From Penicillus capitatus (Eukaryota; Plantae; Chlorophyta), in assembly GCA_965649825.1 (NCBI GenBank), contig OZ287714.1, forward strand, positions 62,001 through 126,000: 64,000 bases of DNA. Direction: 5' to 3'. Position 1 is the stretch's first letter. Every line of letters starts with the position of its first letter. A program made the translations under genes and the position numbers. The notes beneath the pieces were generated by a model, which saw only the letters and a list, made by a program, of their open reading frames with translations, did no database searches and had not been told where the DNA came from. Positions 1 through 64,000 of this stretch are shown one piece after another.

Positions 1-1146
1 GGGGCATTGGGTCGAGGATCGGAGCGCATTAAGGTCGGCTGGATGTGTTCGGATGAAAACGGGCGACGGTTGTTGATGTGATGGTGTAGCCTGTGAAAGT
101 CATGTCTCACGATGGCGAGGTGAATCGAGCACGGTGCAATCCGTTCAACAAAGAGATCATCGCCACCAAGGCCATCGTTGGCAAAGTGTTCATCTTTGAC
201 ACGGGAAAGCAGTTGGAACGCACAACCGACACCATCTGTTCCCCAGATTTATGTCTCCTGGGTCAGTCCTATCGCTGAATGACTGCTGTATCGTGTGAAA
301 AAGAGTGAGTAGGTCACACAAAAGAAGGCTATGGACTGAGTTGGAATTCGTTCAGAGATGGATGGCTCGTGAGCGGATCGGACGATTGTCGGATTTGTGT
401 ATGGGATGTCAATCAGTCTCCTGTCGAACGGGCAAGCACCTCTCACTCTGTTCGGCAGATCAGACTCTGTTGTTTTTCAGTCCTTAGAACCTGTGCTGCT
501 TTACGAAGAGCACAAACAGACGGTGATGGACGTGGCGTGGAACCCGGACAACGGATTTCTTTTCGGATCTGTGAGCGATGATCGCTACCTGAATCTCTAC
601 GACACACGATGTGCGATTGGCCAAGCGGTGACTGGACGAATGAAAGCGCACGATTCGGAGATCAATGCTTTGGCCTTCAATCCGATCAACGACACCCTTT
701 TGGCCACAGGCGGCGGCGACAAGACCATTGCCCTGATCGATACACGAAACCTGACACGTCCACTGCACTTTCTGGAGGGCCACAATGCCGAGATCTACAT
801 GGTGAGTATCTCCCTTTGTGTGAGATGATCGGGGAGAAAGCGAAAGCTGCTATGTCAGGTGGCTTGGAATCCGACAAGGGATTCTTTGCTGGGATCGTGT
901 GCCGCCGATCGCCGGGCAATGGTTTGGGACATTTCCCGAATCGGCATGCCGCAGACAGATGAAGAGAAAGAAGACGGGCCTCCTGAGCTGCTCTTTGTGC
1001 ACGGCGGTCATACGTCACGCGTCTTGGACTTCTCCTGGAACTCAGATGTCGATCACGGGATGACAGCCGCCACGACGGCTGAGGATAACATTCTGCAGGT
1101 GTGGCAACTGGCAGAGTCGATTTACGAGGACAAGAACACCCTTTAA
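1..1146 (+). CDS. MSI1: WD40 histone-binding protein RBBP4/MSI1 (CAF-1 p48 subunit), 5'-truncated by window, multi-exon
   Basis: Family motifs across exons: [86 protein letters not shown]; short GT..AG introns; stop TAA at 1144-1146. Confidence 0.92.
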
Positions 1147-1235
1147 AGAGCTTGTGCTGATGGGACGTGTATGGAACATGTGGTACGTAGGGATACAGCA
1201 ACGAAATCTGGGCAGACGTGCTCGCGCATCTTCCG

Positions 1236-2110
1236 TCAGTACTTTCCAGATCCATACAGATCTTTGCGTCTCTGAAGAATGTTGCCCAACTGTGGGTCTG
1301 TTTTCTTCTCCGTCTCCTGCTTTGCCGCACCGAATCTCAGTTGTGCAGGACTGAGTTTTTTGCCAGGAGGCAATGGTGCCGGTTTTGGCTCCTGTTTCGC
1401 AATTGCCGCCTCTGGTCACACAAATCACACTTATTAGCCACACATGCATCCCTTGGCTCGTGCCTTCGCTTGGGAGAAGTGTCGAGAGGGGCGGTTTTGC
1501 TTCGGTAGCAATATGGTCGGCCGGTTTGTGGTCTTCATCATAAGCCACATCGACACCTCCTCCAACCTTGCCTCCTTTCCCTCGTGTCTCGATTTCGACT
1601 ACGCCTCCCTGTCCCAGTTTCTTTTCGATGATTTCCCGTGCTGCTTTTCCTCCTGTCGCACTGAGCTTTGTCGTTGTCTGGCCAACCTTGATCCTACATT
1701 CCATTCAGTGAAAACCGAAGGCATCCACCCATCCTGTATGCAGGCACTTTTGTTTCAGTTCTCCAAAAACGGAGTGCGGAATCGTGGCCTCCGCCGCTTT
1801 TCTCTCCTTCTTCTGCGCCGTGTGCATGACACTGAATCCGAATTTCATGTTGGCCGCTACACAGAGGGGGAGATGTTGATGGGCAGCTAAGGGAGCATGC
1901 GTCCGTACCATCGAGTCCGAGGTAATAGCGCTGCCACTGTTCCAGCTGAGCATTATAGAAAGCCTTGACACGCGGCGCAAAATCACGGGAGACACTATCC
2001 CAATGGTCCACCGACTCCATTTTCTCTTGAAACGCCTTGAGTTCCTCCAGGAATTCCTCCTCCTTTTTCAGCACTTGCTGCACGAAACCGCGTGCATGGT
2101 CGCGATCCAT
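1236..2110 (-). CDS. Hypothetical protein, multi-exon (N-terminal predicted helical segment, charged/Gly-rich C-terminal half)
   Basis: ORF pieces 1694-2110, 1705-1995 and 1042-1704 join through ~50-nt GT..AG introns (MDRDHARGF...YYLGLD/AANMKFGF...ELKQK/IKVGQTTTKL...; probable last exon ...NILQRRKDLYGSGKY*). Family not recognised; last junction uncertain. Confidence 0.5.
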
Positions 2111-2169
2111 AGTGATTCAGAAAACCGTCAATTAAACCGAACGCATCTCCTGTTTATCTAACAGACGTA

Positions 2170-3374
2170 ATGGATGCAGCCAAGGTGCAACTACACGTGT
2201 CGGTATGCCGCGTGGCGACGCTACAGAAAGGCAAAGCGCTACCGCGACGCATCATTGCAGCCATGGCAACGCTCAGAGTCGGCACCTAACGGTCGCACCC
2301 GAGATACCATCGATTCCTACAGGAGGAATTTGAGATGCAGCGGTTCTGGGAAGAGGTGGCGATCCTGGATGCCTTTCTCAAAAAAGAGCGACGTGCGTTT
2401 CGAGGCACACCTTACTATTCAAAACTCGACGAAGTGCGATCGAGCATCTCCGCCTGTCATCATCATCTGCTGAACAGACGGTCAGGATCTTGAGACACAT
2501 CGACGAACTGCGTCTCGTGGCTCTGTCCGCGACGTTCGGATCGGCCATCGAAAGCAACGCAGTGCCCTGTCGTGAAGCCATGCTTGTCTACCTCTATCGC
2601 TTGCATGCAGGTCTGTTCTATCCGACGGGACATGACAAGCTTCTGGCTATACATTCCCTTCTACAGGATGTCTACTCTTTCGCGAGCTCTTTCCCACGAT
2701 TCTCAAAGCGGCGAAGCGTTTGATGCAGTTGGCGTCGTTAGGTCATCATCCATCGTTTGTCATGTTCGCCCTGTCCAACATCGCTTCCATTCGAGTTCCA
2801 GCACTGCTCTCTTCGAATATGTCTCACGATGGCAGTGCAGGACAAAGCGTATCGTGTGGTGGATGTTTATGTGAAGACATTTAACCGTTGCATGCCAGTG
2901 AATGGATGTCTTCCAAGAGCTCATGGCACCCCTTCTGTGGAAGAGCTGTTGCTGAAAGTCCCGAGTGAGCTACAGTGCGTCTCGAAAGGGCCCCATATCG
3001 AGATTCGCATCGGACAAGGCAAAGATCATGAAGAACATCCATCAGCGCTTACAGATTACGTCATGCAGCCGCCGCCACCGACGATGACAAAGAGAGGAAC
3101 AGTGCATCGGCCAAAAGAGTGGGATCTGGAACAGCCTCATCGTCACAAACGAAAGAAGGGATCTCCGTGCGCTGCCCCTTTTCCTTCTGCTCCTTCGCCA
3201 AAACCAAAGCGGCTCAGTCTCCTTGACAGAATGCAGTATACGCCTGTTCACTCTTCTCCTAAACCGCCGTCCGATTGGGAAGCATGGCTAACCGAGGAGA
3301 AACGCGAGTCCCCACCTGTCACATCAACATCCTCACGATCAAGTCGCTTCCTATCCATCGTCTGTTCCTCGTGA
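2170..3374 (+). CDS. Putative NEPRO/Rmp1-like (DUF4477-type) protein, multi-exon
   Basis: Spliced reading gives EEVAILDAFLKKERRAFRGTPYYSKLDEVRSSI, resembling the E..L..llYKnkNQhR...yf..L..V.R.l signature recalled for this family; basic Pro/Lys-rich C-terminus. Gene likely real; family call tentative. Confidence 0.4.
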
Positions 3375-3567
3375 CTGTGCAAGGCAACAGGACGGAAGAA
3401 AAAAAGACATTGATTATCATATGATAACCACACATTACGTAATAGTTAGGTGCAGCATCTCTTAAATGTCCCATCAACGGGTCGTGCCCACCGTCATTGT
3501 CACCATATTCGCCGCTCCTCGATTTTCCATTTCGTTGTATTGGCAGCAAGCAACAAGAAGCGATTCC

Positions 3568-5301
3568 ATGAGAAAACACTTGACAAGATTTCTTCCCCTT
3601 AGTCGCTCGAACGGGGATATTCATTCGACCGATTCCAAACCTTGTTCCGCTTTCTCACGAGTTCAAGACCATGTCGAAGAACTCCGCCGTTATTTCGAAC
3701 TGCCTGCCGATGAACTCTTTCTTGACGAATTTTATTGCGCCTTGTCGAAACGCATTCTCCTTCAGGGACGCATGTACATTTTTGAGCACCATCTCTGTTT
3801 CTACTCCAATGTATTCGGCTGGGTAAAGCGAAAAGTTATACCGCTGCATCAGGTGAAAGAGATTACCAAAAAGCGAAACTATGGATTCCCTAATTCCATT
3901 GAAGTCCTCTGGAAGAAACGGGAATTCTTTACTTCGTTTCTGAACCGTACGGATGCATATGAACTGCTGTGTGATGCCGTTAAACACGTGGAGGTGCCTT
4001 CGCCGACCTCTAGCGATGGTACGTCCAGATCCTCGCGTCGTGGGCATATCGGAGATGGCGTGCATACAGGGAGGCAACGAGAGAGCCCACAGGGGTCATC
4101 TTCATCATCTCTCGGATCGCGACGCAGCGATGGGCGTTCGCCAAAACGAGCGATCAAATCCGTCGTGAGCGATCCGGGGGATGATTCGGATCTGGACGGG
4201 GATGATGAAGAGACCGATGTTTGGTCTGTGATCACGGGTGCCGCTCCTGCTGTGCCCGAAAACATGGTCCTTCTCTACGAGGATCGCTACGAAGTCTGCG
4301 TTCAGGAGTTCTTTACGCGGACACTGTCAACGGATTCCATGTTCCTCGATGGATATCACAAGCGGAGAGGGGATACGCGATATCGCATCACGGGATGGGA
4401 ACAATTGAGTGAGATTAGCGGGTTTGTCCGACAAGCCACCTTCGTTTCGCCCGTTAAGGGTGTCCGGGGGATCGGTTTCATGAGTCCCAAGAACACAGAA
4501 TGCAATCAAGATCATAGACTCTGTATCTATCGTGGAGATCATCTGGTCTTCCAAATATCGCAGGTGGGATGCGTACGATGTGTGATATCGCCATTGGGAA
4601 ATGTGTGAGATGTTTAGGTAATGAAAGATATTCCCTACGGAGATAATTTCAGCGTTGAGCTGCGCTGGGATGTGACGCCCATTCCGGACTCGACGTCTTG
4701 TCAAATCTCCATCCACGTTGCCGTTCCTTTCATCCGTTCCGTTCTGGCTCCCTTCCGGTCGATGATTGAGACAAATGTGATGAAAGAGATGCAAGATTCA
4801 GTCAAGATGATGTCAGAAATGCTCAAAGATACATTGCACCCCACTCTACCTGACGAGCTCACAGAATCCGGCATCGACCCTCAAGAACAGGACGAATCGG
4901 TCGAGCCGTCGACACATGCCTTGTCCAAACTGCAGAACTTGTTGAATAACGAAGAAGGTCTGCAGAGGCTTGAACATCTCGTTGAGTCGACGGAGCTTTT
5001 GGAGAGAAACGTGTCGAAGACCGAACTTAAAACGCCGCCAATGCACTCTGCCTCCGTCCCACCACCACTCCTTCCATCCTCAATCAACTGGGTCCTCTTT
5101 TTCGCTTGCTTGTTCATGCTCTTCTGTCAAGTCATGCTGATTGTGGCATGGATGGTGACACATCCACGTGCCTCTGTGGCGGCAACAGTTGAAGGAATGG
5201 GGCACTATCTTGAACAGTCCTTTAGACAACTGTACGAAATGGAAACGGCTATCGTTGCTACACTTCAGTTGCTGAACAGAACGGTGGCAGATATCACTTG
5301 A
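3568..5301 (+). CDS. GRAM + VASt (StART-like) domain lipid-transfer protein with C-terminal TM helix (VAD1/GRAMD1-like)
   Basis: GRAM: FELPADELFLDEFYCALSKRILLQGRMYIFEHHLCFYSNVFGW; VASt: YHKRRGDTRYRITGW...QVMKDIPYGDNFSVELRW; TM WVLFFACLFMLFCQVMLIVAW; one intron at ~4564-4618. Confidence 0.88.
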
Positions 5302-5388
5302 CATCCATAGCATATCTCCACGGATCTTGTGTTGGTGCACTGCTGTATTTACATTTGCCTTCTTGTTTGTGTAATAACCGAACGTATT

Positions 5389-6383
5389 TCATTTCTGAGT
5401 AGTCGGCGGGGGAACTGGAAGACGAAAAGACGATGTAACATCTCCATCTTTCGGAAAGATCGAGGACGAGATCTCTTTTTCATCAGAAGGAAGCTGTACC
5501 CGTTTGAGCTCCACTTCAAACAACAGAGGCTCATCTTTGTGCGCTTCCAAACGCCGATAGCCACCAAACGTATCAGGACGGGGACCCACTTCTCGATCTC
5601 GCCATCCGTACCGTGGTGGGATCAAGATTCTGCGCCGGCCTCCCTCTCGCATACCCTGCATACCGAGCACGGCAGCCAAAGGCAACGCCTCTGGATCTCC
5701 ATACCTACCATACCCATTCTGCCTCACACGCATCGGACGCGGGACGTCTATTTACTGGAAAGAATAGATGCTGTCAACATCGTCCTTCCCTTCATAACCG
5801 TATCCCATTGAGAAGAGATAGACGGGTGTCCCGCCAGAGGAGTATTTGAAATAGGCGCCGCTGGATAGACGATAGACAATGTATGAGATGCTGCACCGTG
5901 CGGCCTGCTGGACTTCTTTGCCACTCCCCGTCTCCATCTCTCTGCCGGTCAACACACACAGTGATGAGACACGTGCTGTTTCCATTGTGTGACCTGTATT
6001 GTAGTCCGTTGGAAAGTGTGACCAGATCGCCAGGCTGATCAAATTGACGCGTTTGTAGATACTGTTCGCGCAGTTCCTCATCGGAAGCGGCTTCCCTTTT
6101 CTCTCTAGCTGCACATCCGTCTCACTCTTTGATCTCATTCTACGTTATTTAAAACGTGTGACCTTAAGCATCGACGCAGATCGTATCCACTTCGTCCCCG
6201 ACAGGCAAACTTCGCTGATTGCGCCTCGCCGCTGACACTGGCGACACCAACGAACGTACCAACCAACAGACTTCTGCGTCGCATCTCATCCCCTGCAACG
6301 TTACTCTTTCATTTGCAACAAGAGTGAGAACTGCGACCGTTGGGCGGTGAAGGACGGGATGATTTACAGCAGATGGTCGACAT
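5389..6383 (-). CDS. FKBP-type peptidyl-prolyl isomerase, thylakoid-lumen type (FKBP19-like), multi-exon
   Basis: GMQGMREGGRRRILIPPRYGW..VGPRPDTFGG...LLFEVELKRV; upstream exon with twin-Arg signal MRRRSLLVGTFVGVASVSGEAQSA. Start codon at 6383 inferred through a 46-nt intron and uncertain. Confidence 0.8.
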
Positions 6384-6392
6384 TGGCAAAGA

Positions 6393-7036
6393 ATGGCCGA
6401 CCAACAACATCAATTGCGTTACGCAACGAATCGCGAAGGCGAGAAGGTCATTCCAGCATCGAAACGTGCTGATGGCTCTCTGCGTCCCGAACGACGTGTC
6501 CGAGAAGGCTACGTTCCTCAAGAAGAGCAGCCTATCTACCAATCCCGTGCAGCCCTGAGTCGACGTGGCATCCCTCTATGTCCAGGCAGGCCACAAGGAA
6601 CGCTCCTGTGACACCTGTCACGTCATCATTTTTATCAGGAGCGGACTTTATTCAGAGTGACGGACAGAAAACGTCTCAGTCAAAATCGGCGAAGAAGAAT
6701 GAGAAGAGGCGCTCGAAGAAGAAACAAATGGAGGAGATGGGACAGGATGCCGTACAGACTTTGACGCAGAAAGTGTGACCATATCATCATTGCGTGATGT
6801 GACGTTTGTGTTAGATGGAAGACACAAAACTGTGTGATGTCGAGGGCGACGCGTCACCTTCGAATCTCTCCCATGAAGCGAAGCAGCTGAGGACCTTGAA
6901 AAAGAAAGTGCGTCAATGCGAAGCCCTTCAGTCGCGTCGTGATGCCGGAGAGGCACTGACCGACCTCGAGACGACCAAGCTGGCGAAGCTCGATGCGTGG
7001 AGAGAGGAGATCGCAGAAATCGAATCTCGCCTATGA
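6393..7036 (+). CDS. PYM: Partner of Y14 and Mago (PYM/WIBG), three exons
   Basis: N-terminal GEKVIPASKRADGSLRPERRVREGYVPQEEQPIY motif; SKSAKKNEKRR; C-terminal coiled coil KQLRTLKKKVRQCEAL...KLAKLDAWREEI. Confidence 0.9.
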
Positions 7037-7425
7037 ACGTCACATCACACAAGACGTGTCAACATCGCGTCGGCGAATCGACTCCGTCAGCGTTTTCGAT
7101 GTCGATGCGTGCGCGTTCGATCTCTTTGCGCTCTTCGTCCTTTCACGGCACTCGTGTTGTGGCATCCGTGCCGAGATGTACCCAGAAGACGTGTCGTCGT
7201 TTTTGCGTCGAGAATAGAACCTTGTGGTCGTTGCAAGTCGATAAAGCATGGTGTGATGTAAATAAAGAAAAGTGTGATAAGTTGGAGCCATCTCTCGACC
7301 TTACAGACACGATTTCGGAGAAACTCAAATGCCTGGTCGGCGAAACTCAGAACTGCGATTTTGTGCGTTCTATTGTGATAATTGGGTGGGTTATGGTCGC
7401 ATGGATGGTCACGTAGACGGTGGGC

Positions 7426-7763
7426 TGTAGGAGATGTAGCATTTAACTGCCGTCTGTAAACCACCGGAAGTAGGAGAGCCGTAGTCTAACCATCCAGGCG
7501 CGCTGACCATCGGTCGCGACGGATGTCGGCTCCCGAGCTAACTTCCCCATAACGATAGGCATGTGGTTATCAACTTGCGCTAGAAGTTCACGACTGTTAG
7601 GTACTAAGGTTAGGAAAACTGTAACCACCGTGGGTACTTAAGGTTGACATTCCTGTTGTAAATAATCTCGAGTTCCTGTGCTATCGTTTGAGTGTTCATT
7701 CGCGTCGTCGTTCGCGCTGAGAGCCGATTCGTGTGAAGCGCATCGTTACATCGATCCCCGACA
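7426..7763 (+). repeat. 5' LTR (338 bp)
   Basis: TGTAGGAGATG...GATCCCCGACA; no difference from 9562-9899 seen on base-by-base reading. Confidence 0.95.
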
Positions 7764-7765
7764 AC

Positions 7766-7783
7766 TGGTGGACCTCCGGGGTA
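7766..7783 (+). promoter_or_regulatory. Primer-binding site, probably tRNA-Ala
   Basis: TGGTGGACCTCCGGGGTA, 2 nt after the 5' LTR; reverse complement TACCCCGGAGGTCCACCA ends in UCCA-CCA (U70 C71 C72 A73, as in tRNA-Ala) with a CCCCG T-stem. Confidence 0.7.
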
Positions 7784-7817
7784 ACTGTCAAGCGTTTCCT
7801 ATCGTTTGTGACAGACC

Positions 7818-9425
7818 ATGCGCATCGAGTCGACACCCTGCCCGCGTTATGATGGACGCAGCGACCCGAAGGAATGGGTCGACGAGATGACCTCGTTCTT
7901 TCGTCTGCGCCATGTAGACGACGAGCCAGGCACACGGGCCGAGATTGCCATTGCGTTTCTCGACGGACCAGCGGCAGACTGGGCCGAACTGCACTTCGGT
8001 TTTAGCGACGCTGTTGCTCTGCAGTGGGCAGAGTGGAGCCGTCGGTTGACCGACCGATTCGGGAGGCACGACCCGAACCGGACAGGAAAGCAGCTCCTGA
8101 GCCTCTGTCGAAAACAGAGGAGACTGCGCGCGGAACGCGCAGAAAAGTCCGTCTGTACTCGGCGAGCATCGACCAGTGCATCTTTTCTCCGTCGCGGAGA
8201 CGACGAGGCGGGCGCACGCAGACGTGTCCGTTGGTTCGACGAAACCGACGAGGACGAAGACGAAGACGAAGCTCCAGAGCCCGAGCTCGGACGCAACCGT
8301 ACGACGGTCTCCAGACCGGATGGAGCCCGTAGACTCGAGCAGACGAGTCGACATTTGCCAACCGACGCAACAGAGTTTGCGACGGCTGATGCAGAAGACG
8401 AAGCACTTCGCCAGTTGCCAGCTGGCATGACCATTCTTCCTGTGAAGAAGCAGGAGAAACGCCAAGAGCGGCGTTTGGAAGACGACGTGTTCGAAGCCAG
8501 AAGCGAGTCAGACATGGCGACCGCTCTGGGGGAGTCTGTTGAAGAGACGCAGACTCCCGACTGTGAAGACGACGACAACAACAGTGCACGCGGCTACTGC
8601 GGCGAGTCTGAGGTGACTGCTGCGCAGGATGAGTCGATGCGAACCCGCGGCGGTTACGGAGACCGCGACGGAAATGACAGCAGAGAATGCACATGCGAAC
8701 CTTACCATTTCTCCGAACCGAAACCGGCAGAGCTTTCGGGTATCCGACTCCAGCACTCTGTCGTCGAATTCCTCGACGCAGAACTCACGATTCCGTGGGA
8801 CAGTGGCTGTGTCGATGGACTTGCAACCCGTCTGCCCATCCTGTCCCGATGGTGTGAGATGTCACCTCGTCTATCATTCCTGACGTTCGAAAGGACGAGG
8901 GCTGTGAAACATATGGAAGTTCTCACTAACGACGACGAAGCAGAACCTTGTCGAAGTCTCTTTTTCGTAGCCGCAGAAGAACCACGGGGGCAGCTTGAGT
9001 TGGTCTCGGCGACCAGACGCTTCGCAGAATTCGTTCAAGGTACCCAATGTGAAGACGCAGAAGACGTGGGAACCGAACGGCGAATGGCGCCACCATACCT
9101 TTCGGCTGTCGAGACTGCAGCATGCGCCCGACGGAAGAAGTTCCCGTCGTCTGTGGGGCTTCTTGCGGAAGTCGATGCGAAAGGCCGTGTGAGTGAAGCA
9201 CTTTCCATTGCGCGCTTTTTCGCGAGTTTCCGGGGAGGACCAACGTGTCGTGGACGGATAGAAGTCATCGTTCCTCGCGTAGAACCAGCGACGGAGCTCC
9301 GTGTCTATCGACTCGGGGACAACGGGAAGCCAGAGGACGTGTTCAAGAGAGGTGCACCGACGTGGCTGCTGACCATCTGGATCTCACGTGGTGGAGGAGT
9401 AAGACGTAACGCTATGGATCTGTGA
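7818..9425 (+). CDS. Retrotransposon Gag-like protein (535 aa) with long unassigned C-terminal region
   Basis: CPRYDGRSDPKEWVDEMTSFF...IAIAFLDGPAADWAE...WAEWSRRLTDRFG is a Ty3/Gypsy-type capsid signature; acidic tracts follow; one DSG at 8799-8807. Confidence 0.8.
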   Translation: MRIESTPCPRYDGRSDPKEWVDEMTSFFRLRHVDDEPGTRAEIAIAFLDGPAADWAELHFGFSDAVALQWAEWSRRLTDRFGRHDPNRTGKQLLSLCRKQRRLRAERAEKSVCTRRASTSASFLRRGDDEAGARRRVRWFDETDEDEDEDEAPEPELGRNRTTVSRPDGARRLEQTSRHLPTDATEFATADAEDEALRQLPAGMTILPVKKQEKRQERRLEDDVFEARSESDMATALGESVEETQTPDCEDDDNNSARGYCGESEVTAAQDESMRTRGGYGDRDGNDSRECTCEPYHFSEPKPAELSGIRLQHSVVEFLDAELTIPWDSGCVDGLATRLPILSRWCEMSPRLSFLTFERTRAVKHMEVLTNDDEAEPCRSLFFVAAEEPRGQLELVSATRRFAEFVQGTQCEDAEDVGTERRMAPPYLSAVETAACARRKKFPSSVGLLAEVDAKGRVSEALSIARFFASFRGGPTCRGRIEVIVPRVEPATELRVYRLGDNGKPEDVFKRGAPTWLLTIWISRGGGVRRNAMDL

Positions 9426-9544
9426 GCATCTGTGGCGGTGTTCTTATAAACGACGTTATTTTAAACGCTCGTGGTTCTACCTTTCCTTAGGCAAGGTTGT
9501 TTTCCCTTTTCGTGTGTCACTTAAACGTCGGGGCGTGACGTGTT

Positions 9545-9557
9545 AAGTGAGGGGGAG
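9545..9557 (+). promoter_or_regulatory. Polypurine tract
   Basis: AAGTGAGGGGGAG, 4 nt before the 3' LTR. Confidence 0.7.
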
Positions 9558-9561
9558 TCAC

Positions 9562-9899
9562 TGTAGGAGATGTAGCATTTAACTGCCGTCTGTAAACCAC
9601 CGGAAGTAGGAGAGCCGTAGTCTAACCATCCAGGCGCGCTGACCATCGGTCGCGACGGATGTCGGCTCCCGAGCTAACTTCCCCATAACGATAGGCATGT
9701 GGTTATCAACTTGCGCTAGAAGTTCACGACTGTTAGGTACTAAGGTTAGGAAAACTGTAACCACCGTGGGTACTTAAGGTTGACATTCCTGTTGTAAATA
9801 ATCTCGAGTTCCTGTGCTATCGTTTGAGTGTTCATTCGCGTCGTCGTTCGCGCTGAGAGCCGATTCGTGTGAAGCGCATCGTTACATCGATCCCCGACA
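9562..9899 (+). repeat. 3' LTR (338 bp)
   Basis: Same sequence as 7426-7763; followed by the TSD TGGGC. Confidence 0.95.
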
Positions 9900-10464
9900 T
9901 GGGCTGCGACAAAACCGGCGTCGAGGTGAAATTCGAAAGCGTCGGAGCGACCAATCCTTTGGATTCGCCAGCCGAGTTGTACATGACAGTGCGTATGCTG
10001 AAAAAGCGATGCGAAATGATGTGACGTTTCACCAGGTATTGGGCGGTTTGACAAAGATATCTGTGGACGAGAAAGAACTGAAGATGAATGAGAAGGTGCG
10101 TTTGTATCCCGGCAGCGCCATTCAACTCGGAGACTTTGCTCGCTTTCAAGTGGGTCACACTTATTGCACTCTTTCTCGACTGTGGATCGGTGAACATCAA
10201 TCGGTTGGACAGGTCTTGCGAAACGTATTCGCGCACGCCTGAATGGATCCAAAGCAGCTGCCACCACAGATTCAGCAATATTGGGAGTTTCTGTTCATTT
10301 TGATGTGACATCAACAGATGGTCGCCATTTTTGCTTTTCTCTGTACAGAGCGTACTGCGCCGATTTTTGAGAAGACAAAGAGACAAACAACTCTATTCTT
10401 GCAAGGGACATGACGTCCGCGTGTAAAGACAGACACGCACGATTCGATCCATAGACAGGGAGAT

Positions 10465-12121
10465 CTAGGATGCCCACTGAAAATGATCGCAGCGTCCGAT
10501 CGGAGGTCGTCCTGCTGGTCGGGCACAGACATAGAATCTTCTCCCCTTATTCGCTCCACTCTTCTTGACGTGACGCACGACACACGGTTCTTGGTGACCT
10601 TCGCAGAGAGGAGGTCCCTGCTTGGCAAAGAACTCTTTCCATACACCGGTCAGCCCCTTAGACGTGACGGAAGCCTTCTGGATCGCATCCTGGCTGGATG
10701 AAGACTCTTCCAAGGAGGGCGTCGACGACTTGGATGGTGCCAAGAACGATCTGAGCGTTGGCTGACGGGCAAGTCGGCGTCTTTTTCTGACTCTCTTCGG
10801 TGTCGTCGACTGCGAATCCGACGTCCTTTCCGGTCGTGTCACAAGAAAAGCATCCAACGTTTTCTGCTTCCCTGCAGAGCGTGATCGTTTTGCACAAGAG
10901 TGAGAACCGTTGGGAGGAGATGGATGACCTTTAAAGAGAAACTGAGAGCTGAGGCACGGAGGTTGGTAGTGCTCTGGAAGCTTAGGTCGGGGTACGTTGG
11001 CACGGCACCAAACAGGGGCATGATCTGAGCCCGTCACCTCACACATGATTCCCTGACAGTTGACAGCAGCCTTCTTTCCAGTGAGAACGGCATCATGAGA
11101 TTACACTCTCGTCGAAGCTCTCATGAAATGTCCCGTCATCGGTGTTGGCCACCAAGATCATGTCGATCCGCGTTCCGTAGTTATTGACGCGCGATCGCGT
11201 CGACTGATTCCAGCAACTGAAAGCTTCTTTCCTACATAGATTTCTCACACTTTATCCAGTGCACCGGCCACGTGTGACGTGATCGGGTGGTGTTGTCTGT
11301 AGATGTCGTGACAAGGACCTCCATTCTCCGACATCATCTTGTGAAGAATGGCCCGATCGGGTCGAAGCGAGAAAGTATCATCTGGTCGGCAGTGATCGAT
11401 CTCCCGCAAGGCACAGTTGAAGTCTCCCGCAACCACCACTCCGAAACCGCGCTGCTGCGTCAGTTCTGCGACGCATCGATGCAGCAGCTGCAGCAACAGG
11501 CACGCCACGATGGTCGATGTTTTCTTGCTGAGACGAACCGCACGTCGAACCATTTGATCTTGTACTCCACTCTCTCGGCGAAATTCGTCTCGGAAACGAG
11601 AGCAGGGGCGTAGATGTTGAAGAGGAAGAATGATCCATGCCGCGTGACGAGACATCGACCCTCGGCATCGATCTCATCGATATCCACCCATGATACATCG
11701 AAGCTCTCCACCGACAGACCCTCTGCCTTTATCAAGGGACCAAATCCCGAGAACGCAGCACGTGGCTGCCAGCATGATTTCCGGCAGAACGTTCCTACGC
11801 CTGAGTAACCTGTTTTTCCGTTCGAGAACGCAAAGTACGAGTCCCTGCTAACAACGGCGGTCAGAAGAGGACGTGTGTCCGCCGGAGAGTGACCAGTTCG
11901 CCGAGATGGCCAGTTCGGCCGTTAGTTCGTTCCTGGTGAGCTTCGTTTCTTGTAAACAGAGGAGATCTGCCAAAGACGATTGCAATGGAGCGACGGTCGT
12001 TGTCGTCACCTGCGTCGAAATGGGTCAGCAGCTTCTCGAGTGTGTCGAATTTTCGGCAGATGGCTCGAAGGCCATTGACATTCCAGCTCACAATTTTCAG
12101 TTTGCCGTCGTTTTGCATCAC
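10465..12121 (-). CDS. APE2: AP endonuclease 2 (ExoIII/EEP family) with C-terminal GRF zinc finger, multi-exon
   Basis: [56 protein letters not shown]-type segment, GSDHAPV, GRF finger [10 protein letters not shown]...[14 protein letters not shown]...RCDHFQW. Confidence 0.92.
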
Positions 12122-12954
12122 GCTGTTCGTTAGAGATCGTTCTTCACATGTGTGTCGATCATTAATGTGGACGGCCTCTACAGCATTTGTGTCGTTGGGG
12201 GTTGTTTAACGGCTGCTGTGAGATGCGACGGTTCGTTCATTCGTGATGCTGTTTTCATGAAGCAGGAAGGGATAGGTGAGCTGCAGGTAGCTAAAAACTC
12301 ATTCGTCAAATGACATCAAAGATAAAGGACTTTGCACGACTCTCTGTCTCCTACTCATATAACAACACCAGACAATTGAGAGAGATAAAAGCAGATTCGG
12401 TGAAATACAGTTAAGAGAGCGGGCTTGCAGGCCAGCTCCAAGCCAGCGAGCGAGCGATCGCATCAGAAGGAAAAATCAGAAAGGATTGTAATAAACTGCG
12501 TTGGGCAGCTATCGGTCTCCATCACAGTCTACAGAAGACGACATCGATGGAGACGCCAGAACAAGTGGAACTGCGAAAAACATCCTGCCCACGACCACCT
12601 TATTTGTCCGAAAATAGTAGATTCGCATGGGGACTGCGCCTGAGCTCCGTTCCAATGGGACAAGTGTCTCTTCTGCTATGACTATGAAATTGGTATCAGA
12701 AATCTTGGAACACCATAGGAGGAGGACGATAAGGTCAACAAATCATGTAAGTCTCTTGAGCTAGCTCTCCACGAATCCTTATTGGAATACACTGCCGTCA
12801 CACAAAAGGGCTTCCTTCAAATTACAGTTATTTCTTCAGATATGCACCGTTTCGGAAAGCACCCAAACAAACACACTGTCACAACGATCACACCAAGAAG
12901 CAGTCAAATTGTTGCTGATGTTTTTGTGTTTTAGAGATGGACGGATCCATTCAT

Positions 12955-15900
12955 TCAAGGTCGCTGAGGACCTTTGCTGCCATTGGGTTTGCTGCTACCG
13001 GCCATACCGACACCAGTTCCGTGGCAGAGCCCGGCAAGCTGTTGTTGCATCTTGTGCGTGTTTTCTGCTGCCTGCTCGGGTCTCAGTTCTTTCGAACGCG
13101 ATCTTTGCTGCTTCCCTGTCGCACTGGTCATCGTATCCTCCTCAAAATCAGCCCAGTAGTCGATCATGACATCTGAACTGGTCTTCGTGAAAGCTGCAGC
13201 CGTTCTATTGCCTTCGGGATGCGAGCCTGTCACAGCAGAGAAGAGTTTTTCATGGGCAAGCTGTAGGGTGGCGACGGAAGATGGCACCTCTTCTTTGAAT
13301 AGGGAGTGAATAGTTGAGATGGGGATGAGGATCGGCCAAATGTGTCAGGACCGCGCCAGACGGAGAGGGTTGTATAGAGTTATCAAAACTTGTGGCGTTG
13401 GAGAGGGGCTGCATTCCAGTTCTTTCGCGGTAAAAGCTGTCAATATGAGCACAGGAGTTGTACAGTCTATTCGCCCTCTGTTTGGCGTCCTCCGGTCCCA
13501 GTCCTTGACCTTTGGGCCAGGGGATGGCTCTCCTCAGTGGAAATGAAGGGCCAGCGACGACCGCCGCACCTTCATCACGTCTGAAAGCCCGAATGGATTC
13601 GGTATCCCATGTGCTTGTCAAATCGTAGGAAGATCTGCAGTGGGAGGGCGAGGGCGGCAACAGAAAGTCGTCTTTGAACTCCAGAGAATCCGCCGTCGCA
13701 CTACGCGGATGCTTCATCGGCTGAAGTGCCATTCCCAGTCCCTTGTTCAGGATCTCCTGTCGCTGATGGTGGTGCTGGAGATGGTAATGATGCGGAATCA
13801 GGGCGTGTGGTCCCGCAGAATGCTCTAGAGGTCTCAGCTCTCTGATGTCTTCTACGGATTGTCCGATACCTACAGATGACGGTCTCGAAGACCCCGCGCT
13901 TGCTGTCGTCTTCAACGGCAACATCAGTGGTGCGTCCGATCTGCCACAGGAAGTGTATGCCTGTGACAACGAAGGGCTCTTGATGCCATGATCGACTGTG
14001 CTTCCACTCGAATCCATGCGTCGAAAAGAGCTTAGGGGCGAGACGCCCACCGATTGCGTTCGTGACAGATGTGCGGTCGACTCCGTTTCAGCTAAGAGAG
14101 ACCCAGCGGTCACGGTGTATTGCCAGTCATCGGCAACGGATCGAACGAGGGACGACTCGGAGATCGACGGCTTCGGGCTCGCAGTCTGTGACGTGTGTGG
14201 CGTCGATAGTTCCGGAACTGTCGGCATGGACACTTCCATTCCTTTTTTGGAAGGGGTCTGCTTCATAGTAACCATTGAAATAAGAGAAGTGTTTGTGCCT
14301 TGCCTTGCATCTTGCCCCATCTCGTGCTCCAATCCAGTCTCCATTCCGCTCACGATAGGCGATTCGGATTCTGTCTTTGGTTCGACGACGACAAGCGATA
14401 ATTCTACAGGAACTTGTGGAGAGCAGACCTTCAACGGAGATTCCGCAGCATGAGAGCTGCCCTCCACTGTCATACTCATGGATCTCAAAATGGATGGTCT
14501 TGCATTGACGGAGGAACCGTCGGTGGCACTCATGCGCTCAGAAAGACGCTTCTGAAGCGAATGGCTCAAGGCGTTGAATCCTCGCGGTGTGTGCGAAAAC
14601 GAATCTGAAAATGTGCTTGTAACGGAATGGGTGGGTTCAAGTGAACTGGCCGATATGCGTCTCTTCTGCGGAATATCGATCGCACCGGAGCTCACACTGT
14701 CCTCGTCTTCCGAAAAATCCTCTGGTTCTTCGAGCAGGGGAGCGGCAATCTCATCCCTGTTAGAAAACAACACGGTCGTCTCCGAGAACGTTTCTCCGGA
14801 TCGACCCTCGTCACCGATGATCTCGAGCTTGTGCTTGAGCGAACGTCTAGAATGCTCCATTGCTGCATGGTCCACGGAACGACGAGAGATGGCGCCTCCT
14901 GCATAGTTCACGGAATGACGGGAGTTGTCTGGATGGACGTAGTCCATCAGCACGCGGGTCTTCTCGTTTAGCGTATGGAGAACGTGATCAGCTGTGAAAT
15001 CGGTTGCCACACTCTGGCACATGTCGTTTAGCACCTCTCTGGCCCCGACGGAACCTGGACCCATGAGACAACGAGCCGACTCGAGATCATTGTCGCACGG
15101 TTTGCGCACGACGCAGACGTATCCAGTGAACTCTCCCTCGTCCTTTAGCTTCCACCTTTCCACTTCCATGGCAATCAGGTGGCCGATGGTGCTCGCTTCC
15201 TCCTCCGTGATCATAATGTCCAGATCCGTGGATCCTTCCGCTCGCATTTCGGCCACGATCTGTTCAGCCGTATCGTCTTTAATATCAAATGGGAACTGTA
15301 TCTTCTTTGGAACCCCTAGAGGCGTGCGAGCACGATGGCAAAGAGGGAGAGGCGGAGGCGTTGGTCTTACCCCCGGGTCTTGTGTACTTCAGTGTAAAGT
15401 TCAATGTCGGTTTTCCCTCCACTTTGCTGCACTCGATGGTAATCTTCACCCCGTTTGAAGTTGCTACAGACTGATCGTTGTCCTCAGGTTCTTCTTCGGA
15501 TGCCGAGGGCGACGGGACGTGTGCGGACCCGTTTCTGGAGAGCGCATCTCCCTTGAGCGAATCGGCACTGCCTCCATAGTCACTCCCACGCGCGATGGTC
15601 TCCGCGTCCATTTCGTCAGAGTGCGGTCGCTCTGGCTTCATGGTTGTGCGGATATCGTTAAAGAAGTCGTGCTTCAGAAGCTTTCGAGCTTCCGGACGCG
15701 CATCCGGTTGATATGCAATACATAACTCAATAAATTTGCGCAGCTCTTCGTTTCGGATCTTCTGTATGCTCGCCGGAAAAACTCCCTGGGAGACGCGTTT
15801 GTAGATGGCGGCAGGGTTCGTGCATTCGCAGTAAGGGTAGTCCATAGAGACGAGCTCCAGGAGAAGCATGCCGAAGGCATAGACGTCCACCTTTTCATTG

Positions 15901-16684
15901 TACTTCTCGATGTAGAATTCGGGAGCCATGAACTCAGGAGTACCTAACACACCGGCCACGTCAAACACAACCGATGCTACTGACGCAGTGGCGGCGGTGG
16001 CGGCGCTTACCTATGACACTCAATGGAGCCTCAAGTCCTTTAAAGAGAGTCGCCAGGCCGAGATCACCAATCTTGAGGTCTCCCGTCACTCCATTTATCA
16101 GTATGTTGTCGCACTTCAAATCACGATGAATAATAGGAGGCTCGTGCCCATGCAGGTACACAAGCCCTTGAAGAATCTGCCAAGCCCATTTCTTCAGCAC
16201 TTTAAGCTCCAGATGCTTATGCTTCGCACGGAATCTGCACGCACACACATCTCCCTCGATGCATCCGCAAGGACGGTGGACGCACTTCTTGAGAGATCCA
16301 TGAGTGAAGAGCTCTGTGATGAAGTTGAGTGTACTTGTCTTATCATCTAGCCAATAATCGTGAAAGGTCATGATGTTCTTGTGTTTAAGTCTCTTGAGGA
16401 CATGGATCTCGGAGAAGAGACGCTTCTTCAAAGGGTCCTCATTCACAGCGGTCGTGAGGGGTACTTTGTTCCACGCTACCTCCGTTCCTTCCCGCGAATC
16501 AAAAGCCTTGAAAACCGTCTTGAAGGCTCCACGGCCCAAGACGTCCTCGAACTGCGACAAACGCGGTCAGTCCTGCAGAGGCGCATGAGCATGCGTCGTT
16601 CTCTACCCGCCAATAACGTTTTTTGGGGTCGCTTTCGACTGCGCCGGCTGGTGATTTTTGAAGAGCGCTATCGTCGTTGTCCAT
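12955..16684 (-). CDS. WNK: WNK-family Ser/Thr kinase with long Ser-rich C-terminal tail, multi-exon
   Basis: RYWR/FEDVLGRGAFKTVFKAFD..GTEVAWN, LNFITELFTHGSL, PPIIHRDLKCDNILING..LKIGDLGLA, VLGTPEFMAPE, IFPFDIKDDTAEQIVAEM (CCT/OSR1-C-like). 3' end at 12955 assumes one more intron. Confidence 0.9.
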
Positions 16685-17209
16685 CTCGAAATGGCTTTGA
16701 ACGATACGTACAATGCTCAAGCTTTGACGGAACGGCGTCGATTCTTCCCTTCGGCGAACGCGACTGAACACGACTCGTTGTTGTTGTTGCACTCTTGTTG
16801 TTCGTCAACAGTCGCACAAACAACCCATTCACCACCCCAAACGTATGCGTCGTCGTATTTCTGCGGTGCGCCTGTGGTCGACTCAAAGCGAGCCCCCGTG
16901 GGGCCAAAGATGGATTCCTGCTCGATGGACGGCTCGCGTATGTTCGTTCGGGTATCAAGGGACGCGAGACAGCGAAGCGAGGCCGATACGTACGCTCGAT
17001 GAAAACACACCAGACCAATGGCGATTCGAAGCGAGAGCGAAAATCAGGAACGAACGCGAGTAGTAAACGAATGGCGTCAATAAGAGATTTTCCGACTCGG
17101 CATGTTCAAAAACGAAGCTACGAACCCTCGGAAAGACGGTCGATTGATGTGACGCGGACTCTCTCGGTCAATTCGCATCACCCATCACCACAGCCGTCGT
17201 CCTGCGAAT

Positions 17210-18234
17210 TCAGACAGAGGACGCCAGATACTCCTCAAACGTCGGTTCACCAAACAATGCGTTCTTGTCCACAGCAGAGAGTACCTGCACAGATATCCAC
17301 GATAGTGCACGACGATGCCGAATAGGACACTTACAATATTCTTAGTTGTAGCGCTAAAGACGCATCGCTGAACGAGTTCGGCGACATCTTCCCGTTGAAT
17401 CGATCCACAGACATTGACATCCTCTGTCAGAATGCCGTTTCCTGTTGCTCCGTCGCTTCTGAGTCCACCTGGTCGGATGATAACATACTCCATTTGATCT
17501 CCACACTCCTGCGGCCGTCTCAGAGTGGCACAACAGGGATGAATGCTGATCGAAAAGAGACCTTAAGGCGGTTTTCGGCTTTTTCTTTGGCCAGAAGGAC
17601 AGGCTCCAGCGTTTCGTAGATATTGGGAGGGACAGCAGATTTGGTCTCGGCAACGCCAATGCTCGTAATCAGAAGAAATTTTTGGACGCCCTTTTGGAGG
17701 GCGCTATTAATGAGGTTGATATTTCCTTCGGAATCTGCTAAAGGATCGCTTGGCGTTCCACCAACTGAAGAGATAACGACATCCACATTACCGATCCCTA
17801 AAGTCGTGTTCACACAACGAGGCGGGACAGGATAAGCGTCGTTGCCTGCAAAGGCATTGGCTAGCTGATCCTTTTCCAAGGCATCGGCCCGGACCATCGT
17901 GGCACCAATGGCTGAGATCTCGGCACCGCGGGCATCAGATCTTTGAAGGACATAGACAGTGCATGCCGCATCTCGGAGTCGCTGTGCTGTTTTCATAGCG
18001 ACACCGCCGCCGCCAGCCACGAGCACGCTGGTTTCATTCGGTACCAAAGCGCTGGTGACGGCGGTCGTGACGCCCAATCGCCTAAACGCATCGTCGTGAC
18101 CTTGTATGCACTCTTTGGCTGTACCTTCGCGAAGACGTTGCTCGTAGATGGGGGCTGTAGGGGAACAGTGGCGCTGTGCTAGACAACGAAGCGCCAGACC
18201 GAAGCGACCAGGCGTAACGCACAGATGGGGTCAT
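17210..18234 (-). CDS. NAD(P)H-binding Rossmann-fold protein (atypical SDR), predicted plastid transit peptide
   Basis: VLVAGGGGVA, VDVVISSVGG...DSEGNINLINSA...KFLLITSIG, AKEKAENRLK, YVIIRPGGL; spliced ends MTPSVRYAWSLRS... and ...VLSAVDKNALFGEPTFEEYLASSV*. Confidence 0.85.
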
Positions 18235-19319
18235 GTTGCTATAGACTGCACACGATTCGCGAGATTAGAGATGAAACCAATGCCAACTGGTATACCTTCG
18301 GTGTTTCCTGTGCAGCAATGCATTGAAGGGGATCTAGTTATGACAGCAAAGGTGATCAAGACGAAAGCACTCGAGGTTGGACGTTTCGTTGAGAATAGTG
18401 ATGGATGGTTTCCAGACTGTTTCATAGCACGTACAGCATGACAGATCGATTGGTCATGCGAGATGCGGACGTTGTGGAGAAGCTCTGACGTGGCGATGCG
18501 ACAAAGCCGCCAGCTGGCTTATGAAAATTTCTCCAGGGATCCCGGGTTGACGAGGAGCGTGCGTGCTGTATACGCGCTTGGCATGCGTTCCGTATGAACC
18601 GGCTGCGATGCGGACGGCATATCCCGACGGTGTCGCGAGATACGCTGCTCTCTAAAAGATCTCTGCTGCGAGAGCGGACGCGTTCAGGAAAGACGCACCG
18701 CAGGTTCGTAGCTTTCGACCGGCGCCTCGGCTGTGCGGCGTTCGACGGCATCTCCATAAGCAACCGCGCGCGGCTACGTCAAAATGCACCTCAGCATGGC
18801 CGAGGCGCGTGCGGCATGAGGTTTTTCGTCTTGCGAGGCATGACGCGGGACTTGCATTGTCAGCAGTACACCGTCTGTTGCAGTAATACTCCAACGGAGG
18901 ACGTTCGATGGCTTCTCTGCTTTCAAAAAACGGTTGATACAAGAAGAGCCATCGGAGCCGAGAATCTCTTGAATCCCACGATCACCGTCAGTCGTTGATG
19001 CTTTCTATCCAACAGAGACCAGTCTTTCTGGAAACCGCCCACGACAGACGAAACGAACAGATCCGCATCCGCTCCTAAGCACGTCAACAGACACGGCCGT
19101 CGTTTATAACGTAACGATGACGCCCCGTGACATCCAAACACGACGGCACGACGCGCCATACGACCCTCTCATGACGCAGAGACACATCTCCCTGTGAAAC
19201 GACTTTGCTTCCATCCAGGTTGTTGATGCCGTTGAGCGCGTCGCGGCAAGATTCTGCGTCGGTATCCGTGCGCGAGTCGCGTGAGATGGACAGGCGCTAA
19301 GAGAGAGTCCTGCGTTGCT

Positions 19320-20420
19320 TTACATGGATGCATGGATGTTCCACGATTCGAGTTGCTCATCCCATCCCACAGAAACGACGCGTCCTTCTTCATGGACCGA
19401 AAAATCGATCCCGCCGACAAACTCAGTATGATGTTCCCAGATCCGCTGCCTTTGTTGCGAGTCCACAGACTGCGACAGATCCCACAGACGTACAGACATA
19501 TCGTACGAACAAGAGAGCACCAAATCAGGCGAATGCGGCGAAAACAGGACGCGCTTGACGCCATAACGATGACCTACACACATCTCCACCACTATCAAAC
19601 ATTCGACCGTTTTCTGCGCCGACCTATCAACTGCTGGAACGGCTGTTGGAGTTGCCGCGTGTCCCATAGACATATGGTCTTATCAACCGATCCCGATACG
19701 ACGAGATGCGCGTTGTATTTGCACCAGTCGACACAGAGCACTTCGTTCTGGTGTCCCATCCATGAGAGGACCGCATGCGGTTGTCTGTCATCCCACACCT
19801 CACACATTCTCACATCACCACCCCTGATGCACTCAGTGGCCTCACTTTGATGGTCTGATCGCCAGACGCAGAGGCAAAGGTATTGGGTGTGATGACATTC
19901 CATGCAACGCCATAGACGGAGTGGTCATGTCCCACGAAGGTCTGAATGGAAGCCGGTTGCTGCGTGGTCCACAATTTGATGTTGGTATCCCATGAGCAGC
20001 TTAGGAAAGCGTCCTGTCTTTGCTGATGCCACCGAACACTGGCCACCTCTTTGCTGTGCTCCATGGCCATCACCATAAGAGGCTCTGGCATGCCTTTCAT
20101 CGTATCGAACAGCCGAATGACACCGTCTGCCGAAGCTGTCACCAGTACGGCATCATTGACTTCGCTCCAACAGCAATCGAAGAGACAGTCCGGTGTCTCG
20201 AACACTGCGATCTAGGATCGCTCTTTCTGATCAATGATGGTGACGTTGTTGGGGAGGGAGGTGGACTGACTTCGTCGAGTTGGGTGGGAGTGAAATGGAA
20301 GACGGCGGCGTGGCCGCGTCCAACGATGCCGAAGTTCTGCGATGAACAGACAGCGAGCTTGTCTGCCACAAATGGGCTGAACTGCACGCCGAATCCACTT
20401 CCTCGAATTTTGAATCGCAT
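19320..20420 (-). CDS. PEX7: Peroxin-7, PTS2 receptor (WD40), multi-exon
   Basis: GFGVQFSPFVADKLAVCSSQNFGIVGRG, DCLFDCCWSE, FLSCSWDTNIKLW, HQNEVLCVDWCKYN, GHRYGVKRVLFSPH...SCSYDMSVRLWD, HHTEFVGGIDFS. Confidence 0.93.
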
Positions 20421-21196
20421 TGGGAAGGGCACAGTCTCTGTCAGATTTGAGACGTGGTCGATGTTGACGTCTATTCCATGGCATCTAAAACGCATATGGC
20501 TCAACAGATGGACGACCTTGGTGCGTATGCACTTACAGCGGCGTTAAAACAGCGAGGAAAATGGAAGTTCGTGTGAAGTCCATGAAAACGAACGACTTCC
20601 AAAACTGCTCTCCAATGACCGGCGCTTGAGCTCTTGAGAACACCGACCACTCTTGATTGTGGTGCCATATAGGGATGTCATTTTCTGTTTGATCTCTTGT
20701 GGCGGGAGGCTTATGAGATGTTCGACGATTGAGCGTTTGGATCGTGCAGCAGTCAGTTTTGTCATTTTGCCACCGGCTTCATGTGCCAGATTTGCATCTG
20801 TCTTATGGATCCCTATCAGGAAAGGGTATATAGTGAACGCGTGTGTCAGTTCTGTGACATCTCTCTCTTCGAAACACTGGCTGTTTGGAGTGGGAGCTGC
20901 ATTCAGCGTGGAGAGGTTAGTGACGAAAGCTCTTGGAATCTGATCCGACTTCTCAGCGCAATGAGCAGTCTCTAGTGTTTAGCGAGCTGTACATTAGGAT
21001 TGGCAGACGTCTCATTATGAGATAATTCTCCATATGGTCAGCCTCCCGACTGCCCTTTCCCGAGTTCTATGCACAGCTACTGAACGTGATCAGTCAACAA
21101 GTAACATTCTCCGAATACGCATCTACAAGGCGTGCCGTATGCGTACGGTTTGTATACGGTCCTGTCACAATTTTTCGTTTTGGCCGACTTGGTGTG

Positions 21197-21954
21197 ATGA
21201 AACGCAAGGCATCAGGCAAGGGACGCGTCGCGGAGACAGATCCCAAGATGAAATGCCGCGACCTGGTCCATCGAGTGTTCGCACAGTGTCCTCCAAACGA
21301 CCGCGAAACGATGCACCGCGAAGTGGAACGGCGTCATATCGTCGTCGAATCCGATCAGCCTTTTGCCAAGAGAGCACGCGATGCGAACCGACAAAAGCGC
21401 TCACAAGCCATTCTCTGCCGCCTCGGATCCGAGCGATGGCGCAGACGTCAACATCTCGATGCCATAGGTGGGTGTCTCATGTATCTCACTCTTCTGCAGG
21501 CCTAATCTGTGTAACCGTCGCAGGTGACTTCGAGATCGATCGTGGATTTCTCCATGAGCTGCACCGTCGTTGGCTGGATACGATGCAAGCATGCGTTCAG
21601 ACACATCACCATGGCTTTTCCCTCGAGGTTATGCGCTCGCTCGAATGGCACGGCGCCGAAGTGGAGGTGTGTTCAGCGCCTGACCCACGGTTCGTCGGAG
21701 TCCGGGGCATCACATTTGCCGTGACGCCATTGTATCTGTGGATCATGGACGATGATCAAAAGCGTTGGCGAGTTGACAAGAGTGGCACCCGTTTCTGGCT
21801 CATCCTGCATGACAGGCAGATCGAAGTCCAGGGATCGCTTGTGTTTGCCGAAGACATTACCAAAGGAAAGAGACTTGAACAAAAACACTCGAGAAAACAG
21901 ACTCGATTGGAAACACAAAAAAAGGACCGAAACAAAAGCAGCGGCGCTGGATGA
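21197..21954 (+). CDS. POP4: RNase P/MRP subunit p29 (POP4/Rpp29)
   Basis: LHELHRRW...SLEWHGAEVEVCSAPDPRFVGVRGI...RWRVDKSGTRFWL..IEVQGS follows the Rpp29 pattern; one intron at ~21468-21523. Confidence 0.8.
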
Positions 21955-22270
21955 TGGACCATGAAGCCTGTCACCTCTGCAGCTCGAATCTCAAGTGTGA
22001 CCGAACTGGCAATTGTGCCTCTCTCCCAATCCCAAATCTCAGGAATGCGCTTCGAAATGGTTTTACTGCTAATGGCGTAGACGCGTCTTCGGTGCTCAGG
22101 GAGAGACATCGACCATCGAGCGTAGGGACTCATGGTGGTGGTGGGCGCGAGAATAAGGGATTGGGACAGTGTCGTTTACTGAATCTGTAACCGTAGCGCG
22201 GACGATGTCTACGTGGGCATCTGTTTCATTACTCAAACTTTTCGTTAGCGTCAAGCATCGCTCTTTTACG

Positions 22271-22861
22271 ATGAATTGGGTGGCGGCACGTATGCCTCTG
22301 TTGTTTGTGTGTCTTCTCAGTTCCTTGCTATTGTCGACGGAGGCCAGGAGCAATAGCTCCGCTGCGAAAAAACCTTCGCCGACGACGCCGCTCTCCACTG
22401 ACACACTCGAAGAAAATTCAGCCACGGTGGAGAACGTTTCGAAATTGCCAAAGTCTCTCAGAAAACGCTGTGAAAAGCATTGCTTGGTCGAGGCATTGCA
22501 AGTCAATGCGACGAGAGTCAAAGAAGACTTCTGCACTCGGCGCTGTCCAAGCTATAAAACACCCGAAGAGTATCTGGACCCGGATGCCGAATGCACCAAA
22601 TGCCCAGATGGTGCCTGTCTGAGATGCAGATGTGATACTGGAGAATGCATCTCGAACACTACCGCGTCAAAGGGGACGTCCAGCGAATCGAATGAAGGTG
22701 CTGGCGACGAGACTGCCGATGAAGGGTTTATTAGAGCCAAGTTCACAGGCCCGGTTGGCGGTACACCTGTGGAATCTCAATACTGTGCCTCATGTCGTCC
22801 GCGCAAAAAGTGTCGCCCCTTTTGGTTTTGCAGAAAGAAGAAGAGTAAGCGTAATTTCTGA
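22271..22861 (+). CDS. Secreted cysteine-rich protein, tandem paralog 1
   Basis: Signal peptide MPLLFVCLLSSLLLSTEARS; 10-Cys module CEKHC..FCTRRCP.Y..PEEYLDPDAECTKC...CLRCRCDTGEC; C-terminal GPVGGTPVESQYCASCRPRKKCRPFWFCR. Confidence 0.85.
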   Translation: MNWVAARMPLLFVCLLSSLLLSTEARSNSSAAKKPSPTTPLSTDTLEENSATVENVSKLPKSLRKRCEKHCLVEALQVNATRVKEDFCTRRCPSYKTPEEYLDPDAECTKCPDGACLRCRCDTGECISNTTASKGTSSESNEGAGDETADEGFIRAKFTGPVGGTPVESQYCASCRPRKKCRPFWFCRKKKSKRNF

Positions 22862-23271
22862 AAAGGACACTGGTTTTTCGTTTGCTACATGGAAGAGCTG
22901 TCACATCACAGCTCTGTGATTCTCTCACCATCCATCAGGTCGATGTCGAAGTGAACTCCATTGTCGTACTCGCTATGTTGTAATAACATCAGGTTTGCGT
23001 TACTCATGGCAGTTCACGAATGCGCGAGCGTCTGGTCCTGCGATAAGCATGGTTCCATGGCCTTTGAGAAGGGCTTTGTATAACGTGATGTGACAGGCAT
23101 GTGTCTGCTGTTACCTCCCAACAGTTTTGTGCAATGTCTGCCAGTCAATTCAGTGCAACCTCCTGTCACATCAACGCATCTTTAGCACGAAACCAGGTGC
23201 ATTGGCTTTAGCTGAATAGAATTCGCGGAAATCGAAAGATACCTTACGGCAAACCAACGACAGCTGGAGCA

Positions 23272-23862
23272 ATGCAGACCTTTATCTGTCTTGCCTTTCT
23301 GTTATGTATTCTTGCGTTCGAGGTTACTGGCCAGAGCAACAGCTCTGATTCCGTTACGGTATCGAACAATCAAACGACTGCCGTTCAAGCGTCCCTTCAG
23401 CAACAGTCTGATGCAATGATGGAATTCTGCGAAACAAGTTGCTTCATGGAGGCGTTAAGTGAGAACCAGACGCAGACTCTCCCGGCTTTCTGCTCTCGTC
23501 TTTGCCCGGATTATATAATACCGGACGAGTATCTCAATCCAGACGCCGAATGCATCATTTGCCCAGCCGCCACATGTCAGAGATGTCGTTGCGACACCGG
23601 GGAATGTCTCGATGATACCACAGTTCTTGCAGAATCCCCACTCGAGACAGAAAATACATCCAGTGAGAATGTAACAATCGCAGTGGCTGGAACTGGCTCA
23701 GGAGATGGGGCTGTTGGGGGAAATGTCACAGAAAGTAATAGGACGAGAGCCTTGATTGCAGGAGCTGGGCCCGTCGGGGGTACGCCCGTGGTAGCTCAAT
23801 ACTGTGCATCCTGTCATCCTCGTCGTCGATGTTTTCCGTTTTGGCATTGCAGAAACAAATAA
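23272..23862 (+). CDS. Secreted cysteine-rich protein, tandem paralog 2
   Basis: Signal peptide MQTFICLAFLLCILAFEVTG; same Cys spacing (CETSC...FCSRLCP.Y..PDEYLNPDAEC...CQRCRCDTGEC) and C-terminal GPVGGTPVVAQYCASCHPRRRCFPFWHCR. Confidence 0.88.
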   Translation: MQTFICLAFLLCILAFEVTGQSNSSDSVTVSNNQTTAVQASLQQQSDAMMEFCETSCFMEALSENQTQTLPAFCSRLCPDYIIPDEYLNPDAECIICPAATCQRCRCDTGECLDDTTVLAESPLETENTSSENVTIAVAGTGSGDGAVGGNVTESNRTRALIAGAGPVGGTPVVAQYCASCHPRRRCFPFWHCRNK

Positions 23863-24276
23863 GCACTTTCATTTTTTTCACACTTCTGCAGTCCGCCATC
23901 TTTTGCGATATAAAGCGCAGTTGAGTTTTCACGCATTTTGGCCATTCGTCGATCTGATTGTAAATCTTCGTTGTCAAGCAATCTGATCAACTATTGATTG
24001 GATGGGCTTTGACTGTATGCATGTAAAGATTTCTGACAACTCGATGCCGTCTTGCATTTTGTGGGCTGTTCCGATGGCACCGACCTCTGGCCAATAAAGC
24101 TAAGCAGAGCCACTTCTGGACGCCTTCTTGTGCTTTTAAGCACTGACAAGGCGAATGCCGAAAACCGTCGACCGCTTCCACAAGGCACTCATGCAGTAAC
24201 CAACAGTCCTGCCTCAGCTGACAGCGCTCTTCACAAGACAGACGTCGTCGTTGAAAGAGATTCGCCAAGAGAAGTC

Positions 24277-24836
24277 ATGGAGCTATGCGTCATTGTCCGC
24301 TTTGCATACATCCTTTGCCTTCTTCTTTCATCGAACGTCTCCTGTGGCGATGGTGGTGGTGGTGGTGATGATGAAAGCTCTGCCTCTCGGTTCGAGGTAT
24401 GTATGTGCCAACGAGGAACGCGCTCTCCCACGAAGCAACGATGGCGACGTAGGACGAAGAAGAGCGCATAGAATACTGCGAAGATTACTGTTTTCTCGAG
24501 GCGTTGAGTGGAATTGGAAACGATACGCGACGACCGTCTTGTGCCGAAGACTGCCCCGAATACGAAGTGCCAGCGGCGTTCCTCGACCCGAACGCCGACT
24601 GCAGTAAATGTCTGAACGAGACCTGCTCGCGCTGCTGGTGCCAGAGTGGAATCTGCAAAGAGGATGCCGCCGGCGGATCGACCATGTCCGAGGGCAACGA
24701 AGCAGGATCATCGCAGGAAGGGAACACGACAAACACGAACTGTGTGCCTGGCGGCACCCCGGTCGAAAGCAATTTCTGCCACGCCTGCTATCCGCGCAGA
24801 ATGTGTCGTCCCTTTTGGTTCTGCCGACGCAAATGA
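24277..24836 (+). CDS. Secreted cysteine-rich protein, tandem paralog 3 (intron 24397-24452)
   Basis: MELCVIVRFAYILCLLLSSNVSCG...RFE/DEEERIEYCEDYCFLEALS...CAEDCPEY...FLDPNADCSKC...CSRCWCQSGIC...PGGTPVESNFCHACYPRRMCRPFWFCRRK*. Confidence 0.85.
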
Positions 24837-25465
24837 AGAGAATCGCGTCGCTAAAATGAAGAAAACAACAGAGATGATGCCTTGGCTCCCTATCGACCAC
24901 CGATCGCCATTCTTTCTTCGAACTTTACCAGCAGATGCGTCGTGCTGACGCCCCAAACGAAATTGCTCGTTACTGAATCACTGTCCATCTCAATGTGCTG
25001 CTTCTGAATATCACTGGTTTGCATCATTGACATCATCGGAGAAACACTGATAAAGTTCCTCCGTAACCCTTACGTGATCGTTTGGTAAATACACGTCGCT
25101 GGATGTCTATCGCAACAAGCGGCAGACATTCTGCGAAGAATAAGTGACCGGACAGCGTCCAGTTACAAGTGTGTTTTCGTTCTGCCCTGTCAGAACCTCT
25201 GTTTTGTCCACTTCATCTATTCATCGCTGCAGGTCTGTTTAAAGCGGACCGCCTCCTGTCCTTTCCCTATTTCGAATCCGCGGCTCGTCTGTTCTTCTCG
25301 GGTCGCGTCGCCGAGGAGCGCGTCCATCGGTCGACTGCATTGGAGAGGCGCGCCTCGCAGCGTTCGTACTGCACACACTTGCCACATTGACAGGACGTTG
25401 ACAGTGCTCGTCTTCCTAGTCTTTTGCACTGGACGGCCTATTCTTGCGGTGAATGGCATTCCGTT

Positions 25466-26734
25466 ATGATCTCCAGTGATGCTCTGCAGTTGATAGATTC
25501 GACGATTCTCACTCTAGCAGGTATAGAAGACGTAGACTCTCACTCTTACTAAACGCCCTACAGGTATTTTTGCCCTTGGCTCGCTTGTTGGCGGTTTTTA
25601 CGCCGTTCCGTGGTCAAGGTGCTCTCCAAGCGAGAGTGCCTCCAGGGAGTACAACAAACTATGGACCGTGCGTTTCTGTCTACAAGTCACGGCCACGGCA
25701 TGGCTGGTAACGCGCGTCTCGCTGCTCAGCCTACGTTTCACATAACTGTGCCTAGTTGTGTCCCTTCCTACAGCTCTATGAAAGCTGGAGTTCCTACCTT
25801 CCTGCGTTGCATGCCCCCGTCTTGACCCAAGGGAGACTGTGTCGCGTTTATGTCGTACTTCGGGTCGGTTTGCTTGAACCGTTTTTTCTATTACTGAGCC
25901 TCCTCACCTTCAGGCAATTCCTCTCGGTGACAGAAAGGCAAGCAACGATATCCTGTCCTCCTGGACAGTAATGAAGGCATGCATGACTGTTGTGCAGTTG
26001 CCTGCCGAGTTGGAAGTATCTGTCGAGTAGCATGAGCTGCCGATCTGACAACAAGAAACAGCAGCAGCCCAAGAATTCACGAATCATCTTGAGGGCAGGA
26101 ATCTGCACCGTTGCCATTTGTTTGATTCCTTTGATCGTGGCCATGCTTAAGCAGAATGATGTTCAAGTGGTTGAAGCAGATTTGCATCTCCCCCGTTCCA
26201 CCTTGGCGACCTATCTCGAGTCGGATGTGTGCTGGAGTGATGATCACTCCCCATCGACAACCTGTACAGTGTGTGTCTTGCCCCTCATCTCAACCCTTAT
26301 CTCGGCCGCCGTTGTTGGCTTTTATTTGTACCAATCTTGGATAATCACCGTACGAATGGGCCAGCTGGCTATTAATCAATACATAGAAAAAAGAATGAGA
26401 CTCTTCAGGTCACTCATCTGTCACATCAAGCTTCACACACTCTCTGCTTCTAGGTCTTCTGTGTGTGTCTTGTTGTTCTTTAGTTTGTTATTTAGAGGAC
26501 TAAGTGTCATTCGGGAACCGGGCCATGTCTTTCATGAGTTCTGCAAACTCATCGATTTCCTGTCTATGTTGTTATTCATGATGGCTCTGAATCTCATCCT
26601 AGTCATCCGCCCCATCCGAGAAGCACGCATTGCTGATAAAGTACGCTCCACTGTTGTCAACAGATCATGCCTTAAGGCCATCACTACCTTCTGTCTTGCA
26701 GAACGCTAAGAGTGCGTCCAATCCTCTTTGGTGA
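25466..26734 (+). CDS. Uncharacterised multi-pass membrane protein of a green-lineage family, multi-exon
   Basis: Spliced reading with several hydrophobic helices: EYNKLWTVRFCL, LCRVYVVLRVGLLEPFFLL, MGQLAINQYIEKRMR, LFRGLSVIREPGHVFHE, LILVIRPIREA; resembles a recalled plant uncharacterised membrane family. Confidence 0.65.
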
Positions 26735-26986
26735 TTGGAAACGCATCGTCTCCTCCATTTCTCTCCTCCCATTGCTGTTGGCTGGATGCTGCCTTCCTTT
26801 TCAGTTCTTATTTATACGACTGACCCGATGGACCCTCTTTGGTTTCCTGTTCTGACACACGTCTTATCTTGTCATCCGTCTGTCGCAGTTGGGAGATGAT
26901 GCGTTGCATCGGACATTCGATGGGTTCATCAAAGATAAATGGACAGTTGCTGAGTGTTAATGAAGAGATATGTCATCGGGCTCTCT

Positions 26987-27967
<981 letters not shown>

Positions 27968-28053
27968 CGTTGGTGGATTCGTGTTGGATGACGCCTCTTA
28001 GTAACATCTACGCGATGTGACGTTTGCAGCATACATGTCAGATGTATGTATGT

Positions 28054-29319
28054 TTAACAGGAATTGACAACGTACAGTATGGCTGCTGTCTTTGAAAGAC
28101 GTTTAGCAAAACACCCTCCATTCAGGAGCTCCAATGCGCCCAGAATGATGGAAGCAATGAATCTCTTCTTCAGGAAAAATGGCTTCCGCCGTTCCTTCAG
28201 CACGGACAACGGAATCATCCGACGCGCCTTTACCCCTCCCGTACGTGACATACGTTCCTTCCACTCCATCAAAGCCTTCACATCCTTCTCAACAGCTTCC
28301 TGAAATCCGACCCCTCATTTGTGTGATACCCTCCGTGCGTGATGTGACGGGCAGCTACCTGTCTGTCTTGGAGATCGTGGCAGCGGATCTGGATGTACTT
28401 GAGCATCACATCCTTCTGCATTCTCCAGAGGGCTGGATCTGGATCGTCTTTGACCAGAAGTGCCTCACAGAGGCAAAGAATGAGATGCTCATTCACATGA
28501 GACTGATGCATGATCTCGACAATCTCTCCCCACGAAAACGCTTGCTGTTTTTCAACAAAGTCCAGCAGCTTCGCCAACGAATGTGCATCCGGAGAACCGT
28601 CTTCCGGATTTCCGGTCCAACAATCAATGCAGCACTTCATTAAATCTGGCTGCTGTGTATAGTTCCCGTCTCTGGACCTAGACCGTCTCACTCTTTTTGC
28701 TGCTCGATAAAAAGAGTGATGCATTGCTTGAGGAGGGTGTAGTATACAGAAGCAGCTCGATCTCTCTGTCCTTCTTTCATGAGATCTTCAGCAAAGGACA
28801 TCAAAATGGCAGATGCGTATCCTGCGTTGCCAGACTGGCGCAGGATACGTCCCATCGTTTCTCGACTCAGTCCAGGCACCTAAGCATCTCCATATCATCC
28901 CGACCGGCATTGATGGAATTCGAAGGTTGGACCAAGATGTCCGTTTCGGAGCAGAGCTCGGCAGCACGTTTGAGATAAAGCATCGCCGTCGTTTCGTCGT
29001 TCCTCGTTGCAAGTTCGACGCATTTGCGTGCCGTTTCTTCGCGGTATTCCATGGCTCGGGCCTTGACGGCGTAGATGGATGTCAATACATTTTCGTCGAG
29101 TTCCTGACGCGTGACGGGATCGGTTTTGTCCTGACTGTTGTTCAGATAGGCCAAAAATGCCTGACGTTCGTAGATTTGGCCGACTGAGTTGACAACGGGA
29201 TCTGCAAATAGGTTCTGCGTGATGGGACAGATCAGGTCTCGAGGCGGATGGAAGAGCGGGCCTTCGACGCTTACGTCCTCCATCGACGTCGGTTGACTGC
29301 TGCTAGCACCGAGAGACAT
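28054..29319 (-). CDS. U-box domain protein (putative E3 ligase), multi-exon
   Basis: HPPRDLICPITQNLFADPVVNSVGQIYERQAFLAYL...TDPVTRQEL; helical downstream exons; 3' end uncertain (28278 or 28054). Confidence 0.8.
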
Positions 29320-30106
29320 GCGAAACGATACTGTGCCGAATCACGACGTGACGTTCATAGCCAACGGACCGCCACATTCACCCCATGCTGCTCACAAATG
29401 GCCTTCATTAGCCACACCCGCCGCGTTCGTCGTCGAAAAGGCAAACCGCGATAGGAGCTTCCCCGAAGCGGACGGCCTTCATCCGACCGCGTGGCATTGG
29501 AGACGTCCACAGGACTGACCGCAGGTGACAGGAGACAGCAGCTGGGGGTGTTTGTAACAAAGCAGTGGTCTGGCGGTGAGCAGCATTCTGCCTGTTTGTG
29601 GGATGTCATGTCTGTTGTCTGTGCTCTGTCTGCCTTCCAATTGTTGCCAGTGAAGTTCAGTAGGTCAGCGGTTGTGAATTCGTTAAGCCTCTTGTGAAAG
29701 CAATGCAGAATTCACCGTCGCTTTCGCGTCGGTTCCGTCTTGTCCCATCTTTCCAGACATAAGAACCGCTGATGCATCGGTTGAGATATGGTCCCAGGAG
29801 GATAAAGTCCAGACCCCACACGCCAACAGCCATTTTGTTCTTGCCATCGCTTCGACCTTTGACACCACTGCAACGCAACGCAACAACGCACCTCAGACGG
29901 TAGAGTCCATGACTGGCAGCTCTTTGCATCGACTAATACCTCTCTGTCTTTCCAGACACCGAAACGCTTCGCATTTTCTACGCTTCGTTTCGCATACTTG
30001 ATTGACCTCTGCCTTTCCGTCCGTCTTCGGTAAGCCTCTGTCTCCGTTTTTGGAGTGAGACAATGAGATGTCGTTGCACTCGACGGTGTAGTGATTGCTG
30101 TGCGAG

Positions 30107-30585
30107 ATGAAGCTTGCTTTTGTCGTGGTCCTTTGCCTGCTGCCCATGATGCTCGACGCCAAGAGAGAAAAGCGGACGAAGGTGGCAGACGTCTGCGAGT
30201 TCGAATGCATGACCGACTTGTACAATGAATTCTGTGGTGGCGCCGAATGTGTCTACGGGACCAAGACGCCGGAGCAGGAGGAAGCCATGTGTTCCGATAG
30301 ATGCCTTGACGTTATTCTCGGCGCACCCGGCATGAGGTGCATCGAACTCAACCATCCTAAAGGCTCTGACACCGCCGACTTCATTGCATTCCTCCAGGGA
30401 GGCATCTACGGTATGGCTCTCTCTCTCTCTCTCTGCGGGGCACATGGCTGATGTGACATCCAGAGTTCTGCTTCTTTGGAGCCAAGCCTTCTGAAGAAGC
30501 CCCATCGAGTGAAGAGGCCTACCTGTCTTATCTGTATGAGCAGGAGGGGATGGATCTTGTGGAGGAGGGATATACTGACGCGTAG
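30107..30585 (+). CDS. Small secreted cysteine-rich protein (intron 30411-30463)
   Basis: Signal peptide MKLAFVVVLCLLPMMLDA; VCEFECMTDLYNEFCGGAECVYG...MCSDRC...; spliced acidic tail EFCFFGAKPSEEAPSSEEAYLSYLYEQEGMDLVEEGYTDA*. Confidence 0.7.
30418..30434 (+). repeat. (CT)n microsatellite in intron
   Basis: Run of about 8 CT units. Confidence 0.8.
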
Positions 30586-30941
30586 AGGAGGATGGAGATC
30601 GTCACCATAATATTGCATCAGAGTGCTTGCTGTATTTCATCATTATTTTATCGATGACATGTCGCCTCACTGCTGACTGCAGATTCTTGCAGAATGCAGG
30701 AATCTCTGAACTACTTTCTGTTTGACGATTTGACTGATAGCCTCCTTTACGCAGACGGAACACATTTGTCAATTCGATCATCGTTCGCTGAGTCCAACGC
30801 GTTTCATTGGGATCGATCGCCGTTTTTTATGCCGCGCAAAATTCAACTGGCGACGCGTTTTCTGCAGCAACAGCAAACGCCGTTTGAGTTCTACACTCAG
30901 TTACACGCCGTCTATCGTCTTTTGGTCTTGGGTCATAAACC

Positions 30942-31831
30942 ATGCCCCAGAACGAACATACCGAAGTCTTTCAGCGACGCTGTGGGCGAAGGTTCGACTA
31001 TGAAGAGACAAAGCGAAAGAGAGGGGCTCGCCTTCCGAAGACAAAGGCGACCAAAGCGAAAACGCTTATAGGACTGCCAGCCAAACGCTACGCCGAAAAG
31101 ATGCGAAAAGAGAAGATCACGATGAAGAAAACGATCGCTTTACACGAACAGAGCGACAAACAGAATCGCCAGAAGGAAGGAATTCCACAGAATGCTGTTC
31201 CTGCTTATCTGCTAGAGCGTGACCACGTCGATCGATCCAAGATCTTGAGCAATTCGGTGAAACAGAAGCGAAAAGAGAAGGCCGGAAGATGGAGTGTCCC
31301 ATTGCCTAAGGTGTGTCTGATGGCGATGGGCTCCTGTCACATCAAAGAGGGATTGTTAGGTGCGGCCTGTTTCGGAACAGGAGATGTTCCGAGTGATGCG
31401 TTCTGGCAAACGAAAGAAGAAGACGTGGAAAAGAATGATCACGAAGGTGACGTTTGTTGGGCCATCGTTTACCAGAAAGCCGCCAAAGTATGAACGGTTC
31501 ATTCGACCGACGGGATTGCGCATGACCAAGGCGCATGTCACACATCCTGAGCTTCAGACGACGTTCTGTTTGGACATCATTGGTATCAAGAAGAATCCCA
31601 ACGGCACAATGTACACCACGCTGGGTGTCATCACGAAGGGCACGATCATCGAAGTAAGGGGCGGCTGCGCACGTTTGTGGCATGATGTGACGTGGCGGCG
31701 GTGGATGTTAGGTGAATGTGAGTGAGCTGGGATTGGTGACACCTGGAGGTAAGATTGTGTGGGGTAAGTATGCTCAAGTGACAAACAATCCGGAAAACGA
31801 TGGATGCATTAACGCCGTTCTGTTAGTGTAA
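30942..31831 (+). CDS. NSA2: Ribosome biogenesis protein NSA2, three exons
   Basis: MPQNEH...[94 protein letters not shown]. Confidence 0.96.
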
Positions 31832-32028
31832 CAACAAACCGTTAGGATTCTCACCACATTCATGACCACAATCAATATGCAATTTCCGGCGCTTAACACA
31901 AAAAAGGATTCTCTCACGTGACAGCAGACAAAAATTGCGCTGTCCAGTGTATCTGTCTTCGGGGATATACGTGCAAAACCGTCATATCCCCATGCAGAAT
32001 ATCGTGTACTGTACAACTAAACAGTGTT

Positions 32029-33718
32029 CTAAGGCATGAAAGGTTCTGCAGCACTGCTGCGGGCTTCTTTCTCTTTACGAAGCTCTTCTGCGACATCTTC
32101 AAGTGTATCTGTCATCGATTTCCCAGCCTTCTCTATTGGAATGCGCCAAGAGGAAGCACCCACCACTGCGAAGAGAACGGCATGCGATAGCGCCACGACA
32201 GTGAGGCCACATGCATCGAACAATCCCTGCGCGGCAAAGGGCGAAATGGCTCCACCAAACCGAGAGAACAGGTTTCCCATTCCCACGCCAAAAGAACGAC
32301 ATGTGGAGGGATAGAGCTCAGAAGCCATAACGATGATCAGATCGAAAGCGCTCGTGATAAAAAACCGAGCTGAGAACAATAGAACGGTCTGCAAGACAGA
32401 TGAGACCGGCAGAAGAAGCATCGATAAGGCAGCACCAATCCAATTCGAAAGCAACACTCTACACACAAGAGAGGCATCACACATACATACCCTCACTCTA
32501 TGAAGTGTACTTCTTTCGGCCGAAATGATCGATGGTGAACATGATGAAGAGCACAGCAGGAACTTCTGCTAAGGAATCGATGAAGATGTGCAAGAAGTCT
32601 TCATTGGTGAATTCTACGTGATTTCCTGTACAAGATGTGCCATCGTCGTCGTTGGCATGAAGATTGGTTGTCAGGAAGACAACACCGTAATATCCCATCG
32701 CGGCTGTCATCCAAGAGAGCCATAGAACGGGTGTGATGTGACTGAGGGGAAAGACAAACAGGGTTCTGAACTGCTCAAAGAACTGACGCAGACTGGATGC
32801 GTCGTTTGTGGATGCAGGAATGGTGACGTGAAGTTCCAGATCAGCCGGGAGAGATTTTTTGTTAAGTCTGGCAATCAAGGCCAAAACATTTTTTGCTTTT
32901 TCCTCCTCTCCATTGACAAGTAGGTATCTTGGCGATTCTGGAAGAAATAGGACAACAAAGAACAATAACACTACGAACAGAACATGGGACTTCTGGATCG
33001 CTGCCCTCGTGGCAGTGCCTCTTACCTAACGGTGCAGACGAGGCGATGACGAGACCTCGCCAGTAGAAATGAGGCATCACAGCCCAGGCCAACAACGCCT
33101 CCACACATGCACCAATGGACCAGAACATTTGATAACTGCAGAGTGTAAGGCCGCGTTTCTCGATCGGCATGAATTCGGCTAAGAATGCTGCCGTCAGTAT
33201 AAAACCCCCCAGGCCCATGCCAACCAAGAAGCGAAAAATCGCAAACCAGATGACATTGGGTGCAGCAGCTGAGAGCAGACCGGCCGAAGCAGATAATGCA
33301 ATGTCTATCACGACTGCAGGTTTGCGTCCAAAGAAATCGGCAATTGTTCCAAAAGTCATAGACCCTGTCGCCATGCCAAGGAACACAACCATGGTCACGA
33401 CACTCTGTTGCATAGATGTCAGATTCCATTGACACTTCACCTACAAGAAACATGTGCATGGTAAACACGGATGCAACGGCCGGGTCGTGTTCGGCGTACA
33501 TCAGGGCCGACAAACGATAGAAGGAGCATTTCTGCCGCATCTGCTGTGTAGGCAAATCCAAGGGTATAGAAAACGAGAGACTGGAACCATCCCTTTCCGA
33601 TGTGCGCTAATGTTTCGTCCACGGTCCACTTGCCCCCATCGGCAGCAACTGTGGTTGTCGAAGGCAACAACGGCGCCGTTTCTTTCGGTTTTTCGTTGGA
33701 TATCTGCACAGACAGCAT
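32029..33718 (-). CDS. MFS transporter, SVOP/organic cation transporter-like, multi-exon
   Basis: WTVDETLAHIGKGWFQ...ADAAEMLLLSF, GTIADFFGRKP, FAIFRFLVGMGLG, PESPRYLL, ELYPSTCRSFGVG...SRFGGAISPF, IPIEKAGKSM. Start codon uncertain. Confidence 0.9.
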
Positions 33719-34056
33719 ACTCTATGCAGACTGTCAGCAGGGATAATGGCTCACCGATGCCATATTGCGGAAATAGAAACGAGGACTTACAGATAACGGA
33801 GTGATGAACGCTACTTGTCCGCGGTTGCATCGACCGTATATCTGTGCATGGTATACGGCAGAGCCGAGGCAAACGGTTTCGTGTTTCTGCCATGTTTGTC
33901 GCTGAATCGTCGTTTGAAGAAATCCCTTCGATCGACGTGAGACGGCGCGCCTCGCTCTTTGAGACGCTTTCTCAAACTGGGGGCGAGGCACTCGCTCGAA
34001 CAGGTGTCTCTTCACGTGGTCTATTCATCTGCATTGGTTCTTAGGGGGATGTGTGA

Positions 34057-36981
34057 TACGGGGACTCGATGTTTCTGCGTTGCCCCTCGCACCAGACCAC
34101 GTCGCTATTACCTCGGATATCTTGTGCATGACACACGCTGCTTAGATCGGCGAATGGGAACTGTCGTGTCACCCCCAGCGTCTCGCCTGGCCCCCTGCGC
34201 CTCCTGAACCAAATAGAACGCGGTCCGCACTCTGAATGCCTCCACACAACTGTCCCATCATGTAAGAGTGATGCAGATCATGGACCGTGCAGAGTTACGA
34301 GAGACATGCTCAGCGATGCGCCCATCAGTTTATTGGACGTGAATCTCGATATCCTGTTCATTTTATTGAGGTCAGTATCGTGGTGGGTCGGCGTTACGTG
34401 ATCGTGCCATTTCTATCGCCAGAGTCGTTTTTGGGAGGAAATGGAAACACTGGATGCAATCCCGTCGCGATCTGTGGATCATCCAGAGTCTCTCTCCTCT
34501 CGAGCCATACAACAAAGAAGACGTTTTAGTTTCGGCGAAGGATTCATAGAAGAACAAGTGGAGATATTAGCTCTGCCAGTAAAACCACTTCTCCAGCTGT
34601 ACAGACAGATTCCCGATGTCTCGCTCTCCAGGATCTGTTTAAGAGTCAGCAATCGGAAGCTGAGTGCCTCAACTTTCCTCCCCTGCCCTTTCGCTCTACC
34701 GAGAGAGAACTCATGCCACACCTTCAGCTCATGTCTATCTTCTGTTACCAGCCTTGGAAGCAATGCCAGATTCCGACGGCCTTCTACATGCATTCGGGTA
34801 CTGTGTCGGGCCTCTTCTACCCATGTCCACGGTGTGGCTGTATGGACAGGACATGCGATGACGTGGTATATCTGTTCTGAAAATGTAGCCAAGAATGAGA
34901 TCGATATGCTTTCTCCTTGTGAAGTGCAGCAGCGCATCTGTCCAGTGTTTAAAGCGGTGGTTCGGAAGGGAGATGTGTTGTTCTTGGCTCCGGGGAGCTG
35001 GAGCTTTGCCTTTGCTCACGGATTCCTCATCTGCGAACGCGCAGCTGTGTGTCTGAAGCCATGGCTTCAGAAATCACTGTCCGTTAACGACACTTCGCCT
35101 GCCCTTCAATGCAGCATCGTCCTTCTAGCTGCCCGAGGTATCACCATCCGAGACGAGAAAAAATCAAGGCGCGATCCAAAGCATGTTCTGTTGCAGGAGA
35201 GTCCATCGGTGCATCTATGATGTCGCTCAAGGACAAGCAGATTTTTGCCGACATCTTAAAATCACGGCGAGATTTGATGGACCGCCTTCTGAGGAAGATC
35301 CGGATCATTGCGCATGCTGTTTTCGAGGTTCACGTGGTGGCAGACGTGTTCTTCTTTCCGGGACATGGCCAAGAGAGGAGGTGTGGAAAGTGTGACTGTC
35401 CTCTGTTCTTGGTGTCTGTTCACCTCCGTCCCTCTATCGAAGACTCTGCGTCGGCGACTGGAGACGGATGGCACACAGAGGGACGCTGCAGTGGACTGGA
35501 GCTGCCAGTGATCTGCCTTGACTGTGCGGTCCGTCAAAGACCTCCCTTGTCTGGATTCAATCTCACACTTCCTTCATGGCTTGTCTTATCCATCGAGAGG
35601 GAGACGCAGTTCAACACGGTCATCACAAGGATCTCTCATGGAAGAAGCAGTGCCCTCCCAAAGCCACACCTGCTCAGAACCGAAGGGAGTGTGGATTTGA
35701 GATACCGATGTGAACATAGACTTGCTTCCGTATCAACTTCTGTGAACCAGAAAGAAGAGCGTCATTCCATCGTGCTTGATTCCATCAGTGACCCGGGATC
35801 GTCCAGAATATCAACAATAGATTCGGACGGTGATGAGGTGGGGTGGTCGGTCGTGGACGAGGAAGTGTTACGTCGGGTGTCCTTGGCCAAGAGGTTGATG
35901 GACATGCCGATTCCGACATTGAGCCATTCGGAAGTGGCATTGCAGCTCAGGTTAGAACAGAGGCAGTTGAAGAGAGCCCTCAGAGATGTGCTATTACCTC
36001 CGCACTGTACCAAAATTCATTGCCCAGATTTTGCAACGCTGGAAGGAAGAATGGACACCGTTCGTCAGGAGATTGAAGTGGCCACACCTGATGATGCGTG
36101 CAAAGACAGCCGCCAGAACAAGAGAAAGGACCGTCCAGTGTGTCCAGGATTTTCTAGAGAATTTATGCATTTCGACGGCAAGTCCTGCCTCCAGTTACTC
36201 CACGAGATGGAATCGGAGCGGGGATCAGGACCCGTTCGTTATATCTCCGTTCCCTCTCCTAGAATGAACATCGAATCAGATACCGTCATTCCCATTGTGG
36301 TTGCCCCCCAGTACCCAGCAACGCCCTTAGGTCACCAACCTCGACCCGCATTGCCACACATGCCGCCACGTCACTTGTCATCTTTGCCATTTCTTCTGGA
36401 ATGCATGCCTTCGCTATGTAGAGCCGCCGCGGTCCGTGTCTGCCTCGAATCGGCCTCCGATTCTGAGCGAGAAGCTCGTGATGGTGGTTGTGGACCGTCG
36501 GACAGTTATGAACTGCAGAAGACGCATTGTGCAGGTTCCTGAATGGCACGGCACGTCTCTCGATCGAGAAAGTAAACCAGCACATCTGGCTGGATCCCGT
36601 GTATGTGATCGCTGTCTTCTGCAGAGGCCTATGTGTTGGCATCGGATCTGCTGCAGGCGCTGATGCCGCCAGATGATTTCCAACGGCACTGTCAGAACAT
36701 CAAGAACGTTATCCAGTGCATCTTCAATTCTATTCGAGATCTCAACAGCGGCATTCCGCTCTCTGTCCCCCTCCCCCTCTCGCCTCAGTAACTGCCCGGG
36801 CGCCGTCTCTCTTCGAATCACAGTCTGGATGTTTAGAGTGGTCCTGGTGGAAGGAATGGAACAGGTGGTGCTCAGCAAACAGGAAACCATTGCTCTGTAC
36901 GCCACTCTTCTCCGCAAGGACAGGGCCGCGGCCGAGAAACTCAAGCTCTACTTATCTGACATCTGGGAAATGTCTGCTTAG
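34057..36981 (+). CDS. Divergent JmjC-like protein with C5HC2-like zinc finger (KDM5/JMJ-related), probably catalytically inactive; exon boundaries approximate
   Basis: SRFWEEM, SFGEGF...LALPVKPLL, AMTWYIC, VFKAVVRKGDVLFLAPGSWSFAFAHGFLICERAAVCLKPWL (compare VY...Q..GEFVITFPRAYHAGFN.GFN.AEAVNF...WL), then RRCGKCDCPLFLVSV...VICLDC. Confidence 0.55.
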
Positions 36982-37860
36982 CAGCCATCAATGAAAAATT
37001 AATTCAATTATGAGTTATAGAGTGTCTTTGTTTTTGCGGCAGCGACACAGGCAGACTTTAGCTTGTGAATGAAACGATCGATTTCTTCTTTTCTTGATCC
37101 CAGGAAGCCGCGACTGTCAAGTGGTGGTGTAGATAAGCATCGTGATGCGCGCCGCAGCTGCAGGATGTGACCCAGCTAGGTCTTTTCATCAAACTGTATT
37201 CCGATACTCCGTCACATTAGATTCCGTTGTGAAGTCTTTCGCGAGGTTTTCAGCGAATTCTGCACAGCATCGACAAGACAGGGATGGCAAAGAACTCTAT
37301 CGCCTCTTTTCCGAAGCTCTGCTTCTGGTTCTGGTCGTAGGCAGTAATCGCACCAAAACGCTTCAAACATTCGCGCCTGCCTCTCTCACTCTCTTCGCGA
37401 GGGCGATCGTCTGGCCGTCGGCCCCAGCCGTCATCAGTTCTTTACAAACATACATCTCACCGTGTCGACACCGCCCGTCGGTCTTATGCTGTAGTCAATG
37501 ATGATGTCTCTGGCGGCGGAATTGTTTTAAGACCCAAAGAGCACGCCAGGCAAAGGGACCCCACGAGAGCGATACTCTGCCTGTTGCAGGATGCGGGTGC
37601 TCTCGAAATGAGGACAACATCTGGGTGTGATTCTAGCTACGGACATCGGACTTCCATTGGGAATCATTAAGAGCTGTCAAAGGTTTACGAGATTCCTCTG
37701 GCATAGACGCGAATAGTTGTCTGGTGACTGACACACGTGTAGGATAGGTCTGATAGGAATTCACAGAGAGTTGATCTATAGTCCAGTGGTTTGCCTTCTT
37801 CATAATTTCGGAGCGGAGTAGAGACTCGAATGTTTTAAGTCCTACCAAGTGCATAACTTC

Positions 37861-38400
37861 CTAGAAAGGCGAGGAACAGAATGTGCCCGTGATCACGGTC
37901 GCTGCGATTCGCAGGATGCGGTTGATCCGTTGTGTCTTGGAGCGGTTGTGGAGTACTAGGGGACCCCAGGATGAGGCTGCGTATGTTGCCAAGGGAGTTA
38001 AGGTGCCGCGTATCAGAGTTCGCATGCTCTGAGGGGAGGCTCCCCAGTGTATGACTGCCAGTCTTCGCATGAGGAGGAGTCGGCGCATCATCTTCTTTTG
38101 GAGGTGTTCGATGGGTGTTTGGAATGAACAACGGCGGTCGAACAAGATTCCCAGGTATTGTAGATGTTGATGTGGAAAAACCAAACGTCTCAAGTCCTGG
38201 GAAAAGATCGTACTAGCCCCTGTGCAACAGCCATTTATCGATCGATTCGGAAATCGCATCGATCGATCGATAAACTTACCCAACTTTGGTGGATTCGCCG
38301 AAGATAGATTCGGATGCGACCAGCTTCATCGCCTTTTGTGACCGGCGAGTAAGCGGGAATGAATAACAGACTTGCCCTTGGTGTAGATTAGATCAATATT
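37861..38400 (-). mobile_element. Degenerate non-LTR (LINE) reverse transcriptase fragment
   Basis: QYLGILFDRRCSFQTPIEHLQKKMMRRLLLMRRLAVIHWGASPQSMRTLIRGTLTPLATYAASSW...RILRIAATVITGTF: RT thumb/post-thumb region; adjacent sequence has stops and frameshifts. Confidence 0.8.
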
Positions 38401-38699
38401 GTTCGCCAGGTGTCTCTTCCTCACAGGCAGTGTTTGCAATGGCATATCTTCTGAGGGGGTGGTTCACGTCCATGACGACGAAGCGCTTCTGTTCGGCGTT
38501 TCAGTGTTAAAATTTAACAGGGCCCAACACAATCAAACGCCACGGAAACAGGCGCGAGGGAAAACCCTGGCCAGATCGCATCAACGGGCGGTCAGATAGG
38601 CCCACAGGGGGATGTCCAACGAGCAGCAACGACGCCGCCACCGCGACGTCGGACTCGAGCCGAGCTCGCCACCCCGCCTGCCCATCTAGGCCCCTCCGC

Positions 38700-39056
38700 G
38701 GTCGTTGGCCGGAACTGATTCGCAGAATGACGGACCCCTTCTGGGGTATGCTCCCTGAAGCAATAGAAAAACTGATAAGCAGGGTGATAGAACCTGTTGC
38801 CTACTACGGAGCGGAAGTGTGGCAAAACGTTGATTACAACGATCGCAAGCTTTCTTACCTCGAAAAAGCGATGAGGCAGACCTGCCTACTCTTGGCTGGC
38901 TCATTCCGGACGACCTCGTACCCAGCAGCATACACCCTAGCCGGTGTGCGCTTACCTGCCCAACAGATCATCCAACAGGCGCTATACTATGATGCGAGAA
39001 GAAGGCACAGAACCGACGCGGGACTGAGATACAGCCTTACCCGATCTGAACGTTAA
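38700..39056 (+). mobile_element. Second degenerate LINE fragment, opposite orientation, different element
   Basis: FWGMLPEAIEKLISRVIEPVAYYGAEVW...LEKAMRQTCLLLAGSFRTTSYPAAYTLAG matches the WG...LY...I.P.L.YG.EVW...GAFRTT...AL post-thumb motif. Confidence 0.78.
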
Positions 39057-39769
39057 GCGGGTCAGTGCTACCGCAGGATAGCTTGGAACAGATGGCAGCG
39101 CCCGGTGCTAAAAAAGTCACTGGAACTCATCCCACAGAAAACGATTTCCTGAAGAATGCGGAATGGTCGACAGCAAGAGGATGCCCTTGAATGGAGTATG
39201 AATGGGAAAAAATGAGATGATTTGACTTGAATGTAGTAGACGATAAGATTGACACTAAAATACTCGGGACGCAACTGTTGGTCCTCGGCACTGAGAGCCC
39301 GATGGCAGATCTCCGCCCAGGGGAGAACCTGAAGCGTGTATGTTGTAAAGAAGAGCAGACCTAAGAATCACTGCCGCCAATCAAGAGCAAAAGTGCGAGA
39401 AAGTGTAAACAACAGTACTTGCTAGATCGAAAAAGAAAGCTGCACCGTATAGGACCACGTTGCCCTTTCCAGATCCTCTATTAGGAATACAGCCAAAACC
39501 TGATGGCTCGGAGCAGACAAGTGATGAAGTTCAAAACTTGGAACACTGTCTGAGTCGTCCAGCCGTCTTCTGTAACACGCAATTCGATACGCCAGTAATC
39601 TACATAGCCACAGGTATCGTAATCAGTGACTGTCGTGGAGGCATGGAGGCCGCTATGCTGATAGTAGCGTAGACGACACGGAGATGATACCAGTAACACA
39701 CGTATCAGTCAGTTGCCGCAGCCGTTGTGTAGGTCGTCGTTTGTTTCGGACTGCCTACGAGGGAAGGAG

Positions 39770-39892
39770 GAAGTGGGATTACAGCACAGATTGGTGCAGA
39801 GGCAGTTGAAGAGAGTCCTCGGCATGTGCTAAAACATCATCACCGTATAAAAACTCACTGTCCAGATTTTGCAACACTGGAAGGAAGAATGG
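39770..39892 (+). pseudogene. Diverged fragment homologous to the JmjC-like gene (35931-36054)
   Basis: Manual alignment gives 101/124 identical positions with one 1-nt gap; shared blocks CAGAGGCAGTTGAAGAGAG and CCAGATTTTGCAAC.CTGGAAGGAAGAATGG. Confidence 0.85.
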
Positions 39893-41060
39893 TAGGAGGC
39901 ATTGATAGAGGACAGCAACCCTGGTCTCCGAGCCGGTGCAGCGACGATCGACCCTCCCACTAGTACCATGAAGTTCTTGTCTGTGCTCTGTACGAATGCA
40001 TCCACTCGACCGCGCCTCACCGCCGCAGTGATCTCTCTAGCTGGCCAGCCAGCCAGCCAGCCAGCCAGCCATGCGCACTGCAAAGCAGAAGCTTGTGGGA
40101 AGCTAAACGAACCGGCAGATGAAAGAGAATAGGACACCATGGGCGGTGCTGATGACATAGGTAACGTCGTGGCGGGCGCAGAGCTTCGCAATGTCGATAA
40201 GGAGTCACATCCCTGCGGCGCAAAGCAGCTGCTGGTGGACAGTACACACACCACATTCGCTGCACCCAGTTCCAACAACTGCTCCTCGATCTTGGCTACA
40301 TCCGTCAGCGGATCATTCCCTTCGATACGATTCTCGATCACGACAGGAATCAGATTGGCCGAGACAATGCATTTCAGACAGGTCTTTTGGTCGATGCGTG
40401 GCCAGATGACGTATCGTGCCTGCGGGAGAAAGATCGGCCCTTTGCTTTCGCAGCTTGCGATGAGGTGTGACCTTGCTGGGCCTCAGAGATGCTGCAGCTA
40501 ACAAGGTCATGGTCAATGCCATTCCTGTGGCAAGTGGCAACACCGTGGCCGTTCCGAGTTCTTTCATTCCTGCCAAATCCAATGCATGCGATGCCAAAAG
40601 ACAGGTCAGCTTCGCCATCAACGATGATCCGGCTGCCTTGGGCTGCTCAGCAGTCACATCTCCAGCGCGACCAATTCCGTGAGCCATACTGCACGACAAG
40701 ACCACTCCCAGAGATCCTACGTGTCGAAGCACCAGGAGTGACTTGAACGTCCGTTGTGCGACAAGAGGTGCTATGAGTCTGCCTTCTCTTTCGCCGACGC
40801 CGACGCCGACATTTCCTGGAAAGTTGTTAGAGTCCATGGCCGAAAGATCCTGTGCAATGGGAGTGAGAATGTGTGAGAGGTCTAACATCTACATGCAGGA
40901 GAGATTGGATTGTTGAGTCGTCCCAGCCCTCTCTTGGAATCCTTCTCTCGGAGAGCAGAGACTTAATGCGTTTGCTGCGTCCACGGAGCGCCTGGGCGCC
41001 TTGATCGACGTAGCTCTTGGAGATCAAAGTGCGTGCCAGCTGAAGATTGGCATCATCCAT
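39890..41060 (-). pseudogene. SEPSECS: SepSecS (O-phosphoseryl-tRNA(Sec) selenium transferase) pseudogene, frameshifted and 3'-truncated
   Basis: AMDSNNFPGNVGVGVGEREGR, HGIGRAGDVTAEQPKAAGSSL, YVIWPRIDQKTC, STSSCFAP, GRVDAFVQSTDKNFMV. A 1-nt loss near 40200 moves IDIAKLCARHDV to another frame; homology stops at SINASY where YPGRAS is expected. Confidence 0.88.
40045..40071 (+). repeat. (GCCA)n tetranucleotide microsatellite in SepSecS intron
   Basis: GCCAGCCAGCCAGCCAGCCAGCCAGCC run. Confidence 0.8.
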
Positions 41061-41367
41061 AGCCGCAAGCAGAATCCGGAAGGAAAGAGCTGACGTGACG
41101 CCGTGCCGTCGCATCATGTCGTACCCACACTGTGGTGTTTGTTACACGACCACTTGTTCAGCTCAATACAGCAATCGATCGAGGATCTGAAGAGTTTTCA
41201 TGGACTGGGCTAAACAAGAGAACTTGGTCCCGACGCCACTGGACGCAGGACTCTCCGTTCAAGGTTCCACGTTCATGTTTCAAGGTGTGCCCATTCGTAA
41301 AGCACTGCAAAAATGATATCGGTTTCAAAAAATGAGAATCAATCGTGTTTGTTTGTTCGTGTAAAGG

Positions 41368-44300
41368 CTAAAGAAAGTTGACGATGATGATATCCGAGCA
41401 CATGTCACCAATGATCTTTCCAAATTGATCTGTGACGACCTTAGATGTCGAAGAGGTGCCTTCAGGTGGCACCAGGTCCTTGGACTCCAGACAGTATTTC
41501 CCTTCATCATAGCATTCCCTGAATTTCTCAATCATCATGTCAGTGTCTTCCTTGATTCTACTGAAAAGCAAATGGATGTTCTTTTCGCGCAGTTTCTTCA
41601 TTGTTGTCTCCACAGTGAGTCCACTGGGATCGCCATTTGGAAATCTGCACGTGATAGTTGAAAAAGCAGGAATGTGTGTTGATGGTCACTCACGTATCGG
41701 TGATAGTACTTCTGTGCAGATCGGATCCATGTCCCGGAGCGTCGGCGATGAGAATGCAGAACTTCACCCTGCTGCTCCATCCTTCTAAATCTGCTGCAGC
41801 ATTTAGGCCTCCAAGGACGTCTTCGGCATCATCCTTTCCTCCATGAGCAATCTGATTTGAAAGAAATTCTTGCACGTGATTCGGTCCGTGCTCAAAAGGA
41901 CAACGACACATCTGTTCATCGCCGTCTCCGTAATCTCTGTAGGCAACCATGCCGAAATTAAAAACCAGTTCCACGAGAGAATGCTCCTCCTGGATCTTTT
42001 CAGAGATGGTACTGCAAATCACCTAGACATTGCCAACAGAGGACGTTCAAACAGACAGCCAAGATGTGAGCCTTACGTTGATTTGTTCAACGGCGGCTTT
42101 CATCCAAATGCCCATAGATCCAGTGCAATCCATGCAGAAGCAAATGTCCACTGACATCCTGGATGGTCTGTTGCCACGTATCAATCGTGCTTCTCTCTCT
42201 TCACGCATAGGTGCCAAGTCGGAGAACACTGCTTCTTGCTTCTCGAGAATGTCTCGGACGGATTCGTTCGTGCTTTCTGGGAGAAGGCGAAGGTTCAGCC
42301 AGACCATAGGTTCCCCAAGGCTCGTCGCATTCTGCTTATGGGCCGCCGTCCGCGTGGCATTCTCCATTCGTTCGATGGCATTCGGCAACAGATGAGGAAA
42401 GGCAGCTGTGATCCACTTGTTGTAGCAGTTCTTGACAAAGGAGACTTCGGGGCCAACGCTCATCGCCAGAACATCGATTCCTGACACTTCAAGTTTGGAC
42501 AAAGCTGAGGCGAGTCGCACACCAGAGCTTCCATAGCCGTCCGTCATGATAAAGATCTTCTTGGGTCCTCTTACGTTGCTGGATTCCAACAGCTCCTCGG
42601 AGAAGAGCAGTGCATCGGCATCCATGGTCGCAGGCTCATGTGCCTGCTCCACAGTCTTCATGAGCATGGCGATGCACACATCTTCCCACGCCATATCCGG
42701 CAGTTTAATCGGATAGATCTGTTCGGCGAACAGAACCACGGAAAAGTTGTCGATGTTCATCTGCTGGAGTGCCCCAATCATCAGGAAGAGTGTTTCCAGA
42801 GCACACGTTTGTTTGATTCCGTGCTTCATCGAGACAGAGATGTCCAGGAGGAGCGCGACGGCGTACTCTGCCCTTCCACCTCCCTTCTTGTTCGCGAAGA
42901 TCTTCTTCTCGCTTCCTTGTGTCGCCAGATGCTTGATGTATCCAGGAATGTGAATCGTCGGTCCCTTCACATCCGCTCTCTTTCGGTTGAAGACGTTGTG
43001 TGGAAGGTAGCTCTCCAAGGCTTCGGCCACGCGACCGATTTCGGATCCCAGACGCTCCTCGGTCTGCATCCAGGCTTTCTCGGCCGCCTTCAGATGCTCT
43101 CTCGCATTCGAATTGGTCAGCAGGGCGTCGTACTGCCTTTGGAGTTCGTCTGCCAGTTTCTCAACGTCGATCGGTTCGATCTCTTTCGTGACCCGTCGGC
43201 CCATCTCCTCTGCGAAGGGAATGACGCCTGGACGATAGTCACATTCGATGAAGTCTTCCCTGGTGAACCCCTCTGGCAGCACAGGCAACACGTTCTTGCC
43301 AAAATCTTCGCAGATGGCATCGAAGTCGACGTCTCTAAAATCGGTTTCGGGAGTGTTTTGGACGACTGGGACAGAACCCGTTGCAGATGCAGGCAGGGGC
43401 GAATTCGTGATGCTGTCGTAAATGATACCCATCTGCTGTTCGATCAGACTGACCAGAACTCTTGGCAGTGCATCGACTTCATCCACATGGAGCATGGCAA
43501 ACTGCGCACCGACGCTCGTCCACAGTGCTCTGATGGAACTCATCAAATCCTTTTGCAGGTCATCGTGGATGTTGAGGACCACCAAGCTGATGTTCTTCTC
43601 TCTGCACACGGACAGATAGTCCTCCCTCTTTCGTTCCTGAGTCAAGCCATCAACGATCATGAGCATCACTCTGTGATGCTGTCTCTTTTCTTCCTGGGAG
43701 AGACTCAATGGCCACACTTTCTGCGCCACATTTCTGACGGCTGATGCAGGGAATGTTCCTTCGTCGAAAGTGAAAGCATCGATGATCTGTTGTCCGACGT
43801 CGACAGTGAACGGATCTCTGATGAGCTTCTGCATTCGCTGAGAAGTGCTGTCGCCGAAGAGAGCCACGGCAAAGTGGAACTCCAATCTGTGGAGCATCTC
43901 CATCACCAGTACAAGAGCTTCTTTCATTTGGTGCTCTTTGGTGATCATGGATCCCGAATTGTCAACGAGCAGACACCACTCGATCACATGCCTTTCGGCG
44001 ACAGCTTTGTAAAGCTCTGTGTAACCCCTCTCCAATCCATGCATCATTGTCTTCAGGCACTTGGTGAAAGTGGCATTGTCCAGCAGCAGTTGATAGGTCC
44101 AGTTGTCGAGGCGCGCCGGTTCTGGATGGACTGGATCTTCCACCGGATGAAGGTTCGCAGCTGCGCTGTTTTCTTGGTCATGATGGTGGAGAGATGGCAT
44201 CTGAGACATCTGTTCCACTCGTTTACGGGCAGCTTCGCGGCTGGAATCGACCCCTACGCGAATCAATACAGCGTCGTCATCTGCGGCCCCGGTGAAGAGG

Positions 44301-47300
44301 TCGAAATCGTCTCCTTGGAGATTTTGAATCCTTTGGATTCTTTCGCCAGAGGAGGCGGTCTGTCCAAGCACACCTATAGTATTCCATGCCAGATGATCCG
44401 GGAGCTTAAATGCCCCTGTGGCTTTGACATCGTCCACTGCATCTTCCGTTGGCCCTGTTCCGGTTCCGGCTGTCAAGATTTTCGCATCCGAGTCGATCTT
44501 GATGTCCACGGTTCCCTCCAGCACCACAGAGACTTTGTCTTTTGTCTGAGATCCATCCATCGCGGCCGTCGATTTCAAGAAGTCATAGAAACTCGATTTG
44601 TCCTGGGCCGGATCTGGACCATCTTGCATGCCGATTTCAAAACGGGTAGCCTCAGGTCTTCGTGTTATTCGTGCGGAATCAGAAGTCGGCAATCCTCCGT
44701 GAGATATGCTTGAGCGATGGCCGCTTGTCGGAGGCATGTTGAAGTCAATGGTGTATCCATGGAATGCCTCTGTTGCTCCAGCATCCTCCATGAGACTTCT
44801 GAGTTCTGTCGGAAGCTTTTTCTTGTGAATCGCATTCAAGCAATGCACGACGCTGCGGTAGACGGGCTGCATAGCATCAGGCATCTGGAAAAGGCTGAAG
44901 TCTTCAAGGTACTGTCGCAGAAACTGGAAAAGGAAACCAATATCAATTCCTGCACACACAATTCGGCTCTCGACCATCATGTCTTCTTCCTGCCTCGAAT
45001 GGCGACAAAGGCGAACAGCCTTTTCGAAGAGAACGCACCATTGCTCAGTCGTTTCTTTCAGATGGACAATGGCATGTGTCATGTCACCGAACGTCATGAT
45101 CGTGAAATTGCCTTCATCGTGGAGACCCTCCAGAACGTCCTGAACCTTGAGACGTTTCGAGACATCTTTGAGAGCGGCCTCCACTGTCTCCAGGCTCTGG
45201 AAGGAGTTTGCAGGCACGGCCGTGGAAGACTCAGGCAGATCGTTTGATTCGATCTCGGTTGATCCATCTCTCTCGACAGAATCGTGTGAGGCACTTCTTG
45301 GCAAAAGGGCGATTTGATTGGTTGGGACATCAATGGACGGCAAGAACCACTTCCAGTCCGTATCGTCCGTCGATGCAACAGCACTGGTTTCTGCTGCTGC
45401 AGTGTCACCTCCACCATCCAGCGCCTCAGACACATCTTCTGCCGCGATATCACCCTCACCCTCATCATCTTCTCCCGCGTCGTCGCCCTCTCCTTCATCT
45501 TTGTCTTGGATGATTGCCACTGGATACGATGCATCTGGGACAACTGTCGTCTTAAATTCGAGCTTGACAGACCGCGTGACATGAAAAGCTTCCTTCTGCT
45601 TCCAGACGTCGTCGGCAAAGTATCGGTATAAGGAATGGAGAAGTGCCATCCTGCTGAAGATGCGGGCTTCAGAGGAGAGCTCATCCGGAATGACACATGC
45701 ATAGAAGCTGAAGAAGATCTCTTTCAAGACGTCACTCTTCTTTCTGCAGTCGCTCCATTTTTCGAGAGATGCAATCTGATCCACGAGCGACTTGATTTCG
45801 AGAAGGCCTGAAAGCATCATTCTCTTCTCTCCGTCTATCTTACTGACAGACTCTTTGGCTCTGGCAAGCTTCAGCAGAGACACGAGTGTATCAAACGCCT
45901 CTTTGTCGCAGGTCTCGTAGCTTGCTTCCTGGGTCTCGTCGTCGATCTCTGCGCCGCCATTGATGAAGGCATCAATGGCACCGAGGAGTAAATCGCTGTG
46001 TTCCTCTGGAAAGACGGCTTCTACGATTTCCCTCCTCAGGCTTTCGCTCTCTCGCTCTTCTTCCACAAGATCCAGAACAGCGGATAGAACATCCACGCCG
46101 GAGATCTCTTGAGCCAGTGCTCTGCAGAGAGACAGGACGCTGCTTAGTGTGAAGTCGGCTGCCACTTTTGTCAACCCGTTCACCACCTCAGGTTTCGCGA
46201 TCTCTGTCGTCTTCACGGCTGCAGCACACCGGAGAACTCTCGAGGCCAAGTCGAATGGATTGGTGCTGCTTGAGAGAGTCTCGGGCTTAAGAACCATAAG
46301 CGCCTGTCTCAGAGTTTCTTCCTTCTTGTCCAGAATCTCTTTCTGAATGTCAGAACTCTTGGTGGTCTCCAGACTGAACCATTCAACTAATAGGCTCCTA
46401 AGTGGAGCAATTAGCTTATGGCTTCCCTCACTGACGACATCGAGCTTCACAATCTCGGACATGCTGCGCTTCAGAGCCTCCTGACGATGTAGTTCCATGA
46501 ATCCATGCAATTCATCGGAGATTGCTGTGTCCATGTCGCGCGTGCTGCTGATGATCTTAAGTACACTCTCTTTGAGCGACGCCGGATTCTCTTTGGGAAT
46601 GTCAGTGTCATCCATCTGTCCAAAGAACAACTCGATTGCGATCTGTTGGATGTATCGTTTTCTGTGCTGCAATGTTCTGTAGTTCCCCGTGTGAAGCATC
46701 GACAGAGGATATACGAGCTCTTCGAGATTCCCTCTCTGTAGGATCTTCTGAGTGATGTTCTTCGAATCCATAGGGGTGCCCACCACACCGACAGGATTGT
46801 CAGAATCTCGTTCTCTGCCAAGAAGCACGCTCAGCAGATGATGGACAACGGCCTCCCCAGTCCCACCTCCTCTGATCTTGGCCAAGACGCAGAATGCATC
46901 GAAAACGCCTGCTGCGGTTCTGGAACACAAACCGTCTATCACGCCCTTCGTCTCTGCGTTCGCCAGATACTGTTTGAGGGCAACGAGGTCAATCTCCGCT
47001 GTACTCCATGTCTTCATCGTCATCAGATTCGTGATGACTGCTGGCGGGATCGTAGGGCACAGCTCAGTGAGGCTCTGGGCAATGCGCTGACCGAACGATT
47101 CGGAATCCTGGACTCCATCTCCGCACAGTAGCACGCCCTCCATCACTTCAGAGAACTCGATACGTTCATTCACGTCATGCACAAGTATGCACTTCACTCG
47201 TTCGAGGCAGTTCTTCATAGTCCGTTGTTCATTCTGGGATCTGCTTTCCCATATTTCTCTGCCACACTTCTCAAACAGACATGCCCTTGATTCATCCGTA

Positions 47301-50300
47301 AAGGTATCGCTGAGGCATGCGATGGCGGCCTTCCATTGCTGATCTTCGCGACAGTCTGCTCGCAGCACGTACAGAGCTACAGCCATCCTTCGCAGGCCAG
47401 GGGAGAGATCATCCAGAATGATGGAAGGCAGACAGATGTCTCCAAAGTGCAGCTGTCCGCCATCCCGAAAAGGCACGCAAGCACGCTCAAAATACTCTTT
47501 GAGGTTCTGAGACGTATTACGGATACCATCCGATTCCCGAAACAAATCTCCTGCATACTGAGCACATTCGCTGGGGATGTCTTCAGGATCGCTTTCGAGA
47601 ATATGTTCAGCTTGCTCATCGGACAACGGCCAGTCAGATTTCAGCATGAACATTTCGCTGAGCAGCAGAAAACAGAACGCTTGGACAGTGGATGCATGGT
47701 GCAGCTGAAGCGCAGAGAGAAGATGAAGATTTGACATGCGGTTTTCCCAATCACTCCTCGGAAAGCTGCTAATTTCACTGGATTCTGCACATAAGTTCAT
47801 CATCTGCCGAGCAGCGGAGGAAGCATGTCCAACATACGCCAGGAGAACCACATTGTGTGTCAGCGGCAGGCACAGTGACAGATCATCTTTGATCAAGAAG
47901 TCATCTTCGGATTGAATCTGCAACGTCTCTACGATCCATCCGGTTGACGCGCCAGTCTTCAGTTCAATCTGCGTGACCACACAGTTCCAATTGGGATGAA
48001 ACTCTTGTGGCATGTCATTTGAGCCGAATATCCAAGGTCCCTTTTTGCTGGAACCTGTTCCTCCCACGGCCATCTTCGACTTCAGCGACAAGGACTGAAT
48101 CTGGGGCGTCTCTACCAAATGGGTCTTGATCAGAGTAGGCTTCTTAGTGAATATGTCCAGTTTTCTCGTCTCTTTTTGGCTGACATTGAGAGGATTGAAG
48201 AAGAGACTGCGAGGATGGCAGATCACTGTGTTGAACTTGGGCATGACCAAACACACAGCGAATTTTATCTTCTTCTGATTTTCAGTGCAGAAGACAACGG
48301 TGGACTTCTTCACCTTCAGGGTCTGCACATCCCAGTGCATGACGATGTCTACTTTGCAGTACGGATCGAGCAGATAGCATTCCTGATCAAATGTGAAATG
48401 CTTGCTGCTAGGAGGATAGATCCTGACATGGACACCAGATTTGTTTTCGACCATGTTCGCTGCCTTGAGTGTGACGGATCTGCTTCCCTGTGCAATGGCA
48501 TCCAAATGCTCTTGCCGGACTTCGAAGTCGACTTCGCGTTTCAGGAAAGTCGGTATCGGTTCTATCCACTTTCCTGCGATCACCAGGCTCTTTTCGATGC
48601 ATCCGACGATTTGAATTCTGAGTTCCTGTCGCAGGTTGTCCAAAAAGCTGCTTGTCATTGAGAGTGAGATGTTGGAGGATGTCTCATCAACACGGACAGT
48701 GCCATCAACCTCGCCACCGATCTCCAGCACAGACGATTGCGGAATGAGATGGTAGATGACGGGAACTGTTCCTGTGTTCCGAATGCGAATGACAGCCTTC
48801 GTTCTCATTCCAGGCGGGACCACCGGCAAACGAAACATCGTCCCTTCAATCTTGCTTCCTGTATCGGTCACCAACTCGTACAGAGGTCGCGTAACTTGGG
48901 CTGTCATCGGAATGTATCTCATATTGCCGACGATGCCGAGGACCATCTTGCTGTCGACATCCTCATCCATGTCACCAGGATGCATCGTCACTGTCAGGGA
49001 CTGAGAACTGCGTGCATCCAGATGGAAGGACTGAGGAGAGAGAGTGAACTGAGTACGTGTGCGTCTGAACTGCACTTGACTCTTGACCAAGAGAGGAAAG
49101 TCTGTCACATTCTTGATGTGCAGTGTCTGTTCGATGTCCTGGGAATTGGTGATGACAGTGCCGAGATCGATGGCGTCTGTGCTGAGCTGCACGGCAAGTC
49201 TCTGGACTTCGATGATCATCTTGAATCTGGCATCCAGTCTTCCATCGGAAGATGTTATCTTCCACGATTCTGCGATCTGCCCAGTGACACCAGGATCTAT
49301 GCCGAATCTGAAGTGGCAACTGGTCTTTCCATACAGAGTAACATCTGTCGATGCTGTTCCATAAAAAGCCTGGGAAGATGGATCCACTGGCGAGAGATGG
49401 ACACGGATTTCTTCGCTCGTGCGATTCTCCACCTCGACCGTGTAGACATGCGTGCTCGGTGTCGACAGGGGAACGTCCTTCTGGTGTAGGACCGCGCCAA
49501 AGTCCACGGCGCAGTCTGGACTGCTCAAAGATAACATGCCGTCTTCCTCACAGATCGTAATCTTGGAGGAGTGTCGCATCTGTGTTCCGGGGAGAATGTT
49601 CATGGCTGTGGTTCCCAGCCTTTGGGTGATTTCCATTCTCTCGCCGAGTTGCTTTACTAGTCTTACGAAACATGTTCGGGATCTTCCCATGGACAGAGCC
49701 ATTTCCACATGCGACTCGCGATGCAGCATCATCTCTTGATCGAATGGAGAAAGGACCTTCTCGAGAAGGGTCTTCCATTCCTGCTGGTGCTTCTCACACA
49801 TCTTCAACTTCTCTTCAGATGCAGCACCAATTGCATGTTGACAGACTGCAATGACATAAAGCTCCAGCAAGATGCTCACGGCTTCGTTTCCGTATCGTCG
49901 CAGTGCATCGACGTCGTAGTTAAGCTTTTCTAGCATCGTCCGCATTTCGGCATTCCATATGAGCCCCATCTGTCCTGATTGGACATTGGCCAGTGAAGAC
50001 TCGTCGGTCGTCACCAGTATCATTCCCGGATGAGAAGACACGTCCGGAGGAGATTGGAGACTGCAAAACAGATTCTCGATTCCGTCGCGGATCGGATTCA
50101 GTCGCAGCGTTTGAGCTTCTGCGGCATTGAGACTGTCCAGGACCTCTTCTAGTAGTCGTGAAACATCTTCTGCGAATCGTTTGCCCTCCATCACAGCTTT
50201 TGCGTGCCACGAATGATCCATAGATGTGCGATCGCTCTGTTGGAGACCTTGTGCTCGATCTGCTTCTTCCAAGTGTCTCTGGGTTTCGTTTTCATTCGCG

Positions 50301-53300
50301 TGGCAGCCCTCAAATTGTCTGTACAGATCATCATATTCTTCATAATGATTCTGGAGTCGCTCGACGTAAGGTTGACTGGCTTCTGCTGCATGTGTATACA
50401 TCGACGTCTGTGGATCTTCAATTGCAGACGAGGCTGTCGCCATGTACATGTGATGCGTCGCAGCACGGAATTCAATGTGACATCCTCCAGGTGGACCAAC
50501 CAGAGCCGTCGTTCTATGAGACCGACAAAGCTGCTTCAAAGGAAATCGCCGTATCGAATGGATGCAGTGATCTACCGAAACTGTGATCACAAGGTTGAAG
50601 CGCGCTGGTACTGAAACGACAAACGGCATGCTGTCAGTGGAGCCAGGCTGGACGACCCAGTCAAGGTAGAAGGGGCCACCCTCCCCTCCTTCGCATGTCA
50701 CCTTCAGTTGACTTCCGTATGACTCAAACAACCGAACGTCGATGTTCCAGGAATCCACTTCGACGATCAGCGGGACAAGTTTCAGTCCTATCTTTTTCAG
50801 ACCTATTGGTTTTCGTGGTTTTCGAGCCGTGCTTTGTTGTCGGACAGATTCTTGCTTTTCCAAGATGTCCTGTAATCTTTTGCTCTGATCCAGATACACC
50901 GATCTCGGAGTGGCATACCACTTCGGCTGCATTTCTCTTCGATAGCATGCATCAACCTCGCGCCAGAACTCGGCATACAGTTTTGTCGTTTCTTTTGCTT
51001 TGAGGCGCAACTGCTGACCGAGACTTTGTTTCTGTTCCGTATTTCGGATCCACAAATTTCTCCATCTATTTGTCGCAGCGGATCTTATTTGTTCCTTGGC
51101 TTCGAGGAGCTTCGAAATTTGCATCCTGTATTGCTCATCGCAATCCTGACATGCCGACTGACGCAGCGATACCTCTTCAAAACACGCTCCGAGCTTTCCA
51201 ATCAGGGCACTGCTGGATTCGCGCATGTCTCCCGAGATCGCCCGGCAGAGTTGCATCAGGTAACTGCTCGTTGTTTCCAGGACGCGCTCAGCTGATTCAT
51301 CGAAGGTAAGATTCGCAGACAGGATACTTGGAACGTTTGTCTGCATGAGATCCTTGGAGACTCTCACCATCTTTTCGAGCACTTCGAGGGACACTGAAGA
51401 AGGAAGGGCGTGATACTCTCTCCATTTCTTCAGCATTTTCTGCCCTGCTCCAGACAGCAACTGGGACAAAAGGGTCGCCGCGGTCATCAGAACTTCGATC
51501 TCGTGATCTGAGAAATCCCTCATGACGGTGGCCATGTTCGCTTGCGATAGAGTGGCCTGGAGAGACGTCACATCCTGAAAATCGGCCAAGATGATGGCAG
51601 ACTTGAGATGATCATCCTTGTATCTTGCAGCAGCGAGGCGTTCAGACAGTGGTTTGAAGGATTGGTCGGCATTCGTTTTCTTCTGCAGAGATCTAGTGAT
51701 GCAGAGAACGCATTCCAAGAACCACTGTGTGCGCAGATTTCCCATGTACTGAATCAACAGGGGCTTTGGATTTCTACGTGTCTGGATCATCACACCTGAT
51801 AGTCTCTTGAATCCATTCTCCAGACTCGCGAAGGTTTCTTGGACCTGGGACACCTCTGCGTGTGCCAGACTCATATCCGACAGGTTGACGCCGACATCAA
51901 AAACTTCCCGGAAGCACTGAGATTCTTCGTTTGTCATGCCGCAATGTGATGGCCCATTTGACAGATCGTGCACCGCAAGGTGCATTTCCGCCATGCTCCG
52001 GAAGAATAGATGGGCATAGCAGGATGCACTCTGGTAGAGATCAGCATTCTCCGAGATGTGACTGTCCATCAAAAAGAGAAGCTGGAAAGGATTCGACAGA
52101 GAGCCGGTCTCCATTGCCGATCTGATTCCAGCGGCGCAGCTCTTCCAGAGCGAAGGCAAGCGATCCAGGTCCTTCTGAAAACTGCTGTTCTCGTGTGAAC
52201 GTAACGGAGGAAGTCTTCCGCTCTCTGCCGCTTTCCTGTACCAGGTCACTGGATTCTGTGCATCGACAAGGGCATTGTAGTGTCCCACAATTCTCAGCGC
52301 TGTGTTTTCGGTGTATTCCACGGCAGACCGCAACGCCCCATCCTGTCTAAGTCTGCCTCGGAGGATGCGGAGATCTTTTCGAACATTCAGGAGGTCTTCT
52401 GATGCTTTTGCGATGCTGTCTTCATCAAAGGAGCGATCCATGCACACGTCTCTGAGAGTGTCACATCCATCCAAGAAGCTTCTCTCCAGATCGGTGACGC
52501 GCAGCACATTCACAGACTCCTTCGCACAGTTGCGGGAGATGAGTTGCATGATGCGTCTGGATCCAAGAGAGGCGACAGTGCAAAGAGACTGCAGAGCGTT
52601 GCGGAAAGGATCTCCGATGTTCAGATCTGACAGCTGCTCGCGCTTGAATGCATCCAGTTCTCGACACAACTGTTCAAGCGCGATAATCCATTCTGAGTGA
52701 ATGCCATCACTATCCCTGAACATGACGAGACCGGAACGGGCGGCGTTCTCGATTAATAATGCATAAGCGTCCGCAATGTCGTCTTCTGCCTTCAAGTAAC
52801 TCTCAAAGTATTCTGTCTCGTATCCGAAGATACGACTGAGACAATGCAGTCCGTCCTGCAACAGATCCCGTAGGGAAGACGAGAGACGCTGACAGATTTT
52901 GGGCTGCAATCGACGAAGCCGATCTTCTGCGTCTATCATCTTTTCTCCGAGTTCATTTTTCTTGTTGGTCAACGTTTCGATCCTTTCTTCGACTTGTATT
53001 CCCTCTGCAGTGCGCATCCACCAGGCGGTGTCCATGAAGTCCGAGTCAGAAATAGGATGATAGATTCTTCGCTCCTTTACTTCCTCCAGCTCGTCACGTG
53101 CCTTTTTCAGCTCGTCTGTGGTATGCTTGCACACCATCCTCAGTTCCTTTGCAGTTCTCTGCTCCTCAACGGAATCCGAAAGTTGTAGAAGCGAAGACAG
53201 GAAGCTGAAATTCTGTCTGATCATCAGAACAGGCAACGCAATGAACTGCAGACTGATCAACGCCTCCTTCACAGATTCTGTATGCGCGTCACCAGATTCT

Positions 53301-56300
53301 GATGCAAGCTTCAGTCCCCAATCAGAATCGAGAAATGCCGCCACCGCGTTTCCGACCGTTTTTGTGATGCCACTGAAAACGTAGATGATATCACCGTTAT
53401 CCCTCTGGTAGCCGTAGGACACCAGTCGACCTCTTCGACGCATCTTCTGTACGGGATCGTCTCCTGCAGAAGCCGAACTCCTTTCGTCCGTCAGATCCAT
53501 CAGTGTGCGTTGCGTCATCTTGAAGTCTCCGCAGAAAAGAACAGCGATGTCTTCCACAGAAAGTCCGGCAGATAGGAAAGAAGATGCCACATTGGTCATC
53601 GTGGCAGATTCGTCCAGACATGTCGAGAGATCCATGCTGTGTGTTCGCAAGGCGTCGAAGACCTGATGAGCCATCAGCATCGAACAGGAGTTGTCTTCCG
53701 TGCACAGTGATGTGATCGAGGCCAATGCGTTTTGTATTTCTTGAGTCTTGTCAGGATGAAGCATCTTGTTCTGCTCTTCAAGAAGGAAGTCTGCCTTGGC
53801 GTTCATCAGTTCCACCGCGGCCTCCTGAATCAGGCCATCGCAGACCTCGGAGTCGAGTGCGCGGAATTTCATTCGAATGGACAGAGCACCAGGAAAGACT
53901 CCCAAATCCGACAGCTCTTCCAGGACATCCTTCTTCTTACTGAGGTCGTCGTCGTCAAAATCATAGCTTCGCAGGACCTCCATGCTCTTCCGCAGACGTG
54001 CATGGAATGCCGTGCTCTTGGCCATCCACATCAGAGTCTTCATGGAACTCTCTGCTCGATCCGTGAGGGAGGCAACGCGTCTAACAATCTCCACGTGTGG
54101 ATTCTCGACTGTATGGTCTGCAGGAGATGCCACTGAAGAAACGAGTGAGAAATCACAGCTCTGCAGACAGATGGATAGGTTTCGCGCGAAGGTCTCACAC
54201 TCTTTGGAGATGACAGGTGGATGTCGAGCATTCTTCTTCTTCGCCTGATCGAGTTCAGCTTTGAGGCTATTGTACCTACTCTGGTACTGGACCAGAAGCG
54301 CCTTACTGATGCGCACAGAACGCCTTGTCAATGCACTGAGCGCCGAAGCAGCCTCGTCCATCACGGCTCTGTCTGCGATTTCTCTTGCTTTGAGCCAGAG
54401 CTCTTCGTAACCGGATCTCAGATCGGATGCGGCGTTGCTGGATCTGTCATCATCTGACCCCTTCCTGGACGAAGGTCTGGACAACGAATCATTTGCATCC
54501 GCCGCGGCGTGCAAGCTCTCGGTCAGCGCCCTTTCTCGGACTTCAGATTGCAAGAGGCGGACGTACTGATCCTTGAGTCGCAGGAAGATCTCGTAGAGAT
54601 TGTTGGCCTCCAAAGCTGTTCTGGATATACCCAATTCATCGACAAGATCCTTCAAGTTATCATCCCAGTCGTCGAACTCCTGTGCCGACTTCTTCCTATC
54701 GAGCTTGATCTTGTCTCTGTCCGCGATCAGAAATCCATTGAAATAGGCAATCGATCCAAGAACAAACGCAGTCACCGCATTGCACTTGGTCCACAGACCT
54801 GGGTCAGATGTATCCAGATGTACCAGAGAATACTCGATCAAGAACTCTCGTAGGCGCAGTACTGGACGGATATAATCCAGCGCGAAGAATAGATCTCCAT
54901 GCGCTGCTCGAATGTCACGTTCGAGCTCAGATGCTTTCGACACCAGATCTTCACTCGGGAACTTCTTCAATGCCTCAAAGTGCTCAAGAAAGCTGTAGGC
55001 GATGGAGGCCGATTCTCGTCGGTCAGGCTGTGTTGCCTCTGTCTTGATTTTCGCCATGCTTTTCCTGACTTCGGCTTCGACCCATGCCACGAACTGCTTG
55101 CTGAAAAGATCTTCAACAGACGAGATGTCAGACTCGTTCTCGATGTTCCCGTACTGCTGTCGGTAAAGAACAGAGTCGAGCTTCAGCACGCCGTGGTACA
55201 GCAAAGGTGCCCGGGAGAAATCCTGCCTCCTGCTGGGTACCTTCACCTTCCTGATCAGATCCTTCCACGTACGGACAGCTTCGGAAGGCGCTGTACTGTG
55301 AGGAGTCGGATGATTCTGGCCATAAGACTGCAGTGCGTCGAGGAAAACGAGCAGACCGCTGCCCAATCGCGACAACGGTCCCTCAATCGTCGCTGTTCCG
55401 GGCAGCCGCTGCACATCGGAGAGGTCCATCTTGTATTCCGTATGCATCTCGGTCCATTTCCTGAGCCACGTCAACTGCGAAAGATCGGACGGCCCACAGC
55501 AGTAGGGTCTGACGTTTACGGATGTCTCCCTGCCAGCGTCTGAAGGTGTCTTCTCAAAAACAACAAGCGACGCTAATGCTGCAATTCTCTGCTCAGCAGC
55601 CAGCTCTGCACAAAGAATGACAGCAGAGACGGTGCTTTCCCTGCCGTCAAACGGATCGAGTGCGAGATTCTCTTCTGTGCACAACACGATCCGACACGGA
55701 ATGGGATTCTGCCACTCCGAGAAGCAAACCCCGAGCCATATCAGGGCAAGCTCATTGGCGCACATATCCTGTGGTTGGTCCTTCATTCTCGAACCGAGCA
55801 GAGAGGGGAAAACCGCATCGAGATTCAAATTCTTTCTTCCAGTCTCTCTGCCGGCGGACAGATCGTTCAAGATCTTTGCGTGGAACTCCACAGTGGCTGT
55901 CCATTCGTCCGCGAACAGGAACACGGCATCTTGTGACTGAACAATAGCATCGAGCCGTTCAATGTAAGGAGCCATGTCGGGCATGGTCACGCCATCGACC
56001 TCCTCGTCAGGAGGGAAGTCTTCGGTTTCAGATCCGTCGGAAGAATATTGAAAACTCCGACCACCAAAGGGCCAGATGGTCTTTCCAACATCCACAGCAT
56101 ATTTCCAGTATCCTTGTCCTCTCTTGGCCGATTTGTAAACCTCCATGGCTTCGTGAACGAGATGCCGCAGCTCCTCGATCTTCTTCGCCTGGCACAGGAG
56201 CTTCTGCAGGTCCAAGATGTGTCCACCACTTCCGGGGACTCTCTGAACCGTCAACAGACGTTCGTCCACCATCAATGTCGTCTTCCATCTGAGCGACGTC

Positions 56301-59300
56301 ATGGCTATCTGCAATGCCATTCTTCTGCGTTCTTCTGCCAAGCGTTGATTACTCTTCAGAAGATTGACAATGACATGTCTGAGTTTCATGTCCGATGTCG
56401 ACACCCTTTCCGACAGCAGCTTCTCCAAGTTGTAGTTCACTGCCTTGTCAGAACAAACGCCTTGCGCTTGGAGCAATTCTCTGTAGCACGTCGCGAAGGA
56501 GACATCTTCGAGCGGGACAAAATAGACGGAGAGGTTTCCTATGGGGCGCCAGTGCCGCACGACATCGACGATCTTCTTGCCATCCGAAGACAACTCGGAC
56601 TGCGCCGAAAGGACTTCCAGCAGATCCTCGAGTTCCTTCAGCACATCTGCAATGTCCTCGATCATGAAGCGCCTGTCTTCCCAGTCAGTGTACGAGGAGT
56701 TGGCGACGAGCTGCTCGCACAAAGACACCAGCTTCTGAGGATGATCACAGACGAAATCCAGCCGTTGCCTCTCGTTGAGATGGACGGCCTTGAAGAACTC
56801 TGTCAGCGGAGGACATCCTGTGCTGTCGCAGACGCGTTGGAGTGTATCCTTGGTCCTGGCCCCTCTGGGAACTTCCTCCGCGAGTTTGCGAATCGTCGAC
56901 TCCTCCTGCGGATACAGCTTCACCGCCACTCGATTCATGAACTGGAGGACGAGTCGTTCGAATGCGTCCATGTCCTGGATCTTCATGATGTGTCCGAACA
57001 GGATCTTAAGGGAAACGTGGACGACGGATGCAAAGATGAGGCGGATGTTTTTGCTCTCGGCGACAAACGGCTTGACGGCGTCTCTGCTCTGTCGAATGGC
57101 ATAGAACTTAGACGGTGGCACTTCTGCTGCCGCCTCGCAAGCGCTTCGAATGACTTCCTTCAGCTTCACCCAGTCTCCTTCGTCCTCCAAGAGAGATGCA
57201 TAGACTCGCCATGCTCCCCACACAACAGCATTGAAAACAGGCTGATCGTTTCTGAGGAGAGAGATGACGAGGGAGGATGCTTCAAGCAGTGTGCGCAAAC
57301 TGATGCCAGAGTCCTTTGCAATGGTAACCTGGCAGTTCCTGGCAAGCTCTTTGACTCTCGCGTGGACAAAGCAGAGGAGCTGAGCAGACATGTTGCCTCC
57401 GGCGTGGGAAGCGAACCTCTCTGACAGAATCTCCACGACTTCGTGCTTCTCTAGGGATTCGAATGTTGCTTCGGAGACCCCTGCATCGATCTCGGGTAGC
57501 CAGATCTTGATCATTCTGTTCAGAAGGGGGTTGGACAGCTTGTGTGTGTTGATCCTGTTGAGGTCCGCCGTCGCAAAGAGCCGAGTATCTGGATGGATGC
57601 CGCATTGCCTCGACAGCCTTTTCCCCTCTGCATGCTCGTAGAGATTCAAGAAGGGCTCCTCTTCGAAGAGCGACAGCACTCTCTCGATCACTTCGGGAGG
57701 TGCGGCGTTGATGTTGTCGAACAGAATGAACGTTCCAGACTTGAGAGCCTTCACGAGATCGGAGGTCACAAACTGAAAGACGACTGTCCTGTCTGCATCA
57801 TCCATCGACGGCGGTAGCTTGTCTGACAGGACATGCAGTTCTTCGGCAAAGGAGACCGTCGATCCTCCATCGATGCTCTCCAGGAAATCGACGGCATCCT
57901 TCAGTCCTTGAACCAGTTCGTGGCCGATCCCCAAGTCAAACCGATGGAATCGCTTGTCGCTGGACGCTTCTTGGGACGGATCGCTGCCGCACCGCGCCTT
58001 CTTGATCGCTCGGTAAAACTCCGTCTGCTTGTCCTTGGGAATGCGTTCGCAGAGAGCAAGTCCGGTTCTTATGATTCTGTCGCGAAGGTGCAGAAGTGCT
58101 TGGAGGACTTGGCCGTGAATAGAGTCTGTCCTTGCCGGCAACCACTGGCCGACCAGATCGGAGACATCACAGTCTCTGTGCAACGAGAGCACTAGTAACG
58201 GTCTGCCTGTCAAGGCCGCCAGCTCCTTCACCAGGCACGTCTTCCTGGAGCACGTCGGTCCCTGCAGCAGGACGGTCCTGGTGGACTGGCTGGCCGCCGC
58301 CAGCAATTCGAGCTGCGCGACCGTCTCTTTGGTGTGCACCAGAAGTCCGGAGGATGCGCGATCGGGATTCTTGTCTAAGTAAACGCTTCCGATGCGGACC
58401 AGATTGCTCACGGATGTGTCAATGGAAGTGCTGTTCGCTTCATCGACCAGGAGTTTTGGCGGTTCAACCGCATCGTCGATGGCTCTCTGGATGCGTTCCT
58501 GCGCAGCCTGGTTCTCGAATCGATGCTTGAAGACGAGCTGCAATGCGTTGCGAAGCACGGCATCCACCACGGCGGCTCTCTCTTCGTCCGAAAGGTCTTT
58601 TCTCGAATCATCTGTCGCCACGATCTTGTAGTGAGACACCTGATCGCCGACGTTGCCAGCCACGATGTCTCTGACGGCCACGAGGTCGCGCAGATTGAAT
58701 CTCTGCTTTCTGCTGGCACCTCTGATTTCTCCCGTCTCGACCAGCAGGTGTACGCTCGTGAAAACGTCAAAGAGCTGCTGGATGCTGTTCTCACTGACGA
58801 CGACCTTTTGACCGATGCGGTCGCTGAAAAGCTTCTTCAGAATCTCAAACAGTTCGTCATTGCTCTGGGGATCGAGCTCGACGGTCGTAAAGAGATTCCG
58901 GATGGATCTGGAGAGCTTCGTTCTGCCTCCCCCCTCGGCAGCAGGGTTCATCGTGGCGAAGATGTGGACATCCTTCACCGTTAGATTCTTTGCCCCCGAC
59001 TGACCGGGAATCGCCAATCCGTGCTCGACAGCCGATCCGTTGAGCAACGGAACGAGCGATTCCAACACCTGAGGCGACAGCAGGTTGATCTCGTCCAGCA
59101 GTATCCATCTGCCTTGCTTGATTGCCTCGACGAGCTTGCCATCCATCCAATCGAATGTCCGCCGATTGTCCTTGTACTGCGGCACGTCAGATCCGAACAA
59201 CTGCTCTGCGGTCGTGTCGCTCGAACAGTTGATGCGTTCCACTCCTGTCCCCAGACGCCCGGCCACTTCGACCACGACTGCTGTCTTCCCGATCCCTGGC

Positions 59301-62300
59301 GGCCCTTCGAGCAGCAGAGGTGTCTTGGTGCAGACGGAGGCGAAGATGCGAGCGGTGTTGTCCACGACTGTGGGAGTTCTATGCAGCGAAGGTCGCCATG
59401 CGTTGTCCCCTTCTGTCTGAGGGGGAATGCTCAGTGCGAGACCCACACCATCCAATCGAGCCAATCGATCGCCTCTACCTATTCGATCTTCGATCGTGAT
59501 GCCAAAAGAGGAGGCGCTGTTCCCTTCCGTGGCCTTGACTTCGTCCAGTGCGTTGTCCAAGGCGCGAACTTCATCGCCGAAATGATTCAACAGGATGTTC
59601 TTTTGCTGTTCTGGCGTCAGGCCGAGGAGATAGAAGTATCTGGCTCCCAGCAGGATGATTCTCTCGAAAGTCATGGTCTCCCTCGGATGGTGTATGACAA
59701 AGTTGGCCCATCTGAGAGTTCTTCGGAAATCGGCGCATGGATTCTCGTGCGTTTCTTCCACAGATGCAGACTGGATGGCTCGGATGGCATCCATCAGTTG
59801 AGAAGCTTCATTCGGATAATCATCTTTCATCTCGCAGAAGAGCTTCGCATCGACAATCGACATGATATCCTCACTGGAGTACGCCGGGATGTGGATTCGC
59901 GTGATCCTGCTCTTGGTGGCCTCCGAGAGTCGCGGTTTCTTGGCAGCGGACTCCAAATATGCCGTTGCTACGAACGCGTAACCCGTCTCTGGAATATCCA
60001 GCGTCGCAGCACCGATTCCGCTGAGCGATGTGTCCTCAGGAATGGAGAATGTCGGATCCAGCTCGAGTGCACTGTTCAGTCGTTCTGTCACAGACTGTGG
60101 ACATCGATCGTAGTCTTCGAGGACGCATATGTGCTTCAGGGTGATGGCATTGACAAACGGACCATCACGGAAGACAAAGCATCCATGGCTCTTAGCCCGA
60201 CTGGCATCCGACATAAACGCACACAACTGGTTCATTCGATGGACTGCTCGTTCCAGGGCAGCTGGTGGGTGCTGATCGAAGACCTCGTTGAGCAAATCAA
60301 CGATCTCCCTGACCGTTTCGAGGACTGAGTTAAATGCTCTGTATTCGGGCTCTTCGGCGCGTTCCCTTGCTTCGCTGATCTCGACTTCTGCTTCTGCATC
60401 TGGATGCCGGTCGCCAGAGAAACCGCAAGCAACATCCATCGATTCCTGTTCCCTCTGAGCGGGGCCTCCGTCTTCGTCAGATCCTCCCCATTCCGTACCG
60501 CTGCTTGAACCATCACCGGATCCCTGGTCCTCGGCGGCCGGCGAATCCTCCTTGTTCTCATCCGTGTCAGAGGGTGCAGACTGTGTATCGCTGACAGAGT
60601 CGGCCGAGCGCCGATCATCTGGGTTCTTTGGTCTTCTCTTGAAGAGTTCGTTGAGCACACTGATTCTTCTGGGAAGATCGCTCGCGCAGTCAGTCCGTCG
60701 AATGCTGCGTTGTCGGTTTTCGGACTTGTCACTCACGATGAGCTCTGCCTCGATCTCTCGGAGAATGAAGTTGCCGATGGACAGCAACATCTCAAGGACT
60801 TCCACTGTGGATGCTAGACGCACTTGGCCGATCAGCTCCGTCGCTTCGGAATCGGACGTCAAGTGTACCATCTGTGCCCTGTCCATCATCTCAGAGATCT
60901 CCAGCCACGTCCTGATCAGTTCTGTCTTGAACGAAGTCTCTCCGTACAGGAGCACTGGTTCCCTCGCCTTCATCGTGAATGCCAACTCGACGAGCTTATC
61001 TTGAAAAATCTTGGGAGGGAACTTCGCAGCACTGCCGTGTTTCCACAGACGGCTTCGATCCAGTCGATATCCACCGAAGGAAACACGGAGAGGTCCCTGG
61101 AAAAACGAGAGCCCGTGACTCGTCTCCTGGATGTGCTTCTCCTTGCAGGATCTTGCAATTATCTCTGCTTCTTCGCCGAATGCCTGTCTGATGAGCGACA
61201 GGAGCTGCTGTCCTTCGTCCTCTGTGGAGACCAGTGGATTGAGCAGTGACATGGCGACAGCGGCCCAAGATGTTGTTCCTCCTGCGTTCTCTGCTCGGAG
61301 AAGCTTGAAACGGCGAACCACCTTGATCAGGTCTCTCATGGTTAGACGGAAGATCCCGGTGGACGCAAAGTACAGACTGGACAGACGCTCTGCGTCTGCC
61401 ATGCTCACGATGTCCCTGTACTCTTCCCTCTGGAATCTCCTGTAGATGATGTCGGCGAATTCTTCTTGCGGAAAGTCGCCCACACCCACCTCCAGGAAAC
61501 GGTTCCGCACCGTAATTGGCAGGAGTTTTCTTCCGTCTCCACCTCCGTGGAATGGATTTTGCGTGGCGAAGAATCTGAATTCTGGATGGACGTTGATCGT
61601 CATGCCGGTGCCCGGAATCTGAACCACCCGCGAGCCCTCCAGGAACGGCATCAGTGCTGCGGCTACGGAGAGGGGTGCGAGATTGAACTCATCTGCCACG
61701 AACCAGTCTCCGTTCTCCATGGCTTGAACGAGGACGCCTTTGGAGTAATGAAATCCGGCCTTGTCGGGCAGCCATGTCCCGAAGTAGTCCTGCAGCGTGG
61801 TGGTGTCGCTGTTGCTCAGAACAGTGACAGGGTTGCTGCGTCCACGGAACATCCTCAGTCCTCTGATCAGAGCAGTCTTTCCCACTGCCGGCTTTCCTTC
61901 GAGGAGAATGGGTTTGTTCGTGCAGACGCCGAGCAGAACGGCATCGGCGTATGCTTCTCTCGATCGAGTCAGCACCAGTTCCGGATCCACCTCGACGCTC
62001 TCACGCAGTTGCAGTCTGCTCAGAACGTCCGAACGGCAGCCCATGTGATCCAGCAGGTCACTGCTTTGCTGTCGGTCCTTGGCGCGGAAGACAAATGCTG
62101 CCATCAGTGCACAATGCAGGCAGTCCCTTGCATCTGTCTGCGGATACCGGACCATCAGGTTTGTCGCGATGTCCAGGAATGTGACGAAATGTCTGAAGCT
62201 GCACCTTCCTCCCTGCCTGTGCAGAAAGCTTCGGATTCTCAGACAGTAATCGCAGATGCCTTCGGCATGCTGTCGACAATGCTCGTCGCACAGGGAGCAT

Positions 62301-64000
62301 CGCAGCATGGAGTGCAGGACGGAGCAGAACTTGCTGTCTGGCAGCCGTGCGGGATCGTCCACATGCACTGTGAGGAATCGGTTGGCCAGGGCGGCAGTCA
62401 GTTCGTTCGACGAGCTGTCGTATCCTCTCGAAGCAACGCCCTTCGGAGTGTGCGTTGCGATGAACTGGAATCCTGCCGCAGGCCCCGGCACCTTGGACAC
62501 CGTCCCATCTGCCAGGACGCGGCAACGCAGATTCTTCGTCTCCCCCTTCTCCGACAGGCAGAGGATCTTCGGCGACTCCAGTACGGGGTTGACGCGCTCC
62601 TGCAGCACTGCCTCTGCTTGACCGATGTTGTCCACGATGCAGGCGCTGCCATCTTTGAAGGACCTTGTCAGCGGACCGTCCCTCCACTCTATGGCGATGT
62701 CTTCACGGCTGTTCTCTTTGGGCAGGTGTTCTCCGAGCATGACGGAGGGTTCGCTCTCCGCGGTGAGCGTGACTTGCTCGTAGCGGTTTCTCAGGAGGAA
62801 GGCGATCGTCTTCGCCAAACAGGTCTTGCCCGATCCAGCACATCCCTCGATCAGAATGGGCTGCTCGCTCCGCAGCGCATTGACCAGCGCCGTCAGCAAC
62901 GCACATGTCTGATCATTGAGCGCCACGGGCATCTCCGGCACGACAGAGCCGCGGAAAGGCACGGAGGCTCGATCGACGTTCCACTTCGCCGCAAAGATGT
63001 CCAGGATGACCGTCCGGGCTTCGTCCGTCCTGAAAGCGGAGCAGTAGATCTCGGCGCCAAGTCGGCCTAACTCTTCCGGGCTGTCGCTTCTGAAGCACCC
63101 TGTCTGCAGGGCATCCGCTATCCACTGCGCCAACCAGAACTCGGAGAACGAACTGTACACCCCGTGACGTCGCATGAAGTCTGGATCGAGCACGGCTCGC
63201 GAGACATCTCCGTGGATGGACATGCATCGCTCGACCGTCTTGACGCTGTCGTCCGGCAATGCCTTTCCAGGGAAGTGTCTTTTCCAAAAGGCCCCCGCTT
63301 CGAATCCGCATCCCTGTCTGCCTTCCGATGTCAGAGCGCCGTATGCCTGCACCATTCTTTCGAAACTGGAAAGGGGTGTGCCCGACGGGGCGTTCTGCTG
63401 GCTGGCGGACAGGCCACTCTCGCTCAGGACGTCTCGAACCAGCTGCTGGCCGTCCTCCCTGAACCGGCTGCCGTAGATCAGCCATGCATAGTCGCCGAGC
63501 TCTTCGTCCGTCTTGGGCAGCTGTTCGGCGGTTGATATCATTGCTGTCCACATCAACAGCTCCCGGTTCGTGACGACGGTGTGGCTTCCCGTCTCGCAGC
63601 ACCTGCTCTGGATGGCTTCTCTGACGTCGCAATGGAAACCGGTCATCTTTCCTGCCACGGCGCGAATGAGATCCGTCTCTGCGCCTTCGAAGTGGCGATA
63701 CAGTGTCGACTGTACGATGTGATCCCACTCTTGCTTCGGCAGCTCCTTGAAGTGCACGACGGAGAACTGAGAGAAGAAGGCGTGGCTCATTCGCTCTCTC
63801 TTTCCAGCCTGCCACGGATTCTGGGTGGCAAACAGCCTGAAGTTTGGATGCTTCTTCAGAATGCGAGGAGGCGTCAGTGCAGAGCTCTGGTCGCAAAGCA
63901 CGATCTCGCCACTCTCCAATGCATCGACGACCACCTTGAGGGCGCTCTCCTCCGCCAGGTTCATCTCATCGAGCAGGACCCAGTCGCCTTTCTCGAAGCT
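41368..64000 (-). CDS. Giant midasin-related protein: 6 AAA+ modules, long linker, Ig-like repeats, 3 vWA domains; at least 7,509 aa, 5' end outside window
   Basis: Open frame 64000-42077 (7,308 codons), introns 42023-42076 and 41645-41693, stop TAG at 41368-41370. Walker A motifs GCAGSGKT, GKPAVGKT, GETSFKT, GPPGIGKT, GPTCSRKT plus a Walker B (WVLLDEMN) at the window edge; MIDAS motifs DNSGS, DISVS, DCTGS. Confidence 0.92.

Follow-up and report, generated by a model that had tools for sequence, protein, structure and literature searches.

The 64,000-nucleotide stretch of Penicillus capitatus DNA analysed here (the window) carries on its minus strand most of a gene of about 8,400 codons, its length being estimated with the help of orthologous sequences. 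The product is a previously undescribed relative of midasin (MDN1/Rea1), a machine that uses ATP to pull assembly factors away from immature ribosomes. The derivation of the protein from midasin is supported by the sequence comparisons given below. With moderate confidence we regard it as a single-chain six-module AAA+ mechanoenzyme of the midasin lineage, which represents a paralogous family and not the MDN1 of ribosome biogenesis. Protein searches returned no named relatives among their matches, and no published description of the family was found.

The reading frame is stop-free from the window edge at 64000 to a TGA at 42047–42049 (7,317 codons). This TGA falls within a 54-nt intron and is not the end of the gene. 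The following gene model is based on the splice sites and reading frames visible in the sequence:

64000 (window edge) to 42077, minus strand: exon 1 (7,308 codons in the window; GT donor at 42076–42075)
42023–42076, minus strand: intron 1 (54 nt)
42022–41694, minus strand: exon 2
41645–41693, minus strand: intron 2 (49 nt)
41644–41371, minus strand: exon 3, the last coding exon
41368–41370 (read 41370–41368), minus strand: stop codon TAG, end of the gene

The spliced coding part in the window amounts to 7,308 + 201 = 7,509 aa, exactly the length given in the original prediction, and ends with the TAG at 41368. The N-terminus lies outside the window: judged from orthologues, ~890 residues are encoded beyond 64000, with window aa 1 (the numbering used below) pairing with aa 892 of the orthologue P0001 (78% identical). 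A chance origin of the frame is excluded by its 22-kb stop-free length together with omega values of 0.2–0.36 against an orthologue. The presence of spliceosomal introns shows that the gene is eukaryotic, as had been proposed. The domains are arranged along the protein as follows:

63431..64000, minus strand: AAA1, C-terminal half with midasin-type lid (AAA_5 profile positions 65–139; AAA_lid_7)
62375..62857, minus strand: AAA2 (AAA_5, 55.7 bits; Walker A GCAGSGKT intact)
61517..61909, minus strand: AAA3 (AAA_5, 51 bits; Walker A GKPAVGKT and Walker B VADEFN intact)
59906..60973, minus strand: AAA4 (AAA_5 profile 53–138 at aa 1275–1365)
58889..59320, minus strand: AAA5 (AAA_5, 78.5 bits, the top-scoring module; Walker A GPPGIGKT and Walker B ILLDEIN intact)
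57512..58366, minus strand: AAA6 (AAA_7 and AAA_5 matches; P-loop GPTCSRKT, Walker B LFDN)
56585..57505, minus strand: proximal linker stem, aa ~2166–2472 (~300 aa), alignable to the canonical midasin linker
49586..56584, minus strand: family-specific linker, ~2,330 aa (helix-favouring composition; omega 0.36)
47831..49573, minus strand: about 5–6 tandem ASH/MSP-type Ig-like beta-sandwich domains, aa ~4810–5390 (Pfam, AF2, Foldseek)
44081..47830, minus strand: spacer of ~1,250 aa (no Pfam match; omega 0.32)
43406..43993, minus strand: vWA1 (Pfam VWA, 33.4 bits, above cut-off; MIDAS motif DNSGSM ... GT ... VDG)
42326..43180, minus strand: vWA2 with ~100-aa N-terminal extension, a midasin-type MIDAS domain (DISVSM ... 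TDG)
41371..42148, minus strand: vWA3, over three exons (DCTGSM ... GGKDDAED ... ADAPGHG; Pfam VWA_4, 25.6 bits on the spliced sequence)

The AAA ring is matched by Pfam AAA_5 with 275 bits over 7 stretches, and the midasin AAA lid is also detected. Six AAA+ modules had been predicted at 57500–64000. The six-module order is confirmed, but the window contains five complete modules and only the C-terminal half of AAA1, since the Walker A of the latter (GASGVGKT at aa 835 of the orthologue) is located beyond 64000, along with the rest of its N-terminal half and an N-terminal domain of ~830 aa known from orthologues. The Walker B of AAA1 (WVLLDEMN) is found at aa 7–14 and its lid at aa 112–186; AAA5 is followed by a midasin lid at aa 1735–1843 (AAA_lid_7). 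Both Walker motifs are intact in AAA1 (Walker A from orthologues only), AAA3 and AAA5. AAA2 retains the P-loop only, its Walker B being IVDN, without the catalytic Glu, throughout the family. AAA4 (Walker A GETSFKT, Walker-B-like VLEDYD) and AAA6 are degenerate; the altered P-loops of these two modules and the D-N Walker B of AAA2 are all conserved across the family. Between the P-loop and VLEDYD of AAA4 there is an acidic, low-complexity and poorly conserved insert of ~150 aa (aa ~1085–1235). The AAA4 region is 30% identical to P0004, as against 50–60% for the other parts of the ring.

Among the solved structures (PDB) the best match of the ring is midasin (Mdn1; E 4e-115 over 7 stretches), followed by NorQ (1e-10), CbbQ (2e-7) and dynein (4e-4). 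The modules are dynein-related, lie in tandem and are collinear with AAA1–AAA6 of MDN1: hhalign places window aa 2–2172 in register with midasin 339–2264 (E 3e-100), and AAA3 gives 116 bits against a canonical-midasin HMM at its AAA3 position. A single HMM match of 289 bits, which extends from AAA4 to a point 300 aa beyond AAA6, pairs midasin profile 1467–2562 with window aa 1261–2472. Of the linker of the present protein, the initial ~300 aa align with the midasin linker (~1,800 aa in total); the remainder gives no significant match by sequence. For the family-specific linker no similarity to the midasin linker, Pfam or PDB entries was detectable by HMM and hhalign searches, and phmmer with aa 2473–3672 yielded 11 matches in 1.84 billion representative proteins, canonical midasins not being among them. 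The mostly helical appearance ascribed to this linker agrees with its amino-acid composition. The middle 4,000 aa of the protein have no informative homologue. The short acidic patch foreseen in the spacer is present as a D/E/G segment of ~35 aa at 45433–45499, the underlying DNA being a 33-nt tandem repeat in 2 copies (TRF); the acidic maximum of the whole protein is instead the AAA4 insert.

The three consecutive vWA domains are confirmed by DxSxS-type motifs at aa 6680, 7053 and 7291 as well as by the Pfam VWA and VWA_4 matches. The motif residues of vWA1 are invariant in 6/7 relatives, and the domain is ~47% identical to relatives with 30% overall identity. The most conserved non-ring segment is vWA2 (61–67% identity to distant relatives), in which the MIDAS residues DxSxS, T and D are present and invariant in relatives. 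When vWA2 was compared with PDB together with its extension, the MIDAS domains of Mdn1/Rea1 were the sole matches, the MDN1-specific N-terminal extension included (E 8e-5 and 4.5e-4). In the reverse search, the family HMM matches three canonical midasins in their MIDAS domains, with 31–36 bits. For the vWA module AF2 gave a poor model (pLDDT 48). Human MDN1-MIDAS is the best Foldseek match of a low-confidence model of vWA2.

The protein thus shares with midasin six AAA_5 modules in one chain in the order AAA1–AAA6, the AAA lid, the D-N form of Walker B in AAA6 (also found in canonical midasin), a linker stem of ~300 aa and, near the C-terminus, a MIDAS-type vWA with the same N-terminal extension; in both cases a long tail is bounded by two conserved parts, the ring and MIDAS. 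The two differ in other respects. The size is ~8,400 aa against ~4,700–5,600 for midasin, and the N-terminal domain comprises ~830 aa against ~300. AAA4 has a degenerate P-loop and the large acidic insert, AAA2 a degenerate Walker B, and AAA1 an intact Walker B; in contrast, GxxxxGK[ST] is present in 6/6 modules of each of the three canonical midasins scanned (one each from yeast, a plant and a mucoromycete). Beyond the stem the linker has no homology detectable by sequence, and the ASH array with the 1,250-aa spacer is inserted. The long (~500 aa) D/E-rich region that precedes MIDAS in midasin is missing, no 100-aa window of the tail reaching 27% D+E. Instead of a single C-terminal MIDAS, vWA2 is preceded by vWA1 and followed by vWA3, so that two extra vWA domains (three in relatives) stand beside it.

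The family consists of two deep subtypes, A and B, which are found together, with similar coverage and GC, in each of two independent assemblies (ERZ26696514 and ERZ25074695). They are therefore likely to be paralogues, and at most one of them can be the orthologue of MDN1. In one subtype-B copy 3,360 aa of the tail are lost, the ASH array included, with the frame still open. The copy number is low (one or two per genome), and collinearity of the whole architecture extends to relatives that share only ~30% identity. The ring (50–65% identity) and the vWA1–vWA2 module are the most conserved parts, the linker being at 17–30%. Purifying selection acts on all regions, with omega against the orthologue at 0.22 in the ring and in vWA1 and at 0.32–0.36 in the other parts (dS ~0.45).

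In the IQ-TREE phylogeny the fungal, plant and charophyte midasins are separated from the family and its JGI/Logan sister group. The branch joining the two sides has 100% SH-aLRT and ~4.7 substitutions/site, in a tree built on 881 columns with no outgroup and without a canonical algal MDN1 of the same lineage, where long-branch effects could yield such a split. The proposed distinction from housekeeping MDN1 is in line with this placement outside the MDN1 clade, with the missing D/E-rich region and with the different Walker pattern. The protein could instead be an MDN1 orthologue that has diverged strongly in this lineage; it would then still extract UBL-domain assembly factors (Ytm1/WDR12, Rsa4/NLE1) from pre-60S particles, with the insertions as lineage-specific decoration. 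The midasin-like ring, stem and MIDAS in canonical order agree with such an assignment, as does the great expansion that canonical midasins may undergo: the Closterium midasin P0120 has 7,202 aa and aligns full-length to the midasin HMM. The long-branch effects mentioned above could also account for the tree. We nevertheless consider this explanation unlikely. On the midasin sub-profile the family scores ~300–370 bits, whereas all canonical midasins with a full-length match exceed 1,000 (Closterium gives 587 with a partial match). The family lies outside the clade uniting fungi and plants, and at least one of the two co-occurring subtypes is not an orthologue. The loss of Walker A in AAA4 and of Walker B in AAA2, both kept by canonical midasins, the missing D/E-rich region and the open frame of the subtype-B copy that lacks 3,360 aa of its tail point in the same direction.

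The Ig-like repeats predicted at 47830–49530 are confirmed both by Pfam (ASH, HYDIN_VesB_CFA65-like_Ig, PapD_N and Cep192_D3 at aa 4938–5021) and by the AlphaFold (AF2) model, which is all-beta over aa ~4810–5390 with pLDDT of 80–90 in the central ~320 residues. Having at least one ASH/MSP-type Ig-like domain, the protein belongs among the ASH-domain (ASPM/SPD-2/Hydin) proteins. The best 24 Foldseek matches of the array model, which we read as ASH arrays, all fall on chains of central-apparatus structures of cilia from Chlamydomonas and mouse (E down to 3e-25; 9–14% identity); titin, TRAPPII and CEP192 SPD-2 come next. The tandem array is common to this protein, the Hydin and CFAP47/65/74 class and CEP192/SPD-2, but the resemblance is confined to one module of ~8,400 aa. 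To our knowledge, the ciliary central-apparatus ASH proteins and CEP192/SPD-2 possess neither an AAA ring nor vWA domains.

These matches, together with the Pfam HYDIN/CFAP65-Ig and Cep192_D3 assignments and the ASH domains of the sister-group proteins P0009 and P0010, raise the question of whether the protein might be a structural or mechanical part of the flagellar axoneme (central apparatus) or of the centrosome, anchored by the ASH array and using the ring as an assembly or maintenance chaperone. Such a role seems improbable to us. ASH domains occur also in TRAPP, OCRL and VAP/MSP-type proteins, and TRAPPII is found in the same Foldseek results. The matches reflect fold and tandem arrangement, not orthology, as can be seen from the low identity, and the array is wholly absent from one subtype-B copy.

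Other AAA systems were considered as well. Dynein heavy chain has an N-terminal linker and, between AAA4 and AAA5, a coiled-coil stalk bearing a microtubule-binding domain; it was rejected, since here ~195 aa separate AAA4 (end ~1365) from AAA5 (start 1561), and the dynein match in PDB (E 4e-4) covers one module only. RNF213, in which a dynein-like AAA ring is joined to an E3 module (RING / RZ finger), was rejected because there is no RING/E3 family in Pfam and no RNF213 chain among the PDB matches at E<=0.001. The animal mitochondrial VWA8 (KIAA0564), a member of the MoxR/dynein-midasin clade (PMC10743472, PMC7159879), resembles the present protein in carrying, within one chain, several AAA_5-type modules and, after them, a vWA at the C-terminus. 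By its published description it differs in its length of ~1,900 aa and its single vWA, and lacks both an ASH array and a long linker. Bacterial MoxR ATPases (NorQ/NorD, CbbQ/CbbO, RavA/ViaA, GvpN) have individual AAA modules of the same class (the GvpN match reaches 95 bits) and share with the family a ring coupled functionally to a MIDAS-bearing vWA (PMC13036017, PMC7159879). They form, however, homo-hexamers of ~270–330-aa subunits with vWA on a separate protein, whereas here six diverged modules are joined to the vWA domains in one eukaryotic chain. A prokaryotic MoxR-vWA ternary system, in which an operon of separate MoxR, vWA and third-component genes goes along with effector domains, was rejected: the present protein is a single eukaryotic chain with introns, bpMoxR is matched with 22–32 bits only, and there is no specific PADLOC match and no Pfam effector domain.

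The suggestion of innate defence, i.e. a conflict protein like the MoxR-vWA ternary systems or RNF213 that would sense or remodel invader structures, is not supported and very improbable: MoxR-vWA pairs do serve in prokaryotic conflict systems (PMC7159879), AAA5 matches bpMoxR at a sub-threshold to borderline 22–32 bits and several vWA domains could serve as sensors, but PADLOC gives only generic P-loop matches (<=24 bits, none in the tail), Pfam reveals no effector, RING/E3 or death-like domain, the PDB sequence matches do not include RNF213, among the non-ring parts the vWA modules show the highest conservation and not the highest variability, omega nowhere exceeds 0.36, the low-copy architecture stays collinear down to 30% identity, the adjoining genes are housekeeping ones, and no relatives were found in viral contigs.

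Returning to a paralogous mechanoenzyme of the midasin lineage, we infer MIDAS docking, ATPase activity and the kind of substrate by analogy with Mdn1/Rea1, whose mechanism is taken from PMC8837202. The MIDAS domain (vWA2) would dock back onto the ring and use its metal ion to grip an acidic ligand residue; ATP-driven movement of the ring and linker would then drag the ligand out of a large assembly. The roughly doubled tail may extend the reach, the ASH array may act as a docking or scaffold module, and the two extra vWA domains with their metal sites may provide further ligand or anchor sites. Together the added parts would retarget the machine to a non-ribosomal substrate; the extra Ig-like and metal-binding adhesion domains suggest that it is probably another large cellular structure that is pulled on. 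Most plausibly this would be a cytoskeletal, centrosomal/flagellar or membrane-trafficking assembly, as ASH arrays occur in those contexts. More tentatively, algae may possess a third, undescribed family of single-chain six-AAA ring mechanoenzymes besides dynein and midasin, anciently split from midasin, duplicated to give two subtypes, equipped with a midasin-type ring and MIDAS grip as well as an ASH array and 2–3 extra metal-site vWA domains, and working on a giant non-ribosomal assembly, possibly a flagellar or centrosomal one.

At the 3' end, the exons of vWA3 are also found 3' of the gene in relatives. The fourth vWA carried by relatives is absent from the Penicillus gene: the SepSecS gene begins ~250 nt past the TAG, so that the space is too small for it. 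The genes adjoining the giant midasin-like gene are housekeeping genes.

The midasin-like gene on the minus strand (41368–64000) is real and very large, and its product represents a new architecture of midasin type. A minus-strand frame without a stop codon runs from 64000 to a TGA at 42047–42049 (7,317 codons). This TGA falls within a 54-nt intron, and the end of the gene was read from the sequence as follows:

42077, minus strand: end of exon 1 (last residues ...VEQIN), with the donor GTAAGG
42022–41694, minus strand: exon 2
41693–41645, minus strand: intron 2, 49 nt (GTGAGT ... GTGCAG)
41644–41371, minus strand: exon 3
41370–41368, minus strand: stop codon TAG

The spliced product comprises 7,509 residues within the window, the length given by the original prediction, and the 5' end of the frame is cut by the window edge (64000, from which residues are counted here). 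In the 78%-identical orthologue P0001 the counterpart of residue 1 is residue 892, and in two further relatives it is residue 879 and residue 881, so the full protein should be ~8,400 residues long; similar in full size is a more distantly related protein, pieced together from adjacent reading frames. In the relatives P0002, P0128 and P0129 the downstream reading frame starts at one position, right after the AAA5 P-loop (window aa ~1575), which points to an intron or a break in the frame at a conserved site without counterpart in the window gene.

The spliceosomal introns together with the neighbouring genes identify the locus as eukaryotic and nuclear. Among these neighbours are the GRAM/VASt, protein kinase, RNase P p29, U-box, WD40 and SepSecS genes; all genes, exon fragments and long frames recognised in the rest of the window are:

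39829–41117, minus strand: SepSecS (O-phosphoseryl-tRNA(Sec) selenium transferase), directly downstream, with several short introns, some in frame
32501–33025, minus strand: sugar transporter exon fragment
28870–29340, minus strand: U-box exon fragment
26990–27244, minus strand: 4Fe-4S ferredoxin-type exon
21034–21954, plus strand: RNase P/MRP p29 exon fragment
17523–18230, minus strand: NAD(P)-binding exon fragment
13253–16566, minus strand: protein kinase gene, catalytic domain over two frames (15964–16566 and 15288–16010), then a 712-codon frame without Pfam match
3466–5301, plus strand: GRAM + VASt (lipid-transfer) gene, split over two adjacent frames
373–1143, plus strand: WD40 exon fragment
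7812–9422, 34441–35220 and 35109–36542, plus strand: three long frames without Pfam match

The SepSecS gene indicates an organism with selenocysteine machinery. A giant-virus origin of the giant gene is unlikely, given its spliceosomal introns, host-type neighbours and lack of viral matches, and a membrane protein is unlikely as well since the product has no hydrophobic segment. The omega values of 0.2–0.36, together with frames intact in more than eight relatives, rule out a chance ORF or a pseudogene.

The original prediction described six AAA modules, Ig-like repeats and three vWA domains, and all of these are recovered. The first 2,170 residues match the midasin AAA lid of Pfam and, in seven stretches, AAA_5 (275 bits), the Ig region is all-beta, and each vWA domain carries a MIDAS motif. 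The ATP-site motif pattern of AAA1–AAA6 is kept across the family; it is listed here, followed by the MIDAS motifs of the window protein:

AAA1, minus strand: C-terminal half only inside the window; Walker B WVLLDEMN, Walker A GASGVGKT known from the orthologue
AAA2, minus strand: P-loop intact, Walker B D-N
AAA3, minus strand: Walker A and Walker B intact
AAA4, minus strand: P-loop GETSFKT, then an acidic insert of ~150 aa
AAA5, minus strand: Walker A and Walker B intact
AAA6, minus strand: P-loop GPTCSRKT, Walker B D-N
vWA1: MIDAS motif DNSGSM at aa 6680
vWA2: MIDAS motif DISVSM at aa 7053
vWA3: MIDAS motif DCTGSM at aa 7291

The insert of AAA4 (60290–60750, minus strand; aa ~1085–1235) sits between the degenerate P-loop and a Walker-B-like motif. 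It is Ser/Gly/Asp/Glu-rich and poorly conserved, and no other stretch of the protein is as acidic, the acidic patch of the tail included.

The ring is followed by a linker of ~2,630 residues, whose amino-acid composition favours helix, and by the all-beta region (residues ~4810–5390), in which Pfam matches one ASH/HYDIN-Ig/PapD/Cep192 domain. The AlphaFold model of this region contains five to six predicted beta-sandwiches with a central pLDDT of 80–90. All of its best 24 PDB matches are chains from structures of the ciliary central apparatus of Chlamydomonas and mouse, and we take these chains to be ASH-array proteins; titin, TRAPPII and CEP192 SPD-2 come next. A spacer of 1,250 residues, including an acidic patch of ~35 residues, connects the array to the vWA domains. 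PDB sequence searches with vWA1 and with spliced vWA3 gave no match, and neither Pfam nor the PDB has a match for the ~830-aa N-terminal domain of the relatives.

The ring, the stem (proximal ~300 aa of the linker) and one MIDAS domain are derived from midasin and stand in canonical order, as the following matches show. In the PDB, the ring matches Mdn1/Rea1 best (E 4e-115), with NorQ/CbbQ (1e-10 to 2e-7) and dynein (4e-4) far weaker and RNF213 not matched in this sequence search. The profile alignment with midasin stays in register from the Walker B of AAA1 to where AAA6 ends. For an HMM of 23 canonical midasins there is a single 289-bit match, covering AAA4 through AAA6 and ~300 linker residues. 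Finally, vWA2 with ~100 preceding residues has no PDB matches other than the Mdn1 and Rea1 MIDAS domains, and in the reverse search of canonical midasins with the family HMM vWA2 scores 31–36 bits and vWA1 lower. Weak support comes from Foldseek, which ranked the MDN1 MIDAS domain first for a poor AF2 model of vWA1–vWA2 (pLDDT 48). No counterpart was detectable for the other ~4,000 residues, which form the rest of the linker and the spacer; hhalign on whole-length or whole-tail alignments returned only two-column artefact matches and no usable alignment of the linker.

The midasin descent put forward in the original prediction is supported, and so is its view that the protein is distinct from MDN1. 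On a sub-profile of AAA4–AAA6 plus stem, all full-length matches of canonical midasins exceed 1,000 bits, whereas the family scores 280–375 bits; a Closterium protein of 7,202 aa reaches 587 bits with a partial match. In the maximum-likelihood tree the fungal, plant and charophyte midasins are split from the family by a branch with 100% support, and the family's side also holds a sister group of JGI/Logan proteins. In contrast to MDN1, the family protein has no long D/E-rich region, its MIDAS domain is not the sole vWA domain and does not close the chain, and its active-site pattern is different. In the canonical midasins scanned, none of the six P-loops is lost, and Walker B reads E-D in AAA1 but D-E in AAA2, AAA3 and AAA5 (the scan did not capture the AAA4 Walker B), whereas D-N in AAA6 is common to both.

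The family consists of two deep branches with ~36–43% identity to each other, namely subtype A (the window protein, P0001, P0002 and P0139) and subtype B (P0003, P0004, P0005 and P0141). Both occur together, at similar coverage and GC, in each of two independent ENA assemblies: ERZ26696514 (180x for subtype A, 139x and 202x for subtype B) and ERZ25074695 (42x and 30x, respectively). This is most simply read as a pair of paralogues in each genome, no more than one of which could be orthologous to MDN1. The canonical midasins without a name among the matches lie on ~17–30-kb contigs from other sources. Probably, we deal with a paralogous family of midasin type.

This family has no name in the databases searched. 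A search of 1.84 billion representative proteins with the family-specific linker gave 11 matches only, and a word-based search of 5.8 billion proteins returned only ENA, JGI or Logan sequences, none with a name. Relatives of the vWA module were not found in viral contigs or JGI metagenome contigs, and the literature search yielded no paper describing a midasin paralogue, a midasin-ASH architecture or a midasin-like protein with vWA/ASH. Since the family is usually split over several ORFs, genome annotations probably miss or fragment it.

Against the 78% orthologue (dS 0.42–0.48) omega is 0.22 in the ring and in vWA1, 0.25 in the stem, 0.32 in the ASH array and in the spacer, and 0.36 in the linker. 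Between haplotig pairs it is 0.20–0.35 in subtype A and 0.46 in a short subtype-B copy. The full architecture is collinear in relatives of ~30% overall identity, in which the ring is 50–65%, vWA2 61–67% and the linker 17–30% identical; the MIDAS residues are invariant.

In Mdn1 the pull is generated by the ring and linker; the MIDAS domain, which docks onto the ring, uses its metal site to bind a UBL domain, and this contact shows catch-bond behaviour (PMC8837202). MoxR-class rings are generally paired with vWA partners (PMC7159879, PMC13036017). Beyond the observed homologies, motifs and constraint, we propose MIDAS-mediated pulling for the present family, because the ring and MIDAS ends are its conserved parts and the MIDAS residues do not vary. 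By analogy, docking and force generation may proceed as in Mdn1. In this putative ATPase, hydrolysis would take place in AAA1, AAA3 and AAA5, and AAA2 would bind nucleotide in a regulatory role; reach would come from the longer tail, the ASH array may serve for docking, and further ligand or anchor sites may be provided by vWA1 and vWA3. The ASH array weakly points to a cytoskeletal, centrosomal/flagellar or trafficking assembly as the substrate.

The innate-defence role considered in the original prediction is unsupported. The PADLOC scan of the giant protein gave generic P-loop matches only (<=24 bits), the protein has no effector domain, neither expansion nor hypervariability is seen, conservation is highest in the putative sensor domains, and the neighbouring genes are housekeeping.

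Single-chain AAA+ rings are rare, and the well-known ones (dynein, midasin and RNF213) each opened a field of mechanochemistry. If the proposal is true, a midasin relative that keeps the ring, stem and MIDAS grip, with rewired active ATP sites, a doubled tail, an inserted ASH array and more metal-site domains, is a natural experiment revealing how a midasin-type motor is retargeted to new substrates, and MIDAS-mediated pulling extends beyond ribosome assembly.

A short form of subtype B in ERZ26696514 (loci L002 10001–24430 and L005 3001–17442; 4,809–4,813 aa in one open frame) is devoid of ~3,360 residues present in subtype B elsewhere (P0004 residues 3092–6451). The absent segment comprises the distal linker, ASH array and spacer, so that the ring and ~950 aa of linker lead straight into vWA1–vWA2. 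Its vWA1 MIDAS has D replaced by N and its AAA3 Walker B has E replaced by K. With the ring nearly abutting the vWA module, this copy is a built-in comparison for the role of the long tail. A fourth vWA is located 3' of vWA3 in subtype B and more distant relatives (L002 25087–25647; L004 24966–25379; L005 18082–18642); it is impossible in the window gene, since the next gene begins just ~250 nt beyond the stop (41368).

The sister group (P0006–P0010; JGI 'MoxR-like ATPase' and Logan contigs) consists of proteins of 4,400–6,000 aa with six AAA_5 and the midasin lid, each in one unbroken frame on a 19–41-kb contig; ASH domains occur in two of them, and vWA was not detected inside the frames. CGL160_C, a family of plastid ATP-synthase assembly factors, and DUF760, a plant/algal family, are encoded in loci of the relatives (L001 3914–4357; L007 19165–19725), and they alone hint that the relatives come from plastid-bearing algae.
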